Sequence record: SRR20825006_749
Reading direction: 5' to 3' (one strand)
Length of the DNA: 53,929 nt
Shown: in pieces, positions 1 to 53,929 of the stretch
How the letters are laid out: each line of letters starts with the position of its first letter
How positions within the stretch are numbered: the first letter of the stretch is position 1
Position numbers and translations under genes: made by a program
The notes under the pieces: generated by a model
Database searches by the model: none
Seen by the model: only the letters and a program-made list of their open reading frames with translations
What the model was told of the DNA's origin: nothing

Positions 1-100
1 AGGCTATTTTTGTGTCCGGCAAGGCGGAAAAAGCGCGGTGTAGTCACTTTACATGAGCGATTGACAACTGATGCGGAGATGAAAGATGAACAAGCCCTAG
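1..100. repeat. Possible right end of a short MITE-like intergenic repeat, truncated by the window edge
   Basis: Internal imperfect palindrome GTGTAG-TCACT-TTACAT (38-54). The end GAAAGATGAACAAGCCCTAG (81-100) resembles, from memory, the TA-flanked termini of short repeats in marine gammaproteobacteria. No second copy in the window. Confidence 0.35.
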
Positions 101-1059
101 TGCACTAATCCATGTTTGTCTACAAGTCGATACAACATGGCCCTGGAGACCCCCAGGTAGCTCGCGGATTGACTCATGTTGCCATCAAGTTTAACCAATG
201 CAAGCCGGATAGCCTCTTTCTCGGCTTCATCTTTTATGGCTCTGAGCTTGTGCAGAGCGTGTGATGCGTCGTGCTGGGTCAGCCCCAAATCGTGAGCAGT
301 TAAGAGTTGGCCATCGCTCATAATGACGGCTCTTTTTATACGGTTCATCATTTCTCGGATATTGCCATACCAGGCATAGCGCTTCATCTGTTCAAGGCAA
401 TTAGATGAGAATCCTTCGTAGTGTTTTTCATGCTCAGCTGAAAACTTATTGAGAAAATAATAGGCTAGTAGCTCTATGTCCTGTTCACGCTCTCGTAAGG
501 GGGGAGTTTTAATTTCAAGCACGTTTAATCGGTAAAAGAGATCGGCACGAAAGCGTCCCTCTTCAACCGCTTTTTCGAGATCAACATTGCTTGCCGCAAT
601 CACCCTGGTTTTAACTTTTAAAGTATCCGTACTGCCGACCCGTTGTATTGTTCCTTCCTGCAGAAAGCGCAGCAGGTTAGCTTGTTGTTCCAGTCCCAGT
701 TCCCCTATTTCATCAAGAAACAGTGTCCCGTTCTCAGCAGCTTCAATAAATCCCTTTTTACGCTGATGAGCACCTGTAAATGCGCCCTTTTCATAACCGA
801 ATAACGCTGCCTGAATGAGGCTGCTTGTGATGCCACCACAATTCACTGCTATAAAAGCGCCGGTCAAACCAGACATCTCATGTAGTGCCCTTACAACAAG
901 TTCTTTTCCTGTTCCGGTTTCACCGGTAATAAGAACCGGGCTGTCTACGACGGAAGCTTTTTTGATGGTTTGCTTGAGGGATTGAATCAATCTGCTATGA
1001 CCAAGCAAAACGCGGTCAAAAATAAGATTGTCTGTGAGGACTGGGTTAGGAGAAGTCAT
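97..1059 (-). CDS. Sigma-54-dependent enhancer-binding protein (AAA+ and Fis-type HTH) with no N-terminal regulatory domain
   Basis: Walker A GETGTGKE, GAFTGA loop, Walker B LFLDEIG, RADLFYRLNV, WYGNIREM and C-terminal HTH (NMSQSASYLGVSRAMLYR). In-frame TAG six codons upstream of the ATG. Confidence 0.93.
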   Translation of the reverse strand: MTSPNPVLTDNLIFDRVLLGHSRLIQSLKQTIKKASVVDSPVLITGETGTGKELVVRALHEMSGLTGAFIAVNCGGITSSLIQAALFGYEKGAFTGAHQRKKGFIEAAENGTLFLDEIGELGLEQQANLLRFLQEGTIQRVGSTDTLKVKTRVIAASNVDLEKAVEEGRFRADLFYRLNVLEIKTPPLREREQDIELLAYYFLNKFSAEHEKHYEGFSSNCLEQMKRYAWYGNIREMMNRIKRAVIMSDGQLLTAHDLGLTQHDASHALHKLRAIKDEAEKEAIRLALVKLDGNMSQSASYLGVSRAMLYRLVDKHGLVH

Positions 1060-1430
1060 AGCAGGCCAGACCAGCTAAATTGCGGGGATAGCTTTGATTT
1101 TGACGTACTGCGCTCTCTGACCTGATTGCGCATAGCGCCCCCAGCGAAAGCAGACTGTTCCCGTACACTTGCAGAACTCAATGCGAGTGATTTGATTTGT
1201 GTGGATGTCATCAGAGCATGAAGATCAGAGTCTGATTTTTTTGGCGAAGGCTCTTTGAAATCGACAAATTCAACACAGCGTGATGGCAAGGCTAAAACTT
1301 TTATCGCTTGCTGATTAATCTCACCCATCACACGCGCCCAGTATCCTTTTCTGAGGCGAACCATAGATGAGAGTTTGAGGGAATAAAGAAAGCCGCTGAA
1401 AGACAATGGCTTGTAAAGGGTACGCTTCAA
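1056..1430 (-). CDS. Hypothetical protein, 124 aa, TTG start
   Basis: GGGGAAG SD-like sequence before the TTG, and an ATGA stop/start overlap with the activator gene. No recognisable domain. Confidence 0.35.
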   Translation of the reverse strand: MKRTLYKPLSFSGFLYSLKLSSMVRLRKGYWARVMGEINQQAIKVLALPSRCVEFVDFKEPSPKKSDSDLHALMTSTQIKSLALSSASVREQSAFAGGAMRNQVRERSTSKSKLSPQFSWSGLL

Positions 1431-1583
1431 ATTAACTTCCCCTGACCCAGGTTTCTGGGTATAAGAAGTCAGTTAGTCATCAATATCTGACTGAACTGAC
1501 ATATTCATCATAACACTTGAGCACTTTTTATTCAGTCAACATCAAGTGTTAAGGACAGCCTGGGTAAAAATGTCCAATAATTA

Positions 1584-1626
1584 ATTATGTATCTATCGTG
1601 CAAAAAGTCACATTGATCTAAATCAA
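1584..1626 (-). promoter_or_regulatory. Perfect FNR/ANR/DNR box with a class II promoter
   Basis: TTGAT-CTAA-ATCAA at 1613-1626 is an exact consensus match. Minus-strand CATAAT at 1589-1584 places the box at about -42. Confidence 0.75.
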
Positions 1627-1723
1627 GCTCACAGCAACTGTTTAGGTGCTTCGTCAATTAAGCAAGGCGCGTAGGATTAGATAGGTCACTGCATGTGAAG
1701 AAATACTCGGGTAGGTGCAGCAC

Positions 1724-2848
1724 TCACCCCTTCTGACTGACGCTCTGTCTGAAGCGAATAAGAGAAACAATAAAAAAAACCAGGCCTATCAGTAACAGTG
1801 CCAGGATCTCGAATCGAATCACATCCAGACCCGCACCGCGATAGAGAATCGCCTGCGTTCCGGATACATAGTGTGTTGAAGGCATGAATTCCATCAGAAC
1901 TCTTGCCATGGTCGGCATACTCTCCCGAGGTGTGACAGCGCCGGATAGCATCAGCATTGGCATCATTACCAGCATCATCAGTAGTCCGAATTGCGGCATA
2001 CTTCGCGCGATTGTCGCCATGAAAATACCCATCGATGTGGTAGAGAACAGGTATAACCCCGTCAACAAGACAAAAAACCAGACTGAGCCTTGAATGGGTA
2101 TGCCCAACCAGCCCTTGATGACAAAGATGACAGAGAGCGTGGAGGCAATCAGGACGATAAGCCCGGTGGCCCATACTTTTGCCAGCATGATCTCGGCCGG
2201 TGTCATGGGCATCACTAATAAATGCTCAATCGTGCCATGTTCCCTTTCGCGAATAAGTGCAGCCCCAGCGAGAATAATAGAGAGCATCGTGACCATTTCC
2301 ACCAGTTCATTAATCGAGCCAAACCATTTCTGCGACATATTGGGGTTGAAGCGGATACGGTAAGCCAGTTCAACCTGTTCAGTCGGTGTCTGTCGATAGC
2401 GTTGCACAAACGCATTGATTTCATCCGCGACGATCTGTTGTGCATATCCTGCGCCACTGAAAGCCTGTGACATTCGGGTTGCATCCACATTGAGTTGAAT
2501 GGTGGGTGACTTTCCTGCCAGCACATCACGCTGAAAATTCGGTGGAATATCCAGTGAGAAGGTGAAGTAGCCTGCATCGAGACCGGCATCCACTTCCTTT
2601 AAGTCAACCAGATAAGGCGGCTTAAACTCAGGTGGCTGAAAAGCGGAAATGATTCGGTTTGATAAAGGTGAACGATCTTCGTCGACAATGGCGATGGGTA
2701 CCTTGTTCAAGGTGTCAGGCATTGCTGTTGCTGCAATATAAATCAACAAGGAAAAGCCATAGCCAATGAGCACCAGCATGATCGGATCACGCAGAATGCT
2801 CCAGAGTTCTTTGATACCCAGGCGGTAGACATGACTGGCCCGGATCAT
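1724..2848 (-). CDS. yhhJ: ABC-2 type transporter permease
   Basis: KELWSILRD, IVDEDRSPLS and REREHGTIEHLLVMP motifs; multiple TM helices; third gene of the yhiI-rbbA-yhhJ operon. Confidence 0.9.
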   Translation of the reverse strand: MIRASHVYRLGIKELWSILRDPIMLVLIGYGFSLLIYIAATAMPDTLNKVPIAIVDEDRSPLSNRIISAFQPPEFKPPYLVDLKEVDAGLDAGYFTFSLDIPPNFQRDVLAGKSPTIQLNVDATRMSQAFSGAGYAQQIVADEINAFVQRYRQTPTEQVELAYRIRFNPNMSQKWFGSINELVEMVTMLSIILAGAALIREREHGTIEHLLVMPMTPAEIMLAKVWATGLIVLIASTLSVIFVIKGWLGIPIQGSVWFFVLLTGLYLFSTTSMGIFMATIARSMPQFGLLMMLVMMPMLMLSGAVTPRESMPTMARVLMEFMPSTHYVSGTQAILYRGAGLDVIRFEILALLLIGLVFFIVSLIRFRQSVSQKG

Positions 2849-2850
2849 CG

Positions 2851-5586
2851 CTATTTCTCCTGTTTATTCAAGAGAGAAATGGATACTGCCAGTATCACCA
2901 GCGCACCCAGTGCGATAGATAATATAGACGGCAGTAATTCTGGCAATGTCAGCGCTTTGTTGAAGACGCCACGGCTAATCGTGATGAAATGTGTGGTGGG
3001 ATTGATCTCACCGATAATCCTGCCCACACCCTCCAATGAGGAAACCGGATTAATCATTCCTGAAAATTCTATCGTCGGTAACATTGTGGCCATAGCAGTA
3101 AAAAATATGGCGGCGATTTGACTGCGTGTGAACGTTGACGACAACAAACCAAATGCGGTCGCATAGGTGACAAAAAACAGTGAAGCAATGAAGAGTGCAA
3201 TAAAGCTTCCCTTGACGGGCACCCCAAACAGCCACACAGCAAAGGCAGCCATAAACAGAAAGTTAATCATGGCGAGGGCAATATACGGTAGTTGCTTACC
3301 CAGCATAAATTCCGTTCGCGTCACCGGTGTCACGTAAAGGTTAATGATCGAGCCCAATTCTTTTTCCCGAACCACTGCCAGTGCACTGAGTATGGCTGGA
3401 ATTAATAACAGCAACATGGGCATCACGGCAGGGACCATCGCGGGCAAGCTTTTCACATCCGGGTTGTAGCGGAAGCGGGTTTCAATATTAGCCGCAGGCG
3501 GATGCGTGATACCAAGCTGCGATAAGACCCAGCCCTGGTGCATACCTTGCAAATAACCCAGCACAGTCTCTGCACGCTGGGGCATGGCTCCGTCTATCCA
3601 GGCACTGATCTGGACCGCTTTACCCCGTGCCAGATCACGAGAGAAATGAGGGGGAATTTCCAGCGCCAATGCGAGTTCACCAGCGCGCATTCTTGTATCC
3701 AGTTCGGCATAATCCTTGATAGGTGGATGCTCGATGAAATAGCGTGAACCCGACATATTGAGGGTGTAATTCTGACTCAGCATGGTCTGGTCACGATCCA
3801 GCACGGCATAGCTTAGATCATTCACATCCATAGATATGCCATAGCCCATAATCAACAGCAGCAACAGGCTGCCAATCAGGCCCATCGTCAGTCGAACCCA
3901 ATCCTGCTTTAGCTCATGCATTTCACGAATACTGTAGCTGAGTGCACGTCGCCAGCTGAATATCTTATTCTGACTGGATTCAGATGCAGGCCTGTCCCGA
4001 ATCATCGTTTCAGATGTTAAGGACCGCACTGAAGCGCTGGGATCAGCTGCCGGTTCATGTTGTCTCAAATAGGCAATAAAGGCTGCTTCAAGTGACGAAG
4101 CGCCCTGTTTATTAATGAGGCAATCCGGCGCATCTGTATCAAGTACCCGACCGGCATGCATCAGTGAGATGCGATCACAGCGCTCAGCCTCATTCATAAA
4201 ATGCGTTGAGATGAAGATGGTCACTTTGTCATGTCGGGACAACTCAATCAGCAGGGCCCAAAAAGTATCTCTGGCAATGGGATCGACACCGGATGTGGGT
4301 TCGTCCAGAATTAATATTTCAGGTTTATGCACCACGGCAACTGCCAGAGAGAGACGCTGTCGCATGCCCAGTGGTAACTTATCCGGCAGACTGGTTGCGA
4401 CATGATTGAGTCCAAAACGTGACATCAGGGCATTCACGCGTTCAGGGATAAGTTCTGCCGGTACATTAAAGAGCTGGGCATGCAAAACCAGGTTTTGCTT
4501 AACACTGAGTTCGCTGTACAGAGAAAATGCCTGCGTCATATAACCAACACGCTGCCGTGTTTCAATGTCGCTGGTTTTGACCTGATGACCAAACAGGCTT
4601 GCCTGTCCTTCGCTGGGTGTTAACAGCCCTGTCAGCATTTTCATCGTGGTGGTTTTGCCACAGCCATTGGAACCGATGAAACCAAAAATCTCACCGCGCC
4701 TGATTTCAAAGTTCACGTGATCGACGGCGACAAAATCACCAAAGCACATGGTCAGCTCTCTGGCCTCGATGGCCAGCTCACCGTGGTTGGTGAACGCTGG
4801 AATCGACATGGCAGAATGCCCCTGTTTCTTGGTTTCAGGCAGTAAGGCGATAAAGGCTTCTTCAATGCTGCTGGTATTTGTGGCCTGATTTAATGCTGCC
4901 GGCGTGCCTGTCGCCAGGATTTGGCCATCATCCATTGCGACCAAAAAATCAAACCGCTCCGCCTCTTCCATGTAGGCTGTCGCGACCAGCACACTCATAC
5001 TAGGACGCTGCGCTCTTATCTGATTTATCAGTTGCCAAAACTGGTTTCTGGACAAGGGATCGACGCCGGTGGTCGGCTCATCCAGTATCAGTAAATCCGG
5101 ATCATGAATCAGCGCGCAACACAGCGCCAGTTTCTGCTTCATCCCACCTGATAATTTGCCTGCAGGACGGTCAAGGAATGGATAAAGCCCCGTCGCCCTG
5201 GTCAGGTGATCTATCCGCTGCCGACGCGCATGTCGGTCATGACCGAATAAACGACTGACAAACTGCAGGTTGTCCTCCACTGACAGTGAAAGACTTAAAT
5301 TCTTGCCCAGCCCTTGAGGCATATAGGCAATACGGGGACAGACCTGCTTACGATGACGTCGTGATGCCATATCACCACCCAGCACATTGAGAGAACCACG
5401 CTGAAGTTTTCGGGCACCCGCGATAAGTGATAGCAGACTGGATTTGCCGACCCCATCCGGGCCAATCAAGCCAACGATAGTGCCGGCAGGTATGGTCAGA
5501 TTAATAGCCCGTAGTGCTTGTTTGGAACGATAGTTCAGGCTGACATCGACCAGTTCGACGACGGCTGCTTTATCGCCTTGCCCCAT
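2851..5586 (-). CDS. rbbA: RbbA-type fused ABC protein (two ATPase domains plus ABC-2 permease)
   Basis: Walker A GPDGVGKS and [15 protein letters not shown], two LDEPT Walker B motifs, C-terminal permease with REKELGSI; 911 aa. Confidence 0.93.
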
Positions 5587-6656
5587 TATTCAGGCACATT
5601 GATCTGAAGCGAGGCCGGCCAGCTTGCCTCTGGAGCAAGTTTCAGCCAGGCCACCCCCGGTAATCCGGTTTTTACCTGCCGGATATGTTTTGCCAGCAAA
5701 TCAGGGGGAATACGTACTTTCACACGGAACATCAGTTTTTGCCTTTCCTCTGCCGTCTCCACGGTTTTGGGCGTGAATTGGGCCACACTGGATATATAAC
5801 TGACTTTGGCAGGGATGACATAATCAGGGAAGGTATCCAACACAATACGTGCGTCACTACCGAGCGCGACCTGACCGACAACGGTTTCAGGAAGGAAGAA
5901 GGTCATATATACATCAGTCAAATCGACCATATTGATGACTTTACCGCCGCTGGCTAATACTTCTCCGGGTTCTGCAACTCGGTACTGCACTCGTCCGTCT
6001 CTGGGGGCTTTGAGCTGACTATCCGCAATATCCACTTCGATGCGTTCAATCGTTGCTTCCACGGCTGTGACAGCAGATTGGGCACCATTCACCTGTGATT
6101 GCGCTGAAATGACGGCGGCTTCGGCGGCCTTGACCTGTGCTCTGGCAGCAACCAGCGTGGCTTGAGCACTCCTGACAGCTGCCTCATCGTCATCGAGTTG
6201 CTGCCTGGATGCTGAGCCTTTCTGTGTCAGGCTTTGGGTCCGGTTATAGCGACGCTGTGCGTTTTCCAGCTCACTGGTACGCTGCACGACTAAGGCTTTT
6301 GCTGCTGCGACCTCACTCTCCTGTACCGCAACCTGGGCCTGGGCACTGGCGACGGCGTTCATCGCTTTTTGTAATTCGGCCCGTGCTTCGTTGAGTTGTG
6401 CATTCAGCACATCGATTTGCATACTGGCAACGATATCGCCAGCTTCAATGAAGTCACCTTCATTGGCATAAATCGCTATCACCCGGCCCGCGTACTTAGT
6501 GGCAATATCTATTTCTGTGGCTTCAATCCGTCCATTTCCATTAACGAGATAATCAGCAGCCTGTGACTTTTCCTGCGTGAACCAAAACCAGACAGCGATA
6601 ATGACTACGGCAATGAGCACTATCAAAAGCAGTATCTTTTTAACAGTGTCTCTCAT
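5586..6656 (-). CDS. yhiI: HlyD-family periplasmic adaptor
   Basis: N-terminal TM helix, [15 protein letters not shown], coiled coil, [10 protein letters not shown]; overlaps the rbbA start. Confidence 0.9.
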
Positions 6657-6848
6657 GCGGCTTCCTTCGCTATCATGAATTCAGGGCATCTGTTGCCAGA
6701 TGGAAAAGACTATTTGCATTTTGGCCTGCATGAACGTGATTCACCGGTTCGAGCCGCTCTACTCATTTGTACTCATTCCATAGTCTTCACGACTGAGATA
6801 CCGTTGCTTAATACTAAGGCTAGCACTGTCGCAGAATCAATCATTTAA

Positions 6849-6890
6849 ACTTTAAGTGATTATCAGTTCCGCTCAACTGATTCAGATCAA
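6849..6890 (-). promoter_or_regulatory. FNR box and -10 element for yhiI-rbbA-yhhJ
   Basis: Minus-strand TTGAT-CTGA-ATCAG (6890-6877, 9/10 consensus). TAAAGT at 6854-6849 places the box centre at exactly -41.5. Confidence 0.7.
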
Positions 6891-6933
6891 TATTGCCTGA
6901 ATGGCCTGAATATATTTACGTCCTTTTATTTAT

Positions 6934-7773
6934 TTAAGACCAGCTGGAATCCATTCTGGATGAGTCAAACAACGCGGTTATCTGCTCATGAAAACGGTCT
7001 CGATCGGCTTTTCTGTAGAGTACATAGGCCGGGAATGTGAATTCAGGGTATTCAGATTTGCGCTCTAATAACCCTGCCCGAATATGCTGCTCCACGACCC
7101 GCGTTCTGAAATAGCCGCTACCGCCATTTTCCAGAATGTAGTACAAGGCAAGTGGTCCCAGATTCACTGTGAGTTTAGCGCGTGAGAATTCCGGTAATGC
7201 CACATCATGCTGTTTTCTGAATTCTTCACCCCAGTCGATATAAACATAGGGCTCTGGCGAAACGTTTGAGGCCACCATGATCAGCTTTTCCTCAAGCAGT
7301 TCCTCCACTTGGATCCCCGGCCAGTACTCTGGTTGGTGGACCACAACAATATCCAGCACACCATGTTCAAGCTTTTGCATTAGGGAGTGACGTTCGTCGA
7401 TTTCGGCTCTGACAGCGAGTTCACTGTCGGCAATATTGAGTGTGTTCAGCCACTGCAGCATGACGGGACTCCACAGGCTGATTTCTCCGCCGATATTCAG
7501 AACCTGGCGAGTACCGGCTGGCAGAGGCAAGTCACGCTTCGCTGCTTCCCAGCTTTGTACCAGTTTGGAAGCATGTTCAATAAAACGCTGCCCATCCGCA
7601 GTCAGGCTGGCACCGGAACGATTTCTGATAAACAGTTTACAACCGAGCTGACCTTCCAGATTGTGCACTCGTGCTGTCACCGTCGTCTGAGTCACATGCA
7701 GCTTTTCCGCTGCCGCAATAAAGCTGCCGCTGCGGACAATTTCCAGAAAAGTACGGGCGAGATTGAGATCCAT
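6934..7773 (-). CDS. LysR-family transcriptional regulator
   Basis: N-terminal HTH (GSFIAAAEKLHVTQTTVTARVHNLEGQLGCKLFIR) plus substrate-binding domain; divergent from ccoN. Confidence 0.93.
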   Translation of the reverse strand: MDLNLARTFLEIVRSGSFIAAAEKLHVTQTTVTARVHNLEGQLGCKLFIRNRSGASLTADGQRFIEHASKLVQSWEAAKRDLPLPAGTRQVLNIGGEISLWSPVMLQWLNTLNIADSELAVRAEIDERHSLMQKLEHGVLDIVVVHQPEYWPGIQVEELLEEKLIMVASNVSPEPYVYIDWGEEFRKQHDVALPEFSRAKLTVNLGPLALYYILENGGSGYFRTRVVEQHIRAGLLERKSEYPEFTFPAYVLYRKADRDRFHEQITALFDSSRMDSSWS

Positions 7774-7959
7774 ATAGGTTTTTTTGATATTAAGTGAAGT
7801 TAATATTCATTATACACATGGATTCAATGCTCCCATAATGAGCTCGTTTGTCTGGAACTGTAAAAGCGATTAGGAACAGGCCTGAGAGTCACTTCTCCTG
7901 TCGCCCTCTTCCTGTAGTGATAAGGAGCGAGAAATCGAACAGTTGATGGGCTCCTGGGA

Positions 7960-7974
7960 ATAAAAATTATTCAT
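7960..7974. promoter_or_regulatory. Candidate LysR T-N11-A site upstream of ccoN
   Basis: ATAAAAATTATTCAT about 83 nt upstream of the ccoN ATG. A second inverted repeat, ATATTAA-N6-TTAATAT, lies at 7787-7806 next to the lysR start. Confidence 0.35.
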
Positions 7975-8056
7975 CACAAAAGCGTCCAGATTTATCAATG
8001 TGCCGTTCAGATTCGGCGATGTTGATCCGCGATCACCACAGATTAAGGTAAATTCG

Positions 8057-9481
8057 ATGCAATCCGTCTCAAAATACAATACTGACATCACTAAATGGTT
8101 TGTCGTGATGGCGAGTATTTATCTGGTACTGGGCACCGGGGTGGGTGTGTATATCGCCAGTGAACTGGCCTGGCCGATACTCAATTTTGATAATCCGTAT
8201 ATCAGTTTTGGCCGCCTCCGTCCTGTACATACCAACATCGTGGTTTACGGTTTTGGTGGGTCTGTACTGATGGCAACGGCCTACTATGTGGTGCAGCGAA
8301 CCTGCTATGTTCGCCTGTGGAGCGATAAACTGGCCTGGTTCACTTTCTGGGGATGGAACCTGTATGTGCTCGGCGCCATCATTACCCTGCCGCTCGGCTT
8401 CACCCAGGGGAAGGAATATGCCGAACTGGAATGGCCTTTCGATATTCTGCTGACAGCAGTCTGGCTGGTTTACAGCTTCAACTTCATGATGACGCTGCAC
8501 CAGCGGAAAGTCTCACATATCTACGTGGCTAACTGGTTTTTCCTGTCAATGATGATCATGTTCACCTATTTGCATGTGGTGAACAGCCTGTCGATCCCGG
8601 TCGAGTTATTTAAATCCTACTCCATTTTTGCCGGGGTGCAGGACGCGATGATTCAATGGTGGTGGGGTCACAACGCTATCGGTTTTTATCTGACCGCGGG
8701 CTTCCTGGGCATCATGTATTACTTCGTTCCCAAACAGGCAGAGCGTCCGGTTTATTCATATCGTTTATCTGTTATTCACTTCTGGGCTTTGATCTTTGGC
8801 TATGTCTGGCTTGGTTCTCACCATCTGCAATACACCGCCCTGCCTGACTGGACCGGTTCTCTGGGGGCTGCCATATCACTTGCCATGATTATTCCGTCCT
8901 GGGGGGGCGCCATCAACGGCATGTTCACATTGAGTGGTGCCTGGGACAAGCTAAGAACGGATTATATTTTACGTTTTCTGATTGTTTCACTGGCTTTCTA
9001 CGCCATGTCAACATTCGAAGGGCCAGTGATGGCATCAAAAACTGTGAATGCCCTGTCTCACTACACGGACTGGACCATCGGCCATGTTCACTCCGGCGCC
9101 CTTGGCTGGGTCGCCATGATATCTATCGGCGCGCTTTATCATATGGTTGAGAAGCTTTGGAATACCCGCCTGTACTCGGTAAAACTTGTGAATGCCCATT
9201 TCTGGCTTGCTACCGTGGGGACCGCAATCTACATCACATCAATGTGGGTTGCGGGTATCATGCAGGGACTCATGTGGCGGGCCTATGACAACTACGGCAA
9301 CCTGTCTTATACCTTTGTTGAGTCCGTTGCCCAAATGCATCCGTACTACGCTATTCGTGTTGTTGGTGGGTTTCTGTTTTTCCTGGGAGCCTGCGTGATG
9401 CTCTTCAATGTGCTTGCAACCATCAGTCAGGCGATAAGAGAATCCAGGGCTGGATATGTAGCAAGTACAGCGACAACATAA
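8057..9481 (+). CDS. ccoN: cbb3-type cytochrome c oxidase subunit I (orphan copy)
   Basis: [40 protein letters not shown] and [13 protein letters not shown] cover the heme/CuB ligands and the cross-link Tyr. ATG at 8057 follows AAGG. Confidence 0.95.
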
Positions 9482-9483
9482 AC

Positions 9484-9726
9484 ATGATGCATCAGCTTCT
9501 GTTTATTTTAGGTGATTCTCTAGCAGCAGCTCAGCTGACAGGTCTACTGGTTGATGTTGTCATTGTGAACGTATTAATTCTGGTGTCAAAAAGGGTGTTT
9601 TCCCCTGAGAATGAAGCGCGTTTCATGGAGGAAAGTCTTATTCCACTCGAAGATGACACTGAGGAAGAGAAACTACGGCGCCGGAGGCCTGCTGAACCCA
9701 GCCCGCGTGGATGTCTGGATGCCTGA
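9484..9726 (+). CDS. ccoQ: CcoQ-like small subunit
   Basis: One TM helix followed by FSPENEARFMEESLIPLEDD, which matches the CcoQ pattern F.EA..IPL.DD; starts 2 nt after ccoN. Confidence 0.6.
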   Translation: MMHQLLFILGDSLAAAQLTGLLVDVVIVNVLILVSKRVFSPENEARFMEESLIPLEDDTEEEKLRRRRPAEPSPRGCLDA

Positions 9727-9880
9727 AATTTGCTGAGATCCGGAGTTCAATAACTCAGAGCCGGTTTGTTCATAGGAAATGTTGAATAGTCATAAACCGG
9801 ACTTTGAAACTCATCTGAGCTTATCGGTCTGCATTGTTTATGTTCCGGTAGTTGAAATCATCGCCATCAGCGCTACAAAT

Positions 9881-9909
9881 TTGATTTGTCCCGGTTCCGG
9901 TCATATCAT
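9881..9909 (+). promoter_or_regulatory. Candidate sigma-70 promoter for the leader-czcCBA operon
   Basis: TTGATT (9881-9886), 17-nt spacer, TATCAT (9904-9909). Confidence 0.5.
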
Positions 9910-9937
9910 GGGTAAACTCATTCAATAAGTCAGTAAT

Positions 9938-10258
9938 GTGAAGCCGAATTTCTTTGTCACAATCAGTTTGCTTGTCTGCATGGTTTTTGCGACTGGTGCT
10001 TCGGCTTTTTTGCATTTGAACGAGCATCAGTATTCCGGTTCTGACCATCATCATTCAGCCGATTCTGAACACCAGCATGCCAATGGAACCACGCATGAAG
10101 CTGATCATGCCCATCATTTCAATCTGCATGTGGTGGGTGACCTGGTTGAGCATGACAGTATCAGCTTTATCAAGTCAGCTAATCTCACCTCCGGCGAAGT
10201 CATCACCCCGTTGGTATCACGCACCTACACGCCCCCTATTCCCCCACCCAACGCCTGA
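9938..10258 (+). CDS. Secreted His-rich leader protein (CzcI-like position) ending in PPIPPP; candidate arrest peptide
   Basis: GTG start, signal peptide ending in ASA, 13 His residues, C-terminus SRTYTPPIPPPNA; directly upstream of czcC. Confidence 0.75.
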   Translation: MKPNFFVTISLLVCMVFATGASAFLHLNEHQYSGSDHHHSADSEHQHANGTTHEADHAHHFNLHVVGDLVEHDSISFIKSANLTSGEVITPLVSRTYTPPIPPPNA

Positions 10259-10319
10259 ACCTGTAGCACTCAACCTTTTTTAACACGCTGAAAGCGTGAG
10301 AATTTGCTATGGGAATTCA
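10256..10319 (+). promoter_or_regulatory. Predicted RNA stem sequestering the czcC ribosome-binding site
   Basis: TGAA-CCTGTAGCA (10256-10268, begins at the leader stop codon) pairs with TGCTATGGG-aa-TTCA (10305-10319, contains the GGGA SD). Inner hairpin CACGCT-GAA-AGCGTG (10284-10298). Confidence 0.6.
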
Positions 10320-10321
10320 CC

Positions 10322-11596
10322 ATGAAAGTTTTAACTTTTTTGCGGTACACAGGACTTACTGTTGCCGTTTTTACCGGGCTGACCTCCGGTACGGCATTGG
10401 CTATTGAACCTGCTACCGCCGTTGATCGGACGCTGGCATCCAGTCCTGAACTGCAACTTTATCCTTATCATGTCCGGGCACTGGAAGCGGAATCATTACA
10501 GGCGGGTTTAAAGCCCAACCCGACTTTGGGTGTGGAACTGGAAAACGTCATGGGCACGGGGGATAGACGTGTTCTGGCCGGGCACGAACTCACCTTGTCT
10601 TTGAGTCAGGTACTGGAACTCGGAGGCAAGCGTGAGCGCCGGGTTGATGTCGTCGACAGACAATCAGCCGAATTACAGCGCGAGTTTGAAGTAAAGCGTC
10701 TGGATGTCGTTGCTGCCACGCTACGTGATTATTACGACGTCTTGCGTTTGCAACAGCTGCTGGAATGGAACCAGCGCCGCATTGCCTCTGAACAAGCTGC
10801 ACTACAGGTGATTCAAAAACGGGCCAATGCCGGCGTCGTTGGTGAAGCTGACCTGATGCGGATGCAGCTTCGCCTGGCCAAGTCAGAGTCCAAGCAGCAG
10901 ACACTCAATGCTCAGCATGAGCAGGCACTCAGAAGACTGGCTGCCAACTGGGCACAGGAGCCTGACTTCAACTCAGTGGATGGCAATATGGCCCGCCTGC
11001 CGGTCTTACCCGATGCCGCGCAACTTGAACAGGCTCTGCTTGAAACGCCGGATTATCTGCTGATCGTCGCCCAGACCCGAATCAATGAGGCGAGGCTATC
11101 ACTGGCTGAGGCAGAGCGCACAGCGAATGTCACTGTCGGCGCTGGAGTAAGGCGATTCGAAGCCAGTGATGATGTGGCTTTACTCTTCAATTTTTCCATG
11201 CCTTTGCAGTTCAATGACCGCAATCAGGGCAACATCGCCCGTGCACAGGTGCAATACCAGGAAAAACTGGCTCACCAGGAACTGCTGAAGACCCGGCTTG
11301 AGATCGCACTGAGCCGGATTCGGGCAACGATGCAGAATAACCTGGAGCAGGAAAAGCGCCTCAAACAACAACTTGAACCGGTAGCTCATTCTCTGCTCCA
11401 GGAAGTTGAGCGTGGATACAAGCTGGGTATCTATAACGTACTGCAATGGGTCGATGCGCAGGATGAGCTGTATGCCATAGAACGCAACATTATCGAAGCA
11501 CAGTACGCCATTCATCTGCAGTTTCTGGAACTGGAAAGACTCAGCGGCATGAGTCTGGTTACTTACGCCTCTTCCATCGCCGCTGATAAGGAATAA
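10322..11596 (+). CDS. czcC: TolC-family outer-membrane factor of a heavy-metal RND system
   Basis: Signal peptide, LSQVLELGGKR and MPLQFNDRNQGNI motifs; ATG at 10322 after GGGA. Confidence 0.88.
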   Translation: MKVLTFLRYTGLTVAVFTGLTSGTALAIEPATAVDRTLASSPELQLYPYHVRALEAESLQAGLKPNPTLGVELENVMGTGDRRVLAGHELTLSLSQVLELGGKRERRVDVVDRQSAELQREFEVKRLDVVAATLRDYYDVLRLQQLLEWNQRRIASEQAALQVIQKRANAGVVGEADLMRMQLRLAKSESKQQTLNAQHEQALRRLAANWAQEPDFNSVDGNMARLPVLPDAAQLEQALLETPDYLLIVAQTRINEARLSLAEAERTANVTVGAGVRRFEASDDVALLFNFSMPLQFNDRNQGNIARAQVQYQEKLAHQELLKTRLEIALSRIRATMQNNLEQEKRLKQQLEPVAHSLLQEVERGYKLGIYNVLQWVDAQDELYAIERNIIEAQYAIHLQFLELERLSGMSLVTYASSIAADKE

Positions 11597-11601
11597 ACAA
11601 C

Positions 11602-12822
11602 ATGAAATTTTATTTATTTTTACTGGCCCTGCTTTTTAATGCTTCTGTCTATGCCGCGGGCGGCCATGGTCATGATGACGCCGGGCATGAAGCGCCACCG
11701 GAAGGACCGCACGGCGGACGATTGTTGCAGAGTGATGACCTGAATCTTGAACTCACTATTTTTGAATCCGGTATTCCACCGGAAATGCGGATATTTCCCT
11801 ATCAACCTGATGGCAACCCGATTGCTCCGGAACAGATTGAAATGACCGTCACCCTCAACCGGACCGGGGGAGAGCAGGATCTGATCGACTTTACACCTGA
11901 AAACGACTACCTGTTGGGCGATCTGGAAATTGTTGAACCCCATTCGTTTGAAGTGGAAGTCTCTGCCAACTATCAGGATAAAAATTACCACTGGCACTTT
12001 GAGAGCTATGAGGGCCGTGCGGAAATTCCGGATCGCTTGCTGGCACTCTCAGGGGTCGAAACGGAAACCGCTGGCCCACAGACGATAACGCTGACCAAGA
12101 CTGTTTACGGCATTATCAGTAAAGCAGAAGACAGCGTATTTCATGTTCATGCCCCCTACCCCGGCATCGTTCAGTCGGTACAGGTCAACACTGGCGATAA
12201 AGTCAAAAAAGGCCAGCGTCTGCTGACCGTACTCAACCAGCAAACTTTGCAGACCTATAGCGTGACCAGCCCTGCTGCCGGTGAAATCACACAGCGTCCT
12301 GTTAAAAAAGGTGACCACACTGATATGGGCACCTTAGTTGAAGTCAGTGACTTATCCAAAGTCTGGGTTGAAATGTCGATGTTTCCACAGGATATCGAAG
12401 CGATCTCAAAAGGCATGAAGGTCAAAGTCAGTGATTTACATGGCGAACAATCGGCCGAGACTGAACTCAATTACCTGTCTCCACAGATGACCGGTGGCCA
12501 TATCGCCCGCGCCAGAGCCACGCTGAAAAACGCTGAGGGTAACTGGCGGCCCGGCATGCATGTGATTGCCAGGGTGGTCACCGAGAAAATCGAGGTCCCT
12601 TTGGCAGTCAGACGCTCTGCCTTACAGACATTTCGTGAAATGCCAGTGGTGTTTGCCCGATTCGGCAATGTGTTTGAGGTGAGAATGGTGCAGCTGGGAC
12701 AGCAGGACGATGAATACATTGAAGTCACCGGCGGACTGAAGCCCGGCACCGATTATGTCACTCAAAACAGCTATCTGCTCAAGGCCGAAGTCTTGAAAGA
12801 TGGCGCCAGCCACGACCACTAG
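11602..12822 (+). CDS. czcB: Heavy-metal RND periplasmic adaptor
   Basis: His-rich N-terminus, EGPHGGRLL, WRPGMHV and C-terminal GASHDH. Confidence 0.88.
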   Translation: MKFYLFLLALLFNASVYAAGGHGHDDAGHEAPPEGPHGGRLLQSDDLNLELTIFESGIPPEMRIFPYQPDGNPIAPEQIEMTVTLNRTGGEQDLIDFTPENDYLLGDLEIVEPHSFEVEVSANYQDKNYHWHFESYEGRAEIPDRLLALSGVETETAGPQTITLTKTVYGIISKAEDSVFHVHAPYPGIVQSVQVNTGDKVKKGQRLLTVLNQQTLQTYSVTSPAAGEITQRPVKKGDHTDMGTLVEVSDLSKVWVEMSMFPQDIEAISKGMKVKVSDLHGEQSAETELNYLSPQMTGGHIARARATLKNAEGNWRPGMHVIARVVTEKIEVPLAVRRSALQTFREMPVVFARFGNVFEVRMVQLGQQDDEYIEVTGGLKPGTDYVTQNSYLLKAEVLKDGASHDH

Positions 12823-15969
<3,147 letters not shown>

Positions 15970-15980
15970 GGATTGAGACT

Positions 15981-16331
15981 ATGTGGTATTACCTGACTAA
16001 GGTCATTGTCAGTGCTGTGCTGATTGTGGCGATCTCAGAAGTAGCAAAGCGAAGCTCCGTGCTGGGAGCCATTCTGGCCTCGGTACCACTGGTCTCAGTC
16101 ATTGCCATGATTTGGCTGTATCACGAAACCGGTGATACAGCCAAAATCAGCGCGCTGGCTACCAGCATTTTCTGGCTGGTCATTCCTTCTTTAGCTTTAT
16201 TTATCAGCTTACCTGTATTGCTAAAAGCGGGGGTTGGCTTTTACTTAAGTCTGCTGATTTCTATTGGGATAACGATTTTTTGTTATTACGGGATGCTTAC
16301 TGTGCTGAAATTGGCAGAAATCCAAGTCTAA
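15981..16331 (+). CDS. DUF3147-like small membrane protein
   Basis: ISEVAKRS and GAILASVPLVS motifs, four hydrophobic segments; starts 11 nt after czcA. Confidence 0.75.
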   Translation: MWYYLTKVIVSAVLIVAISEVAKRSSVLGAILASVPLVSVIAMIWLYHETGDTAKISALATSIFWLVIPSLALFISLPVLLKAGVGFYLSLLISIGITIFCYYGMLTVLKLAEIQV

Positions 16332-16577
16332 AATACATTGAAATGATAGAGCGCATTAACCGCACTTAATTTTGGCGCGGTATAGGGCTGATTTGATCGA
16401 ATACCACCCTGGAAACCACTGCTACAGGCGGGGCTAAACGTTGGATGCGTATGGTTTTATCGACAGGTCCTGCGACAAGTAATCATGTCGACTGTTAAGC
16501 TTGAAGTGGGTCAATTGCTTGAAAAACCAGCAGCCATTTCTTTTCAAACCAAACCTTAAGCCCAGGCGGAATTTGAT

Positions 16578-17915
16578 TTGCAGCGCCAAGCATCTTCTCC
16601 CAGCGACCAACACACCGAACCCGGCTCACCGGAATATATGGGCCGCCGCCGGCGGCTGCGTGCCTGTCAGGAATGTGACTGGGTGGTTGCTTTACCGGCA
16701 CTGAAGTCGGGCGAGGCAGCGGTGTGCCCTCGCTGTCATCACATCCTGGTCAAGCGTCATTTCCGCCCGGTGCAGCGAAGTATGGCTTTTGCGCTCAGTG
16801 CCCTGATTGCACTGCTGTTGTCGGTCAATTACCCCTTTGTCAGTTTTGCTGCGCTGGGCGTTGGCCAGAATATTCAACTCAGTCAGACAGCCACACAGTT
16901 ATTAAGCTTTGATCAGCCCTTGATGGCAATCCTGGTGTCGTTGACTATTGTGATACTACCGGCGCTTTATTTGATCAGTGTCATCTGGTTACAAGCGGGC
17001 TTGTTGCGCGCTGTGCCGCTAGGCTACAGCCAGCCGATTGCCCGTTCACTGAAACATCTGCATCCCTGGATGATGGCCGATGTGTTTATTATCGGGGCGC
17101 TGGTCAGTTTGTTTAAGGTTTCCAGTGCTGCGGATGTCACGCTCGGCGTCGGTTTCTGGGCATTTTGCAGTTTTGCGATTTTATTATTACTGACCATGCG
17201 CTCGCTTGATGATGACTGGTTGTGGTTTTCTATTGCCGGCGAGCCACTTGCGCCGGAAGGGACACAGACCGGACAGACGGCCGCCTCACAGCAGCTCACG
17301 GGCTGTTCTACCTGCGGCCTATTGCAACGGCTGCCCGATCAGGGACAGGCATTTTGTGAGCGCTGTGGTGAGCGATTGCGTCAACGTCTGCCGCAGTCAT
17401 TGCAAAGGACCTGGGCCTTATTAATAACAGCCTGCGTGCTGTATATCCCGGCAAACATCTACCCCATCATGCATACCACCCGGCTTGGGCAAACTCAGCC
17501 TAATACCATTATTGGTGGTGTGGTGGATCTGATTAATGGCGGCTCCTGGCCGATTGCCCTCATCATTTTTACCGCCAGCATTATCGTCCCTGTGGGCAAG
17601 ATTCTGGCGCTGGGCTGGCTTTGTCTGCGGGTAGGGAAAAGCAGCGAGATCAGGCACCGAAGCCGGATTCGCCTTTACCGGGTTATCGAGTTTATCGGCC
17701 GCTGGTCGATGGTTGATGTCTTCGTCGTGGCGATACTGGTCGCTTTGATCCGCGCCGGCAATTTAATGTCTATCACGCCAGGACCGGCTGCACTGTCCTT
17801 TGCCCTGGTGGTAATATTAACGATGCTGGCTGCTATCAGTTTTGACCCCAGACTGATTTGGGATACACCCGCCGAACAATCGAAACACGTTTTCAAGGAT
17901 CCGCTCCATGAGTGA
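16578..17915 (+). CDS. pqiA: Paraquat-inducible protein A (start codon uncertain)
   Basis: Two sets of CxxC pairs, PWMMADVF, YIPANIYPIM and IGRWSMVDVFVV. Confidence 0.92.
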   Translation: MQRQASSPSDQHTEPGSPEYMGRRRRLRACQECDWVVALPALKSGEAAVCPRCHHILVKRHFRPVQRSMAFALSALIALLLSVNYPFVSFAALGVGQNIQLSQTATQLLSFDQPLMAILVSLTIVILPALYLISVIWLQAGLLRAVPLGYSQPIARSLKHLHPWMMADVFIIGALVSLFKVSSAADVTLGVGFWAFCSFAILLLLTMRSLDDDWLWFSIAGEPLAPEGTQTGQTAASQQLTGCSTCGLLQRLPDQGQAFCERCGERLRQRLPQSLQRTWALLITACVLYIPANIYPIMHTTRLGQTQPNTIIGGVVDLINGGSWPIALIIFTASIIVPVGKILALGWLCLRVGKSSEIRHRSRIRLYRVIEFIGRWSMVDVFVVAILVALIRAGNLMSITPGPAALSFALVVILTMLAAISFDPRLIWDTPAEQSKHVFKDPLHE

Positions 17916-19578
17916 CACCGGTTCAGCCGATCAGCCGCAAAACACTGATTTACACAGGGCAAAAACGGTCAAGGCTTCCCGCTTATCACCGATTTGGATT
18001 ATTCCGGTGGTCGCCGCTTTGATTGGTGCCTGGCTGGTTGTCGATAATTATCTGCATACTGGTCCGCTGGTGACTTTGACCATGTCCAATGCCGAGGGCA
18101 TTGAAGCCGGTAAAACCCGAATCAAAACCCGCAATGTGGATATCGGGCGTGTTGAAGAAGTGAAATTGTCTGAGGACCTCAGCCATGCATTAATCATGGC
18201 ACGTATTAATCACGATGCCGAAGATATGCTGGTTGAAGACACCCGCTTCTGGGTCGTGAAACCGCGTATCAGCCGTGAGGGTATCAGTGGTTTCGGCACC
18301 GTTTTATCCGGTGCCTATATCCAGCTCTACCCTGGCGATTCCGAGCAGCAGCAGCGTCGGTTCGAGGTACTGGAACAACCGCCGGTCGCACTGGATGGCA
18401 CAGAAGGGATGCGCATTAAACTGGTCAGCCAACTCGGTAACTCGCTGCGGATTGGCGATCCGGTGACCTATCAGGGTTATACCGTCGGTCGAGTGGAAAC
18501 GGTCGAGTTTGATAAAGCATCGCTGCAGGTGAATCACCAGCTGTTTATCGAACAGCCCTATGACGCCCTGATTAACAGCAACACACGTTTCTGGTCAGCC
18601 AAGGGGGTGAATCTTGAACTCAGTTCCACCGGTTTTGAAGTCAATATCGCGTCTCTGGAATCACTGATAAGCGGTGGTGTGACTTTTGGTGTACTGGAAG
18701 ACTTACCTGCAGGCCCGGTTAATCCGGAGCGGACATTTCAATTATTCTCCAATGAAGAAGCCGCCCGTCAGGGGATGTTCAGTGACTCTCTTGAATACGT
18801 GCTGCTGGTCGAGGATACAGTGCGCGGTCTCAGTGAAGGCGCCCCGGTGGAATTTCGTGGCATTCGGGTCGGTACCGTCAAGGAAGTACCGTGGCGCTTT
18901 ACCTCACCGGAACGGCGTATCCGTGAAAACTTCGCCATTCCAGTCTTGATTAGCATTGAGCCGCAACGCCTGGGTGGTCAGGACAAAGTCGATCTGGAAG
19001 ACTGGCGTGAAAGGCTGGAAAACATCGTCAGCAATGGTCTCCACGCCACGCTCAAATCCGGCAACCTGCTCACCGGTGCTTTGTTTGTGGATCTGAATTT
19101 TCAGCGTGAAGATGCTGAGAAGCAGGTGGCAGAAACCTTTGAAGACCGGCTCGTTATTCCCACCACGCCGACCGGGCTGGCACAAATCGAGCTGAAGGTT
19201 TCCAGTCTGCTGGATAAACTGAACGCCCTGCAGGTAGAGCCGATTCTTAAAGGCATGGATGAGAGTATGCAGCAATCCGAGACGCTGTTACGGGAAGTTC
19301 GAGACTTAACAGCGAGCATCAAGCAGTTGATCAATAATCCCGAAATACAACAGGTGCCGGGCAATATCAATCAAACCCTGGCCGAATTACGGGAAGCAAT
19401 TAATGGTTTGTCGCCTGAGTCCCAGGCTTATCAGGAGCTGAATAAGACGCTGCAAAGTCTGGAAACCCTGCTGCGTGATTTGCAGCCCCTGGCCCGGACG
19501 TTAGGTGAACAGCCTAATGCTCTGATCTTCAACCCGCCTGCGAGCGATGATCCACAGCCGCCGGCAGCCAAACCTTAG
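17908..19578 (+). CDS. pqiB: MCE-domain intermembrane transport protein PqiB
   Basis: SPIWIIP, TRFWVVKPRI, VRGLSEGAPVEFRGI and GNLLTGALFVDL; three MCE domains plus helical tail. Confidence 0.93.
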   Translation: MSDTGSADQPQNTDLHRAKTVKASRLSPIWIIPVVAALIGAWLVVDNYLHTGPLVTLTMSNAEGIEAGKTRIKTRNVDIGRVEEVKLSEDLSHALIMARINHDAEDMLVEDTRFWVVKPRISREGISGFGTVLSGAYIQLYPGDSEQQQRRFEVLEQPPVALDGTEGMRIKLVSQLGNSLRIGDPVTYQGYTVGRVETVEFDKASLQVNHQLFIEQPYDALINSNTRFWSAKGVNLELSSTGFEVNIASLESLISGGVTFGVLEDLPAGPVNPERTFQLFSNEEAARQGMFSDSLEYVLLVEDTVRGLSEGAPVEFRGIRVGTVKEVPWRFTSPERRIRENFAIPVLISIEPQRLGGQDKVDLEDWRERLENIVSNGLHATLKSGNLLTGALFVDLNFQREDAEKQVAETFEDRLVIPTTPTGLAQIELKVSSLLDKLNALQVEPILKGMDESMQQSETLLREVRDLTASIKQLINNPEIQQVPGNINQTLAELREAINGLSPESQAYQELNKTLQSLETLLRDLQPLARTLGEQPNALIFNPPASDDPQPPAAKP

Positions 19579-19598
19579 CTGGAGCCACATCTACTGTG

Positions 19599-20168
19599 AT
19601 GACATTGAAGCCTTATCTCACTGCCCTTTTTATTGTTCTGTTGAGCGCCTGTGCCAAACAGGCGGTGGACAAGCAGCATTATTTTTTGCCGGCACCAGAC
19701 GGTATTGCAGAGTCTGCAGATAAGCTGGAGACAAAACCTCTGCTGCAAATCAGTGCAGTACAGCTGGCTGATTTTCTGGATAAATCCGGTCTGGTGCTAC
19801 AGTTGGATGACATCACGCTGAACCAGGCGAAAAACCATGTCTGGGCTGAAGATTTGCGTCGGCAAATCAATCGGGGTTTGCAGGCGCGCCTTAATCGTCA
19901 ACAGCAACCTTATACCGTGGTCGGACCGCAGACAGCAGCGGATTGGCGTGTATCATTTGAAATTCATGCCTTCCATGGCCGTTATGATGGACTGGCGCTG
20001 ACCAGTGGCCAGTGGCAGCTGAAAAACCAGCAAGGTGAAATAGTGCAGATTAAACGCTTTGAGATAGAGACTGAACTTAATCAGTCCGGCTACCCTGCCC
20101 TGGTCAGAGCGCTGGGTGAGAACCTCGACAAACTGGCTACACAAGTGACTGAGCAGCTGCAGCTATAA
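19599..20168 (+). CDS. pqiC: PqiC-family lipoprotein
   Basis: Lipobox LSAC, LADFLDKSGLVLQ and HVWAEDL; follows pqiB. Confidence 0.88.
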   Translation: MTLKPYLTALFIVLLSACAKQAVDKQHYFLPAPDGIAESADKLETKPLLQISAVQLADFLDKSGLVLQLDDITLNQAKNHVWAEDLRRQINRGLQARLNRQQQPYTVVGPQTAADWRVSFEIHAFHGRYDGLALTSGQWQLKNQQGEIVQIKRFEIETELNQSGYPALVRALGENLDKLATQVTEQLQL

Positions 20169-20220
20169 AGTGAACGACATTACATTATGTTTCAATCTGT
20201 TACCACAAAAGGAAATCCAT

Positions 20221-20730
20221 GTGACTCCAGAGGAAATTGAATTATATAAAGACGCAATAAAAATCGGCGTTCCAGCTATTGTTGGTCTTTTCGCGGGTCT
20301 TATTCCTTACTTAATTGAGCGTAAAAAAGTCTCAGCCCAAACAGTTATCGAGAGCGAAAGAGCTCGAAGAGAAATAATTATTAGTTTTTCTGATGCACTT
20401 TCAAAATATATCGGAAGCTCTTCAGCTTACATCTCGTATTTGCTATCTTCAGAATTTAATGGCGGAGACGAATGGCGTGAGCGACTAACCGATTCAGCCT
20501 CAAAAATGCTAGAAGGTGAGGTGGATCGAACAAGAGCTAAAGCACTCTCTGGGATTATAGGAAACGCTGATGTGGTTGATTCTCTCCTAAAGTTTGACGA
20601 GTGCGTCAGCGATGTCATTAGCCTACTCGCTCATCCTCGGAGGCCAAGTGATGAAGAAAAAGAACTGTCGCTAAAAAAAATGAAAGAACATGAAAAATCT
20701 CTTTTACATACCTTGGGTAAGCTCCTCTGA
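20221..20730 (+). CDS. Hypothetical single-pass membrane protein, AT-rich
   Basis: GTG at 20221 after AAGGA; N-terminal TM helix (IGVPAIVGLFAGLIPYLI) followed by a helical region; codon usage differs visibly from neighbours. Confidence 0.65.
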   Translation: MTPEEIELYKDAIKIGVPAIVGLFAGLIPYLIERKKVSAQTVIESERARREIIISFSDALSKYIGSSSAYISYLLSSEFNGGDEWRERLTDSASKMLEGEVDRTRAKALSGIIGNADVVDSLLKFDECVSDVISLLAHPRRPSDEEKELSLKKMKEHEKSLLHTLGKLL

Positions 20731-20746
20731 AAAAACTCAACCTATC

Positions 20747-20766
20747 ATCGCCTGTGCGCGGGCGAT
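20747..20766. terminator. Hairpin between convergent genes
   Basis: ATCGCCTG-TGCG-CGGGCGAT; no clear U tract. Confidence 0.35.
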
Positions 20767-20773
20767 TAGTACG

Positions 20774-21424
20774 TTAGATCTCATCGACCGATTTGATTTC
20801 GTCTGATGACCAGTTGTTAATCGCTGCCTCCACGCTGCCGTGGCGACTGACTGCACCATCAAACTGATTCATGTAAACCAGTCCCAGGTTCACCCCGTCC
20901 AGAATGATGTTATGCACCTGCCAGGGCTTGCTAATGTCTTTTCTGCCCATGGCATAGTCAACCGAGTAAATCCTGTTGTTACCGGTCTGCGCTTTCATTT
21001 TGATGTAAGCCCGGTTGTCACTTTGCGGACTGAAGTCATCGGGCAACGGCAGCACCTCAATGCTTTTGACTTCAAAGGTTTGGAAGCTTTTCATATAGAG
21101 CCGGGACAAGCTGCGTTTGAAAGCAGCCGAAAACTCCTGTTTCTGCTCCTGAGTCGCTTGCTTGCCATGCTTGCCCATCACACCGCGGGCAATGGCATCA
21201 AAATCCACAACCGGTTCCAGCACCTGGAACAAGTCATCCGCCATCTCCTGAGTAATCTGGCTTTCTTCCAGCGTCTGGTGCTCTTTGATAATATCCAGCA
21301 CTTCATCAGTCGATTCCTGGATGATTTGTCTGGGGTTGTTATTGGCCTGCTCGGCGCTGGCAGAGAGCCCAAAGAACAGCAGGCATGACATTAAAACCAG
21401 ATGGAAAAAAGTCGCTTGTCGCAT
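20774..21424 (-). CDS. MlaC/Ttg2D-family periplasmic lipid-binding protein
   Basis: Signal peptide, VDFDAIARGVMG and WQVHNIILDGVNLGLVYMNQF (MlaC C-terminal pattern). Confidence 0.85.
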   Translation of the reverse strand: MRQATFFHLVLMSCLLFFGLSASAEQANNNPRQIIQESTDEVLDIIKEHQTLEESQITQEMADDLFQVLEPVVDFDAIARGVMGKHGKQATQEQKQEFSAAFKRSLSRLYMKSFQTFEVKSIEVLPLPDDFSPQSDNRAYIKMKAQTGNNRIYSVDYAMGRKDISKPWQVHNIILDGVNLGLVYMNQFDGAVSRHGSVEAAINNWSSDEIKSVDEI

Positions 21425-21459
21425 AAATTTTTATCCCTTTTCCTTAATGAGTATTGCAA

Positions 21460-23922
21460 TCAATCAGTCAGTTTTTTACTGCCCTGAGTTCGCGCTTTGT
21501 CTTTTGACTGATAAGTCAGAATCAGCAAGCCGGGCAGAATTGTCAGATTGGCCGTTAATGCCAGCAGCATCGCCAGCGCCGTCATCAGGCCGAAATAGAC
21601 GCTGGGTATGAAGTTGGAAAAGGCCAGCACCGAGAAGCCGATAATAACGGTGATTGAGGTGTAATAAATCGCATTACCTATGCTCTGGTGACTATGACTG
21701 ACCGCTGTTCTGACATTCTGGCTGGCGGCATATTCCTTCCTGAATCGGTGCAGATAATGAATCGCATCATCGACGCCGATGCCGATAATGATGGCGGCAA
21801 TGGTAATAGTCATTACATCCAGCGGTATGCCCATATAGCCCATCAGTCCCAGTGCCGTGGCGGCTGCCAGTACGTTGGGAATCAGCCCCAACACGGCCAG
21901 CGTCAGCGATCGGAGCAGCAGCAGAAACATCACCAGGGTGGCGAGAATCACAAAAAGCAGTGTTGATGTCTGGGAATCAAACAGGTGCTGCAGCATCCCG
22001 TTAAACAACACGGCCATGCCAGTGATCCGGACATTCTCCGGTTCAAACCCCAGCTCATTAACCGCATGATTTTCGATATCAGCAATCAAGCCTTCGATGG
22101 TGTAATCGGGCACGGTTTCATGCAGCCGTAAGCTAATCCGCATCATGCCGCTTTCCGGCGAGGCGTAGGGCTCAATCAAATCATGATAAACACGCTCGGG
22201 CATGGCCTTGAGTGCCGTGACCAATTCGACTGGGCCGAGTGGTTCACCATTGTTGTAGGTCTGAGCAACCTGTTCCAGATTTTCAAGAGAGATGATTTTA
22301 CCGACTGCCTCTTTACTCTCAAGATAATCGTGCATCTCACGCAGATATTGAATCTTGTTGGGGGTGAACCAGTAGAGTCTGGCGTTGCTGTCCTCAGCTC
22401 CCGTGCTGAAAAAACTGCTCTCTTCCTGCTCGGCTTCCTTATAGGGCGGGAATTTCAGAATGATATCCATCGGCATAGTACCGCCCAGGTTTTTATCGAT
22501 AAACTCCAGTCCTTTGTGAATTTCGGTGTGGTCACGGAAATACTCGACAAAGCGGTTATCCATGCTGAGCCGACCAATGCCCAGCGCAGAAACCACAAAG
22601 GTAATCAACATCAGGGCCAGAATGAGCCGGGTATGATTAACTGCCAGGCCGCTGAGCATTTGCGTAATCCGCGGTTCGTCATGAAGACTGGCACGATCTC
22701 CGCCTCTGGGCAGTTGCAGAAGGATCCCGGCAAACAAGGCATAAGTGACCAGAAAAGAAATCAGAATGCCGATGCTCATGATCCAGCCGAAATCCATCAC
22801 CGGCACGATATCGCTGGTCACCAGAGAGCCGAAAGCGACCATGGTGGTCAGTGCCATATAGACACACGGGGCCAGCTTATCCTTCATCGTCTCCAGCACC
22901 AGATCCTGATGCGGCATGTCGGCGTTTTTTGCCCCCAGCTCGCGGTAACGGACAATCAAATGAATCGCGAAGGAAATGCTGAAGATGGTCAGCAGGGAAA
23001 TATAGTTCGATGAAACCACGGTGGTGGGCTGCTGTAAAAACCCCAGGATGCCGGTGGTCAGGAGAATAGTGACGCCTGTACTCGCTAATGGAAACAGCAC
23101 CCAGCGCAGTTGTCTGAAAAGCCAGAACAACATGGCCGAAATAATGGCAATCACAATCGCACCGAAAATCACGACATCCTGTTTGACGTAACTGATCATG
23201 TCGGCAGCTATCATCGGGATGCCACCCAGGTAGGCCACCACGTTATCACTCAGATCATCGCGAACGGCACGGATATCGGCGATTAACTGTTCCCTGTCCT
23301 GCAGATGCTGGCTGTAGATCTGTTGATAACGCGTTTCGACTGATGCCAGCTGTTCCCGTTGCTGTGCTGTCGGTTGTTCAATAGCGCGTAACTGGCGGCG
23401 TTCCTGTCTTAATTCGGCGAGTTGCTGATTTTGCTTTAACTGAATACGTATGGCGGTAGTTTGGCCGTCCTCAGAGATAAGCAGGTTGCGAAACAGCGGG
23501 CTTTGAGTCAGTTCCTGTCGCGCCAAGCCCAGATCAACATCGTCCGACAGCAAAGTGCGGTATCCGGTTGCAAGCTCAGATACCGGCACCGGCGGACTTT
23601 GCAGCAACGGTGCTTCAAGCAGCGAATCCACCGAGCTGACACCTTTCAGCTGTTCCAACTCCGCTACCAGCTGTTGCAGCTTTTCAATACTCGCCGGGCT
23701 GATCAGCGGCCGTGCGGTCGGCTTATAGGTCAGTACCAGAAAGCCCTCCCCACCAAATTGTTCGCTCACATCGCGGTAATAGGCGAGATCCGGGTCACCT
23801 TCGGCGACCAGTGTGTCTTCCGACGCATCAAAGCGGAAGTCCTTGATGTAATAGCCGGCAACAAGACACAGGCCAACTATCAGAAAAATCAGGTAGCGCG
23901 AATAATTGAAGCTTTTTTTCAT
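21460..23922 (-). CDS. MMPL/RND-family lipid transporter
   Basis: Two repeats of TM plus large periplasmic loop plus five TM helices; FDASEDTL, IHLIVRYRE and GIGVDDAIHYLHRF. Confidence 0.88.
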   Translation of the reverse strand: MKKSFNYSRYLIFLIVGLCLVAGYYIKDFRFDASEDTLVAEGDPDLAYYRDVSEQFGGEGFLVLTYKPTARPLISPASIEKLQQLVAELEQLKGVSSVDSLLEAPLLQSPPVPVSELATGYRTLLSDDVDLGLARQELTQSPLFRNLLISEDGQTTAIRIQLKQNQQLAELRQERRQLRAIEQPTAQQREQLASVETRYQQIYSQHLQDREQLIADIRAVRDDLSDNVVAYLGGIPMIAADMISYVKQDVVIFGAIVIAIISAMLFWLFRQLRWVLFPLASTGVTILLTTGILGFLQQPTTVVSSNYISLLTIFSISFAIHLIVRYRELGAKNADMPHQDLVLETMKDKLAPCVYMALTTMVAFGSLVTSDIVPVMDFGWIMSIGILISFLVTYALFAGILLQLPRGGDRASLHDEPRITQMLSGLAVNHTRLILALMLITFVVSALGIGRLSMDNRFVEYFRDHTEIHKGLEFIDKNLGGTMPMDIILKFPPYKEAEQEESSFFSTGAEDSNARLYWFTPNKIQYLREMHDYLESKEAVGKIISLENLEQVAQTYNNGEPLGPVELVTALKAMPERVYHDLIEPYASPESGMMRISLRLHETVPDYTIEGLIADIENHAVNELGFEPENVRITGMAVLFNGMLQHLFDSQTSTLLFVILATLVMFLLLLRSLTLAVLGLIPNVLAAATALGLMGYMGIPLDVMTITIAAIIIGIGVDDAIHYLHRFRKEYAASQNVRTAVSHSHQSIGNAIYYTSITVIIGFSVLAFSNFIPSVYFGLMTALAMLLALTANLTILPGLLILTYQSKDKARTQGSKKLTD

Positions 23923-24066
23923 GCCGTATATTCAGTTTGAAGTTACAGAGCCAAGCTCCACTGTGCCCAATCCGCCACAGACAGTAAAGGTCTGAGGAAA
24001 TGGAACCATAGCGTCCCTCTTGTAGCCGTAATTGCTGAGCTCAGTTAACAAGAAAAGGAGACGGAT

Positions 24067-25044
24067 ATGGGCCTGCTTATCGAGGGGGAATGGTTTGACC
24101 GCTGGTATGACACTGCCGCCAACAAGGGCCGGTTTAAACGCGATGAATCCAAATTCCGCCACTGGGTCACCGATAATGGCCGGCCCGGTCCGAGTGGTGC
24201 CGGTGGCTTTCAGGCTGAACCGGACCGTTATCATTTATATGTCTCTCTGGCTTGTCCCTGGGCGCATAGAACGCTGATATTCCGTAAACTTAAAGGACTG
24301 GAATCGATGATTTCACTGTCCGTTGTGAACCCTTATATGGGGCAAAATGGCTGGACGTTTGCAGCCGGTGACGGTGTGATTGCTGATCCGGTTTATGATG
24401 CGCATTATCTGCATCAGATATATACCGCAACAGCACCAGACTTTACCGGTCGGGTTACCGTGCCGGTGCTGTGGGATAAAAAGCATAACCAGATCGTCAA
24501 TAATGAATCCGCTGAGATCATTCGGATGTTCAACTCGGCTTTTGATGATCTGGGCGCCAAAGACGGTGACTTTTATCCGGAGCCGTTGCGCCCAGCTATC
24601 GATGACATCAATGCCTTTGTCTATGACCGAATCAATAACGGTGTCTACAAAGCCGGCTTCGCCACCACCCAGGAAGCCTACGAAGAGGCCGTGTTACCGT
24701 TATTTGAAGCGTTGGATGAAATTGATAAGCGTCTGTCACAGCAGCGATACCTGGCCGGCAAACAGATCACTGAAGCCGACTGGCGCTTGTTTACTACCCT
24801 GCTTCGTTTTGATGCCGTCTATTACGGCCACTTCAAATGCAACTTGAAACGTATTGCAGATTACCCTCACCTGTCAGGCTACCTGCGTGAGCTGTACAAG
24901 TGGCCTGGTGTCGCCGATACCGTGAGCATGAGACATATCAAGGAACATTATTACCGCAGTCATCCCACCATCAATCCGACCGGTATTGTGCCGGTTGGAC
25001 CGGTTCAGGACTTAAAGCAGGCCCATGGCCGTGAACAGTTCTGA
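24067..25044 (+). CDS. yqjG: Glutathionyl-hydroquinone reductase (omega/Xi-class GST)
   Basis: YVSLACPWAHR, RVTVPVLWD, NNESAEI, NNGVYKAGFA and HFKCN. Confidence 0.93.
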   Translation: MGLLIEGEWFDRWYDTAANKGRFKRDESKFRHWVTDNGRPGPSGAGGFQAEPDRYHLYVSLACPWAHRTLIFRKLKGLESMISLSVVNPYMGQNGWTFAAGDGVIADPVYDAHYLHQIYTATAPDFTGRVTVPVLWDKKHNQIVNNESAEIIRMFNSAFDDLGAKDGDFYPEPLRPAIDDINAFVYDRINNGVYKAGFATTQEAYEEAVLPLFEALDEIDKRLSQQRYLAGKQITEADWRLFTTLLRFDAVYYGHFKCNLKRIADYPHLSGYLRELYKWPGVADTVSMRHIKEHYYRSHPTINPTGIVPVGPVQDLKQAHGREQF

Positions 25045-25286
25045 TGCCAGCTGGTACCGTCGCGAATTACCAGCCAGCTCAAGGTTTGCGTTTATATGCT
25101 GTGAACAGACTCAAGCCGTGACCCAGTACAATCACTTAATCTATTAGCACGGATTATTGGAGAATCAGTCAATAAGCCGGTAGTTTCAGGCAAGTCACTG
25201 AGAGCCAGTAACTTTAGAATGAAAAGCAGACCCATTATCCTTTCATGCATGTAATAGCTGTGAGTATCAGACCATGAGTAGAGTCC

Positions 25287-26225
25287 ATGCAGACAAGCGT
25301 TAACCACTCCCCTCGAACTGCGGATAGCGATGACAGTGCCGCAGCCCGGGCGGCATTGGCAAAGCTTATCAGCCGCTATGCGCCACATGATGGTTTATTC
25401 GACCTGCCATTGCCCGGTGTGCATCTGCTGAGAACCTCGACCAAAGAAACCAATCCTAGCCGCGCTGTCACCAAGCCCGGCATGTGCATTATCGCGCAGG
25501 GTGCAAAGCGGGTTTTGATTGGCCAGGATGTTTATGATTACGATAATTCGCGCATGGCAGTCTACTCCACTGAGGTACCGGTCTCTGCGAAAATAGTCAG
25601 AGCGAGTGAAGCCGAGCCTTATCTGTGCCTGATTGTCGATATCGAATCACAAAAGCTGGCTGAACTCACCATGAAAGCTTTCCCCAATGGCGTTCCACGG
25701 GTGCAGCATCCGAGAGCCTTATTTATCGGCAAAGCGAATCCAAAAATCGTCGAAGCCGGTAGCCGACTCCTTGAACTGCTGGCTCAGCCGGAAGATGCCG
25801 CCTTTCTGCAGCCATTAATCATTGATGAAATCTTTATCCGCCTGCTGCGCAGTGATATCGGCACACTAGTGGCCCAGATTGCCTCCAGCGACTCCAGTTT
25901 GCAGCGAATCTCCAAAGCAATCAGCTGGATACGCGAACACTTCAAAGAACCCATGAAAGTGGAAGAACTGGCTGCCCTGAGCAATATGAGCGTGTCAGCT
26001 TTTCATGCCCACTTTAAAACGGTTACCCGCATGACCCCGTTACAGTTTCAGAAAGAGCTGCGTTTGCATGAAGCCAAACAAATGATGCTGACCCAAATGA
26101 TGGATGTCAGCACTGCCTGTATGTATGTGGGCTACTCCAGTGTGTCTCAGTTCAGTCGTGAGTACAGTCGTTTATTCGGTGTACCACCCAGCAAAGATGC
26201 CCGTTCACAGCTGACAGCCAGCTAA
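25287..26225 (+). CDS. AraC-family regulator (YqhC-like)
   Basis: CIIAQGAKRV N-terminal domain; C-terminal TPLQFQKELRL and VGYSSVSQFSREYSRLFG. Confidence 0.92.
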   Translation: MQTSVNHSPRTADSDDSAAARAALAKLISRYAPHDGLFDLPLPGVHLLRTSTKETNPSRAVTKPGMCIIAQGAKRVLIGQDVYDYDNSRMAVYSTEVPVSAKIVRASEAEPYLCLIVDIESQKLAELTMKAFPNGVPRVQHPRALFIGKANPKIVEAGSRLLELLAQPEDAAFLQPLIIDEIFIRLLRSDIGTLVAQIASSDSSLQRISKAISWIREHFKEPMKVEELAALSNMSVSAFHAHFKTVTRMTPLQFQKELRLHEAKQMMLTQMMDVSTACMYVGYSSVSQFSREYSRLFGVPPSKDARSQLTAS

Positions 26226-26272
26226 ACCGATAATAAAAACCGCATGCGTTTTCTAAATTTAAGGGATTGTGT

Positions 26273-26743
26273 ATGAAAATCACTATTAACGAACAAGTTC
26301 ACCAGGTCGATGTACCTGACGACATGCCCATCTTATGGGCACTGCGTGATGTTTTAGGCATGACCGGCACCAAGTTCGGTTGCGGTCAGTCACTGTGCGG
26401 CGCCTGCACGGTGATGCTCGACGGCCAGCCCATCCGCTCCTGTGTGACCCCGGTCAAACAGGCCGAAAACAAAAAACTGACCACGATTGAAGCAATTTCT
26501 GAACAACCCGCGGGTCGCGCAATTCAGGCTGCCTGGATGGAAAAGAACGTACCCCAGTGTGGTTACTGTCAGTCAGGTCAGATAGTTTCTGCCACCGCGC
26601 TGCTCAACACCAACCCCAAACCCAGTGATGAGGATATCAACAACGCCATGAGCGGCAATATCTGTCGCTGCGGTACCTACACGCGGATTCGTGATGCCAT
26701 CAAACAGGCAGCCAACAAACTGGAGGCCGGTCATGAAGGATAA
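26273..26743 (+). CDS. iorA: [2Fe-2S] subunit of an IorA-type molybdoenzyme
   Basis: GTKFGCGQSLCGAC, QCGYCQSGQ and NICRCGTY. Confidence 0.9.
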   Translation: MKITINEQVHQVDVPDDMPILWALRDVLGMTGTKFGCGQSLCGACTVMLDGQPIRSCVTPVKQAENKKLTTIEAISEQPAGRAIQAAWMEKNVPQCGYCQSGQIVSATALLNTNPKPSDEDINNAMSGNICRCGTYTRIRDAIKQAANKLEAGHEG

Positions 26744-29018
26744 TATCGTCAACATCAGCCGCCGCAGTTTTGTCAAAGGTTTTGCGCTGAGTGGTCTGGT
26801 ACTGGCCGTCGGTCTGCCTGGGCTGTCCGCCGAAGAAGAAAAACCCAAATATGGCCGTGACGCCATGCCTAACGGCTGGGTTGATAACCCACTGGTGTTT
26901 GTGTCTATTGCTGAGGACGGCACTGTCACCATTGTTGCCCACCGTGCAGAAATGGGTCAGGGGGTACGAACCAGCCTGCCTATGGTGGTGGCCGATGAAA
27001 TGGAAGCCGATTGGGAACGGGTCAAGGTCGTCCAGGCGCCGGGTAATGAGCAAAAATATGGCAACCAGAACACCGATGGTTCTCGCAGTGTTCGCCACTT
27101 CTTTATGCCGATGCGCAATGTGGGCTCGGCCGCCCGCATGATGCTGGAGACCGCAGCGGCGGCGATGATGGCAGTACCGGTCTCAGAAGTGAAAGCGCTG
27201 AATCATGAAGTGATTCACCAGCCTTCAGGCCGCAAAATGGGCTATGGAGAACTGGCTCAGGCAGCTGCACAATTAGACGTGCCAGAACGCTCGAGTCTGG
27301 AATACAAATCAGCTGAAGATTTTCGCTACATCGGCAAAAACAGCAGTAAGAATATCGACGGTCACGCCATCGCCACCGGCCAAGCCGAATATGGCATGGA
27401 TGTTCGCCTCGATGACATGGTCTATGCCGTCGTTGCTCATCCGCCCGCTTATGGCGACACGCTAAAATCCTTTGATGATAGTGAGGCATTGAAAGTCCCA
27501 GGCGTGATTAAAACGCTGACTCTGCCCTCTTCTCCGCCGCCTGCGGTATTTAACCCGTTGGGCGGGGTGGTCGTGGTTGCCGAGAATACCTGGGCAGCGA
27601 TGGAAGGCCGTAAAAAACTCAAAATCGAGTGGAGCAAAGGCCCGAACAGCGACTATGACTCAAAAGCTTTTCGTCAAATGCTGGAACAGTCAGCCAAACA
27701 AAAAGGTGGCAAAGTCCTGAGACAGCTCGGTGATGCTTACAAGACACTGGAAAATGCTGAATCGACCCTCAGTGCCGGCTACTACATTCCGCACCTGGCA
27801 CAGGCACCGATGGAGCCGCCTGTAGCGACAGCACATTTTCAGGGCGATTCGTGTGAGCTTTGGGCCTCGACACAAAATCCCCAGGCCAGCGTCGATACGG
27901 TGGCCAAGTGGCTGGAACTCAAACCAGAGCAAGTCACCGTGAATGTCACTTTGCTTGGCGGCGGTTTCGGACGTAAATCCAAGCCCGACTATCTGGTTGA
28001 GGCCGCCCTGACCTCCAAAGCAATGAATGGCAAACCGGTCAAACTGGTATGGACACGTGAAGACGATATCCAGCATGCCTACTATCACACGGTGTCTTAC
28101 GAGCACCTGGAAGCCGCATTTGATGAGAACGGTAAAACCCAGGCCTGGTTGCATCGTACCGTCGCGCCTTCGATCTCATCGACATTTGATGCCAGCTCTG
28201 TGCATCAGATGCCGATCGAAATCGGCATGGGCGTAGTGAATATCCCTTATGCCATTCCCAATATTCAGCTGGAAAACCCGGCTGCTAAAAACCATACCCG
28301 AATTGGCTGGTTCCGCTCTGTGTCCAATCTGCCTCATGCCTTTGCGGTGCAGTCATTTATTGCAGAAATGGCGCACCAACAACAACGTGATCACAAGCAA
28401 CTGCTGCTGGAACTGATTGGTGATGATCGTCAGATTGACCCGCGCACCTTACAGGATGACTGGAATTACGGTCAGTCACCGGAGATTTACCCCATCGATA
28501 CCGGACGCCTGCGCCGGGTTGTTGAGCTTGTTACAGACAAAGCCAGCTGGGGCAAGTCATTACCGTCAGGTAAAGGTCAGGGTCTGGCTGCCCACTACAG
28601 CTTTGTCTCCTATGTCGCAGCCGTGGTCGAGGTTGAGGTCAGTGATGACGGTGAAGTCACGATACCCCAGGTCGATATTGCTATCGACTGCGGGCCGCAG
28701 GTGAATCCTGAGCGTATCCGTTCACAGCTGGAAGGTGCCTGTGTGATGGGGATCAGCTTTGCCATGCTGGGAGAAATCAGCTTCAAGGACGGTGTGGCAG
28801 AACAGGATAACTTTGATGGTTACCAGGTCACCCGAATGGATGGCGCACCGGGCAGAATCAATGTCCACTTTGTACCAGCCAAAGATTACAACCAGCCGCT
28901 CGGCGGTGTCGGTGAACCCGGCATGCCACCAATTGCGCCTGCCTTGTGTAATGCCATTTTCAACGCGACCAAGAAGCGCATCCGTAACCTGCCGATCCGT
29001 TATCAACTGGAGGCCTAG
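26733..29018 (+). CDS. iorB: Molybdopterin-binding subunit, IorB/aldehyde oxidoreductase type, with Tat signal
   Basis: SRRSFVK Tat motif, EMGQG, GGGFGRK and GGVGEPG; ATG at 26733 after GGAGG. Confidence 0.9.
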   Translation: MKDNIVNISRRSFVKGFALSGLVLAVGLPGLSAEEEKPKYGRDAMPNGWVDNPLVFVSIAEDGTVTIVAHRAEMGQGVRTSLPMVVADEMEADWERVKVVQAPGNEQKYGNQNTDGSRSVRHFFMPMRNVGSAARMMLETAAAAMMAVPVSEVKALNHEVIHQPSGRKMGYGELAQAAAQLDVPERSSLEYKSAEDFRYIGKNSSKNIDGHAIATGQAEYGMDVRLDDMVYAVVAHPPAYGDTLKSFDDSEALKVPGVIKTLTLPSSPPPAVFNPLGGVVVVAENTWAAMEGRKKLKIEWSKGPNSDYDSKAFRQMLEQSAKQKGGKVLRQLGDAYKTLENAESTLSAGYYIPHLAQAPMEPPVATAHFQGDSCELWASTQNPQASVDTVAKWLELKPEQVTVNVTLLGGGFGRKSKPDYLVEAALTSKAMNGKPVKLVWTREDDIQHAYYHTVSYEHLEAAFDENGKTQAWLHRTVAPSISSTFDASSVHQMPIEIGMGVVNIPYAIPNIQLENPAAKNHTRIGWFRSVSNLPHAFAVQSFIAEMAHQQQRDHKQLLLELIGDDRQIDPRTLQDDWNYGQSPEIYPIDTGRLRRVVELVTDKASWGKSLPSGKGQGLAAHYSFVSYVAAVVEVEVSDDGEVTIPQVDIAIDCGPQVNPERIRSQLEGACVMGISFAMLGEISFKDGVAEQDNFDGYQVTRMDGAPGRINVHFVPAKDYNQPLGGVGEPGMPPIAPALCNAIFNATKKRIRNLPIRYQLEA

Positions 29019-30005
29019 ATGCAAAGCACTGATATCACAGTTCTGCGGCAGGTACTAAGCTGGCACGAAGCCGGTCAGGTTGTCTGGCTGAGCACGGTGA
29101 TAAAAACCTATGGCTCCAGCCCCAGACAACCCGGTGCGATGTGCGCCATTCGACAGGATGGCGCCCTTATCGGCTCAGTTTCGGGTGGCTGCATAGAGGA
29201 AGATCTCAAAGACAAGGTCCTGTCGGGAGAACTGGCCAGAACAAAACTAAGGCTGTTGACTTATGGTGAATCGGTTGAGGAACGTGACCGGTTTCGTCTC
29301 CCCTGCGGCGGCACTTTGCGCCTTTCTTTGGAGAAAGTGACGGATATCAACTGGGTGAAACAAGTGCTGGAAAAGATTGAACAGCGCCGGACTATTCAGC
29401 GCCGGCTTGATATCGTTCAGACACAAAGCTTTAATCAGCCGGCAGACAGTGAACATCTGGTTCAGGAAAGTGCTACAGAGCTGACTTTCAGCTATGGTCC
29501 ACGTGCCCGCCTGTTGTTGATTGGCGCCGGTGAAACTTCCAGTTATTTAGCCAAAATGGCCTCGGCACTGGATTACCAGGTGCTGGTGGCAGAGCCGCGT
29601 GAGGAAATGCAGTTGACCTGGCAGACTGAAGACGGTGAGTTGCTGGCGATGATGCCGGATGATGCCGTGGTTCAGGTTGGGCCGGATAACCATACCGCGA
29701 TTATCACACTGACACACGATCCCAAGCTCGATGATATGGCGCTTTTAGAAGCATTAAAATCCGACGCTTTTTATATCGGCGCATTGGGTTCAAGCCGCAC
29801 CAATGCCAAACGCCGGGAGAGACTAGCAATGTTTGATCTGACTGCAGAACAGATTGCCCGTTTGCATGGTCCGGTCGGGCTCGATATCGGCAGTAAAACG
29901 CCGGCTGAAATTGCCGTTTCGATCCTGGCAGAACTGGTTCAGCTCAGACGAAGCAAACAGCCGTCAGTCCAACAAGCGACTATCCGTGCAGTCAGTAACG
30001 GCTAA
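29019..30005 (+). CDS. xdhC: XdhC/CoxI-family Moco insertion chaperone
   Basis: GSSPRQPG, GSVSGGCIE, LPCGG, THDPKLDD and GPVGLDIG. Confidence 0.92.
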   Translation: MQSTDITVLRQVLSWHEAGQVVWLSTVIKTYGSSPRQPGAMCAIRQDGALIGSVSGGCIEEDLKDKVLSGELARTKLRLLTYGESVEERDRFRLPCGGTLRLSLEKVTDINWVKQVLEKIEQRRTIQRRLDIVQTQSFNQPADSEHLVQESATELTFSYGPRARLLLIGAGETSSYLAKMASALDYQVLVAEPREEMQLTWQTEDGELLAMMPDDAVVQVGPDNHTAIITLTHDPKLDDMALLEALKSDAFYIGALGSSRTNAKRRERLAMFDLTAEQIARLHGPVGLDIGSKTPAEIAVSILAELVQLRRSKQPSVQQATIRAVSNG

Positions 30006-30007
30006 GC

Positions 30008-30616
30008 ATGTCAGCTAAAATCATCCGCCCAGTTCTACTGGCCGCCGGACAATCAAGCCGGTTTGGTAGTGACAAACTGTTGCATCCGATTGCCATACAG
30101 GGTGAATGCAAATCCCTTATTTTTCACAGCCTAAGTTTATGGTTGACGATATTTAGTGAAGTCGATGTTGTGATCAGGAAAGACAATTCTGCCTTGCTTG
30201 ACTTGCTGACAAACTGTCAGTTTTCATCCCGCCTGCGACTTATCCCGGCAGAAAACGCCCGGGAGGGAATGAGTGCTTCTTTTGTCGCAGGCATTCAAGC
30301 CAATATTGAAGCAGCTGGCTGGCTGATCGGCCTGGCCGACATGCCTTATATCAACCGCCTTGTAATTTCTGATTCTCTGGCGGCATTAGAAGCAGGTGCT
30401 GGCATTACCCTCCCCGAGTTCAACGGTCGGCGTGGTCACCCGGTCGGCTTTGCTGCAGACTTTCTGCCTCAATTAATGGCATTAAAGGGGGATAAAGGCG
30501 CCAGGGACATTATTCGCTCCTCAGCCAGGCAGATTTGTTTAATATCAGGCATCGATGACGGTATCTTTCGCGATGTTGACACCAGGCAGGATCTGCTGCC
30601 ACAAAGCCGATACTAG
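30008..30616 (+). CDS. mocA: Molybdenum cofactor cytidylyltransferase (MocA-like)
   Basis: LAAGQSSRFGSDKL, LADMP, GHPVGF, GDKGAR and DVDT. Confidence 0.85.
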   Translation: MSAKIIRPVLLAAGQSSRFGSDKLLHPIAIQGECKSLIFHSLSLWLTIFSEVDVVIRKDNSALLDLLTNCQFSSRLRLIPAENAREGMSASFVAGIQANIEAAGWLIGLADMPYINRLVISDSLAALEAGAGITLPEFNGRRGHPVGFAADFLPQLMALKGDKGARDIIRSSARQICLISGIDDGIFRDVDTRQDLLPQSRY

Positions 30617-30631
30617 CGACCGGCCTCGCCT

Positions 30632-32263
30632 CTAGACAATCGGCAGCTTGACCTCGAACAGGCTGCCAGACCCCAGTTTACTCTCTACTGAAATCGAGCC
30701 TCGCATCAGTTCGATAATCTGACGGGAAATGGTCAGACCGATACCGGTGCCTTCTATATTTGAGTTTTCAGCTTGCAGACGTTCGAAGGGCTCAAACAGT
30801 AACTCAAGATGTTCTTCGGCAATGCCTTCACCATTGTCCGCAATCGCTATGGCTGCATGACTATCTTTGATAGTGACGTCAATAGAGACTTTGCCGCCCG
30901 GTCGGTTGTATTTAATGGCGTTGCTGAGCAGGTTAAGCAGCACTTGTTTGAGCCTGCCTTGATCCGCCATCGCTAATATCTGTTCTTGATTGCTGTGATG
31001 AATCTCGATTTGCTTTTCACCCGCAAACTGTGAAATCAAAACCAGGCATTCTTCGATAATTTCATTAAGATTGACTGCTTTGATTTGCAGTGACATTTTG
31101 CCTGATTCAACTTTAGAAAGGTCTAGCAGTTCATTGATTAAATATAATAAATGCTTTCCGGCCTTTAAGATTTCGGCCGCGGATTTCTTATCTCCACGGT
31201 GACCCTCTGGATTGGTATCAATCAGCTGGCTGTACCCCATCACTGCATTCAGCGGTGTTCTGAGTTCATGACTCATATTGGCCAGAAACCGCGACTTGGC
31301 TTTGTTGGCTGCCTCTGCCCTTTCCCGCGCAATACTTAATTCGGCTTCAACCTGTTTGCGCCAACGAATCTCCCGTGACAATTTCCAGCTCCATAGCGCA
31401 AAAATGGCAATCAGACAGGCTGCTGAGCCGGCCACCGTGATTAGCAGCGTGCCGTCTGTTTTATGTTCATAGGTCACAGCAACCCAGTTTCGGGAGATGG
31501 TGTTCTGCTCCTGGGCAGTAATCGAATTCAGACCTTTGCGTAGAATCGAGTGCAGGAGCGGCATATCATCTCTGACTGCCATGTATAAATTGGCTCCATA
31601 AGGCGTATCTGCGGCTATTTTGACATTACCAATGCCCAGGTTCCTGGCGACGTAGTTAATGACCACCAGATTGCCGATATAGGCGTCGACTTTTCCGGTA
31701 TTAAGCGCAGCCAGCGCTTCATCGGCAATATCCACTCTGTATAGTTCTATCCCAGGATGATGCTGTTCAAGCGCTCGGGCAGCCGCACCGTAGCGGAATA
31801 CGGCGACTTTTTTGTTATTCAGATCTTCGATGTCATGAATGTCATTCGTTTCTTCTCTGGCGAAGATAACAAAAGGCATCTCCAGAAATGGCGAATCTAT
31901 GATCGAGTACGGGGATTGCTTAAGTTGTTGCGGTGTAGTGACTGCTGACAGAATGTCTGCATTGTCTCGATGGGGATCTTCCTCTGAGCGAATAAAGCGA
32001 AAACGCACAGGTAGCTTTTGCTCTATCTGTTTCAGATAGTCGACAGAAATCCCTTTGAACTGATGATCTTCGTCCAGAAACTCTACTGGTGCCCAGCCAT
32101 GACTGACGGCAACCGTGATATCCGGATTCTGTTGCAGCCAGGCCTGCTCTGCTTCAGTCAGCGCGATGTTGTTTCTGTTTGAGTTTTCAGTTTCCTGAGC
32201 AGAAAGGCCCGGGATAGCCAAAGAGGATAAGACAGTACAGACAAGCAAAAGGAGCAATTTCAT
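30632..32263 (-). CDS. Orphan sensor histidine kinase with a periplasmic solute-binding domain
   Basis: Signal peptide, SBP family 3-like domain, TM helix, FLANMSHELRTPLN, NLLSNAIKYN and GTGIGL. Confidence 0.92.
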   Translation of the reverse strand: MKLLLLLVCTVLSSLAIPGLSAQETENSNRNNIALTEAEQAWLQQNPDITVAVSHGWAPVEFLDEDHQFKGISVDYLKQIEQKLPVRFRFIRSEEDPHRDNADILSAVTTPQQLKQSPYSIIDSPFLEMPFVIFAREETNDIHDIEDLNNKKVAVFRYGAAARALEQHHPGIELYRVDIADEALAALNTGKVDAYIGNLVVINYVARNLGIGNVKIAADTPYGANLYMAVRDDMPLLHSILRKGLNSITAQEQNTISRNWVAVTYEHKTDGTLLITVAGSAACLIAIFALWSWKLSREIRWRKQVEAELSIARERAEAANKAKSRFLANMSHELRTPLNAVMGYSQLIDTNPEGHRGDKKSAAEILKAGKHLLYLINELLDLSKVESGKMSLQIKAVNLNEIIEECLVLISQFAGEKQIEIHHSNQEQILAMADQGRLKQVLLNLLSNAIKYNRPGGKVSIDVTIKDSHAAIAIADNGEGIAEEHLELLFEPFERLQAENSNIEGTGIGLTISRQIIELMRGSISVESKLGSGSLFEVKLPIV

Positions 32264-32459
32264 CTAATAACCTGACCTGGTTGCTAAGCAGTCAGCTTCC
32301 CACAAGCTTGTTATCTGCCATCTCCTTTGACGGTGTCTGATACTGCTAAAGTAGTATGAGAGTTTTCTACGTTCTGACAATACTGTCAAGTCGCCTTAAC
32401 AATAGGTGGCTTTGCTGGTGACGGTCTGGCTTCGTTTGCCAGGCCGAGATGTATTGCAG

Positions 32460-32729
32460 CTAGTGGGGATAGGTCCAGATATCCTGTTTGCGCTCAAACT
32501 CAAACAGCTCTTCGTGCAGCAGCCTGATATTGAGCAAAGCCTTCATATCATCGGGCGGAAAACCGCTTCGGGTCCCGCTACGGGTCTCTGTGAACAGCGA
32601 ATCCAGGTAGGGTTCGCAAAACTCACTTCCCCAGAAGATAAACAGTTTTTTGGCAATATGAGGGTATTTTTTTGCGATCCTGATATAGGACTCGTGTTCC
32701 TCTAATTGCTGTATTTTTGGATTGCTCAT
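32460..32729 (-). CDS. Conserved hypothetical protein, 89 aa
   Basis: The YPHI...WG...YL..L...R..R.GFP pattern is recalled from small proteobacterial proteins of unknown function. Confidence 0.7.
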   Translation of the reverse strand: MSNPKIQQLEEHESYIRIAKKYPHIAKKLFIFWGSEFCEPYLDSLFTETRSGTRSGFPPDDMKALLNIRLLHEELFEFERKQDIWTYPH

Positions 32730-32864
32730 AAAAAAGATTGAATCGTGATAATCAGGCCTTAATCCAAGCCTGCTAGATTTAGAGCAGCGATGATGTGAAA
32801 CAGATCAAAGAACAGTGGTTGCCCTGTCAGCATTTGTTTATTTCAAAGCTAAAGTCGACAGGTT

Positions 32865-33230
32865 TTATTTCCTCGCTTGCTCAATCGCCTGTTTAAGAAT
32901 CGGTAAATGTGACTGCTCCAGCTCTTTGACTGCTGAAAGCAAGGTGATCGGTTTTTTCCCGGCCATTTCAGCGAGCTCATTCAAAGTCTCCGATTCAGAC
33001 TTGAGCGACTGACTATACTGTTTTTTGAACTCGGCATAACTCAGTTCATCGTTGTGCCAGGCCTTTCTTAACTCATTGGGCGGACAGAGGGATTTAATCC
33101 AGTCGTCATAGTCCAGGTCGGTTTTTTTAATGCCACGCGGCCAGAGCCGATCTGCAAGCAATCTGATGCCGTCGGCTTTGACCGGCTTGTCATAAACCCT
33201 TTTCAGTCTGATTTTGCTTTCTGCAGTCAT
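32865..33230 (-). CDS. yeaO: DUF488/YeaO-family protein
   Basis: KRVYD, DGIRLLADRLWPRGIKK and ELRKAW. Confidence 0.85.
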   Translation of the reverse strand: MTAESKIRLKRVYDKPVKADGIRLLADRLWPRGIKKTDLDYDDWIKSLCPPNELRKAWHNDELSYAEFKKQYSQSLKSESETLNELAEMAGKKPITLLSAVKELEQSHLPILKQAIEQARK

Positions 33231-33236
33231 GACAAA

Positions 33237-33749
33237 TCACCCGTTGTCCGGTTGCAGTTTAGTCAGTATCGCTTTGTTAAATTCATGCAGATCGCCCGGA
33301 TGCCGTGACGTTATCAGGTTCTCGTCAATAACCAGTGGTGCATCAAGATATTCCGCACCGGCACCTATCAATTCATCGGAAATTTTTTCAACGCAGGTTG
33401 CTTTGCGTCCCCGTAACAAGTCAGCCGAGACCAGAATCTGTGGTCCGTGACAAATGGCCGCGACGAGTTTGCCGCTGGCAAAGAAATGTTTGGCAATATC
33501 CAGTGCCCGTTGTGACTTTCTCAAGTTAGCCGGAGCCTCACCGCCCGGTAGCAGCAATAACTCATAATTATCCGGATTGACTTCATTGAGTGTCATGCCG
33601 GCAACGACTTCAGTGCCCTTCTTACCCTTAATAATGCCGGTTTGCAGTGATGCAATATCGCATTCAACACCGGCTTGCTCCAGTTGCTTGAGCGGTTCGG
33701 TCACTTCGCTGTCTTCAAAGTGATCAGTACTGAGAATGATGGCTTTCAT
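33237..33749 (-). CDS. pfpI: PfpI/DJ-1-family protease/deglycase
   Basis: FEDSE, LLLPGG, AAICHGPQ and LITSRHPGDL. Confidence 0.92.
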   Translation of the reverse strand: MKAIILSTDHFEDSEVTEPLKQLEQAGVECDIASLQTGIIKGKKGTEVVAGMTLNEVNPDNYELLLLPGGEAPANLRKSQRALDIAKHFFASGKLVAAICHGPQILVSADLLRGRKATCVEKISDELIGAGAEYLDAPLVIDENLITSRHPGDLHEFNKAILTKLQPDNG

Positions 33750-34095
33750 TTTTGCCTCCTTTCTCTCAAACCTCTATTTCATCCCAACATGTTTATGCAT
33801 GGACTTCAAAATCTGACTGCAGACTTGGATGATTTGGATGAGCAGCTTTTATTTGTTACGGTTCGTTTATGGTGCTTACAAACTAAGACAGCCTTACAAG
33901 CGCCATGTTCACAAAATCTGCTTTCAAAGAGATGCATGACTGGATTAAGGTCAGCAGAGAAAGCAAGTTCCTGCATTGGCTGAACCTTAGCCAGAATTGT
34001 CTTGAAAAATTTGTTGAGTCGTTCTGTATCGTTCGGACTCTTTGTAAGCTTTCTAGACGAAACTTGTCTTTTCAAACAACAGAGAGGTGATCGCC

Positions 34096-34551
34096 ATGAA
34101 TATTCTGGATGTTTGTCAGCACAAAGTAGCCATGTTGGAAAAAAATGAAAAAGTTCAGGAAGCAGCCAGGCAGATGAAAATACATCACGTGGGTGATGTG
34201 ATTGTTGTCAGTAAGGAAAACGGTCAGAACAGACCTCTGGGTATCCTGACTGATCGCGATATTGTCATCAATTTAGTAGCGGATGATGTCGACCTTAGCG
34301 CCGTCACGGTAGGTGATTGTATGAGTGACGACCTGATGACGGTGAGAGACGATGCCGATATTGCGGATACCATGAAAGAAATGAGTCGGCGCGGGGTACG
34401 CCGGGCGCCGGTTGTTGCCTCTGATGGCAGCCTCTGTGGAATATTAAGTATGGATGACCTGATTGAAGTCTCGTCTAATATTCTGCGGGATATGTCTGCT
34501 TTGATTACCCGAGAGCAGGCATGCGAGGAACTCAGACAACAGCCACATTGA
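34096..34551 (+). CDS. Tandem CBS-domain protein
   Basis: HHVGDVIVV, GILTDRDIV, GVRRAPVV and GILSMDDL; SD GAGGTG before the ATG at 34096. Confidence 0.9.
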   Translation: MNILDVCQHKVAMLEKNEKVQEAARQMKIHHVGDVIVVSKENGQNRPLGILTDRDIVINLVADDVDLSAVTVGDCMSDDLMTVRDDADIADTMKEMSRRGVRRAPVVASDGSLCGILSMDDLIEVSSNILRDMSALITREQACEELRQQPH

Positions 34552-34569
34552 ACTCGCTGCCTTTTTATT

Positions 34570-34593
34570 CAGGGGAGAGCAAGCTCTCCCCTG
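34570..34593. terminator. Perfect GC-rich hairpin between convergent genes
   Basis: CAGGGGAGAGC-AA-GCTCTCCCCTG; no classical downstream U tract on either strand. Confidence 0.45.
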
Positions 34594-34601
34594 CCTCAGG
34601 C

Positions 34602-35057
34602 TTACTTGCCCAGTTTGCCTTTTATTTTATTGCATAAGGCAATCAACTGCGCGGCTTCCTCTTGTGTGAGGCCGGTAGCGCAGAGCGCTTCTTTAGCTAC
34701 CTGCTCGGCCTGCCGGGCGAACGCCTGACCTTTGGCGGTCAATGTAATCGCCATTGTACGTTCATTTCCCGGTATCCGGTTTCGTTGCAGATAACCGCGG
34801 TTTTCCAGCGTTTTCAGCATCGGTGTTAGTGTCGCTTTGCTGAGTCCGATAAGTCGACCAAGCTCAGTGACAGAAACCGCATCCTGTTGCCACAGCCCCA
34901 TCATCACCACAAATTGTGAATACGATAGCTGATGAGGTGACAATAACCGTGTATAAGCCTGGGTCACCACAGCACTGGTTGAGTACAAGGCATAACAGAC
35001 TTGTTCTGCTAATTTAGGCCCCATTGTGCCCTCATTTTTTAAAGTGGTACTTGACAT
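34602..35057 (-). CDS. MarR-family regulator, OhrR-like (alternative start at 35024)
   Basis: EQVCYALYS carries the OhrR sensing Cys; LSYSQFVVM, ATLTPMLKTLE and two C-terminal Cys residues. Confidence 0.88.
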   Translation of the reverse strand: MSSTTLKNEGTMGPKLAEQVCYALYSTSAVVTQAYTRLLSPHQLSYSQFVVMMGLWQQDAVSVTELGRLIGLSKATLTPMLKTLENRGYLQRNRIPGNERTMAITLTAKGQAFARQAEQVAKEALCATGLTQEEAAQLIALCNKIKGKLGK

Positions 35058-35108
35058 GCATATTTAACCGGCATAACGTTAGGTTGCGAACAGTTTGTTT
35101 GCGAACGA
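35051..35108 (+). promoter_or_regulatory. Sigma-70 promoter and tandem operator for hthp-nnrS
   Basis: TTGACA (35051-35056), 17-nt spacer, TAACGT (35074-35079). TTGCGAAC occurs twice just downstream, each within an imperfect palindrome. Confidence 0.6.
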
Positions 35109-35123
35109 TAAGGAGAGAATAGC

Positions 35124-35432
35124 ATGAAATCCATTATTTATCTGATCCCATTAATGCTCGCCGTATGGCTGCCACAGGCTGCCAGCGCCGAAGACATGAA
35201 AGCCAGTGACGACTATATGCCTTCGCTAATCACGGAAACCCCATATGAAGGACGCCAACTTGCGATCAAGATTGTTCGCAAAACCATTGGCACGATTCAG
35301 ACTGATACTGCAGCCAAACACCGGGTCAGGGCCAAATATGCTGAAGATCCGGCCCTGCTGATGAATGCAGCTGAATTAGTCGCTATTGAGTTCAAAACTA
35401 TTGCTATCGCCAACGATTACTGGCGTGACTGA
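35124..35432 (+). CDS. Hexameric tyrosine-coordinated heme protein (HTHP) with signal peptide
   Basis: PSLITETPYEG..LAIK..R, RAKYAED (heme Tyr) and EFKTIAIANDYW; N-terminal signal ending in ASA. Confidence 0.8.
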   Translation: MKSIIYLIPLMLAVWLPQAASAEDMKASDDYMPSLITETPYEGRQLAIKIVRKTIGTIQTDTAAKHRVRAKYAEDPALLMNAAELVAIEFKTIAIANDYWRD

Positions 35433-35442
35433 TTTGACCTGT

Positions 35443-35476
35443 CCGGGCAGGCTGTCAGCGGGCTGCCCGGTCTTTT
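35443..35476 (+). terminator. Intrinsic terminator-like hairpin between hthp and nnrS
   Basis: CCGGGCAG...CTGCCCGG followed by TCTTTT. Confidence 0.55.
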
Positions 35477-35499
35477 ACTGATGATTCAGGTAGCGAGTA

Positions 35500-36678
35500 A
35501 TGTCAAAAAAATCACCTCATCCTGCTGTATTGGATCTGGCTTTCAGACCCTTTTTCCTGCTTGGCGCTGTTTTCAGCATTATTGCTTTAGTGTTGTGGGG
35601 CGCCAGTCTGCATGGCTGGCTCAGTCACGCTTATCATGGATATAGCCAGCTCTGGCACGGTCATGAAATGTTGTTCGGATTTGTTGCCGCCATTCTGGTG
35701 GGCTTTTTGCTCACAGCGGTGCAGAATTGGACAGGGCTGCGCTCGGCTCACGGCAACAGATTGCTACTGCTGATAATGCTGTGGCTGAGTGGGCGACTCG
35801 CCGTCTGGTTTACTGCTGAGATGCCATGGTGGCTGGTCATTGTCCTGGACAGCAGTTTTCTGCTCTACGCAGCCTGGCTGCTTGGCTCCCTGCTAATTAA
35901 AAAACAGCAGAAACGCAATTATTTTGCGGTACTGGCCATACTCCTGCTGACCGCCGACAACGTGGTGTTTCATCTTGGTGTCGCGGCCGGTCATCTGCAA
36001 ACAGCGACTTATGCCCTACATAGCGTGATATTGCTGATCACTTTGCTGATGACGGTTATTGGCGGTCGGGTAATCCCGATGTTCACCGGCAATACCACTC
36101 AGATCCCACCGCGAAAACGAATTCAATGGCTGGATAAATCCGGCTTAGCCTTATTGTGGGCCATGGTGGTTATCTTTCTTTTCCAGCTTCAGTTTTATCT
36201 GGCAGAGAGCCTTCTTGCAGTCATTTTTGTTTTTGCAGCCGTGCTTATCGCCGCGCGCTGCGCGCTTTGGCGGCCTATGTCGACTTGGCCTCACCCGCTG
36301 CTCTGGTCTTTGCACCTGAGTTACTGGTTTATCCCCCTGGGCTTATTGCTGATTGCCTGCCACTATGCCGGTATGGCGATCAGTTTGAGTACGGCCTTGC
36401 ATGCACTCACTGTTGGCGCTATGGGCGGTCTTATTCTGAGCATGATGTCCCGTGTCTCACTAGGTCATAGCGGCAGACCGATTGTGCCGGCCCCTGCTAT
36501 CAGGCTGGCGCTGGCTTTGGTGCTGCTCTCGGCATTATCCCGTGTCGGAATCATATTAATCGAACCGGCGCTCAGTATCTGGGCCCGGTGGTTGAGTATC
36601 GGACTGTGGGTTATCGCCTATGGATTATTTTTATTCCGCTATACCGGGATTCTGACTTCACCCAGAGCGGATGGTTAA
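35500..36678 (+). CDS. nnrS: NnrS heme-copper membrane protein (NO tolerance)
   Basis: AFRPFFLLG, WHGHEMLFGF, GFLLTAVQNWTG, IGGRVIPMFT, HALTVG and RVSLGHSGR. Confidence 0.95.
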   Translation: MSKKSPHPAVLDLAFRPFFLLGAVFSIIALVLWGASLHGWLSHAYHGYSQLWHGHEMLFGFVAAILVGFLLTAVQNWTGLRSAHGNRLLLLIMLWLSGRLAVWFTAEMPWWLVIVLDSSFLLYAAWLLGSLLIKKQQKRNYFAVLAILLLTADNVVFHLGVAAGHLQTATYALHSVILLITLLMTVIGGRVIPMFTGNTTQIPPRKRIQWLDKSGLALLWAMVVIFLFQLQFYLAESLLAVIFVFAAVLIAARCALWRPMSTWPHPLLWSLHLSYWFIPLGLLLIACHYAGMAISLSTALHALTVGAMGGLILSMMSRVSLGHSGRPIVPAPAIRLALALVLLSALSRVGIILIEPALSIWARWLSIGLWVIAYGLFLFRYTGILTSPRADG

Positions 36679-36681
36679 TAA

Positions 36682-36714
36682 CGGAAACCGGACAAAGTCC
36701 GGTTCCGCGCTTTT
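36682..36714 (+). terminator. Terminator between convergent nnrS and secDF
   Basis: CGGAAACCGGAC-AAA-GTCCGGTTCCG followed by CGCTTTT. Confidence 0.6.
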
Positions 36715-36723
36715 AGTTTATTA

Positions 36724-39243
36724 TCAAGGCATTTCAGCCAGGCGGCGTTGCATTTCCTCCGCGCTGGGACGTAATTGTGACAGACCTTTCCGGCTACGGC
36801 GCTGGCCCAGAAAATACAGGATAGGCGCTGCAATAAACACTGACGAACTGGTGCCAATAACAATGCCGAACAGCATCGGCAAGGCAAAACTGGCCACCGC
36901 CGAACCCCCTGCTATTCCCATCGGTAATAAAGCCAGAAAAGTGGTGACTGAGGTAAATACCGTCCGGGTCAGCGTGGATGAAATACTTTCATTCATCAGC
37001 GTCATCATCGGCTTATCCGGATTGGCTCGCAGGTTTTCCCTGATGCGATCGAACACCACCACTTTGTCATTGACCGAGTAACCAATCAAAGCCAGTAAAG
37101 CCGCAACTGCAGTCAGATTGAACTCGACGCCGGTCAAAGCAAAAAAGCCGATGGTTTTGGTCAGATCCAGGGCGATAGTTAATGTTGCTGCAATGGCAAA
37201 ATGTGATTCAAAACGGATGGCGAGATAAGCCAGCATGCCGAAGCCGGCCAGCAAAATGGCCAGAATCGTATCGTCCGCGAAGCCACTACTGACCTTGGGG
37301 CCAACCATATCCACTTTGGGAAAGGCAGCATCAGCCTGTACTGACTGGACTGCCCTCTTCAGCGCATCAACCTGGGCGGAAGTTGCTGCCGGATCCTGAT
37401 TTTCTGCCGGTAAACGTACCAGAAAATCGCCCTGCTCGGCCGATTCCTGAATCGATGCCTGTGCCATATCATGCTGTTGTAATGACGCGCGTATGTTTTC
37501 GACAGAGAGCTGACTGGCCTGGACTTCAACCAGGGTGCCGCCGGTAAAATCAACACCGTACTTCAGCCCGGGCTGAATAAACAGCACAATCGCTGCCAGT
37601 GATAACAAAGCTGAAGCCGTCAGTCCGGCAAAGCGACTGCGCAGAAAGTTGAGATTACGGCTGCTGAGCTTGTCGAGCATGGCAAAGCCATTGATCCTAA
37701 GCGGTTTCTTTTCCCGGCCTTTTATCGACCACTCCATCAACAGCCGCGTCACTGCTATCGCGGTAAACATCGAGGTCAGCAGACCAATACCGATGGTGAC
37801 GGCAAACCCTTGTACCGGACCACTCCCGAACATGAACAGCAAACTGACCGCGATGAGCGTGGTCAGGTTGGAATCAATAATCGTGGTGTAAGCTTTATCG
37901 AAGCCCTCATGCATGGCTTTCCAGGCCGATTTACCCCGTCTCGATTCTTCGCGGATACGTTCATTGATCAGAATGTTGGCATCGACCGCCATCCCCAGGG
38001 TCAGAATGATGCCGGCGATACCCGGCAAGGTCAGCGTGGCGCCGAGCAGACTCAGAATACCGAATACCAGGCCCATGTTAATGGCCAGGCCCACACAGGC
38101 AATCAGACCCCAGCGTCCATAAATTCCAATCATAAAGGCAATCACCAGCGCCGCACCGATTAAACCGGTGCTCAGGCCCATGGCAATCGCATCACTACCA
38201 AGATCGGGACCAACACTGCGTTCTTCCATCACAAGCAGCGGCACTGGCAAAGCACCGGCTCTTAGTAACAAAGCCAGTTCGGCGGCTTCTTCGGTGGTGA
38301 AACCACCGCTGATCTCCCCACTGCCACCCCCGATTTCACTACGAATCACCGGTGCGGTAATCACTTTATCATCGAGGACGATGGCGAGCGGCCTGCCGAT
38401 ATTGTCGCGGGTCATCTTACCGAATAGTTTCGCGCCTTCATTATCGAGTTTGAAAGTCACCACCGGTTCGCCACTGTCCGGGTTAAAACTGGTCTGGGCA
38501 TCACGAATATGCTGGCCCTCCATCGCCACCCGTTTTTCCAGCCTGAACTGCTGTTTACCATCCTGGCTAGGCAGGGTAATTGTGCCTTCACCACCTGTGT
38601 CAGCAGCATCCCAGTGGAAAGTCATTTTGGCGGTGGTGCCCAGTAACTGGCGAATATCACTTGGATCCGCCACGCCAGGCATCTGTACCAGTATGCCGGC
38701 ATTGCCCTGGCGGGTAATGCTGGGATCAACCAGCCCGGTCTCATCCAGACGACGGCGTACCACTTCCAGACTGCGTTCAATGGCGTCGTTCATCACCGCC
38801 TTGAACCAGCTTTCAGTGAGTCTCAATTCAAGCTGGTTGCCGATGATTTCCAGCTCCAAGCGACGACTGCCATTGTTGTTGTCACGGGCCAAAGATTCAA
38901 CGATAGCCTCTACCGGCTTAATCGAGTCGCTGTTCCTGAGTATTAATTGCAGGCTGTCAGGTTGTATTAGCGGCTGATTGTAATAAATACCGGCATCACG
39001 AAGCTGGTCGGTCAGTTCATCTGCCAGTGTCTGGTATTGTTCCTCGATAAGCGCTTTGCTATCCGCTTCCAGCAACAAATGAGAACCACCCTGTAAGTCC
39101 AGCCCAAGCGATACATTGTTTTCGCTATACCAGGCGGGTAACTTGCTGGCGATTCTGTCAGGTAAAAGATTGGGAACCGCGCTCAGTAAACCGAGCACAA
39201 TTAACAGGCCATAAACGATGGCCCGCGTAGATAATGATTTCAT
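36724..39243 (-). CDS. secDF: Fused protein translocase subunit SecDF (accessory paralogue)
   Basis: LGLDLQGG, GPDLG and GMAVDANILINERIREE (SecD); GVDFTGG, GYSVNDKVVVFDRIREN and GTSSSVFIA (SecF), all in one 839-aa chain. Confidence 0.95.
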   Translation of the reverse strand: MKSLSTRAIVYGLLIVLGLLSAVPNLLPDRIASKLPAWYSENNVSLGLDLQGGSHLLLEADSKALIEEQYQTLADELTDQLRDAGIYYNQPLIQPDSLQLILRNSDSIKPVEAIVESLARDNNNGSRRLELEIIGNQLELRLTESWFKAVMNDAIERSLEVVRRRLDETGLVDPSITRQGNAGILVQMPGVADPSDIRQLLGTTAKMTFHWDAADTGGEGTITLPSQDGKQQFRLEKRVAMEGQHIRDAQTSFNPDSGEPVVTFKLDNEGAKLFGKMTRDNIGRPLAIVLDDKVITAPVIRSEIGGGSGEISGGFTTEEAAELALLLRAGALPVPLLVMEERSVGPDLGSDAIAMGLSTGLIGAALVIAFMIGIYGRWGLIACVGLAINMGLVFGILSLLGATLTLPGIAGIILTLGMAVDANILINERIREESRRGKSAWKAMHEGFDKAYTTIIDSNLTTLIAVSLLFMFGSGPVQGFAVTIGIGLLTSMFTAIAVTRLLMEWSIKGREKKPLRINGFAMLDKLSSRNLNFLRSRFAGLTASALLSLAAIVLFIQPGLKYGVDFTGGTLVEVQASQLSVENIRASLQQHDMAQASIQESAEQGDFLVRLPAENQDPAATSAQVDALKRAVQSVQADAAFPKVDMVGPKVSSGFADDTILAILLAGFGMLAYLAIRFESHFAIAATLTIALDLTKTIGFFALTGVEFNLTAVAALLALIGYSVNDKVVVFDRIRENLRANPDKPMMTLMNESISSTLTRTVFTSVTTFLALLPMGIAGGSAVASFALPMLFGIVIGTSSSVFIAAPILYFLGQRRSRKGLSQLRPSAEEMQRRLAEMP

Positions 39244-39316
39244 GCTAATCCTCGAAAAACGATTGAATTAAAACGCCGTCAGCTTCGCTGACAACGCAAA
39301 GTTTTTTGGGATTAAC
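39244..39316 (-). promoter_or_regulatory. Predicted RNA structure sequestering the secDF ribosome-binding site
   Basis: GUUAAUCC-CA-AAAAAC (39316-39301, includes the leader UAA) pairs with GUUUUU-CGA-GGAUUAGC (39260-39244, includes the GAGGA SD). Inner 11-bp hairpin at 39297-39273. Confidence 0.75.
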
Positions 39317-39692
39317 TAAGTGGTGGTGCTCTCAGATAAGGACGTAGATAGGCACAGTCGTCGAGCTGAGCAGAGAAAATCTCAGTGACTGATGAAACCG
39401 TATTCCGGCCTTTAACAGGGGCATGCCCGGCTGGATTAATGGCCTGATCGTCGGCTGAGTCGGAATCCGCTGAAGTCTGCCCTGATTGTTCAGACTTCAG
39501 GCTCAGCCTCAGTGAATTATCATGCAGCGCTGTCCGGGCATCCAGTCGTTTAACCAGACCCGTGCTGCTTTCCGTGTTGCCGGATTGAGCGTAGGAAATA
39601 ACCGGCAGCGATGCCAGTAACAAGGCAAAACACAAGACCCACAGCCGGGCGGCTATGTGACTGGTTGATGTGTCTTGTTGTTGGGGCGACAT
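39312..39692 (-). CDS. Secretion-monitoring arrest peptide candidate (signal peptide plus C-terminal RAPP)
   Basis: Hydrophobic signal ending in SYA, polar linker, C-terminus YLRPYLRAPPLS; ends 68 nt upstream of secDF. Confidence 0.8.
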   Translation of the reverse strand: MSPQQQDTSTSHIAARLWVLCFALLLASLPVISYAQSGNTESSTGLVKRLDARTALHDNSLRLSLKSEQSGQTSADSDSADDQAINPAGHAPVKGRNTVSSVTEIFSAQLDDCAYLRPYLRAPPLS

Positions 39693-39809
39693 GGGGACGC
39701 TCGGCAGTTGAAAAGCGCAGTTCTTGTCTGCGTATCGCTAATATACAGGAATCGCCCTGGCCGGCTATTGAATTTTTGAGCCCATAACGGCGATGTCAGA
39801 TTAACTTAA

Positions 39810-40583
39810 TCAGAACCAGACTCTCACTCCGGCAACAAAGGTTGCTGTACTGTCCTCATCCCCTTCGCTTTCTGCCAGATCTTTTGTATCACCCAGTAAC
39901 CGGGTGGCTGACACACCGATATAGGGCGCAAATTCCCGACTCAGGTGATAGCGCAGGCGTATACCGGTGGTGATGCCATTGAGACCCTGTCCCTGTTCGA
40001 AGTCTTCAACTTCAGAAAAGGCATAACTGGTTTCTGCCCGTGCCTGCAAAATCAGCTTTTGTGTCAGACGCCAGTCATACTCGGCTTCCAGATCCAACCA
40101 GGTATCACCGTCGTCACTGATACGGAGATTGCTATCGATTTCAAACCAGTACGGTGCCAGGCCCTGAAAACCAATAATGCCGTAATAACGCTCCTGCCTG
40201 GCACCGGCGCCGAAGCTGGTCTGGGTGCCAATACCGGTTTGCAGGTCCCAGAATGGACTGATACGGCGGCTGTACTGTAAATCCAGATTTTCTATTTCAC
40301 CGCTATGCTCATCGTTGTAACTGCCTTCGGTTTCCAGCCAGAATCGATTCAAATCCTTGCCATACCAGGCCTGTGCATCCCACAGCAGTTGCTCACTGCC
40401 TTCGATGCTTTGCATCTCCAGTCGATCAAACATCAACTGACCATAAGCCATATCATCATGAATCGGTTTGGGCCAGCTGGGATCTGCCTGCAAACCGGTA
40501 CCGTCAGCAAGGCTCTGTGCCGAGCCAATGATGAGTGATGTTGCCAGAGAAAAAGCTGTTATTGTCCTGATTAATCTCATCAT
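39810..40583 (-). CDS. copB: Copper resistance outer-membrane protein B (start may be 40580)
   Basis: FDRLE, WDAQAWYG, GLAPYWFE, REFAPYIGV and terminal VRVWF. Confidence 0.92.
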   Translation of the reverse strand: MMRLIRTITAFSLATSLIIGSAQSLADGTGLQADPSWPKPIHDDMAYGQLMFDRLEMQSIEGSEQLLWDAQAWYGKDLNRFWLETEGSYNDEHSGEIENLDLQYSRRISPFWDLQTGIGTQTSFGAGARQERYYGIIGFQGLAPYWFEIDSNLRISDDGDTWLDLEAEYDWRLTQKLILQARAETSYAFSEVEDFEQGQGLNGITTGIRLRYHLSREFAPYIGVSATRLLGDTKDLAESEGDEDSTATFVAGVRVWF

Positions 40584-40589
40584 TAACTC

Positions 40590-42347
40590 CTAGGCAACCG
40601 AAACAACACGGAACATGCCCGCTTTCATGTGGTACATCAGGTGACAGTGAAATGCCCAGTCGCCAAAGGCATCGGCGGTAATCAACGCTGATACCCGTTC
40701 CCCCGGTTTAACAATAATGGTGTGCTTTCTGGGCCTTAAATCACCGTGGCCGTTTTCCAGTTCCATCCACATGCCGTGCAAATGAATCGGGTGATCCATC
40801 ATCGTGTCATTCACCAGCGTCAGTCTGAGACGTTCGTCTTGGTAGAAACGTATCGGGCCGTCCACTTCCGAGAATTTCTTACCATCGAAGGACCACATAT
40901 AGCGTTCCATACTGCCGGTCAGATGCAGTTCAATCTCCCGGGCCGGTTCTCTTTTGTCCGGCCAGCCGTCGTGACTTTTCAGTTGTGAGTAGGTCAGCAC
41001 CCGGTGATCAACATGCTCGAAACCGACACCGGGATCATCAAGCCTGGATACCGGCTTGTCCACGACCATGGCGGCGCCGGGCCCGTGATTATCAGGCCCG
41101 TGAGAAACGCTGTCGACCGACTCTGTCTGGCTCATCTGATGACCATCATGTTTACCATGATCCATGGCCATGTTCTGATCCCTGTTCATCGCGTTATCGC
41201 CGTGCATGGCATGACCTGCGCCCATGGCTTCCATCCCCCGCTCCACACGCGGGTAGAGATCTGGAATGGGCGCGGTCAGCCCCGGTGCAGATGACAGTGT
41301 GGCACTGACAAAACCGCTCCTGTCCTGCGACTGGGCAAAGATGGTATAGGCGTCGGCGGTGGGTTCGACAATTACATCATAGGTCTCTGCCACACCAATT
41401 CGGAATTCGTCAGTCTTAACCGCTTGCACCGGCTGACCATCAGCGGCGATAACCGTCATTTCCAGACCGGGAATTTTAAGATCAAAAAATGTCATCGCCG
41501 AGGCATTAATCACCCGCAGGCGGACTTTTTCTCCCGGTTTAAACAGACCGGTCCAGTTGCCGACGCTGGCTTTACCATTGATCAGATAGGTGTATTCACT
41601 GCCGGTGACATCCAGGATATCTCGCGGGCTCATGCGCATCTGGCCCCACATTGCGGATTTCTGCCAGGCAGATTGCCAGCCCATCTTTTCTACATCTTCA
41701 AAAAAGTCGGCCACGGTGCGTTGATTGTAGTTGTAGTAACCTTCGGCCACTTTCAGGTTACGCATCACTTCCGCCGGACTGTCAAAAGTCCAGTCAGACA
41801 GCAAAATGACATAGTCACGATCAACGTCAATATCTTCGCCCGCTTCAGGCTCAATGACCAAGGGGCCATAATGACCCAACTGCTCCTGCATGCCCGAGTG
41901 ACTGTGATACCAGTAGGTGCCGTTTTGCACCACTGGGAAACGATATTCAAAGGTTTCGCCGGGCTTGATGCCGGCAAAGGAAATGCCGGGCACACCATCC
42001 ATCTGATAAGGCAGCAAAATACCATGCCAGTGAATCGAGGTATCGACATCCAGTGCGTTTTTAACCCGTAAAACCGCTTCCCTTCCCTCCTTGAGTTTAA
42101 GCAGTGGGGCCGGGATGGTGCCGTTGATGGTGATGGCTTGTGAGGTTAACTGCCGATCAATTTCCAGCGTGGTTCTGGCAATATTGAAGTCAAAGATATC
42201 GGCATTACCCGCTGTTTTTTTGGGGACCAGCGACATCGACTGTTGTTTGGCCAGTGCCGGCATCAATGGGTAAATGCTACTGAGCAGACCTGCTGAAGCC
42301 AAAGCCTGTAATATTTGCCGTCGTTGCTTGTTATGATGCTGTGTCAT
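40590..42347 (-). CDS. copA: CopA/PcoA multicopper oxidase, Tat-exported
   Basis: RRQIL Tat-like motif, IHWHG, WYHSH, HPIHLHG and HCHLMYHM; Met/His-rich insert. Confidence 0.95.
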   Translation of the reverse strand: MTQHHNKQRRQILQALASAGLLSSIYPLMPALAKQQSMSLVPKKTAGNADIFDFNIARTTLEIDRQLTSQAITINGTIPAPLLKLKEGREAVLRVKNALDVDTSIHWHGILLPYQMDGVPGISFAGIKPGETFEYRFPVVQNGTYWYHSHSGMQEQLGHYGPLVIEPEAGEDIDVDRDYVILLSDWTFDSPAEVMRNLKVAEGYYNYNQRTVADFFEDVEKMGWQSAWQKSAMWGQMRMSPRDILDVTGSEYTYLINGKASVGNWTGLFKPGEKVRLRVINASAMTFFDLKIPGLEMTVIAADGQPVQAVKTDEFRIGVAETYDVIVEPTADAYTIFAQSQDRSGFVSATLSSAPGLTAPIPDLYPRVERGMEAMGAGHAMHGDNAMNRDQNMAMDHGKHDGHQMSQTESVDSVSHGPDNHGPGAAMVVDKPVSRLDDPGVGFEHVDHRVLTYSQLKSHDGWPDKREPAREIELHLTGSMERYMWSFDGKKFSEVDGPIRFYQDERLRLTLVNDTMMDHPIHLHGMWMELENGHGDLRPRKHTIIVKPGERVSALITADAFGDWAFHCHLMYHMKAGMFRVVSVA

Positions 42348-42423
42348 ACAAATTATCTTTTTTTGGTGATATCAGGGCTTATTGAGATCTCAATACGTCC
42401 TAGTAAGCTAGCAAAAGCCAGCT

Positions 42424-42459
42424 GTCACCAAGGTGACGCCAAGATGACAAAAATGTCAT
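42424..42459. promoter_or_regulatory. CusR/CopR box between the divergent copAB and cusRS genes
   Basis: ATGACA-AAAA-TGTCAT (42444-42459) matches the CusR box; second palindrome GTCACC-AA-GGTGAC (42424-42437). Confidence 0.75.
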
Positions 42460-42517
42460 GTTGCCTTCATATCACTGTCAGCTTCTTGCTGTCAGGCTGA
42501 CTGTATTTGGAATCAAA

Positions 42518-43201
42518 ATGCGCCTGTTAATCATTGAAGATGACGAGAAAACCGGAAAATACCTGACGCAGGGCTTAACTGAGGCCTCTTTTGTAGTCAG
42601 CTGGGTCCGTCATGGCGTTGATGGTTTGCATGAGCAGGCTAATACGCCATTTGATCTGATTATTCTGGATCGGATGCTGCCGGATATGGATGGTCTGCAG
42701 GTTTTGAAACAGTTACAAGGCCGCGGCACCTTACCACCTGTGTTGTTACTGACTGCCAAAGACAGCATTGAAGATCGTGTTACAGGGCTGGAAGCCGGCG
42801 CCGATGATTATCTGGTTAAACCTTTTGCTTTTGCTGAACTGCTGGCGCGCATCAGAACGCTGTTGAGGCGTGGTCAACAGCCGGTTGCCGATACGCGTCT
42901 GACCTTGGCTGATCTGGAAATAGATTTGGTCGGGCGGCGCGTTTACCGCAACGGCAGACAAATCAGACTGACCGCCAAGGAATTTGCATTGCTCGAATTA
43001 TTGCTCAGACATCAGGGTCAGGTTTTACCCCGTTCCATGATTGCTTCCATGGTTTGGGATATTAATTTCGACAGCGATACCAATGTCATTGATGTCGCGA
43101 TTCGTCGTTTACGATCCAAGATTGATGATGAGTTTGAGCAGAAACTGATTCATACCGTTCGTGGTATGGGATATGTGTGTGATGCCACAGCCCGGGACTA
43201 A
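42518..43201 (+). CDS. cusR: Heavy-metal response regulator (CusR/CopR)
   Basis: [21 protein letters not shown] and [21 protein letters not shown]. Confidence 0.93.
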
Positions 43202-44546
43202 ATTCAGATCTTTGTCGCTGGCAGCAAGACAGACCTTGTTGTTTGCCTTGATCATGTTGCTTGTTATCAGCGGCTTGGGTGTGTTTGTTGAGACTGCTAT
43301 TCGTCATCATTTCAAAGTCGGCGACAACGCAGAACTGCAGGCGATTATCGAACGGGTTGAAATGACGCTGGATCAGGGTGGTCATAATCTGACCCAACGT
43401 TTTGAAGATATTCTGATCGGTCATCACCATCCCCTGCTGCTGGTCACTGAGGCTCAGGGCGCTCAGATCTATCTCAGTGATCCCGCTGCAGCAGAATTAC
43501 TTCGCTGGCAAGCCGAGCCAGAAGAACAGCCCCTCACGTTGGAAACGGCTGATAAAAAGCATTACCGGCTGCGTTATCACACATTTAACTCGGTAACGGG
43601 TCAACAATTCCATATCACTGCGGCCATCGCCATTGATTACCATCTGAGTTTTCTGCGGCAGTTTAACCAGAGCCTCTGGCTGATTCTGCTGGTGGCCATT
43701 GTGATATCGACCGTGCTGGGCTGGTTAGCGATTCGATACTCATTACGCCCGCTGTCTGACATCGTAGCCAAAATCCGCAAGTTATCTGTCTCGCAGTTAA
43801 ATGATCCGCTCAATACCGATCAGGTTCCGCGAGAGCTGGCACAGTTATCTGAATCGCTGAATGCCATGATGCGACGCATTGATGAGTCTTTTCAGCGTTT
43901 AGCCGATTACTCCTCGGATATTGCCCATGAACTCAGAACACCGGTAACGGCATTAATGACACAGACTCAGGTGGCACTGACCGCTTCCAGAAATCCGGAA
44001 GAATACCGTGAGGTGCTGTATTCCAGCATGGAAGAATTACAGCGCATGAGTCAGATGATAGCGGATATGCTATTTCTGGCGCAGACAGATAATACGCAGC
44101 GGTTACCTGAAACTGAAATCATTCATCTTGGCCCTGAAATCAATAACTTGCTGGAGTTTTATCAACTTCTGGCTGAAGACAGGAAAATCACGCTTTCCTG
44201 TCAGGGTGATGCGACGCTGTCGGCAAATCGCCTGATGCTGCGAAGGGCTATCGGCAACCTGTTAACCAATGCCATTCGTCATACGGCAGAGGGTGGCTGG
44301 GTGCAGTTAGATATTGAGTCACAGCCATCCGGGATCAATATTCATGTGACTAATCCGGGGGAACCGATTCCGGAGGCGGACAAAGAGAAGCTGTTTGATC
44401 GCTTCTACCGCTCCAGAGACACTGAGAATAAAGGCACGGGGCTGGGCCTCGCCCTGGTGAGATCCATTGTGCAGGCTCATGGCGGACAAATCATGCTGGA
44501 ATCGCACAGCCGACAGACCCGCTTTACACTGCTTTTTCCTCAATAG
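43182..44546 (+). CDS. cusS: Heavy-metal sensor histidine kinase (CusS/CopS)
   Basis: Two TM helices, periplasmic RHHF and GHHH, HAMP domain, DIAHELRTP and GTGLGL. Confidence 0.92.
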
Positions 44547-45717
44547 ATGTTGTGTAGTGAATACGCCAGAGGCAAAAGATCCCCACTAGCATACAAACTG
44601 CAGCGAGCCAGAGCGCACCACTGTAACTGCCTGTATGGGTGGATATATAGCCGGCAATCGCCGGTGCCGTGATTTGTGCCACGCCGTAACTGATCGTGAG
44701 TTTGGCCATTGCCTTGGCCGGGTTATGCGGAAATTTGTGGCCGATAAAGACCAGCATCAGACTGACGACCCCAGCAAAAGTCCCACCGAACAGGATTGCA
44801 CCCAGCATGTTGAACCAGAGGCTGTTGCTCAAAGCAGGAATAACAATTGACACCAGCATGATGCTGTAACTGAGGATCAATGCTGAGGTTTCTCCCAGCC
44901 GGTTTGAAAGCTTGTCCCAAACCACACAGGACGGCACGGCAGTCAGTCCTAAAATAACCCAAATCCAGTCACCCCAGCCAGACAGTGCCGGCATATGCTC
45001 AAGAATGGCGACGATAAAGGTGGCACTCACCACATAACCGACACCGGCACAGAAATAGGCGGCTATCATCAGATTCATCCAACTTCTGGACGGCGGCTGA
45101 AAGCGCTTGTCTCCCTGCTGAGACTGACTGACAGGTGCCGGCATCCAGCGCCAGGCTGGAATAAAAAACAGGATGCCGAAAAAGCCCATGACGACCCATT
45201 GCATTGCCCAGTCAAGCTGATGATTCATCCAGACAATCGCCAGACCCGGTATGGCAATGCCCAGGCCGAGACCAGAAAAATGCAGTCCCAGATTACCTTT
45301 GAACTGATGGCGCTTGAGCCAACTCATGACAAAGCCGGCTGCGAGTATGATGCCAGCGGTACTGGATAAACCGGCAATCAGCCTGAGCACGCTCCACAAA
45401 ACTTCATGGGTGGTGAGCCCCATCGCGATGGTGCTGAGTACGGCCAGGACCAGGTTGAGACGGTAAAGCCTGAATTTAAGCTGTAAATCACTTATCCAGG
45501 CGATCAGCATGACACCAAGCAGGTAGCCGACGTAATTAAAGGTTGCCAACCAGCCTCCAGCCAGAGTCGATAAACCGGCCTGTTCCAGCATTAAGGGTAA
45601 AAACGGCGTATAGGCAAAACGGGCAATCCCGACGGTCAGGATCAGGGCGCTGATACCAGCCATGATGACTTTGAATCTGCTCAATTGCGGTGACTTTTTT
45701 GGTGACAAACTATTCAT
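44524..45717 (-). CDS. YbfB/YjiJ-family MFS transporter
   Basis: GIARFAYTPFLP, NYVGYLLG and HFSGLGLGI; about 12 TM helices; 3' end overlaps cusS by 23 nt. Confidence 0.88.
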   Translation of the reverse strand: MNSLSPKKSPQLSRFKVIMAGISALILTVGIARFAYTPFLPLMLEQAGLSTLAGGWLATFNYVGYLLGVMLIAWISDLQLKFRLYRLNLVLAVLSTIAMGLTTHEVLWSVLRLIAGLSSTAGIILAAGFVMSWLKRHQFKGNLGLHFSGLGLGIAIPGLAIVWMNHQLDWAMQWVVMGFFGILFFIPAWRWMPAPVSQSQQGDKRFQPPSRSWMNLMIAAYFCAGVGYVVSATFIVAILEHMPALSGWGDWIWVILGLTAVPSCVVWDKLSNRLGETSALILSYSIMLVSIVIPALSNSLWFNMLGAILFGGTFAGVVSLMLVFIGHKFPHNPAKAMAKLTISYGVAQITAPAIAGYISTHTGSYSGALWLAAVCMLVGIFCLWRIHYTTSIEEKAV

Positions 45718-45818
45718 CAGGCCCTTTTAATCAGCAAGGTTTATGTTGCTTATCATAGTCACTGGCTGTCCGGGCTCAAACATAAAGCCTGAATTTCTTG
45801 CTCATCAGCTGAATTTAC

Positions 45819-46796
45819 TCATGACTGCTGGTCTGCCTTGACCCACAAACCCTGAGTTTCAACCACCACAAACCGTGCCCATTGGCGAAAGCTTTCACGG
45901 TCGCAATAAGCAGTTTGATGCAGATTCTGTCCGGCCACCGTTTTGTAGATAATCAAATCCTGCCCCTGTTGACTTGGCTCGGCATCATCAATTACCTGGC
46001 GAACCTCCCATAGGCTGCCAATATTGCCATTACTGTAAAAACAGCCTCGCTCGATGGTTTGCGGGTGACTGATACTCAACTGAGCATGCTGTTTGGCTTT
46101 TTCCAGTAATTCGGTCAGCCCTTCTTCGGTGATATCGACAAAGGAGTCGTGTTCGTGGATCGCCGCATTAAAGTCTTCAGTAGTCAGCACATAATCTGAG
46201 GTTGGCACTAAGCTGCTGTTTTCGCTGTGATGTCGGGTATTGATATGAGCTGGATAACGTCGCCAGGGAAACAGAAAATTAAAGCTTAGTGCAATCAGCA
46301 GCATCACCACCACATTGAGTAAAAGCGGATACAGCAAAAACTGATAACCCATCCCGGTAATTTCATTGCCAGCGATGACCGCGGTCAACGCGCTGGCACC
46401 TCCCGGTGGATGAATGCATCGCAAATAATACATGACACCGACGGCCAGCCCTACCGCTAGACCGGCAGTCATAAAGCCCTCGGGTAACCACTGCTGACAG
46501 CTGACACCGATAAAAGCTGAAATCATATGGCCGCCGATAACTGGCCATGGTTGTGATAAAGCTCCATGAGGCACAGCAAATAACAATACGGCCGAAGCGC
46601 CCATAGAACTGATTATCAACAAACTGCCGGTCAGCCCAATTTGTGTTTGATTCAGCAACCACATTGAAAACAATACCGTCACAGCAATCCCCACTGCCGC
46701 ACCGAGGGCAGAAATCAGTTTTTCACCATGACTGGTCTGGTTTCGTTCGATGCCCAGCCACTGCGCAGCAGTATTTAAATGGGATTCCCAGCTCAT
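45819..46796 (-). CDS. HPP-family membrane protein with an extra C-terminal soluble domain
   Basis: SMGASAVLLFAVPHGALSQPWPVIGGH and CIHPPGGA; probable start at 46796 (MSWE). Confidence 0.88.
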   Translation of the reverse strand: MSWESHLNTAAQWLGIERNQTSHGEKLISALGAAVGIAVTVLFSMWLLNQTQIGLTGSLLIISSMGASAVLLFAVPHGALSQPWPVIGGHMISAFIGVSCQQWLPEGFMTAGLAVGLAVGVMYYLRCIHPPGGASALTAVIAGNEITGMGYQFLLYPLLLNVVVMLLIALSFNFLFPWRRYPAHINTRHHSENSSLVPTSDYVLTTEDFNAAIHEHDSFVDITEEGLTELLEKAKQHAQLSISHPQTIERGCFYSNGNIGSLWEVRQVIDDAEPSQQGQDLIIYKTVAGQNLHQTAYCDRESFRQWARFVVVETQGLWVKADQQS

Positions 46797-46862
46797 TGAA
46801 AGACTCAACTTGCACAACAATGGTGCGATATCATAGCGATCATCGTGTTTGATTACCATATA

Positions 46863-46885
46863 AACAGGTAAATTAAATACCTGTT
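46863..46885. promoter_or_regulatory. 23-bp inverted repeat resembling an NsrR/Rrf2 operator
   Basis: AACAGGTA-AATTAAA-TACCTGTT has the same length and symmetry as the AAGATGYATTTnAAATRCATCTT consensus, with several mismatches. Confidence 0.5.
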
Positions 46886-46912
46886 ATTTGCTGCGCCGCG
46901 CTCCGACATACT

Positions 46913-46929
46913 TTGGCTGGAATCTTGCT
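46913..46929 (+). promoter_or_regulatory. Candidate sigma-54 (-24/-12) promoter
   Basis: TTGGCTGGAATCTTGCT has GG-N10-GC spacing; about 83 nt before the ATG at 47012. Confidence 0.4.
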
Positions 46930-47011
46930 GAGAATTGTGCTGGATCAATGCATTGCTATTTATATAACGCTAGCCTGTGGCCGCGTTGTTATCCAAGTCG
47001 AAATTAAAGGA

Positions 47012-47971
47012 ATGATTCTGAACCTGTTTAAGCGTTTGACGCAGTTATTGCCCCTGCTTTTTTTGCTCGTGTCAGTTAGTGCCTGTGAGGGAGAAAAAGC
47101 GCCCATTCGCGTCTCAAGCCATGTCTGGCCCGGCTATGAATTTCTGTCTCTGGGACAGCAATTGGGTTATCTGCCGCAACAGAAAGTGACTTTGGTTGAC
47201 AGCCGGTCTGCCACTGAGTGTATTCAGATGTTGAAGCAGGACCAGGCTGATGCTGCCACGCTGACCTTGGATGAAGTCTTACTTGCAAGAAGTCAGGGAC
47301 TGGATCTGACGATTATTCTTATCATGGATATTTCGGTCGGCGCCGATCAGTTGATTAGCCGGGAAGTTATCGATTCACTACAGCAACTGAAGGGTAAAAC
47401 TGTCGCACTGGAACAGACGGCGGTAGGCAGATTATTGCTCGCTAAAGCCAGTGAACGTGCCGGACTGAGCCTGGAAGATTTCAAATTGTTACCTGCCACC
47501 ATAGACCAGCATGTCGAACTATGGAGTGAAGGCAAAGTGGATGCCATTGTGACCTATGAACCAGTGGCATCAACAATTCTGCGTCAGGGCGGTCATGTCA
47601 TTTTCGATAGTAGTCAAGTTCCTGAAACAATTGTCGATGTATTAGCTGTAAGAACTGATTTTATTGAGGAAAACTCGGCTATGTTAAATCTGTTGGTCTC
47701 GGGATTCTTCAAAGCGCAGAAACATTTTCTCACTAACCCTCAGGATGCTTCTTATAGAATGTCCGACAGACTGAATGTGCCCAGTCGCGAAGTGATGTCC
47801 CTTTACCAGGGGCTGGAACTGCCAAGCATCGAACATAACAAGAAACTGCTCGCGCCTGCTAACCCGCAACTGACCGAGGTTGCCCGGGATATTCTGCAAC
47901 TTGGTTTATTTCCTGATAACAACGAAACAATGTTGACGAAGCAATTACATAGTGACAAGTTCCTGCCATGA
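47012..47971 (+). CDS. NMT1/SsuA-like solute-binding lipoprotein
   Basis: Lipobox VSAC, WPGYE, TLDE, DISVGAD, VTYEP and IVDVL; no ABC permease nearby. Confidence 0.85.
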   Translation: MILNLFKRLTQLLPLLFLLVSVSACEGEKAPIRVSSHVWPGYEFLSLGQQLGYLPQQKVTLVDSRSATECIQMLKQDQADAATLTLDEVLLARSQGLDLTIILIMDISVGADQLISREVIDSLQQLKGKTVALEQTAVGRLLLAKASERAGLSLEDFKLLPATIDQHVELWSEGKVDAIVTYEPVASTILRQGGHVIFDSSQVPETIVDVLAVRTDFIEENSAMLNLLVSGFFKAQKHFLTNPQDASYRMSDRLNVPSREVMSLYQGLELPSIEHNKKLLAPANPQLTEVARDILQLGLFPDNNETMLTKQLHSDKFLP

Positions 47972-50900
47972 AAACCGATAGGCTAAAGCTCGGTTTTCTG
48001 CTGATATTTATCTTCCTGCCCGGCCTCAGCCTGGCAACAGAAAGCTTTCACCTGGGCATCTTCGCCTACCGGCCGGTTGAGGTCATTGAAAAGCGCTGGC
48101 AATACCTTGAATCTTATCTGGAACAACAGGTCCCCAATTCTGATTTTGTGCTTCATATTCTGGAACTGGATGAACTGGAACAGGGCGTTCAGCAAAACCG
48201 CTTTGATTTTGTTTTTACCAACCCGCGCCATTTCATTCAGATGCGAAGCAAATATCCGCTCTCCGGTGCGCTCGGCACGCTGGTAAGACTGCAGAATGAC
48301 CACCCGGTTTCTGCATTGGGCGGTGTGATTTTTACTCTCAAAGACAATCAGCAAATCAACAGCCTTGCCGATGTGGCAGGCGAAACTATCGCAGCGCCCG
48401 GGGAGGGTTTTCTTGGTGGTTATCAGGCCCCTCTATATGAGCTGCATCAGGCTGGTATTGATATCAGTGAGCTGGATTTTGTCTTCACTGGCTCACCGCA
48501 CGATAAAGTCGTTCAGTATTTACGCGATGGCAAGGCCAGTGTCGGCTTTGTCAGGACCAGTGCGCTGGAGCAAATGGCGGCTGAGGGCCAACTGTTGATG
48601 GATGACCTCAAAATCATCAATCAGCAAAACTTATCTGACTATCCCTTCGTTATCAGCACCCGTCTTTTCCCCGAGTGGCCGTTTGTTGCGTTGCCAAAGG
48701 TGCGTGAGTCGACAGCACGACGGGTAGCCTCTGCCATTCTGGCACTGGAACCGAATCACCCTGTCAGCCAGCAAATCGGTATTTCCGGTTTTACGGTACC
48801 GGCTGATTATCTGCCAGTCGAGCTCTCCATGCGTGAACTCGGATTGCCGCCGTTTGATGTCGAACCGGATGTCAGTCTGATGCAGATCTGGCAGCAACAC
48901 AACATGCTGATTATTGCCCTTGTGTTCACCTCCGGTCTGATTCTGCTTTTGTTACTGATCATTGCCAGGCAGAACTATTCACTCCGACTCAGCGAACAGA
49001 AAGTCACGCAATACCTTAAAGAGATTGAAAAGCGCCATCAGTTTCTTCGCAGTACGTTCTCTGCCATCCCGGATTTAGTCTGGATTAAGGATCCGAAAGG
49101 GACTTATCTCGACTGCAACAGCCGCTATGAGAGCTTTATGGGTAAAGCCAGAGATAAAATCCTGGGCCAGACCGATCACGATCATATTCCCTCACAGCAG
49201 GCCAGTGAGATTCATATTCATGATCAGGAGGTGCTGCGGCTTCGACTTCCCAGCATTCAGGAAGAAGTCTATCGCTTCAAATCCGACGGCCATGAAGAGG
49301 TGCTGGAAATCATCAAAACCCCGATTCTTGATGCCACCAATGAGATTATCGGCATGCTCGGCATTGGTCGTGACATCACCAGCCGTAAAAACGCCGAAGA
49401 GGAACTGCGACTATCGAGAGAAGTGTTCGAAAACACGCTGGAAGGCATTATGATTACCGACCGGGATGGCATCATCGTTGATGTTAACCCGGCCTTTAAC
49501 AAGATCACAGGCTATCAGCGTGAAGATGTGCTCGGGCAGAACCCCTCGATGCTCAATTCCGGCCGTCAGTCTCCTGAATTTTATCTGGAAATGTGGCGAC
49601 AACTGAACGAAGTGGGCTTCTGGAAAGGTGAAGTCTGGAACCGCAATAAAAACGGCGAAATTTATGCCGAACAGTTGTCGATTTCTTCTTTGAAGGATGA
49701 CAACGGCAATATTGAATTCTTCGTCGGTATTTTCTCAGATATCACCCATAGTAAAGAGCAACAGGAACAGCTAAGCATGATGGCTCACTATGATGTGCTG
49801 ACCACCCTGCCCAACCGCGCCCTGTTTGCCGATCGTTTCAACCAGGCGATCATGCACAGCAAACGCAATCAGACATTGCTGGCTATTTGCTTTATTGATC
49901 TGGATAACTTCAAACCGGTCAATGATAACTTCGGCCACGAAACCGGCGATCAGTTGTTGGTTGAAGTCGCTAACCGGCTGCTGGACAGTGTGCGCGGTGA
50001 AGACACTGTATCGCGGCTGGGCGGTGATGAGTTTGCCCTGTTGCTGAATGACATCAATTCCGAAAAAGAATGCATGCGTACCCTCGATCGTATTCTGCAC
50101 AAACTGGAAATGCCGTTCGTGATTAACGATCATTCACATTATATTTCGGCGTCAATCGGTACCACGCTCTATCCACGTGATGATGAAGATGTCGATACCC
50201 TGCTGCGCCATGCTGATCAGGCTATGTACCAGGCCAAGCTCGCCGGTAAGCACCGCTATAACCTGTTTGACAGTCATCACGACAAAGTCGTCACGCAAAA
50301 ACAGCTGGTTCAGGACCAGGTGAAGAAAGCGCTGTATGCTGATGAATTAACACTGTTTTATCAACCAAAAATCAATATGGGCACGGGCGAAGTTGTTGGT
50401 GTTGAGGCCCTGCTCCGCTGGCAGCATCCGGAAAAAGGTCTGATTCCGCCGCTGAGTTTTCTGCCCCAGATTTCAAACACCGAACTGGAAGTCGAAGTCG
50501 GTGACTGGGTTATCAATCAGGCCATCAGACAATTGCATGAATGGTCACAGCAAGGCATTGAAATGGAAATCAGTGTCAATATTGCTTCTCACCATTTGCA
50601 GCAGTCATCTTTTGTGTCACGACTGGCCTACGCATTGGATGAATACCCTGATTTGAATCCACGCCAGTTGCAACTTGAGGTGTTGGAAAGCAGTGTTCTC
50701 GCTGATCTGAATAAAATCCGTGAGACTATCGATGCCTGCCAAAATCAGATCGGTGTCAGTGTGGCACTGGATGATTTCGGTACCGGCTACTCTTCACTAA
50801 CGCATCTCCGTTCCTTCTCGGCAGATACAGTAAAGATTGATAAAAGCTTTATTCAGGATATGCTCGACGATCCCAATGATTATGTGATTGTCGACGGTGT

Positions 50901-51504
50901 CATCGGACTGGCAGAATCCTTTAGTCGTGAGGTTATCGCTGAAGGCGTCGAATCCAGGCAGCATGGTCTGATGCTCCTCGCCATGGGTTGTCATTTAGCA
51001 CAGGGGTTTGGCATCGCACGTCCCATGCCGGCGCCCGAGTTCCCTGTCTGGCTCAAACGATACCGACCGGAACAGAGCTGGCTGGATTATGCCGCCAGAA
51101 CGCGGTCACTCGCTGATAATAAATCCACCTTGTTGAGCCTGACTTTCAAGCAATGGCATGCCCGCTTTATTGCCAGGCTGGATGCAGCACCGGACACAAT
51201 GCTTGACTGGCCGATTATGGATACCAGCCGCTGTCATTGTGGCGTCTGGATTGAAGCCGGTCGCAAAGAGCAACTATTCAAGGCCAGCACCCTGTCAGAA
51301 CTGAGTCTGGCGCATGATGCCTACCACGCTAATGCCAATGAGATTTTTGCCTTGTATCAGGAAGCTGAATTTGACAGGGCAAGGCAAGCTGTTGACAGCT
51401 TCAGCCAAGCCTATGAAAGAATGCTGTCAGCGATAACGGCCTGTCAGGCGGAAGAATTCAACTCGGATAAAGTCGTGGCCGGCTATTCAAGAGGCTACCT
51501 CTAG
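47968..51504 (+). CDS. c-di-GMP signalling protein: PhnD-like periplasmic domain, TM, PAS-PAS, GGDEF, EAL, CZB-like
   Basis: FPEWPF, two PAS domains, RLGGDEF, EALLRW, DDFGTGYSSL and C-terminal CHCGVW...HDAYH; ATGA overlap with the binding-protein gene. Confidence 0.92.
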   Translation: MKTDRLKLGFLLIFIFLPGLSLATESFHLGIFAYRPVEVIEKRWQYLESYLEQQVPNSDFVLHILELDELEQGVQQNRFDFVFTNPRHFIQMRSKYPLSGALGTLVRLQNDHPVSALGGVIFTLKDNQQINSLADVAGETIAAPGEGFLGGYQAPLYELHQAGIDISELDFVFTGSPHDKVVQYLRDGKASVGFVRTSALEQMAAEGQLLMDDLKIINQQNLSDYPFVISTRLFPEWPFVALPKVRESTARRVASAILALEPNHPVSQQIGISGFTVPADYLPVELSMRELGLPPFDVEPDVSLMQIWQQHNMLIIALVFTSGLILLLLLIIARQNYSLRLSEQKVTQYLKEIEKRHQFLRSTFSAIPDLVWIKDPKGTYLDCNSRYESFMGKARDKILGQTDHDHIPSQQASEIHIHDQEVLRLRLPSIQEEVYRFKSDGHEEVLEIIKTPILDATNEIIGMLGIGRDITSRKNAEEELRLSREVFENTLEGIMITDRDGIIVDVNPAFNKITGYQREDVLGQNPSMLNSGRQSPEFYLEMWRQLNEVGFWKGEVWNRNKNGEIYAEQLSISSLKDDNGNIEFFVGIFSDITHSKEQQEQLSMMAHYDVLTTLPNRALFADRFNQAIMHSKRNQTLLAICFIDLDNFKPVNDNFGHETGDQLLVEVANRLLDSVRGEDTVSRLGGDEFALLLNDINSEKECMRTLDRILHKLEMPFVINDHSHYISASIGTTLYPRDDEDVDTLLRHADQAMYQAKLAGKHRYNLFDSHHDKVVTQKQLVQDQVKKALYADELTLFYQPKINMGTGEVVGVEALLRWQHPEKGLIPPLSFLPQISNTELEVEVGDWVINQAIRQLHEWSQQGIEMEISVNIASHHLQQSSFVSRLAYALDEYPDLNPRQLQLEVLESSVLADLNKIRETIDACQNQIGVSVALDDFGTGYSSLTHLRSFSADTVKIDKSFIQDMLDDPNDYVIVDGVIGLAESFSREVIAEGVESRQHGLMLLAMGCHLAQGFGIARPMPAPEFPVWLKRYRPEQSWLDYAARTRSLADNKSTLLSLTFKQWHARFIARLDAAPDTMLDWPIMDTSRCHCGVWIEAGRKEQLFKASTLSELSLAHDAYHANANEIFALYQEAEFDRARQAVDSFSQAYERMLSAITACQAEEFNSDKVVAGYSRGYL

Positions 51505-51959
51505 GGCTGTTGTTTCCCTTCGAGGCGACGCTCTATTGAAGCCAGCTTTTCATAAGCCTGAGATTCATTATTGATATTTTCAACCAGGCCGCGATGAATC
51601 GCTACGGAGACGGCTTCCTGGTTATTGAAACGGGCACCGTTCTTGAAGATAAAGTCCACCAGTTCGCGGGCCGGCATATCCAGGTAAAACGCCAGGTTCT
51701 GGGTTTCCTTGGAAAAGAACTTCAGGACATCGGGGTGGGTATGTTTCACCGTCAGAATGGCAAGATTATCAATCAAAACCAGCTCGTAACGGGTTTTCTC
51801 AGACAAACCGTTGTCCTGTACGAAACGCAAGCTGGTCAGGCCAGTCAGCTCGTAAAAGGCATTTTGAACTTTGACTGATGGCGCCTGCCTGTCGGCAACC
51901 AGTACTTTCAGCCATTTCAGACGATGCCTGGCGAGAGTGATAATGCTCTTTTCCAACAA
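51501..51959 (-). CDS. Hypothetical protein
   Basis: TTG start after GGAGG; 152-aa ORF filling the gap; no recognisable domain. Confidence 0.65.
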   Translation of the reverse strand: MLEKSIITLARHRLKWLKVLVADRQAPSVKVQNAFYELTGLTSLRFVQDNGLSEKTRYELVLIDNLAILTVKHTHPDVLKFFSKETQNLAFYLDMPARELVDFIFKNGARFNNQEAVSVAIHRGLVENINNESQAYEKLASIERRLEGKQQP

Positions 51960-52260
51960 AGTTCGCCACCTCCCTCAAGTTAGGTCTTGAGTATTAGAGC
52001 CGAAATCCATTGTAAAGTTTATCGATAGCATTTGGATAGCGGCATTTGACTGCGCCAGAAATTCGTATTGGCAAGTTACTCCGGGCCGACCTAAACAAGC
52101 TAAGCAATTGATCCGGTATCTAATCCAAATCAACCACTCTCTGACTACTTTACATTCCTGTTTAATACGCGGAGACTCTGGCTGAGAAAGACCTGCCGGC
52201 AGAGTTATTCCGAGGTCTGAAAGATGAGTTGTTTTCCTTCAGCGTTATGCAAATCGGATT

Positions 52261-53658
52261 ATGTTGAAATTTCCTTTTATTCTGTTCGCCCTGTTATTTT
52301 CTTCTTTTGCCGCTGCCAATGAAGCTGGTGCCAGTCCTGATTCACATCTAGCCCTGCTGCCTGCAGGCGCTGAAGCGAGTCTGCTGGTGGCCGATGCCAA
52401 AACGGGTAAGACCGTCTACAGTCATGGCACAGACATTTTAAGGCCGCCTGCCAGCGTGCAGAAAGTCATCACTGCGCTGGCTGCAAGATTAGAACTGGGC
52501 AATGCGTATCGATTCAATACCGATATCGAAACCAAAGGTAACGACGTTATCTTTCGTTTCAGCGGGGATCCGTCACTGCGACGTGATGATATTCGCAGAC
52601 TGATCGGTTCGCTGAAACGTGAGACTTCCATCATTCGCGGTAATGTTTATCTTAATGGCGCCGCTTTTGATGATTTCGAACTGGCTGACGGCCTGCCCTG
52701 GGATAATCTGGGTATCTGCTACAGCGCCCCCTCAAGCAGTATTTCGCTGGATGATAACTGCGCTGTGGCCAAAATGGTGTTCGTGGACAATAACCAAACC
52801 CAAATCGATTTCCAGATCTCACGTGATGCACCTATCAGCATCGTTGAAAAACTGGAGCTGACCGACGGCCTGGAAAAACGCTACTGCAAATTCAAACTGA
52901 TGGCTGATAACACCAATCAGTACACCCTGGGTGGTTGTTTAGGCCGGCATAAAATCCCGCGTTTCCTCAGCTTTGCGGTTCAGAATACCGAGCTTTATGT
53001 GGCTGAAATGATCCGGCGCGAATTGAAACATGCCGGAATTGAGTTGCAGGGCGACATTATTCGTAATGATCGGGCATCCGGAAAAATTATTGCGCGTCAT
53101 GAGTCAGAAGCGCTGCCGAAATTACTGGATGAAATGTTGAAGGATTCGGACAACCTGATTGCTGACAATCTGCTCAAGGCCGTCGGCCGCAGCTACTATG
53201 AAGAACCTGGCAGCTTTGATAACGGCGTATCAGCGGTCAAGGCTGTACTACAGGAAAAAGCCGGCATCGATTTGAGCCATGCAGCACTGGCAGATGGTTC
53301 CGGTTTGTCACGTAATAACCGGATGACGGCTTCGCAAATCATGGCCGTATTACAATACGTATACGCTCACCCCGAACTCCAACTGATGGACGCAATGGCT
53401 GAAGCTGGTAAAAGCGGCACCCTGCGCTACCGCTACAGTCTGCGCGGAGATACTTTCAAAGGGCGCGTAAAAGGTAAGACCGGTACCTTATACGGGACTT
53501 ACAATATTGCCGGCATCATGACCGCCGCATCAGGCCGCCCGCTGCTGTTCGTACAAATGGTCACCAACTATCATCACCCTGATTATCACCAACACGAGAA
53601 ACGTGAAATCAGGAACTTTGAAAAAAAATTCTATCAGTCAATCTACTCAATGAAATAA
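52261..53658 (+). CDS. dacB: D-Ala-D-Ala carboxypeptidase/endopeptidase PBP4
   Basis: PASVQK (SxxK), SDN, DGSGLSR and KTG; signal peptide. Confidence 0.93.
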   Translation: MLKFPFILFALLFSSFAAANEAGASPDSHLALLPAGAEASLLVADAKTGKTVYSHGTDILRPPASVQKVITALAARLELGNAYRFNTDIETKGNDVIFRFSGDPSLRRDDIRRLIGSLKRETSIIRGNVYLNGAAFDDFELADGLPWDNLGICYSAPSSSISLDDNCAVAKMVFVDNNQTQIDFQISRDAPISIVEKLELTDGLEKRYCKFKLMADNTNQYTLGGCLGRHKIPRFLSFAVQNTELYVAEMIRRELKHAGIELQGDIIRNDRASGKIIARHESEALPKLLDEMLKDSDNLIADNLLKAVGRSYYEEPGSFDNGVSAVKAVLQEKAGIDLSHAALADGSGLSRNNRMTASQIMAVLQYVYAHPELQLMDAMAEAGKSGTLRYRYSLRGDTFKGRVKGKTGTLYGTYNIAGIMTAASGRPLLFVQMVTNYHHPDYHQHEKREIRNFEKKFYQSIYSMK

Positions 53659-53749
53659 CCCCTTCCTCCGGTGTCAGAGATTCGCAATCCTGCCGCCGGA
53701 GATGTAAAATTCTGCGCTTCAGGCAATTCAGGAATTTTGGAATTTAAAC

Positions 53750-53929
53750 ATGGCGCAATACGTTTACAGCATGAATCGTGTCGGCAAAGTCGTCCCGCCG
53801 AAACGCGAAATTCTTAAAGATATTTCTCTCTCATTCTTTCCCGGTGCCAAGATTGGTGTACTGGGTCTCAACGGTGCCGGTAAATCCACATTACTGAAAA
53901 TTATGGCCGGTATCGACCAGGATTACATT
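53750..53929 (+). CDS. ettA: Energy-dependent translational throttle protein EttA (5' part, truncated by the window)
   Basis: Translates as [56 protein letters not shown]. Confidence 0.92.

What the first reader, a model, noticed from the sequence alone, without database searches (positions are those of the whole stretch)
9938..10324. His-rich secreted leader ending in PPIPPP with an SD-hiding stem before czcCBA: candidate metal-sensing arrest peptide
Seen: a signal peptide, 13 His residues, no CxxC and C-terminal RTYTPPIPPPNA. The stop codon UGA begins the arm UGAA-CCUGUAGCA, which pairs with UGCUAUGGG-aa-UUCA covering the czcC GGGA SD, with an inner hairpin at 10284-10298. No MerR, ArsR or two-component regulator is attached to the operon. 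Known: DUF2946 leaders (CruR, CutF) combine a signal peptide, a metal site and a Pro-rich C-terminus for post-transcriptional copper control, and polyproline stalls ribosomes. Inference: this may be a His-based analogue sensing Zn/Co/Ni/Cd and gating an efflux pump through a non-RAPP motif. I know of no description of that mechanism for czc operons.
Basis: partly seen in the sequence, partly recalled or inferred. Interest (0 to 1): 0.85.

Follow-up and report, generated by a model that had tools for sequence, protein, structure and literature searches.

The report
Proline-tailed histidine leader gating czcCBA
A small exported, histidine-rich peptide gene ending in a conserved proline pause motif sits in front of a zinc/cobalt/cadmium-type efflux pump in Methylophaga. 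It probably senses metal while it is being made and so opens translation of the pump, as a histidine-based cousin of the copper sensors CutF and CruR.

Summary
ORF 9938-10258 (GTG start, 106 aa, 13 His, no CxxC, tail RTYTPPIPPPNA) is a real, conserved gene. I found 41 + 6 homologues and 21 loci, nearly all Methylophaga. In 19 of 21 loci it lies directly upstream of czcC-czcB-czcA; the other two contigs end too early to tell.

Two protein islands are conserved: HxHHFNLHVxGDLVEH and YxPPIPPPNA. The first His lies exactly 45 residues from the terminal PPP in 43 of 43 scorable proteins, while the segment between varies freely. Pro, Arg and Tyr codons vary synonymously.

The 63-68 nt spacer folds so that the stop codon and following bases pair with the czcC SD/pre-AUG region in 15 of 15 distinct sequences (mean z -2.65). 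The inner hairpin covaries, and the second base of the stop codon covaries with position -2 of the AUG. A divergent paralogue and a DUF2946-positive relative with tail APPTPPPNL show the same clamp.

Best reading (0.55): a CutF-like, co-translationally exported nascent-chain metal sensor. It is not a DUF2946 or CzcI member by sequence.

The novelty claim is overstated. CutF-like leaders before CusC/CzcC-type genes are already catalogued, and Pro-tailed His-rich leaders preceded 22 of 28 sampled gammaproteobacterial czcC homologues. This scan has noted similar leaders on other DNA. I rate it a new variant of a known kind.

The parts
9881..9909 (+). sigma-70-like promoter: TTGATT (9881-9886), 17-nt spacer, TATCAT (9904-9909)
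   Evidence: 9 of 12 consensus matches. TTGAtT-17-TAcCAT hexamers are kept in all 15 distinct related loci printed, while the spacer sequence varies, so no conserved operator is evident.
9938..10258 (+). leader ORF, 106 aa, GTG start, stop UGA 10256-10258
   Evidence: Homologues. The start position is conserved as GTG in most loci, ATG in L007 and TTG in L002/L009/L010/L021. No SD is visible upstream.
9938..10006 (+). export signal, residues 1-23 (K2, hydrophobic FFVTISLLVCMVFATG, A-S-A)
   Evidence: Read from the sequence. Conserved in the longer homologues. AF2 predicts a confident helix at 5-33. No SignalP run was possible, so cleavage after A23 is inferred.
10007..10027 (+). FLHLNEH motif, residues 24-30 (A23, H26 and H30 invariant); X-X-His at the predicted mature N-terminus
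   Evidence: invariant columns.
10028..10105 (+). variable-length His/Asp/Glu-rich stretch, residues 31-56
   Evidence: the distance from AFLH to HxHH varies from 25 to 38 residues.
10106..10153 (+). conserved candidate metal site HAHHFNLHVVGDLVEH, residues 57-72
   Evidence: H57, H59, H60, L63, D68 invariant. One search shows synonymous variation with fixed residues.
10154..10210 (+). hypervariable spacer of fixed length, residues 73-91
   Evidence: 2-7 (mostly 5-7) different residues per position; no length change in 43 of 43 proteins.
10211..10255 (+). conserved tail LVSRTYTPPIPPPNA, residues 92-106; terminal PPP codons at 10241-10249
   Evidence: P99 uses 4 codons, P102 uses 3, P103 uses 3, R95 uses 3 Arg codons, all with invariant residues.
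10256..10268 (+). 5' arm of the clamp (stop codon plus ACCUGUAGCA; pyrimidine-rich anti-SD)
10284..10298 (+). inner hairpin CACGC/GCGUG
   Evidence: 94.7% of cells paired; two pairs covary (CG 7 / UA 5; AU 12 / GC 3).
10305..10319 (+). 3' arm covering the czcC Shine-Dalgarno GGGA (10311-10314)
   Evidence: UAUGGGA is nearly invariant in A2.
10322..11596 (+). czcC-like outer-membrane factor
   Evidence: OEP, E 4.9e-32. Conserved ATGAAA start in related loci.
11602..12822 (+). czcB-like periplasmic adaptor with a His-rich N-terminus
12832..15969 (+). CzcA-type HME-RND pump
   Evidence: TIGR00914, 1511 bits; 58% identity to pMOL30 CzcA.

Best explanation
The 106-aa ORF is a cis-acting regulatory leader of the czcCBA operon and works like CutF.

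Shown by computation:
- It is a conserved gene that always heads czcCBA.
- It has an export-signal-like N-terminus and no predicted fold beyond it.
- It has a conserved His cluster held exactly 45 residues from a conserved terminal PPP-N-A-stop.
- Its stop codon and the following 4-13 nt pair with the czcC Shine-Dalgarno/pre-AUG segment.

Inferred:
- The operon is transcribed from a plain sigma-70 promoter.
- The nascent leader is threaded through SecYEG while it is still being made.
- When the ribosome reaches PPIPPP, the HxHH..H cluster has just emerged on the periplasmic side (about 30 residues in the tunnel plus about 15-17 across the membrane).
- Binding of a divalent metal there, together with the already exported His residues, prolongs the polyproline pause that EF-P and translocation pulling would otherwise resolve. 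The metal is most likely Zn, Co, Cd or Ni, given the CzcA-type pump.
- A ribosome held on codons 103-106, or on the stop codon, covers roughly 10259-10268. This is the 5' arm of the clamp, so the SD at 10311-10314 is freed and czcC, with the coupled czcB and czcA, is translated.
- Without metal the leader is finished quickly, the clamp re-forms and pump synthesis stays low.
For: 1. Gene reality and linkage. There are 41 homologues and 6 more distant ones. The leader precedes CzcC(-CzcB-CzcA) in 19 of 21 loci; the other two contigs end less than 150 nt after it. It also precedes the pump genes in the M. pinxianii plasmid record and in a 37%-identical paralogue heading a second czcCBA. Upstream genes differ between loci.

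2. Ruler. The first His of HxHH to the first Pro of PPP is 45 residues in 43 of 43 proteins where both motifs were matched, out of 47. The N-terminal part varies by 13 residues in length. CruR and CutF have about 45 residues between the metal motif and the Pro motif.

3. Tail. PPP-x-x-stop is arranged as in CutF (GPPPRL). Residues Y97, P99, P102-104, N105 and A106 are fixed despite 2-4 synonymous codons at most of these positions, while residues 73-91 are hypervariable.

4. The AF2 model shows only the N-terminal helix; residues 34-106 have no structure.

5. RNA. In 15 of 15 distinct spacers the MFE pairs the stop-proximal arm with the SD/pre-AUG segment. z ranges from -0.56 to -4.20, mean -2.65, and 11 of 15 are at or below -2.2. 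The inner hairpin covaries. The second base of the stop codon against position -2 of the AUG gives GC 8, AU 4, GU 1, other 2 of 15. Native arm pairs are more stable than swapped ones, -11.2 against -9.0 kcal/mol, permutation p 0.0002. Predicted SD accessibility rises from 0.09 to 0.27, 0.37 and 0.43 as the 5' end is covered to +4, +7 and +13.

6. The same clamp appears with different sequences in the paralogue L057 (11 bp, z -4.75) and in L060 (UAACUCCC:GGGAGUUA, z -6.0).

7. The promoter hexamers are conserved and the spacer is variable. No regulator is conserved beside the unit.

8. The leader uses a GTG/TTG start with no SD, which fits a regulatory ORF better than an abundant periplasmic protein.
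Against: - No experiment exists. Metal binding, export, stalling and cis action are all inferred.
- The outer stem has little strict covariation. RNAalifold recovered only the inner hairpin, and the anti-SD:SD pairs are conserved rather than compensatory.
- Shuffling the 5' arm leaves the SD predicted mostly paired (0.15 against 0.09). Only 1 of 15 sequences had 1% or fewer shuffles at or below the native value (6 of 15 had 8% or fewer), partly because the Ile-Pro codons AUUCCC are also complementary to GGGAAU.
- The swap test is inflated by relatedness.
- There is no detectable homology to DUF2946, CutF-type proteins or CzcI beyond the signal peptide or the 15-residue tail.
- The current CutF model uses cysteine/disulfide chemistry to generate pulling force. 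A His-only peptide has no counterpart, so the sign of the response is not derivable.
- The two closest relatives carry altered tails: P0001 has PPISPPNA, and L011 has an in-frame loss of 12 codons ending EVITPPNA.
- The positional analogue CzcI of C. metallidurans is reported to act in the periplasm on the pump itself (PMC10127602, passages).
- One lineage (L004 = L014) has a histidine kinase and an OmpR-type regulator immediately upstream.
Confidence: 0.55

Rival explanations
1. A CzcI-like trans-acting periplasmic protein. The His-rich product is exported, released, and acts as a metal chaperone, buffer or brake for CzcCBA. The stop:SD pairing would then be ordinary translational coupling that keeps the stoichiometry of leader and pump.
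For: It occupies the same position as czcI. CzcI is described as a periplasmic protein that quenches CzcCBA (PMC10127602, passages) and as a zinc chaperone in A. baumannii (preprint 10.1101/2020.10.20.348086, passages). The protein has 13 His and an export signal. Variants with altered tails exist in close relatives. Coupling through a clamp does not need a stall.
Against: There is no sequence relation to CzcI (hhalign probability 6%, signal peptide only). No fold is predicted. The middle is hypervariable yet its length never changes. The best conserved part is the last 10 residues, ending PPP-N-A-stop. The start codon is weak and there is no SD. The tail motif and clamp recur in an unrelated-looking DUF2946 leader.
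Confidence: 0.25
2. A constitutive coupling leader without metal sensing. Translation of any upstream ORF opens the clamp, the His residues are incidental or serve another purpose, and the operon is regulated elsewhere, for example by a distant regulator.
For: The clamp alone explains coupling. One lineage has an adjacent two-component system. The direction of a His-based response cannot be derived from sequence.
Against: This does not explain the invariant HxHH..H island, the exact 45-residue ruler or amino-acid-level selection on the PPIPPPNA tail. It also does not explain why 22 of 28 sampled czcC homologues carry His-rich, Pro-tailed exported leaders.
Confidence: 0.1
3. CruR-type attenuation. 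Metal perception by the nascent leader controls Rho-dependent termination in the spacer rather than SD access.
For: CruR works this way (PMC9426467, abstract and passages).
Against: The spacer is only 63-68 nt, U-rich and structured, against 162 nt in cruR-bfrG. No terminator-like site was found. The geometry ties the stop codon to the SD.
Confidence: 0.05

Closest known systems
CutF of Rhodobacter capsulatus (cutFOG); PMC9973294 (abstract, sections 10-12 and passages) and bioRxiv 10.1101/2025.02.05.636593 (abstract, sections 21 and 23)
   Same: Small Sec-exported first ORF; periplasm-facing metal motif about 45 residues from a C-terminal PPP followed by two residues and the stop codon; short spacer whose stem-loop hides the SD of the next gene; no dedicated transcription factor needed.
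   Different: Ligands are His only (HxHH..H) rather than CxxxC. The tail is YxPPIPPPNA, not PEPEGPPPRL. The target is a CzcA-type RND pump, not a multicopper oxidase. No sequence homology was detected. No experiment exists here.
CruR (Bp2923) of Bordetella pertussis, Pfam DUF2946 / PF11162; PMC9426467 (abstract and passages)
   Same: Exported upstream ORF heading a metal operon, with conserved spacing between the metal motif and the Pro motif near the C-terminus.
   Different: DUF2946 is defined by CXXC and RAPP, and both are absent here. CruR acts through Rho-dependent termination over a 162-nt spacer and represses an importer. The Pfam model is not matched.
CzcI / CzcI2 of Cupriavidus metallidurans pMOL30
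   Same: Small exported His-containing protein encoded directly upstream of czcC.
   Different: CzcI has CGVC and a degenerate RAPDRP, with no PP tail. hhalign probability against this family is 6%. CzcI is reported to act in the periplasm on pump activity.
L060-type DUF2946 leaders (Methylohalomonas-like; 6 proteins, A3)
   Same: Tail APPTPPPN[LI], matching this family over the last 15 residues (hhalign probability 90-93%). They lie upstream of a czcC homologue. The stop codon plus 5 nt pair with the GGGAG SD.
   Different: They keep HHHCPNC (a CxxC) and score above the DUF2946 cut-off (25.3 against 23.7 bits). The rest of the protein is not alignable to this family.
Sec-monitoring arrest peptides (SecM, VemP, MifM; RAPP-type ApdA/ApdP)
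   Same: An exported or membrane-targeted nascent chain whose arrest opens a downstream SD-hiding stem (as summarised passages).
   Different: Those sense translocation activity, not a metal. Their arrest motifs differ, and none is linked to metal pumps.

Membership tests
DUF2946 (PF11162) / CruR family | Match to the Pfam model above the gathering score (23.7 bits) | tested here: not met
   The window protein has no hit at E <= 1. Only 4 of 42 family members give sub-threshold hits, best E 0.0037. P0044 scores 16.3 bits. hhalign of the family against 28 DUF2946 proteins gives probability 1.1%.
DUF2946 (PF11162) / CruR family | CXXC copper-binding motif | tested here: not met
   There is one Cys, inside the signal peptide. 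HxHH occupies the corresponding place.
DUF2946 (PF11162) / CruR family | [quoted passage not shown] | tested here: not met
   The tail is R-T-Y-T-P-P-I-P-P-P-N-A. R95 and the prolines are invariant, but RAPP is absent.
DUF2946 (PF11162) / CruR family | Conserved spacing (about 45 residues) between the metal motif and the Pro motif | tested here: met
   H57 to P102 is 45 residues in 43 of 43 scorable proteins. This is analogous to, not identical with, the 45 intervening residues of CruR.
CutF-like proteins (rule set of PMC9973294, section 10) | [quoted passage not shown] | tested here: met
   106 aa, with PPIPPP in the last 8 residues. The N-terminus is K plus 16 hydrophobic residues plus ASA (judged by eye and from the AF2 helix, with no SignalP). 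czcC starts 63 nt downstream.
CutF-like proteins (rule set of PMC9973294, section 10) | Reachable by iterative sequence search from CutF / list A seeds | tested here: inconclusive
   jackhmmer from CutF was not run. The profile comparison to a DUF2946 sample is negative. Only the tail matches the DUF2946-positive L060 family. The supplements listing members are closed.
CutF mechanism | Stem-loop in the spacer that shields the SD of the next gene | tested here: met
   plus L057 and L060. This is computational only.
CutF mechanism | Cis action, metal-dependent and EF-P-sensitive stalling at PPP, need for co-translational export | not testable with these tools
   Needs reporter fusions, pulse-labelling or toeprinting.
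CzcI | Sequence similarity to pMOL30 CzcI | tested here: not met
   hhalign probability 6.1%, over 22 signal-peptide residues only.
HME-RND czcCBA operon (the regulated genes) | OEP, adaptor and CzcA-type RND protein in this order | tested here: met
   58% identity to pMOL30 CzcA over 1041 residues, including the shared DFG..DGAV..VEN stretch. The meaning of that stretch for divalent cations is recalled, not tested.

The most novel reading that the evidence does not exclude
A transcription-factor-free, histidine-ligand nascent-chain sensor. Periplasmic Zn, Co, Cd or Ni is read by an HxHH..H cluster exactly 45 residues behind the peptidyl-transferase centre as the chain threads SecYEG. This prolongs a PPIPPP pause and melts a stop-codon:SD clamp to switch on an RND pump. 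The Methylophaga family would be one of at least three tail classes (RAPP, RPPI[A/S], PPxPPPN) of such leaders. Together these head most czcC-type operons in Gammaproteobacteria, making translational arrest a main and largely overlooked way of controlling heavy-metal efflux.
Probability: 0.45. Interest if true: 0.8.

Novelty: new variant of a known kind. Interest (0 to 1): 0.55.

Why it matters
Heavy-metal RND pumps are textbook examples of control by two-component systems or MerR-type regulators. If this reading holds, a whole genus, and by the survey many other Gammaproteobacteria, control them with a leader peptide that reports periplasmic metal directly to the ribosome. That would extend the CutF/CruR principle from copper and cysteine to divalent cations and histidine.

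It would also give a clean natural system for asking how ligand binding outside the membrane changes events at the peptidyl-transferase centre. The system has a fixed 45-residue ruler, a PPP-N-A-stop tail and a 63-nt clamp.

The practical consequence is that these small ORFs are annotated as hypothetical, or truncated at an internal ATG (RefSeq record). Operon regulation is therefore missed by annotation.

Tried and rejected
- Rfam on 9700-10450 gave only sub-threshold archaeal snoRNA noise.
- RNAalifold on the 15 spacers did not return the outer stem. I therefore tested two named registers and a swap test.
- The shuffle control of the 5' arm did not show that SD masking depends on the order of that arm. 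I kept this as evidence against.
- No whole genome is held for the window. I used genomes of related loci instead.
- DUF2946 was not found above cut-off in 5 Methylophaga genomes.
- RNA evidence: only assembled contigs were available. One contig of a run guessed to be RNA bridges 10099-10501. One RNA-Seq contig covers 10268-10469 and one covers 9956-10110. These cannot show transcript ends, levels or regulation.
- A lipoprotein reading is rejected. C14 is replaced by Ser in some members, and the residue before it is Val/Ile/Thr.
- The ATG-TGA 'start-stop' overlapping the GTG start is not conserved.
- An anti-sigma (CnrY-like) reading is rejected because no ECF sigma gene lies nearby.
- A spurious-ORF reading is rejected.
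- Earlier-findings look-up by sequence returned nothing.
Full report
OBSERVATION

The ORF is at 9938-10258 on the + strand, with a GTG start, and encodes 106 aa. The product has 13 His and a single Cys inside the hydrophobic N-terminus, and it ends in RTYTPPIPPPNA. The stop codon UGA (10256-10258) opens the arm UGAACCUGUAGCA (10256-10268). This arm pairs with UGCUAUGGG-AA-UUCA (10305-10319), which contains the SD GGGA (10311-10314) seven bases before the czcC ATG at 10322. A small hairpin lies at 10284-10298.

The minimum-free-energy fold of 10256-10324 is exactly this structure: -17.7 kcal/mol, z -3.43, with 0 of 200 shuffles as stable. Downstream lie an OEP, a CzcB-like adaptor and a CusA/CzcA-family RND protein. 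The RND protein is 58% identical over its full length to pMOL30 CzcA.

IS IT A GENE?

Yes. A word-indexed search found 41 homologues of 83-144 aa. A full phmmer scan of 1.84 billion representatives found 7, six of them new and more distant. Where an organism is named, it is Methylophaga.

Many database entries start at the internal Met15. However, the translated N-terminal extension is conserved. The codon at the window's start position is GTG in most loci, ATG in L007 and TTG in L002, L009, L010 and L021. This identifies it as the true start and restores a signal-peptide-like N-terminus: Lys, about 16 hydrophobic residues, then A-x-A. No SD precedes the start.

No Pfam or NCBIfam family is matched. 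AlphaFold2 with the 42-row alignment predicts only a helix at residues 5-33 and no structure for the rest, with mean pLDDT 59.8.

CONSERVATION PATTERN

Two islands are conserved. The first is A-F-L-H-x-x-E-H right after the predicted cleavage site together with (D/E)HAHHFNLHVxGDLVEH at residues 56-72. The second is L-x-S-R-x-Y-x-P-P-I-P-P-P-N-A-stop.

In 16 codon-aligned loci the residues Y97, P99, P102-P104, N105 and A106 never change. Meanwhile P99 uses four codons, P102 and P103 use three each, and Arg95 uses three. Positions 73-91 show 2-7 (mostly 5-7) different residues each (L006 and L011 were left out, see below). Selection therefore acts on the peptide, not on the RNA.

The distance from the first His of HxHH to the first Pro of the terminal PPP is exactly 45 residues in 43 of 43 proteins in which both patterns matched, out of 47 examined. 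The four misses have a variant tail or a variant His motif. In contrast, the distance from the N-terminal AFLH motif to HxHH ranges from 25 to 38.

A hypervariable segment of invariant length looks like a ruler. CruR has 45 residues between CXXC and RAPP, conserved in more than 2000 DUF2946 proteins and functionally required (PMC9426467, passages). CutF has 45 residues between CxxxC and its Pro motif, which its authors interpret as tunnel length plus membrane width (PMC9973294, passages). The CutF tail is PEPEGPPPRL, that is PPP-x-x-stop, as here (preprint section 21).

GENOMIC LINKAGE

I fetched 10 loci from species genomes and 11 from metagenomes.

- In 19 of 21 the leader is followed by orthologues of CzcC and, where the DNA reaches, CzcB and CzcA.
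- L015 and L018 end less than 150 nt after the leader but still carry the conserved spacer.
- The genes upstream differ: COX1-like plus LysR (window, L011-L013), an ABC/HlyD set (L006), a LuxR-type response regulator on the other strand (L003), GGDEF-EAL (L005), a dehydrogenase (L007), GreA/Rnk (L009), MFS (L008), and a histidine kinase plus OmpR-type regulator (L004 = L014).
- In the window no MerR, ArsR or two-component gene lies within about 8 kb.

A promoter-like TTGATT-17-TATCAT sits at 9881-9909. Its hexamers are kept in all 15 distinct loci while the spacer varies, so no operator is evident.

Four of five Methylophaga genomes have one copy. M. pinxianii has a second, 37%-identical copy heading a second czcCBA, and one of its units lies on a 221-kb plasmid, where RefSeq calls the leader 'hypothetical protein' from the internal ATG.

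THE RNA

The spacers are 63-68 nt, with 15 distinct sequences (A2).

- In all 15 MFE structures the first 4-13 nt from the stop codon pair with the segment between -20 and -1 of the czcC AUG, which contains the SD. z-scores are -3.43, -3.41, -2.76, -3.59, -2.21, -1.72, -3.50, -3.49, -0.56, -1.93, -2.63, -2.22, -2.32, -4.20 and -1.73.
- The inner hairpin is well supported: 94.7% of cells are paired, and two pairs have double changes (CG 7 / UA 5; AU 12 / GC 3).
- The second base of the stop codon covaries with position -2 of the AUG. UGA goes with ..UCAUG and UAA with ..UUAUG: GC 8, AU 4, GU 1, other 2 of 15.
- The anti-SD:SD pairs (UCCU:GGGA) are conserved but hardly vary, so they carry no covariation signal. 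RNAalifold did not return the outer stem.
- In a swap test, each 5' arm forms a more stable duplex with its own 3' arm than with those of other loci. The means are -11.21 and -8.99 kcal/mol, and 20,000 permutations give p 0.0002. Relatedness inflates this figure.
- The predicted probability that the SD is unpaired is 0.09 in the free mRNA. It rises to 0.27, 0.37 and 0.43 when the RNA is cut to start 4, 7 or 13 nt after the first base of the stop codon, mimicking ribosomes with P-site at P103, P104 or A106.

One control argues against a strong claim. Shuffling the 20-nt 5' arm leaves the SD mostly paired (0.15 against 0.09). Only 1 of 15 sequences had 1% or fewer shuffles at or below the native value, and 6 of 15 had 8% or fewer. 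The arm is pyrimidine-rich in any order, and the Ile-Pro codons AUUCCC also complement GGGAAU.

Independent support comes from two divergent units. In the paralogue L057, UAA-UUCCAUAAC pairs over 11 bp with GUUAUGGAGUU, which holds the SD GGAG (z -4.75). In L060, UAACUCCC pairs with GGGAGUUA (z -6.0).

RELATION TO KNOWN FAMILIES

DUF2946 is not matched by the window protein. Only 4 of 42 members give sub-threshold hits. A profile of the family against 28 DUF2946 proteins, taken from 52 positive genomes out of 401 sampled, gives probability 1.1%. pMOL30 CzcI, which has CGVC and RAPDRP, aligns only over the signal peptide at 6%.

To see how general such leaders are, I searched for CzcC homologues in 300 sampled gammaproteobacterial genomes. 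38 genomes had a match, 30 loci were fetched, and 2 loci from unpublished genomes were left out.

- 22 of the 28 remaining loci have a His-rich (5 or more His) upstream ORF with a hydrophobic N-terminus and a PP-containing tail.
- 11 end in RAPP or RGPP. 10 of these have at most one Cys, and none of the 5 I tested reaches the DUF2946 cut-off.
- 7 end in (R/Q)PPI[A/S/V]-like tails.
- 1 ends in HAPPAIPA.
- 3 end in PPxPPPN[AL].
- The remaining 6 have none, are unclear, lack upstream DNA, or are CzcI-like.

One of the PPxPPPN leaders, L060, keeps HHHCPNC and passes the DUF2946 cut-off (25.3 against 23.7 bits). Its small family (6 proteins, one named from Methylohalomonas) matches the Methylophaga family only over the last 15 residues, at probability 90-93%. 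The Methylophaga family is therefore either a strongly diverged DUF2946 branch that swapped CxxC for HxHH, or a convergent solution. Membership is not shown.

WHAT IS IN PRINT

- CutF: cis-acting, SRP/Sec-dependent, Cu-dependent pausing at PPP that overrides EF-P and opens an SD-hiding stem (PMC9973294, abstract, sections 10-12 and passages; preprint 10.1101/2025.02.05.636593, abstract and sections 21 and 23).
- The same paper lists 5,334 CutF-like proteins. Their commonest downstream neighbour is an OEP (CusC/CzcC/SilC). It notes His-only clusters 14 and 17 next to HupE/UreJ, and it places CzcI and CzcI2 in a cluster lacking the Pro motif.
- Searches for CutF-like plus czcC, for CzcI plus czcCBA, for CutF / ribosomal stalling / histidine-rich, and for arrest peptide / zinc / RND / uORF found no experimental study of such a leader before a czc pump.
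- The supplements that list family members could not be opened, so I cannot say whether the Methylophaga proteins are already in list D.
- Earlier notes of this scan describe comparable Pro-tailed leaders before metal pumps in Verrucomicrobia, Sulfurovum-like bacteria and Bacteroidota. These are unchecked AI notes and I did not test them.

MECHANISM

Shown by computation: a conserved exported-looking peptide gene welded to czcCBA, a fixed ruler between a His cluster and PPP-N-A-stop, peptide-level selection on both, no predicted fold, a conserved clamp between the stop codon and the SD, and no conserved regulator.

Inferred: co-translational export, metal binding by the His cluster as it leaves SecYEG, a prolonged polyproline pause, and melting of the clamp by the paused or terminating ribosome. 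That ribosome's footprint would reach about 10259-10268. The result would be translation of czcC and the coupled czcB and czcA.

The metal is guessed from the pump type. The sign of the response (metal = on) is assumed from physiology and from CutF, and cannot be derived for a His-only peptide.

I put this reading at 0.55. A CzcI-like trans-acting periplasmic protein with plain coupling gets 0.25, a non-sensing coupling leader 0.10, and Rho-type attenuation 0.05.

VERDICT

This is a real and well-conserved feature.

Noticed in passing
L011:2740-2790 (metagenome contig, 97-99% identical to the window around the leader): This is a natural in-frame 36-nt deletion. The leader ends ...EVITPPNA* and has lost LVSRTYTPPIPP, while the spacer and czcC are intact. 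A second near-identical relative (P0001, 98%) has PPISPPNA. Two of the closest relatives therefore carry altered tails. They could be regulatory variants or assembly artefacts.
   Followed up: partly
L006:3280-3335 (chromosome-level MAG): A run of eight C in the Pro codons puts the tail out of frame, giving ...YTPPSSPAQRLIL* in frame 0 and ...PPLPPPNA* in frame +1. This is probably a homopolymer sequencing error, but it could be a real frameshift.
   Followed up: partly
window 10007-10015 (residues F24-L25-H26): If signal peptidase cuts after A-S-A23, the mature N-terminus is X-X-His. His is invariant at position 3 across the family, including distant members (AYMH, TYIH, SVAH). This resembles an amino-terminal Cu(II)/Ni(II)-binding (ATCUN) motif. 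The motif definition is recalled, not tested.
   Followed up: no
window 10238-10243 and 10311-10316: The Ile101-Pro102 codons AUUCCC are the exact complement of GGGAAU at the czcC SD. The coding tail itself is therefore a second possible anti-SD, and a ribosome on the Pro codons would also displace it.
   Followed up: partly
L061, L063, L067, L068, L072, L076, L078, L079, L081, L086 (upstream of czcC homologues in other Gammaproteobacteria): This is a class of 123-149-aa leaders with an N-terminal hydrophobic segment, an LHLHxH-type His motif, a second hydrophobic segment and a tail (S/T)PPLRAPP(x)1-3. They have 0-1 Cys and 6-15 His. The 5 I tested are below the DUF2946 cut-off. They look like His-only RAPP leaders before czc-type pumps.
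   Followed up: partly
L057:1935-2255 and L055:7001-7324 (Methylophaga pinxianii): This species has two leader-czcCBA units, one of them on a 221-kb plasmid next to IS elements and a RepB gene. The unit is therefore mobile. RefSeq annotates the leader from the internal ATG as 'hypothetical protein'.
   Followed up: partly
L004:638-2829 (= L014): In one Methylophaga lineage a DUF4118-HisKA histidine kinase and an OmpR-type response regulator lie immediately upstream of the leader on the same strand. This may add a transcriptional layer in that lineage only.
   Followed up: no
window 15981-16331: A 116-aa membrane protein (NCBIfam PRK09272.1-2, 145.8 bits, above cut-off) starts 12 nt after czcA. 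It may be a fifth gene of the operon. I did not check whether it is conserved in the related loci.
   Followed up: no
window 8000-9726: A lone COX1-family gene (493 aa) is followed by an 80-aa ORF with a weak FixQ-like match, divergent from a LysR gene. No CcoO or CcoP partner is seen beside it.
   Followed up: no

Follow-up and report, generated by a model that had tools for sequence, protein, structure and literature searches.

Two unrelated exported leader peptides share a proline-tailed peptide and RNA design ahead of czcCBA and an accessory secDF

Results

Two envelope operons are preceded by small leader genes

Our analysis covered sequence record SRR20825006_749 (53,929 nt; the window is this whole stretch, and all coordinates are positions in it), in which two unrelated envelope operons are each preceded by a small open reading frame. 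At locus 1, ORF1 (9938–10258, + strand; 106 aa, GTG start) encodes a putatively exported, His-rich leader, and a 63-nt spacer separates it from the ATG of czcC at 10322. The operon that follows, presumably the regulated one, comprises czcC (OEP), czcB (MFP) and czcA (RND) at 10322–15969 (+), as assigned by the Pfam families OEP, HlyD_D23 and ACR_tran. At locus 2, ORF2 (39312–39692, − strand; 126 aa) lies 68 nt ahead of the ATG, at 39243, of a fused secDF (36724–39243, −), whose 839-aa product matches Pfam SecD_SecF_C and related families and an NCBIfam SecDF subfamily with 882.5 bits. Four of the five genomes checked (G001, G003, G004 and G072) carry this fused gene together with a split secD+secF pair, which marks it as an accessory paralogue, and the fifth (G005), which is without ORF2, has the split pair only.

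These arrangements recur in relatives. The leader is followed by czcC and czcB in 10/10 related locus-1 loci, a SecDF gene lies downstream of ORF2 in 9/9 related loci, and in five of these nine the ORF2–secDF pair is itself preceded by copA–copB. Spacers span 60–65 nt in 11 locus-1 loci and 65–69 nt in 10 locus-2 loci; the spacer range of 63–68 nt given for the window in an earlier note thus agrees with measurement, and such lengths are a recurrent feature of related Methylophaga loci. The homologous loci are not recent copies of each other, with protein identities ranging from 47% to 98%. As a side observation, exact contigs from RNA libraries of two studies cover 39437–39596, 39277–39427 and 39099–39249, a weak hint that locus 2 is transcribed.

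The leaders share a layout and conserved proline tails, not sequence

Signal peptides were called from hydropathy and an AxA-like end only. On this basis, ORF1 starts with a signal-peptide-like segment, MKPNFFVTISLLVCMVFATGASA (9938–10006, +; residues 1–23, ending ASA|F), whose most hydrophobic 12-mer scores 2.77. Across 11 loci the hydrophobic stretch and the AxA end are retained, and the start codon—GTG in seven, TTG in three and ATG in one—invariably lies 23 residues ahead of the A|F site. An AF2 model (mean pLDDT 59.8) places a helix at residues 5–33, and this N-terminal helix alone is confident. The mature part (83 aa, GRAVY −0.65) contains 13 His and no Cys, with 78 aa between the signal end and the presumed arrest site.

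Two parts of this polar region stand out by conservation, while the middle region diverges among relatives. The first is a His motif, DHAHHFNLHVVGDLVEH (10103–10153, +; residues 56–72), a putative metal site: among the 42 sequences of the family (41 homologues were found), H57, H59, H60, L63 and D68 are invariant, as are H26 and H30; F61, N62, H64, V70 and E71 are nearly so, and the pattern H.HH..[LVI][HQ] occurs in every member. The second is the tail, RTYTPPIPPPNA (10220–10255, +), which ends PPIPPPNA-stop, with PPP at 10241–10249. This end, PPP plus two residues and the stop, is kept in 41 of the 42 members and in 10/11 remote representatives, the eleventh being an unrelated repeat protein. 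With 12 representatives at E ≤ 0.001 in 1.84 billion sequences, the family is very small, and no Pfam or NCBIfam family scored above its cut-off. We considered DUF2946 (PF11162), to which CutF and CruR belong in Pfam, as a candidate: the window protein gave no match, four of the 42 relatives gave matches below the model's cut-off (best E 0.0037, which still makes it the most-matched family), and in five Methylophaga genomes no protein exceeded the cut-off. CzcI gave no match to the ORF1 family at E ≤ 10 in a Pfam copy from which PF28244 is perhaps absent. In the ESM Atlas, whose neighbours serve as leads only, ORF1 lies near clusters of a cobalt transporter, CzcI (PF28244) and DUF2946 (scores 0.94–0.95), the CzcI cluster scoring 0.94 with 117/256 features in common.

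ORF2, with five homologues and no Pfam or NCBIfam family, has the same layout. Its signal-peptide-like segment (39588–39692, −; residues 1–35, ending SYA|Q, best 12-mer 2.53) is kept in relatives, and an AF2 model (mean pLDDT 52.3) is confident solely for the N-terminal helix at residues 6–28. The mature part comprises 91 aa (GRAVY −0.62), of which 87 residues separate the signal end from the predicted arrest site. The arrest-type tail RPYLRAPPLS (39315–39344, −; RAPP at 39321–39332) directly precedes the stop and is invariant in 6/6 ORF2 proteins at overall identities of 54–98%, with divergence in the middle region; RAPP followed by two residues and the stop is present in all 10 locus-2 sequences examined, one of which (L011) is a near-identical copy of the window locus, and extends to the remote L018/L019. 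The distribution is patchy: ORF2 occurs in 6/83 family genomes, and 400 genomes sampled from the class gave two real matches. SecM and SecM_small are among the nearest named ESM Atlas clusters (0.91, a lead only). Both leaders have a signal-peptide-like start, the polar region of roughly 80–90 aa and the proline motif two codons before the stop that had been described for them, the last of these conserved in both families; likewise, the two peptides are as dissimilar as claimed (hhalign probability 0.3%).

The leader end is predicted to pair with the downstream Shine–Dalgarno sequence

At locus 1, the minimum free energy (MFE) fold pairs the stop-codon region with the Shine–Dalgarno (SD) region of czcC (z −2.60; 1/200 shuffles folds as well). 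The 5' arm of this outer stem consists of the UGA stop and an anti-SD, ACCUGUAGCA (10256–10268, +); the 3' arm (10305–10319, +) carries the SD GGGAA at 10311–10315 within a nearly invariant UAUGGGA. The probability that the SD is paired to the stop region is at least 0.67 in 10/11 sequences, and the core CCU:GGG pairs are retained in 9–10 of 11 loci, with zero covariation of the outer stem in the 11-locus alignment. Proline codons are in themselves complementary to a G-rich SD, and pairing with the SD persists when the 5' arm is shuffled (means 0.23–0.80); only three of the 11 sequences have a pairing matched by at most 10/200 shuffles, and another three are no better than shuffles. The nested hairpin CACGCU-GAA-AGCGUG (CACGCTGAAAGCGTG; 10284–10298, +), which occurs once in the window, is missing from the single-sequence MFE fold; in the 11-locus alignment, 96.4% of its cells are paired and two of five pairs show compensatory changes. 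Masking the leader end lowered the modelled cost of opening the ribosome-binding site (RBS) from 9.3 to 7.8 and then 7.4 kcal/mol in the window, and a drop was seen in 10/11 sequences. With the P site on the second proline, the footprint extends no further than the stop codon, and the bulk of the effect would therefore need a ribosome one codon further on.

At locus 2, the corresponding MFE pairing (z −2.86; 1/200 shuffles folds as well) joins the 5' arm GU-UAA-UCCC (39308–39316, −), made of the last codon, the stop and an anti-SD, to the 3' arm GAGGAUUAGC (39244–39253, −), which carries the secDF SD GAGGA at 39249–39253. The SD is paired to the stop region with a probability of 0.68–1.00 in 8/8 sequences. 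The pairing is identical in eight loci; L018/L019 keep it with other sequence, CCUCUAGC:GUUAGAGG, in a different register. The nested hairpin (39273–39297, −) has 11 pairs, with the core GUCAGC-GAA-GCUGAC (GTCAGCGAAGCTGAC; 39278–39292) found once in the window. Upon masking, the modelled RBS opening cost fell from 10.8 to 6.1 and then 5.1 kcal/mol in the window, and from 12.5 to 4.9 in L018; a fall was seen in 7/7 sequences. Constrained folds further revealed a second, weaker anti-SD, UUAAUUC (39265–39271, −), which can pair with GGAUUAG if the 5' arm is unavailable: in this model the SD is still held after masking, with a probability of being unpaired of 0.05–0.33 in six of eight sequences. 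The RNA evidence is weaker for locus 1 than for locus 2.

The proposed outer stem between stop region and downstream SD is thus borne out by the folds, and the SD pairing recurs in related Methylophaga loci. The nested hairpin, too, is present at both loci and recurs in relatives, but the GAA loop that the two hairpins were said to share does not stand: relatives of locus 1 have loops such as UCAAA, AGUCU, ACCCU and CACUC, those of locus 2 have GAG, AUG or AUUCUA, and the absence of GAA loops from related loci makes the shared loop a coincidence. Otherwise, every listed feature—signal-like start, polar body, proline tail, spacer, stem and hairpin—lies where it had been claimed; what the analysis shows for both loci is this anatomy, how well relatives keep it, and the pairing as a prediction.

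The combination recurs on a related chromosome

Single elements of the design also occur elsewhere. A PP within the last eight residues is found in 7/200 mechanical ORFs in the window, and stop-to-SD pairing with P ≥ 0.7 occurs at 2/25 ordinary junctions in 400 kb, one of which turned out to belong to a further, third leader built alike. A signal-like start together with PP in the last five residues singles out ORF1 and ORF2 among 21 free small ORFs in the window, as compared with 0/174 in the reversed window. When a crude form of the scan proposed earlier was applied to a related chromosome of 2.9 Mb, it selected 6/1471 free small ORFs and brought up further leaders ahead of RND pumps and of a TonB receptor. 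Three of the six share the anatomy: a homologue of ORF2 and a Cys/His leader, present in two copies, that ends RPPKS-stop ahead of an RND pump; one ends RAPPVFS-stop ahead of a TonB-type receptor, and two are ordinary small membrane proteins. Among free small ORFs with a downstream gene on this chromosome, stop-to-SD stems reach P ≥ 0.7 in 3/3 of those with a signal and PP in the last five residues versus 17/117 of all others, a difference that we count as more than chance.

Discussion

The shared leader-peptide and RNA design is real and reusable, as the earlier note had suggested: the peptides are unrelated, and each design is conserved in its own family. It is also already published; because it is in print, the two loci are fresh examples and not a new mechanism, and both the concept and the search strategy have precedents. 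We read the resemblance between the loci as convergence under shared physical constraints, with no common descent.

From this anatomy we infer stalling, relief by export, metal sensing and induction at the two loci. In our reading, which we hold with a probability of about 0.65, both are cis-acting ribosome-stalling leader switches of one known kind, locus 2 being a RAPP secretion monitor and locus 1 a CutF-like metal sensor. A small Sec-exported leader would be translated immediately upstream of the regulated gene, and near its end the ribosome would meet a proline motif that is hard to polymerise—RAP|P in ORF2, PPP(N) in ORF1. As long as the mRNA is free, the leader's final codon or codons, its stop and the following bases would pair with the SD region of the next gene, the nested hairpin joining the two arms; a ribosome pausing at the proline motif would cover the 5' arm, so that the RBS opens more easily and the downstream gene is translated. 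The Sec translocon, tugging on the nascent chain, would terminate the pause. At locus 2, poor export may then lengthen the pause and induce the accessory fused SecDF. At locus 1, a divalent metal—from the czcCBA context probably Zn, Co, Cd or Ni and not Cu—may bind the exported His-rich part and hinder the pull, so that the PPP pause would last longer and CzcCBA would be induced.

The competing account with most in its favour concerns locus 1 and is, in our estimate, several times less probable than the stalling switch: ORF1 could be an ordinary periplasmic metal-binding protein or a CzcI-like trans regulator, with a tail of structural or proteolytic use and a stem that tunes operon stoichiometry. 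Its His motif does resemble a genuine metal site, the ESM Atlas leads point to cobalt transporter, CzcI and DUF2946 clusters, the RNA support is weaker than at locus 2, and CzcI of Cupriavidus metallidurans, ahead of czcCBA, is regarded as a probable metal-sensing regulator (PMC9973294). A folded protein would not, however, explain why PPP+2+stop is the most conserved feature of ORF1 even in its remotest relatives. CzcI is described there as having no proline tail, AF2 predicts no confident fold past the signal helix, and spacer length, hairpin and SD pairing are retained across 11 loci.

Control at transcription is less probable still. The nested hairpin could act as a terminator or attenuator, or the leader could gate Rho, as in CruR, which works through Rho-dependent termination (PMC9973294). 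The locus-2 hairpin scored as terminator-like in the window, with its 11 pairs and a U-rich tail that is found again in L014 and L018/L019; loop and tail vary in relatives, however, the tails of L012, L013 and L016 are not U-rich, and locus 1 has no terminator-like site. What is conserved is the pairing of the SD with the stop region, rebuilt from other sequence in L018/L019—a feature that argues for SD masking.

We find it similarly improbable, or slightly more so, that the proline tails report EF-P or general translation capacity instead of export or metal. PPP and PP-containing motifs are EF-P-dependent, and PPP pauses are normally relieved by EF-P. Induction of CutO in Rhodobacter requires EF-P, which is involved in CutF action (bioRxiv 10.1101/2025.02.05.636593). 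Such a role would nevertheless leave the conserved signal peptides, the 78- and 87-aa spacers and the His motif without purpose. Chance, finally, is hardly credible as the source of the resemblance: stems and late PP motifs do arise at the background rates given above, and the shared GAA loop is chance, but the chance reading is largely refuted by the conservation of tails and RNA layouts in both families, and the two-feature combination is absent from the reversed window.

More tentatively, and in our view doubtful as a whole, Methylophaga may use one peptide-plus-RNA geometry (an exported leader, PP 2–4 codons before the stop, an anti-SD at the stop, a nested hairpin and a 59–68-nt spacer) as a general envelope sensor in at least four unrelated leader families, whose targets would be czcCBA and a second RND pump (metal efflux), a TonB receptor (metal uptake) and secDF2 (protein export). 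The ORF1 family would then be an independent invention outside DUF2946 that extends CutF-type sensing from copper to Zn/Co/Cd/Ni, and the secDF2 monitor would link copper stress to reserve export capacity. If our reading is right, a marine methylotroph would routinely use stalled ribosomes to sense through the nascent chain, as a modular device not confined to a few model species, and whether the CutF principle also holds for zinc, cobalt or cadmium pumps could be tested simply with the His-only leader. The equal proline-to-stop distance and similar spacers make the two loci suited to leader swaps, the experiment already suggested for them.

Comparison with known systems

By the sequence and context criteria in section 6 of Fujiwara et al. 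2024, ORF2 is a candidate RAPP-type ("RQH") arrest peptide that monitors secretion, its stalling and the induction of secDF being predicted, with the modelled fall in RBS opening cost in their favour: it is a small uORF of unassigned family directly before secDF, with an N-terminal secretion signal (by hydropathy and an AxA-like end), a conserved C-terminus with a RAPP-like motif and more than 30 residues (87) between signal and arrest site. That paper (PMC10987492) catalogues RAPP-like uORFs before secA and secDF, mentions CruR and CutF, and describes an Alteromonas RGPP uORF before secDF2 with two stem-loops, whose arrest induces secDF2. In the RQH family (ApdA, ApdP and uDF_RQH_Enterobacterales before secDF2 of Alteromonas naphthalenivorans; Fujiwara et al. 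2024, PMC10987492; Morici et al. 2024, PMC10951233), as in ORF2, a small uORF with an export signal precedes an extra secDF, an R-A-P-P tail is conserved while the remainder diverges, two stem elements mask the SD, and the distribution is patchy. The likeness is one of published criteria, not of demonstrated sequence relationship. At the ORF2 locus, unlike in RQH systems, the main partner of the SD is the stop-codon region, the first hairpin lying inside the long-range stem that these two form, and the locus lies after copB in 5/9 cases. Methylophaga and its order have no occurrence in the main text of PMC10987492, supplementary lists aside.

ORF1 passes the rule-based filter for CutF-like proteins of Ozturk et al. 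2023 (PMC9973294) with its 106 aa, signal-like start, PPIPPPNA end and 63-nt spacer to czcC. The Cys and/or His motif is represented by His only, with metal binding predicted; an SD-shielding stem is predicted in the window, with mixed support from the related loci (P ≥ 0.67 in 10/11 sequences, no covariation, 3/11 no better than shuffles). In PMC9973294, CutF of Rhodobacter capsulatus has a signal peptide, a metal motif, a PPPRL tail at residues 114–118 and an SD-shielding stem-loop; CutF-like proteins resemble ORF1 in being shorter than 150 aa, in their Sec signal and metal-ligand motif, in PPP+2+end, in a short intergenic region with such a stem (a predicted one at ORF1) and in having metal-homeostasis genes downstream, the OEP of an RND pump being their commonest neighbour. 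ORF1 differs in its His-only ligands without Cys, in not being recognised by the DUF2946 model and in its likely metals, CutF being linked to Cu; in the main text of that paper, His-only clusters are tied to HupE/UreJ genes, not to pumps. Its authors compared CutF with SecM, VemP and MifM, and direct detection of a stalled CutF species failed in their hands. CruR of Bordetella pertussis (PMC9426467), the product of a uORF upstream of a TonB-dependent transporter, is likewise exported, with Cys/His residues and a RAPP tail, and two CruR-type leaders were encountered on the related 2.9 Mb chromosome; it differs in repressing via Rho and in its 162-nt intergenic region (PMC9973294). CzcI, a small gene before czcCBA like ORF1, departs from it in the tail, as noted.

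The same logic as at these loci governs SecM–secA and VemP–secD2F2, in which an exported leader arrests at its C-terminus and the stalled ribosome frees the SD of the next gene. The arrest sequence of VemP is not known to be RAPP-like. VemP, like ORF2, stands before an accessory SecDF—a likeness in logic, not in demonstrated sequence homology.

Two unrelated leaders precede efflux and secretion genes

On its plus strand, the window carries ORF1 (9938-10258), a putative exported leader of 106 codons with a GTG start, separated by 63 nt from a downstream OEP-MFP-RND operon for heavy-metal efflux that begins with czcC (10322-11596, plus strand) and continues with czcB and czcA (locus 1). The 126-codon ORF2 (39692-39312, minus strand) lies 68 nt upstream of the gene for an 839-aa fused SecDF (locus 2). 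The window resembles Methylophaga, the name borne by the nearest named homologues and loci, and neither ORF had a Pfam or NCBIfam family above cut-off. Judged without a signal-peptide predictor, residues 1-23 of ORF1 (ending in ASA, before F) and 1-35 of ORF2 (ending in SYA, before Q) resemble Sec signal peptides, followed by polar mature parts of 83 and 91 aa, respectively; the tails read PPIPPPNA-stop and RAPPLS-stop. A confident structure was obtained with AF2 only for the N-terminal helices of both ORFs. As the earlier note had held, the peptides share no obvious sequence similarity: comparison of the two families with hhalign gave a probability of 0.3%, and common descent was rejected on this basis.

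Across ORF1 and its 41 homologues, H26, H30, H57, H59 and H60 are invariant and H64 nearly so, the tail RxYxPPIPPPNA is kept, and 41 of the 42 members end in PPP plus two residues. A profile search with the family against 1.84 billion representatives reached E <= 0.001 for no more than 12. Ten of the 11 sequences compared from this set retain signal, His motif and PPP-plus-two ending, the eleventh being an unrelated repeat protein. In all 11 ORF1 loci, exactly 23 residues separate the start codon from the predicted cleavage site, which supports the long, signal-bearing form as the probable product over the 92-aa form chosen by many gene callers. The start is GTG or TTG in 10 of the 11 loci (window position 9938 and its equivalents in related loci L001-L010), with no evident SD upstream—a pattern suggesting that weak initiation of the leader may be deliberate. 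In one relative (L006; G004:C1:1531665-1532003), the homologue shifts frame shortly before its end and the PPLPPPNA tail stands in another frame, which may reflect a sequencing error in a C-run or a real break. Upstream, a 493-aa COX1-family protein and an 80-aa ORF without a family (8000-9726, plus strand) end about 210 nt before ORF1; other oxidase subunits are absent beside the COX1-family gene.

ORF2 has five homologues (54-98% identity), all with the C-terminal decapeptide RPYLRAPPLS unchanged, and two remote loci (L018 and L019, E ~1e-9) end in PPLRAPPLA-stop. Of 83 genomes from the family, six carry this leader. A class-wide search matched 4 of 400 genomes, two being known Methylophaga loci and none of the others genuine: both weak matches (E 0.002 and 0.008) lie inside large ORFs and were discarded. 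Four genomes carrying ORF2 also have split secD and secF, and a genome lacking ORF2 has nothing but the split pair; by gene content, the fused gene is an accessory paralogue. The genes immediately ahead of ORF2-secDF, in the same orientation, are copA (encoding a multicopper oxidase) and copB (39810-42347, minus strand), with a CusR/CusS-type two-component pair opposite (42458-44546, plus strand). In five of nine related loci, copB precedes ORF2. Copper stress may be linked to the spare SecDF. Between the two loci lies a further envelope-lipid cluster (16578-23922), comprising a PqiABC-like set (pqiA, an MlaD-domain protein and a lipoprotein) and, on the other strand, mlaC and an MMPL/RND-type transporter.

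RNA folds between leader and downstream gene

All the features listed in the earlier note are present at both loci, from signal-like starts, polar parts and tails to hairpins and an outer stem that pairs the stop-codon region with the downstream SD in minimum-free-energy (MFE) folds (z -2.60 at locus 1, -2.86 at locus 2). Spacer length ranges from 60 to 65 nt across 11 loci of the locus-1 type and from 65 to 69 nt across 10 of the locus-2 type, and each of the two hairpin strings occurs once in the window. A search of the whole window against Rfam gave no match above gathering scores.

The claim of a common hairpin design held in part: an inner hairpin is conserved in both families, but the GAA loop shared in the window is a chance resemblance, since loop sequences vary in both, and was rejected as a functional motif. 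At locus 1 the inner hairpin is missing from the single-sequence MFE fold but supported by the alignment, with 96.4% of cells paired and compensatory changes in two of five pairs; at locus 2 it is kept, with two compensatory pairs. RNAalifold returned only these inner hairpins from either alignment, and the outer stems were therefore assessed with a given structure on the alignment and sequence by sequence. At locus 2 the outer stem was predicted in all eight folded sequences, with a probability of 0.68-1.00 that the SD is paired to the stop region, and the observed value was matched by 0-27 of 200 arm-shuffles. In L018 and L019 the stem is rebuilt with different sequence in another register, CCUCUAGC pairing with GUUAGAGG. 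The evidence is weaker at locus 1, where 9-10 of 11 loci retain a CCU:GGG core and no covariation was seen among the 11. There, the value was reached by at most 10 of 200 arm-shuffles in only three of the 11 sequences, and three others did no better than their shuffles; shuffled arms often pair equally well because proline codons, being rich in C, are in any case complementary to a G-rich SD. Contigs from RNA libraries do not extend over 39250-39276 and do not bridge the ORF2 leader and secDF.

A possible route from stalling to SD release

For a ribosome halted at the ORF2 arrest motif, the reference point would be position 39326, where the P123 codon begins, and a footprint extending to about +15 would then cover 39316-39312, that is, five of the nine bases of the 5' arm. 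Masking those bases lowered the modelled cost of opening the ribosome-binding site from 10.8 to 6.1 kcal/mol at locus 2 and from 12.5 to 4.9 kcal/mol in L018; in the locus 2 model, a weaker local hairpin could still pair the SD. In ORF1 the distance is the same, PPP likewise lying two codons from the stop. The modelled effect on the window sequence is small (9.3 to 7.8 to 7.4 kcal/mol), however, and in most ORF1 relatives it requires a ribosome advanced by one more codon.

Further leaders in a related chromosome

The genome scan proposed in the earlier note was run in a crude form, covering free small ORFs (outside larger ORFs) with a hydrophobic start and PP in the last five residues. Within the window it recovered exactly the two loci (2 of 21 small ORFs; 0 of 174 in the reversed window), and on the complete 2.9-Mb chromosome of a related genome (G004) 6 of 1471 ORFs, against 16 of 10785 in reversed sequence. 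Of the six, one is homologous to ORF2, two are copies of one Cys/His leader with the end MYRPPKS-stop, one is a leader ending in RAPPVFS-stop before a putative TonB-type receptor, and two are ordinary small membrane proteins. Among 120 free small ORFs of this chromosome followed by a gene 25-124 nt away, an SD-pairing probability of at least 0.7 was found for all three with both features, as against 17 of the 117 others; two more leaders, the frame-shifted ORF1 homologue and an ORF ending in RAPPHLSI-stop, are among those 17. With further leaders emerging from both the scan and the pairing set, the leader-plus-RNA architecture is indeed reused, as the earlier note had proposed. The proline motif lies exactly two codons before the stop in ORF1 and ORF2, as claimed, but two to four codons before it across the leaders, so that a distance of two is frequent rather than universal.

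The MYRPPKS-stop leader represents a third family (L032:12092-12451, minus strand; G004:C1:1692051-1692452, minus strand; two copies on the chromosome). Counted from the ATG it is 119 aa long; it carries a signal-like start and the Cys/His motif ECCVLCMHCHCSHF, gave no Pfam match, and precedes another OEP-MFP-RND operon. Within the 64-nt spacer, AAAUCCUG and CAGGAUUU are predicted to form an outer stem as in the ORF1 and ORF2 loci, enclosing a nested hairpin. Two other exported-type Cys/His small ORFs end in RAPPHLSI-stop (L098:5462-5764, plus strand) and RAPPVFS-stop (L070:1343-1633, minus strand). The first is followed, after a 59-nt spacer (pairing probability 1.00), by a gene with TonB-receptor Pfam domains, and the second by an ORF of ~716 aa whose N-terminus, read by eye, is receptor-like.

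Comparison with known systems

Searches of the literature on Methylophaga SecDF and czcC/czcA found no report of the ORF1 or ORF2 genes or leaders. Fujiwara et al. 2024 (PMC10987492) describe 11 secDF groups plus orphans of arrest peptides, and ORF2 agrees with the RAPP-like Sec-monitoring arrest peptides of the RQH family on the four sequence criteria given there; the name Methylophaga is absent from the main text of that article. The weaker SD-pairing hairpin of locus 2 recalls the two stem-loops upstream of Alteromonas secDF2, and the RAPPHLSI and RAPPVFS Cys/His ORFs resemble CruR.

In its sequence features, ORF1 passes the rule-based filter of Ozturk et al. 2023 (PMC9973294) for CutF-like proteins, which are most often followed there by the OEP of an RND pump; CutF itself has a PPPRL end at residues 114-118, according to a preprint (bioRxiv 10.1101/2025.02.05.636593). 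ORF1 differs in its His-only ligands, its very small family and its failure against the Pfam model of the CutF family, DUF2946, for which five Methylophaga genomes had nothing above cut-off. The shared design is real and conserved, and the architecture is already in print, both PMC10987492 and PMC9973294 connecting Sec monitors with metal-sensing leaders. To these systems our analysis makes a modest addition: a single genus appears, from its sequences, to use one geometry on several unrelated leader families, with putative stalling, export dependence and metal sensing.

Follow-up and report, generated by a model that had tools for sequence, protein, structure and literature searches.

Leader peptides that carry a RAPP-like motif have been sought in more than 30,000 GTDB genomes (Fujiwara et al., 2024; PMC10987492). 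According to section 6 of that paper, candidates were ORFs of fewer than 300 aa that had no annotated function and lay immediately ahead of secDF in the same orientation, with an N-terminal signal or transmembrane (TM) segment, a conserved C-terminal RAPP-like motif and a spacer of more than 30 residues from signal to motif. The 'RQH family' of such leaders comprises, in the same section, eight groups ahead of secA and 11 ahead of secDF, named by bacterial order. A member from Alteromonas naphthalenivorans, uDF_RQH_Enterobacterales, stalls with an fAP above 0.9 (PMC10987492) and induces secDF2'-lacZ 5.6-fold via a stem-loop that partly masks the Shine-Dalgarno (SD) sequence (PMC10987492, sections 7 and 11). 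Its P127A variant is non-arresting (PMC10987492), and mutations that break the stem make arrest dispensable (PMC10987492, section 11). Both RAPP and RGPP give robust arrest in varied N-terminal contexts (PMC12992588), and toeprints of RAPP-like peptides show the ribosome halted when the third residue of the motif is in the P-site (PMC10987492, section 9).

The same logic is found in SecM of E. coli, a secreted leader that arrests at a C-terminal RAGP and is freed by translocation, with a stem that masks the SD (PMC10987492, sections 9 and 12). VemP of Vibrio is likewise a secreted monitoring substrate, and its arrest induces a second SecDF set under poor export (PMC11470409). ApdP of Sinorhizobium medicae, too, is secreted; it carries RAPP in its C-terminal part and lies upstream of a fused secDF (PMC7897499; PMC10951233), and it stalls once the third residue of the motif occupies the P-site (PMC12992588, section 7).

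A 126-aa ORF in a 53,929-nucleotide stretch of DNA from sequence record SRR20825006_749 (hereafter the window) probably encodes a further peptide of this kind, a RAPP-type, Sec-exported monitoring substrate that would control translation of the fused secDF gene (secDF2) downstream of it. Support comes from comparative evidence on sequence features, conservation and predicted folds; stalling, release by export and induction of secDF2 are proposed by analogy with the other members. The features of the locus are listed below in order of position.

36724 to 39243, minus strand: secDF2, encoding a fused SecDF of 839 aa (Pfam and NCBIfam)
39244 to 39260, minus strand: 3' arm of the SD-sequestering helix, GUUUUU.C.G.A.GGAUUAGC, which holds the secDF2 Shine-Dalgarno GAGGA (39249 to 39253) and ends one base before the AUG
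39273 to 39297, minus strand: inner 11-bp hairpin inside the long-range helix, followed in the window by UUUUAAUU and terminator-like
39301 to 39316, minus strand: 5' arm of the SD-sequestering helix, GUUAAUCCC.AAAAAC, present in the minimum free energy (MFE) and centroid folds and in the consensus fold of the homologues
39312 to 39692, minus strand: leader ORF of 126 aa from the ORF list, stop included, a candidate Sec-monitoring arrest peptide
39321 to 39341, minus strand: conserved candidate arrest core P-Y-L-R-A-P-P, codons 118 to 124, with RAPP at 39321 to 39332
39588 to 39692, minus strand: signal-peptide-like N-terminus, codons 1 to 35, with R16, a hydrophobic core at about L17 to I32, and S-Y-A before Q36

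The leader ORF begins with the ATG at its 39692 end, and the peptide finishes in ...AYLRPYLRAPPLS before the stop. An earlier note, made from the letters of this DNA, had described a 126-aa ORF ending in LRPYLRAPPLS with RAPP at 39332 to 39321, and the ORF list and coordinates agree with it throughout: the codons AGA GCA CCA CCA occupy 39332 to 39321 on the minus strand and the UAA stop 39314 to 39312. The signal or TM segment that the note had seen is also recovered, as residues 19 to 33 in a hydrophobicity scan (mean Kyte-Doolittle 2.51). This is the single strongly hydrophobic 15-mer of the leader; the next best outside the first 45 residues reaches only 0.56. An S-Y-A / Q site after the hydrophobic core fits the -3/-1 rule when judged by eye, which suggests a putative Sec signal peptide, and the type of the segment, cleaved signal versus anchor, is assigned in the same way. 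From residue 35 to Pro123 the spacer measures 88 residues. The leader thus shows all four of the features by which PMC10987492 selected its candidates, being a small ORF directly ahead of secDF with a putative N-terminal signal or TM segment, a conserved RAPP-like C-terminus and a spacer of more than 30 residues.

The Alteromonas leader resembles that of the window in its gammaproteobacterial host, its small ORF with an N-terminal localisation signal, its R-x-P-P near the stop and the presence of a second secDF, and both intergenic RNAs have two stem-loops, predicted ones in the window, with the SD masked by one of them (PMC10987492). The cores differ, RAPP in the window versus RGPP in Alteromonas (R125GPP, last residue 131), as does the number of residues that follow them, two versus three, and the Alteromonas construct spans residues 43 to 131, compared with a window leader of 126 aa. 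The SD helix of the window is long-range and encloses another hairpin, and the likeness to the Alteromonas leader is one of description rather than of sequence alignment. The peptide matched no Pfam or NCBIfam family. The suggestion in the earlier note of an uncharacterised gammaproteobacterial family stands to that extent; it does not extend to the kind of leader, of which the Alteromonas example ahead of secDF has been published and tested (PMC10987492).

The gene that follows the leader encodes a complete fused SecDF. Its product contains the Pfam domains SecD_1st, P1 head, two copies of Sec_GG and two of SecD_SecF_C, and scores 882 bits against the NCBIfam SecDF subfamily NF009583 (cut-off 721). 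The gene starts 68 nt past the leader on the same strand, with its AUG at 39243 to 39241 and the Shine-Dalgarno GAGGA at 39253 to 39249. Besides the fused gene, a separate canonical secD and secF pair is present on another contig in three of three related genomes, which fits the expectation for secDF2 as a back-up translocon factor. By the paralogue count of these three genomes, the fused secDF is the second copy (secDF2) in the lineage. The window protein is 71-75% identical to the fused SecDF of Marinobacter, 70-71% to those of Idiomarina and Pseudidiomarina, and 67% to that of Alteromonas pelagimontana, identities that place it within a marine gammaproteobacterial fused-SecDF clade including Alteromonas. 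Matches in a plasmid collection were all below 60% identity, with alphaproteobacterial fused SecDF at 44-51% and the Vibrio and Pseudoalteromonas proteins at 34-37%.

Relatives of the leader peptide were found by two routes. A word-based search recovered five among 23 candidates, and a family profile search of 1.84 billion representative proteins gave seven matches at E <= 0.001. The named clusters and homologues, WP_007145053.1 and WP_266235428.1 among them, belong to Methylophaga species, where they are labelled 'hypothetical protein'; Methylophaga is classified by NCBI in the Gammaproteobacteria, Thiotrichales, and by GTDB in the order Nitrosococcales, and the window DNA is that of a Methylophaga-type marine bacterium. 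One weak profile match, in genome G022, was discarded (E = 0.006, four internal stops). The family alignment holds ten sequences, 27-73% identical to the window peptide. L25, P30, L46, R62, D76, P118, L120, R121, A122, P123 and P124 are invariant in all ten, A23, L26, L29, V31 and Y34 are nearly so, and exactly two residues separate RAPP from the stop in every member, while the middle of the peptide is poorly conserved. The motif itself is encoded by different synonymous codons among the loci (AGA GCA CCA CCA; AGA GCG CCA CCT; CGA GCC CCA CCA; CGC GCA CCG CCC), which indicates that selection acts on the peptide.

In S. meliloti, the homologue of ApdP is 140 aa long, carries RAPP at residues 131 to 134 and lies 93 nt ahead of secD. 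Comparison of the window family profile with this homologue by hhalign aligned 26 signal-peptide residues at a probability of 18.7%, which amounts to no detectable homology. Six residues follow RAPP in ApdP versus two in the window, the SecDF associated with ApdP is only 44.7% identical to that of the window, and ApdP is defined for Alphaproteobacteria (PMC10987492, section 25), whereas the hosts of the window family are Methylophaga, Gammaproteobacteria. Assignment of the window leader to the ApdP homology group was considered and failed, on the grounds that the weak match is confined to the signal region and that the hosts are gammaproteobacterial. The arrest sequence of VemP is not known to be RAPP-like. 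Its target genes secD2 and secF2 are split, in contrast to the fused gene of the window, and the best Vibrio matches in the plasmid collection are 35.6-36.8% identical. SecM acts on secA rather than secDF, has the core RAGP with a long upstream arrest sequence, and showed no similarity to the window family in the profile search of representative proteins. The main text of PMC10987492 does not name Methylophaga, Nitrosococcales or Thiotrichales; six of its 11 secDF groups are named only outside that text, so these leaders may be catalogued there. Literature searches for Methylophaga together with translation arrest, and for a Nitrosococcales group, found no description in the main texts searched, and supplementary lists may contain one.

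The RNA between the leader and secDF2 is predicted to hide the start of the latter. A stem with two arms covering GAGGA right up to the AUG had been proposed in the earlier note, and both arms appear in the MFE fold. For the 104 nt that start with the Arg codon and extend 12 nt beyond the AUG (39229 to 39332), this fold has an energy of -27.8 kcal/mol (z = -4.29), is equalled by none of 200 dinucleotide shuffles and coincides with the centroid; a 121-nt version gives z = -2.86, with one of 200 shuffles as good. Positions 39316 to 39308 and 39306 to 39301 pair with 39260 to 39255, 39253 and 39251 to 39244. The predicted helix joins GUUAAUCC.C.AAAAAC to GUUUUU.C.G.GGAUUAGC and buries GAGGA together with every base up to the AUG. 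Its 5' arm takes in the UAA stop, the two final bases of codon Ser126 before it, and the anti-SD UCCC. The same SD-sequestering helix is obtained from each of four distinct leaders of the window type when they are folded singly, and the consensus fold keeps it. Covariation, proposed as a check in the earlier note, says little in the window-type subgroup: among its six distinct sequences 94.2% of cells are paired, but ten of the 15 pairs of the outer helix are invariant and a single one is changed on both sides.

Read-derived contigs also cover the locus. Two RNA libraries contain contigs of 151-160 nt at 39099 to 39249, 39277 to 39427 and 39437 to 39596, at a depth of 2-5.5, which are fragments of the locus. 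They possibly derive from DNA carry-over and are accordingly not counted as evidence of expression or co-transcription, and the contig at 39277 to 39427 says nothing on termination at the inner hairpin. One DNA contig, assembled from an estuary metagenome, departs from the window at 12 of 1251 positions, none of them within the helix; its one difference in the leader, at 39345, is synonymous by inspection.

Taken with the precedents, these features suggest how the switch would work. In the free mRNA, the region from the secDF2 Shine-Dalgarno to the AUG would be locked in the long-range helix, the 5' arm of which runs from the last leader codon through the stop. A ribosome translating the leader is predicted to stall with Pro123 (the first CCA, 39324 to 39326) in the P-site and Pro124 (39321 to 39323) in the A-site, a register borrowed from the related peptides. 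When Sec promptly captures the signal peptide, some 90 residues upstream, and pulls on it, the stall would be released, termination would follow two codons on, the helix would re-form and secDF2 would stay low. When export is slow, the ribosome would stay in place and keep 2-5 base pairs at the start of the helix unwound, the ribosome-binding site would become cheaper to open, and a 30S subunit could start on secDF2.

How far a stalled ribosome would open the helix depends on its reach. Stalled ribosomes enclose the mRNA to roughly +13 to +15. In the register given by the toeprints, the 5' arm of the window spans +11 to +26 and the anti-SD UCCC falls at +16 to +19; on this footprint a ribosome stalled at RAPP would melt no more than 2-5 of the 15 arm bases that are paired and spare the anti-SD. 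The idea in the earlier note that such a ribosome covers the 5' arm would thus hold for these few bases and not for the anti-SD, which lies beyond the footprint. Opening -14 to +3 around the secDF2 AUG is modelled to cost 11.2 kcal/mol in the free RNA, a value matched by five of 200 shuffles of the upstream part, and 7.3 or 5.7 kcal/mol when 13 or 15 nt are covered. The 3.9 kcal/mol removed by a ribosome covering +1 to +13 from the stall codon is matched by two of 200 shuffles. In this model a stall at RAPP would ease the opening cost without abolishing it, a partial relief only, and an alternative SD pairing appears at a cover of 15-17. A close homologue, L024, whose locus is the same as that of L001, shows no relief at a cover of 13 (8.6 free, 8.7 covered) and little at 15 (7.2), and in L032 the relief is small (8.5 free, 7.3 at 13 and 6.8 at 15; all in kcal/mol).

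The pairing of leader and gene recurs in related genomes. Full-length fused SecDF, 61-92% identical, is encoded in 21 of 81 genomes related to one Methylophaga genome, a count that excludes a SecDF fragment at a contig end without upstream DNA (G034). In a class-wide sample of 400 genomes, with two candidates scored per genome, fused SecDF matches occurred in at least three genomes, all among the known relatives. Directly upstream of the fused secDF2, all 21 loci have a same-strand ORF of 126-133 aa that ends 29-69 nt ahead of the gene and encodes a peptide with a hydrophobic stretch near its N-terminus and, separated from the stop by 2-5 residues, an R-A-x-P core. The core is RAPP in 15 of the leaders and RAAP in the other six. 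Four groups can be distinguished by their C-termini.

Group A (window type), six loci: ...LRAPPL[S/R/A]
Group B, six loci: ...PEPRAAPQA
Group C, seven loci: ...L P L/R N/T RAPP plus two or three residues
Group D, two loci: ...AIPRAPPIR

The window-family profile detected only six of the 21 leaders, and comparing the four groups profile against profile yielded no convincing sign of homology, with a best probability of 25.8%. These comparisons indicate that the leaders have diverged beyond recognition save for signal and core, whereas the SecDF2 proteins stay at least 61% identical; it is their position ahead of orthologous secDF2 genes that suggests a common descent of the four groups. Upstream of the leader the genes differ, with a multicopper oxidase/copA and copB in the window and L001, and an HPP-domain protein and an MFS transporter in L003. 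As judged from these sequences, the conserved unit is the leader-secDF2 pair.

More telling for the helix than covariation within the window-type subgroup are the other groups, whose intergenic regions share neither sequence nor length. At 22 of 22 loci, the secDF2 ribosome-binding site (-14 to +3) is paired in the MFE fold with RNA that begins +2 to +12 from the codon predicted to occupy the P-site. The anti-SD (CCUC, AUCC, CCUCUAGC) falls at +2 to +11, within any ribosome footprint, in groups B and D and in one branch of group A (L028/L029), and the six RAAP loci keep theirs +2 to +10 from the presumed stall codon. Among nine representatives of the 22 loci, covering +1 to +13 cuts the modelled opening energy by 2.9-7.7 kcal/mol (matched by 0-6 of 200 shuffles). 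For seven of these nine loci few shuffles (1-10 of 200) reach the total opening cost, which marks it as unusual; for L030 (52 of 200) and L043 (20 of 200) it is not. Conservation of RAPP and the stem in orthologous loci, which the earlier note had fixed in advance as a test of its proposal, is what was found: RAPP is invariant in the ten leaders of the family alignment, a RAPP or RAAP leader precedes secDF2 at all 21 loci, and SD sequestration is predicted at all 22.

An unlikely alternative is plain translational coupling, in which ribosomes terminating at the UAA melt the helix, secDF2 output tracks translation of the leader, and any slowing at RAPP is incidental. A terminating ribosome, which has Ser126 in its P-site and the UAA in its A-site, would hide the entire 5' arm (+11 to +26), unlike one stalled at RAPP, so some secDF2 expression of this type is to be expected without arrest. 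The Alteromonas system shows the same trend, as its non-arresting P127A mutant was still expressed above an early-stop mutant, for which the authors credit translating ribosomes (PMC10987492, section 11). Most of the 5.6-fold induction in that precedent nevertheless comes from arrest (PMC10987492). Coupling also fails to account for the invariant PxLRAPP, a motif reported to be strongly avoided in proteomes (PMC12992588), for the recurrence of RAPP in 15 of 21 otherwise unrelated leaders, or for the conserved signal peptide. Arrest at RAPP, with termination adding some expression of its own, is the preferred reading of the locus.

Transcription attenuation is a good deal less probable than coupling. 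The inner hairpin at 39273 to 39297 and the UUUUAAUU that follows it would then form an intrinsic terminator, and translation or stalling on the leader would set read-through into secDF2. A consensus scan does flag the hairpin as terminator-like (11 pairs, six of them G-C, tail TTTAATTCAA), and in L028 and L029, too, U-rich sequence comes after a G+C hairpin. However, the U-run is lost in L004, which encodes a 100% identical peptide and reads TTCTGATTC at this point; no U-run follows the hairpin in L003 or L002, and groups B, C and D have different hairpins or none. Single sites are in any case weak evidence, as the region holds eight terminator-like sites against 3.9 +/- 2.2 in shuffles.

Least probable of all, by a small step, is a peptide-independent RNA switch (a thermometer or salt-sensitive SD hairpin) beside an ordinary small secreted protein, for although SD-sequestering helices can serve as thermometers, the best hit in an Rfam scan of the leader RNA, to the ToxT thermometer, lies so far below threshold (22.8 bits versus a gathering score of 81, E = 0.42) that it counts, like the other matches, as chance, the variable middle of the peptide suits a spacer rather than a folded protein, and the anti-SD sits at the last codons or stop of the leader, by RAPP or RAAP, in 22 of 22 loci despite their differing sequences, a placement that no thermometer needs.

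With arrest at RAPP as the preferred reading, the window locus looks like a further example of a class of secretion-sensing switch already shown in a related bacterium; the kind is known, and no new principle is involved. The window variant, with its anti-SD at the modelled edge of the footprint, could perhaps act as a graded switch in place of an on/off one. Equally speculative, and held only tentatively, is the proposal that the secDF2 leaders of the Methylophaga family are a fast-evolving set derived from one ancestral monitor whose arrest core itself has changed (RAPP/RAAP). An Ala at the third motif position abolished arrest in all published contexts, namely in ApcA, ApdA and ApdP (PMC12992588, section 7) and in the Alteromonas peptide (P127A; PMC10987492), and RAAP is absent from the query motifs published in PMC10987492 (section 24), yet the anti-SD of the six RAAP loci is well placed; a RAAP leader that stalls would thus add a natural arrest core to those known.

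If confirmed, the Methylophaga-type lineage (NCBI order Thiotrichales) would join the bacteria with RAPP-type secretion monitors, and the leader-secDF2 module would be one that is kept at every sampled fused-secDF2 locus while the peptide, the position of the anti-SD and even the arrest core drift. The group may then serve as a natural series for the features that are essential to an arrest peptide and its RNA switch, and for the distance from the stalled ribosome at which an anti-SD is tolerated. In the annotation of the window, the 'hypothetical protein' would become a regulatory leader and the fused SecDF a stress-inducible second copy.

In two homologous leader-secDF2 loci, L028 and L029, the leader belongs to the same peptide family as that of the window, ends in YPPLRAPPLA-stop and is separated from secDF2 by 65 nt. 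The RNA predicted to pair with the secDF2 Shine-Dalgarno sequence (anti-SD) is CCUCUAGC, formed by the second Pro codon together with the Leu and Ala codons (+3 to +11 from the predicted P-site codon), and in the predicted stall register its whole length lies within the stalled ribosome. The modelled relief is large, the cost of opening the secDF2 ribosome-binding site falling from 12.2-13.6 to 4.6 kcal/mol. As modelled, the switch takes a cleaner form in this branch than in the window.

In the upstream DNA of the 21 related fused-secDF2 loci, R-A-A-P replaces RAPP in six leaders, with the following C-termini:

YFLPEPRAAPQA-stop, in L030, L032, L033, L034 and L042
PEPRAAPQANFA-stop, in L037

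These leaders stop 29-44 nt before secDF2, and their loci retain the predicted helix, with an anti-SD CCUC at +2 to +10 from the presumed stall codon. The published query motifs for RAPP-like peptides (PMC10987492) do not include RAAP, and arrest was lost with Ala at the third motif position in all peptides tested (PMC12992588; PMC10987492).

The leader and secDF2 are flanked in the window by:

39810-42347, minus strand, copB (PF05275) plus a copA-like gene for a multicopper oxidase, immediately upstream of the leader
42458-43201, plus strand, an OmpR-type response regulator, divergent, beyond the copper genes
35500-36678, plus strand, an NnrS-family gene convergent to secDF2
34602-35057, minus strand, a 151-aa ORF beyond the NnrS-family gene, which we take, by eye alone, to be MarR-like

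Since copA/copB also lie upstream of the leader in L001 but not in L003, they merely adjoin the switch and do not belong to it. NnrS adjoins secDF2 in L024 and L026 as well.

The fused SecDF of the window (36724-39243) shares 71-75% identity with Marinobacter proteins and 61-64% with the fused SecDF of L030-L044 from the sample of Methylophaga relatives. Because it is nearer in percent identity to the former, these comparisons hint that secDF2 has more than one lineage, or that marine gammaproteobacteria have exchanged the leader-secDF2 module.
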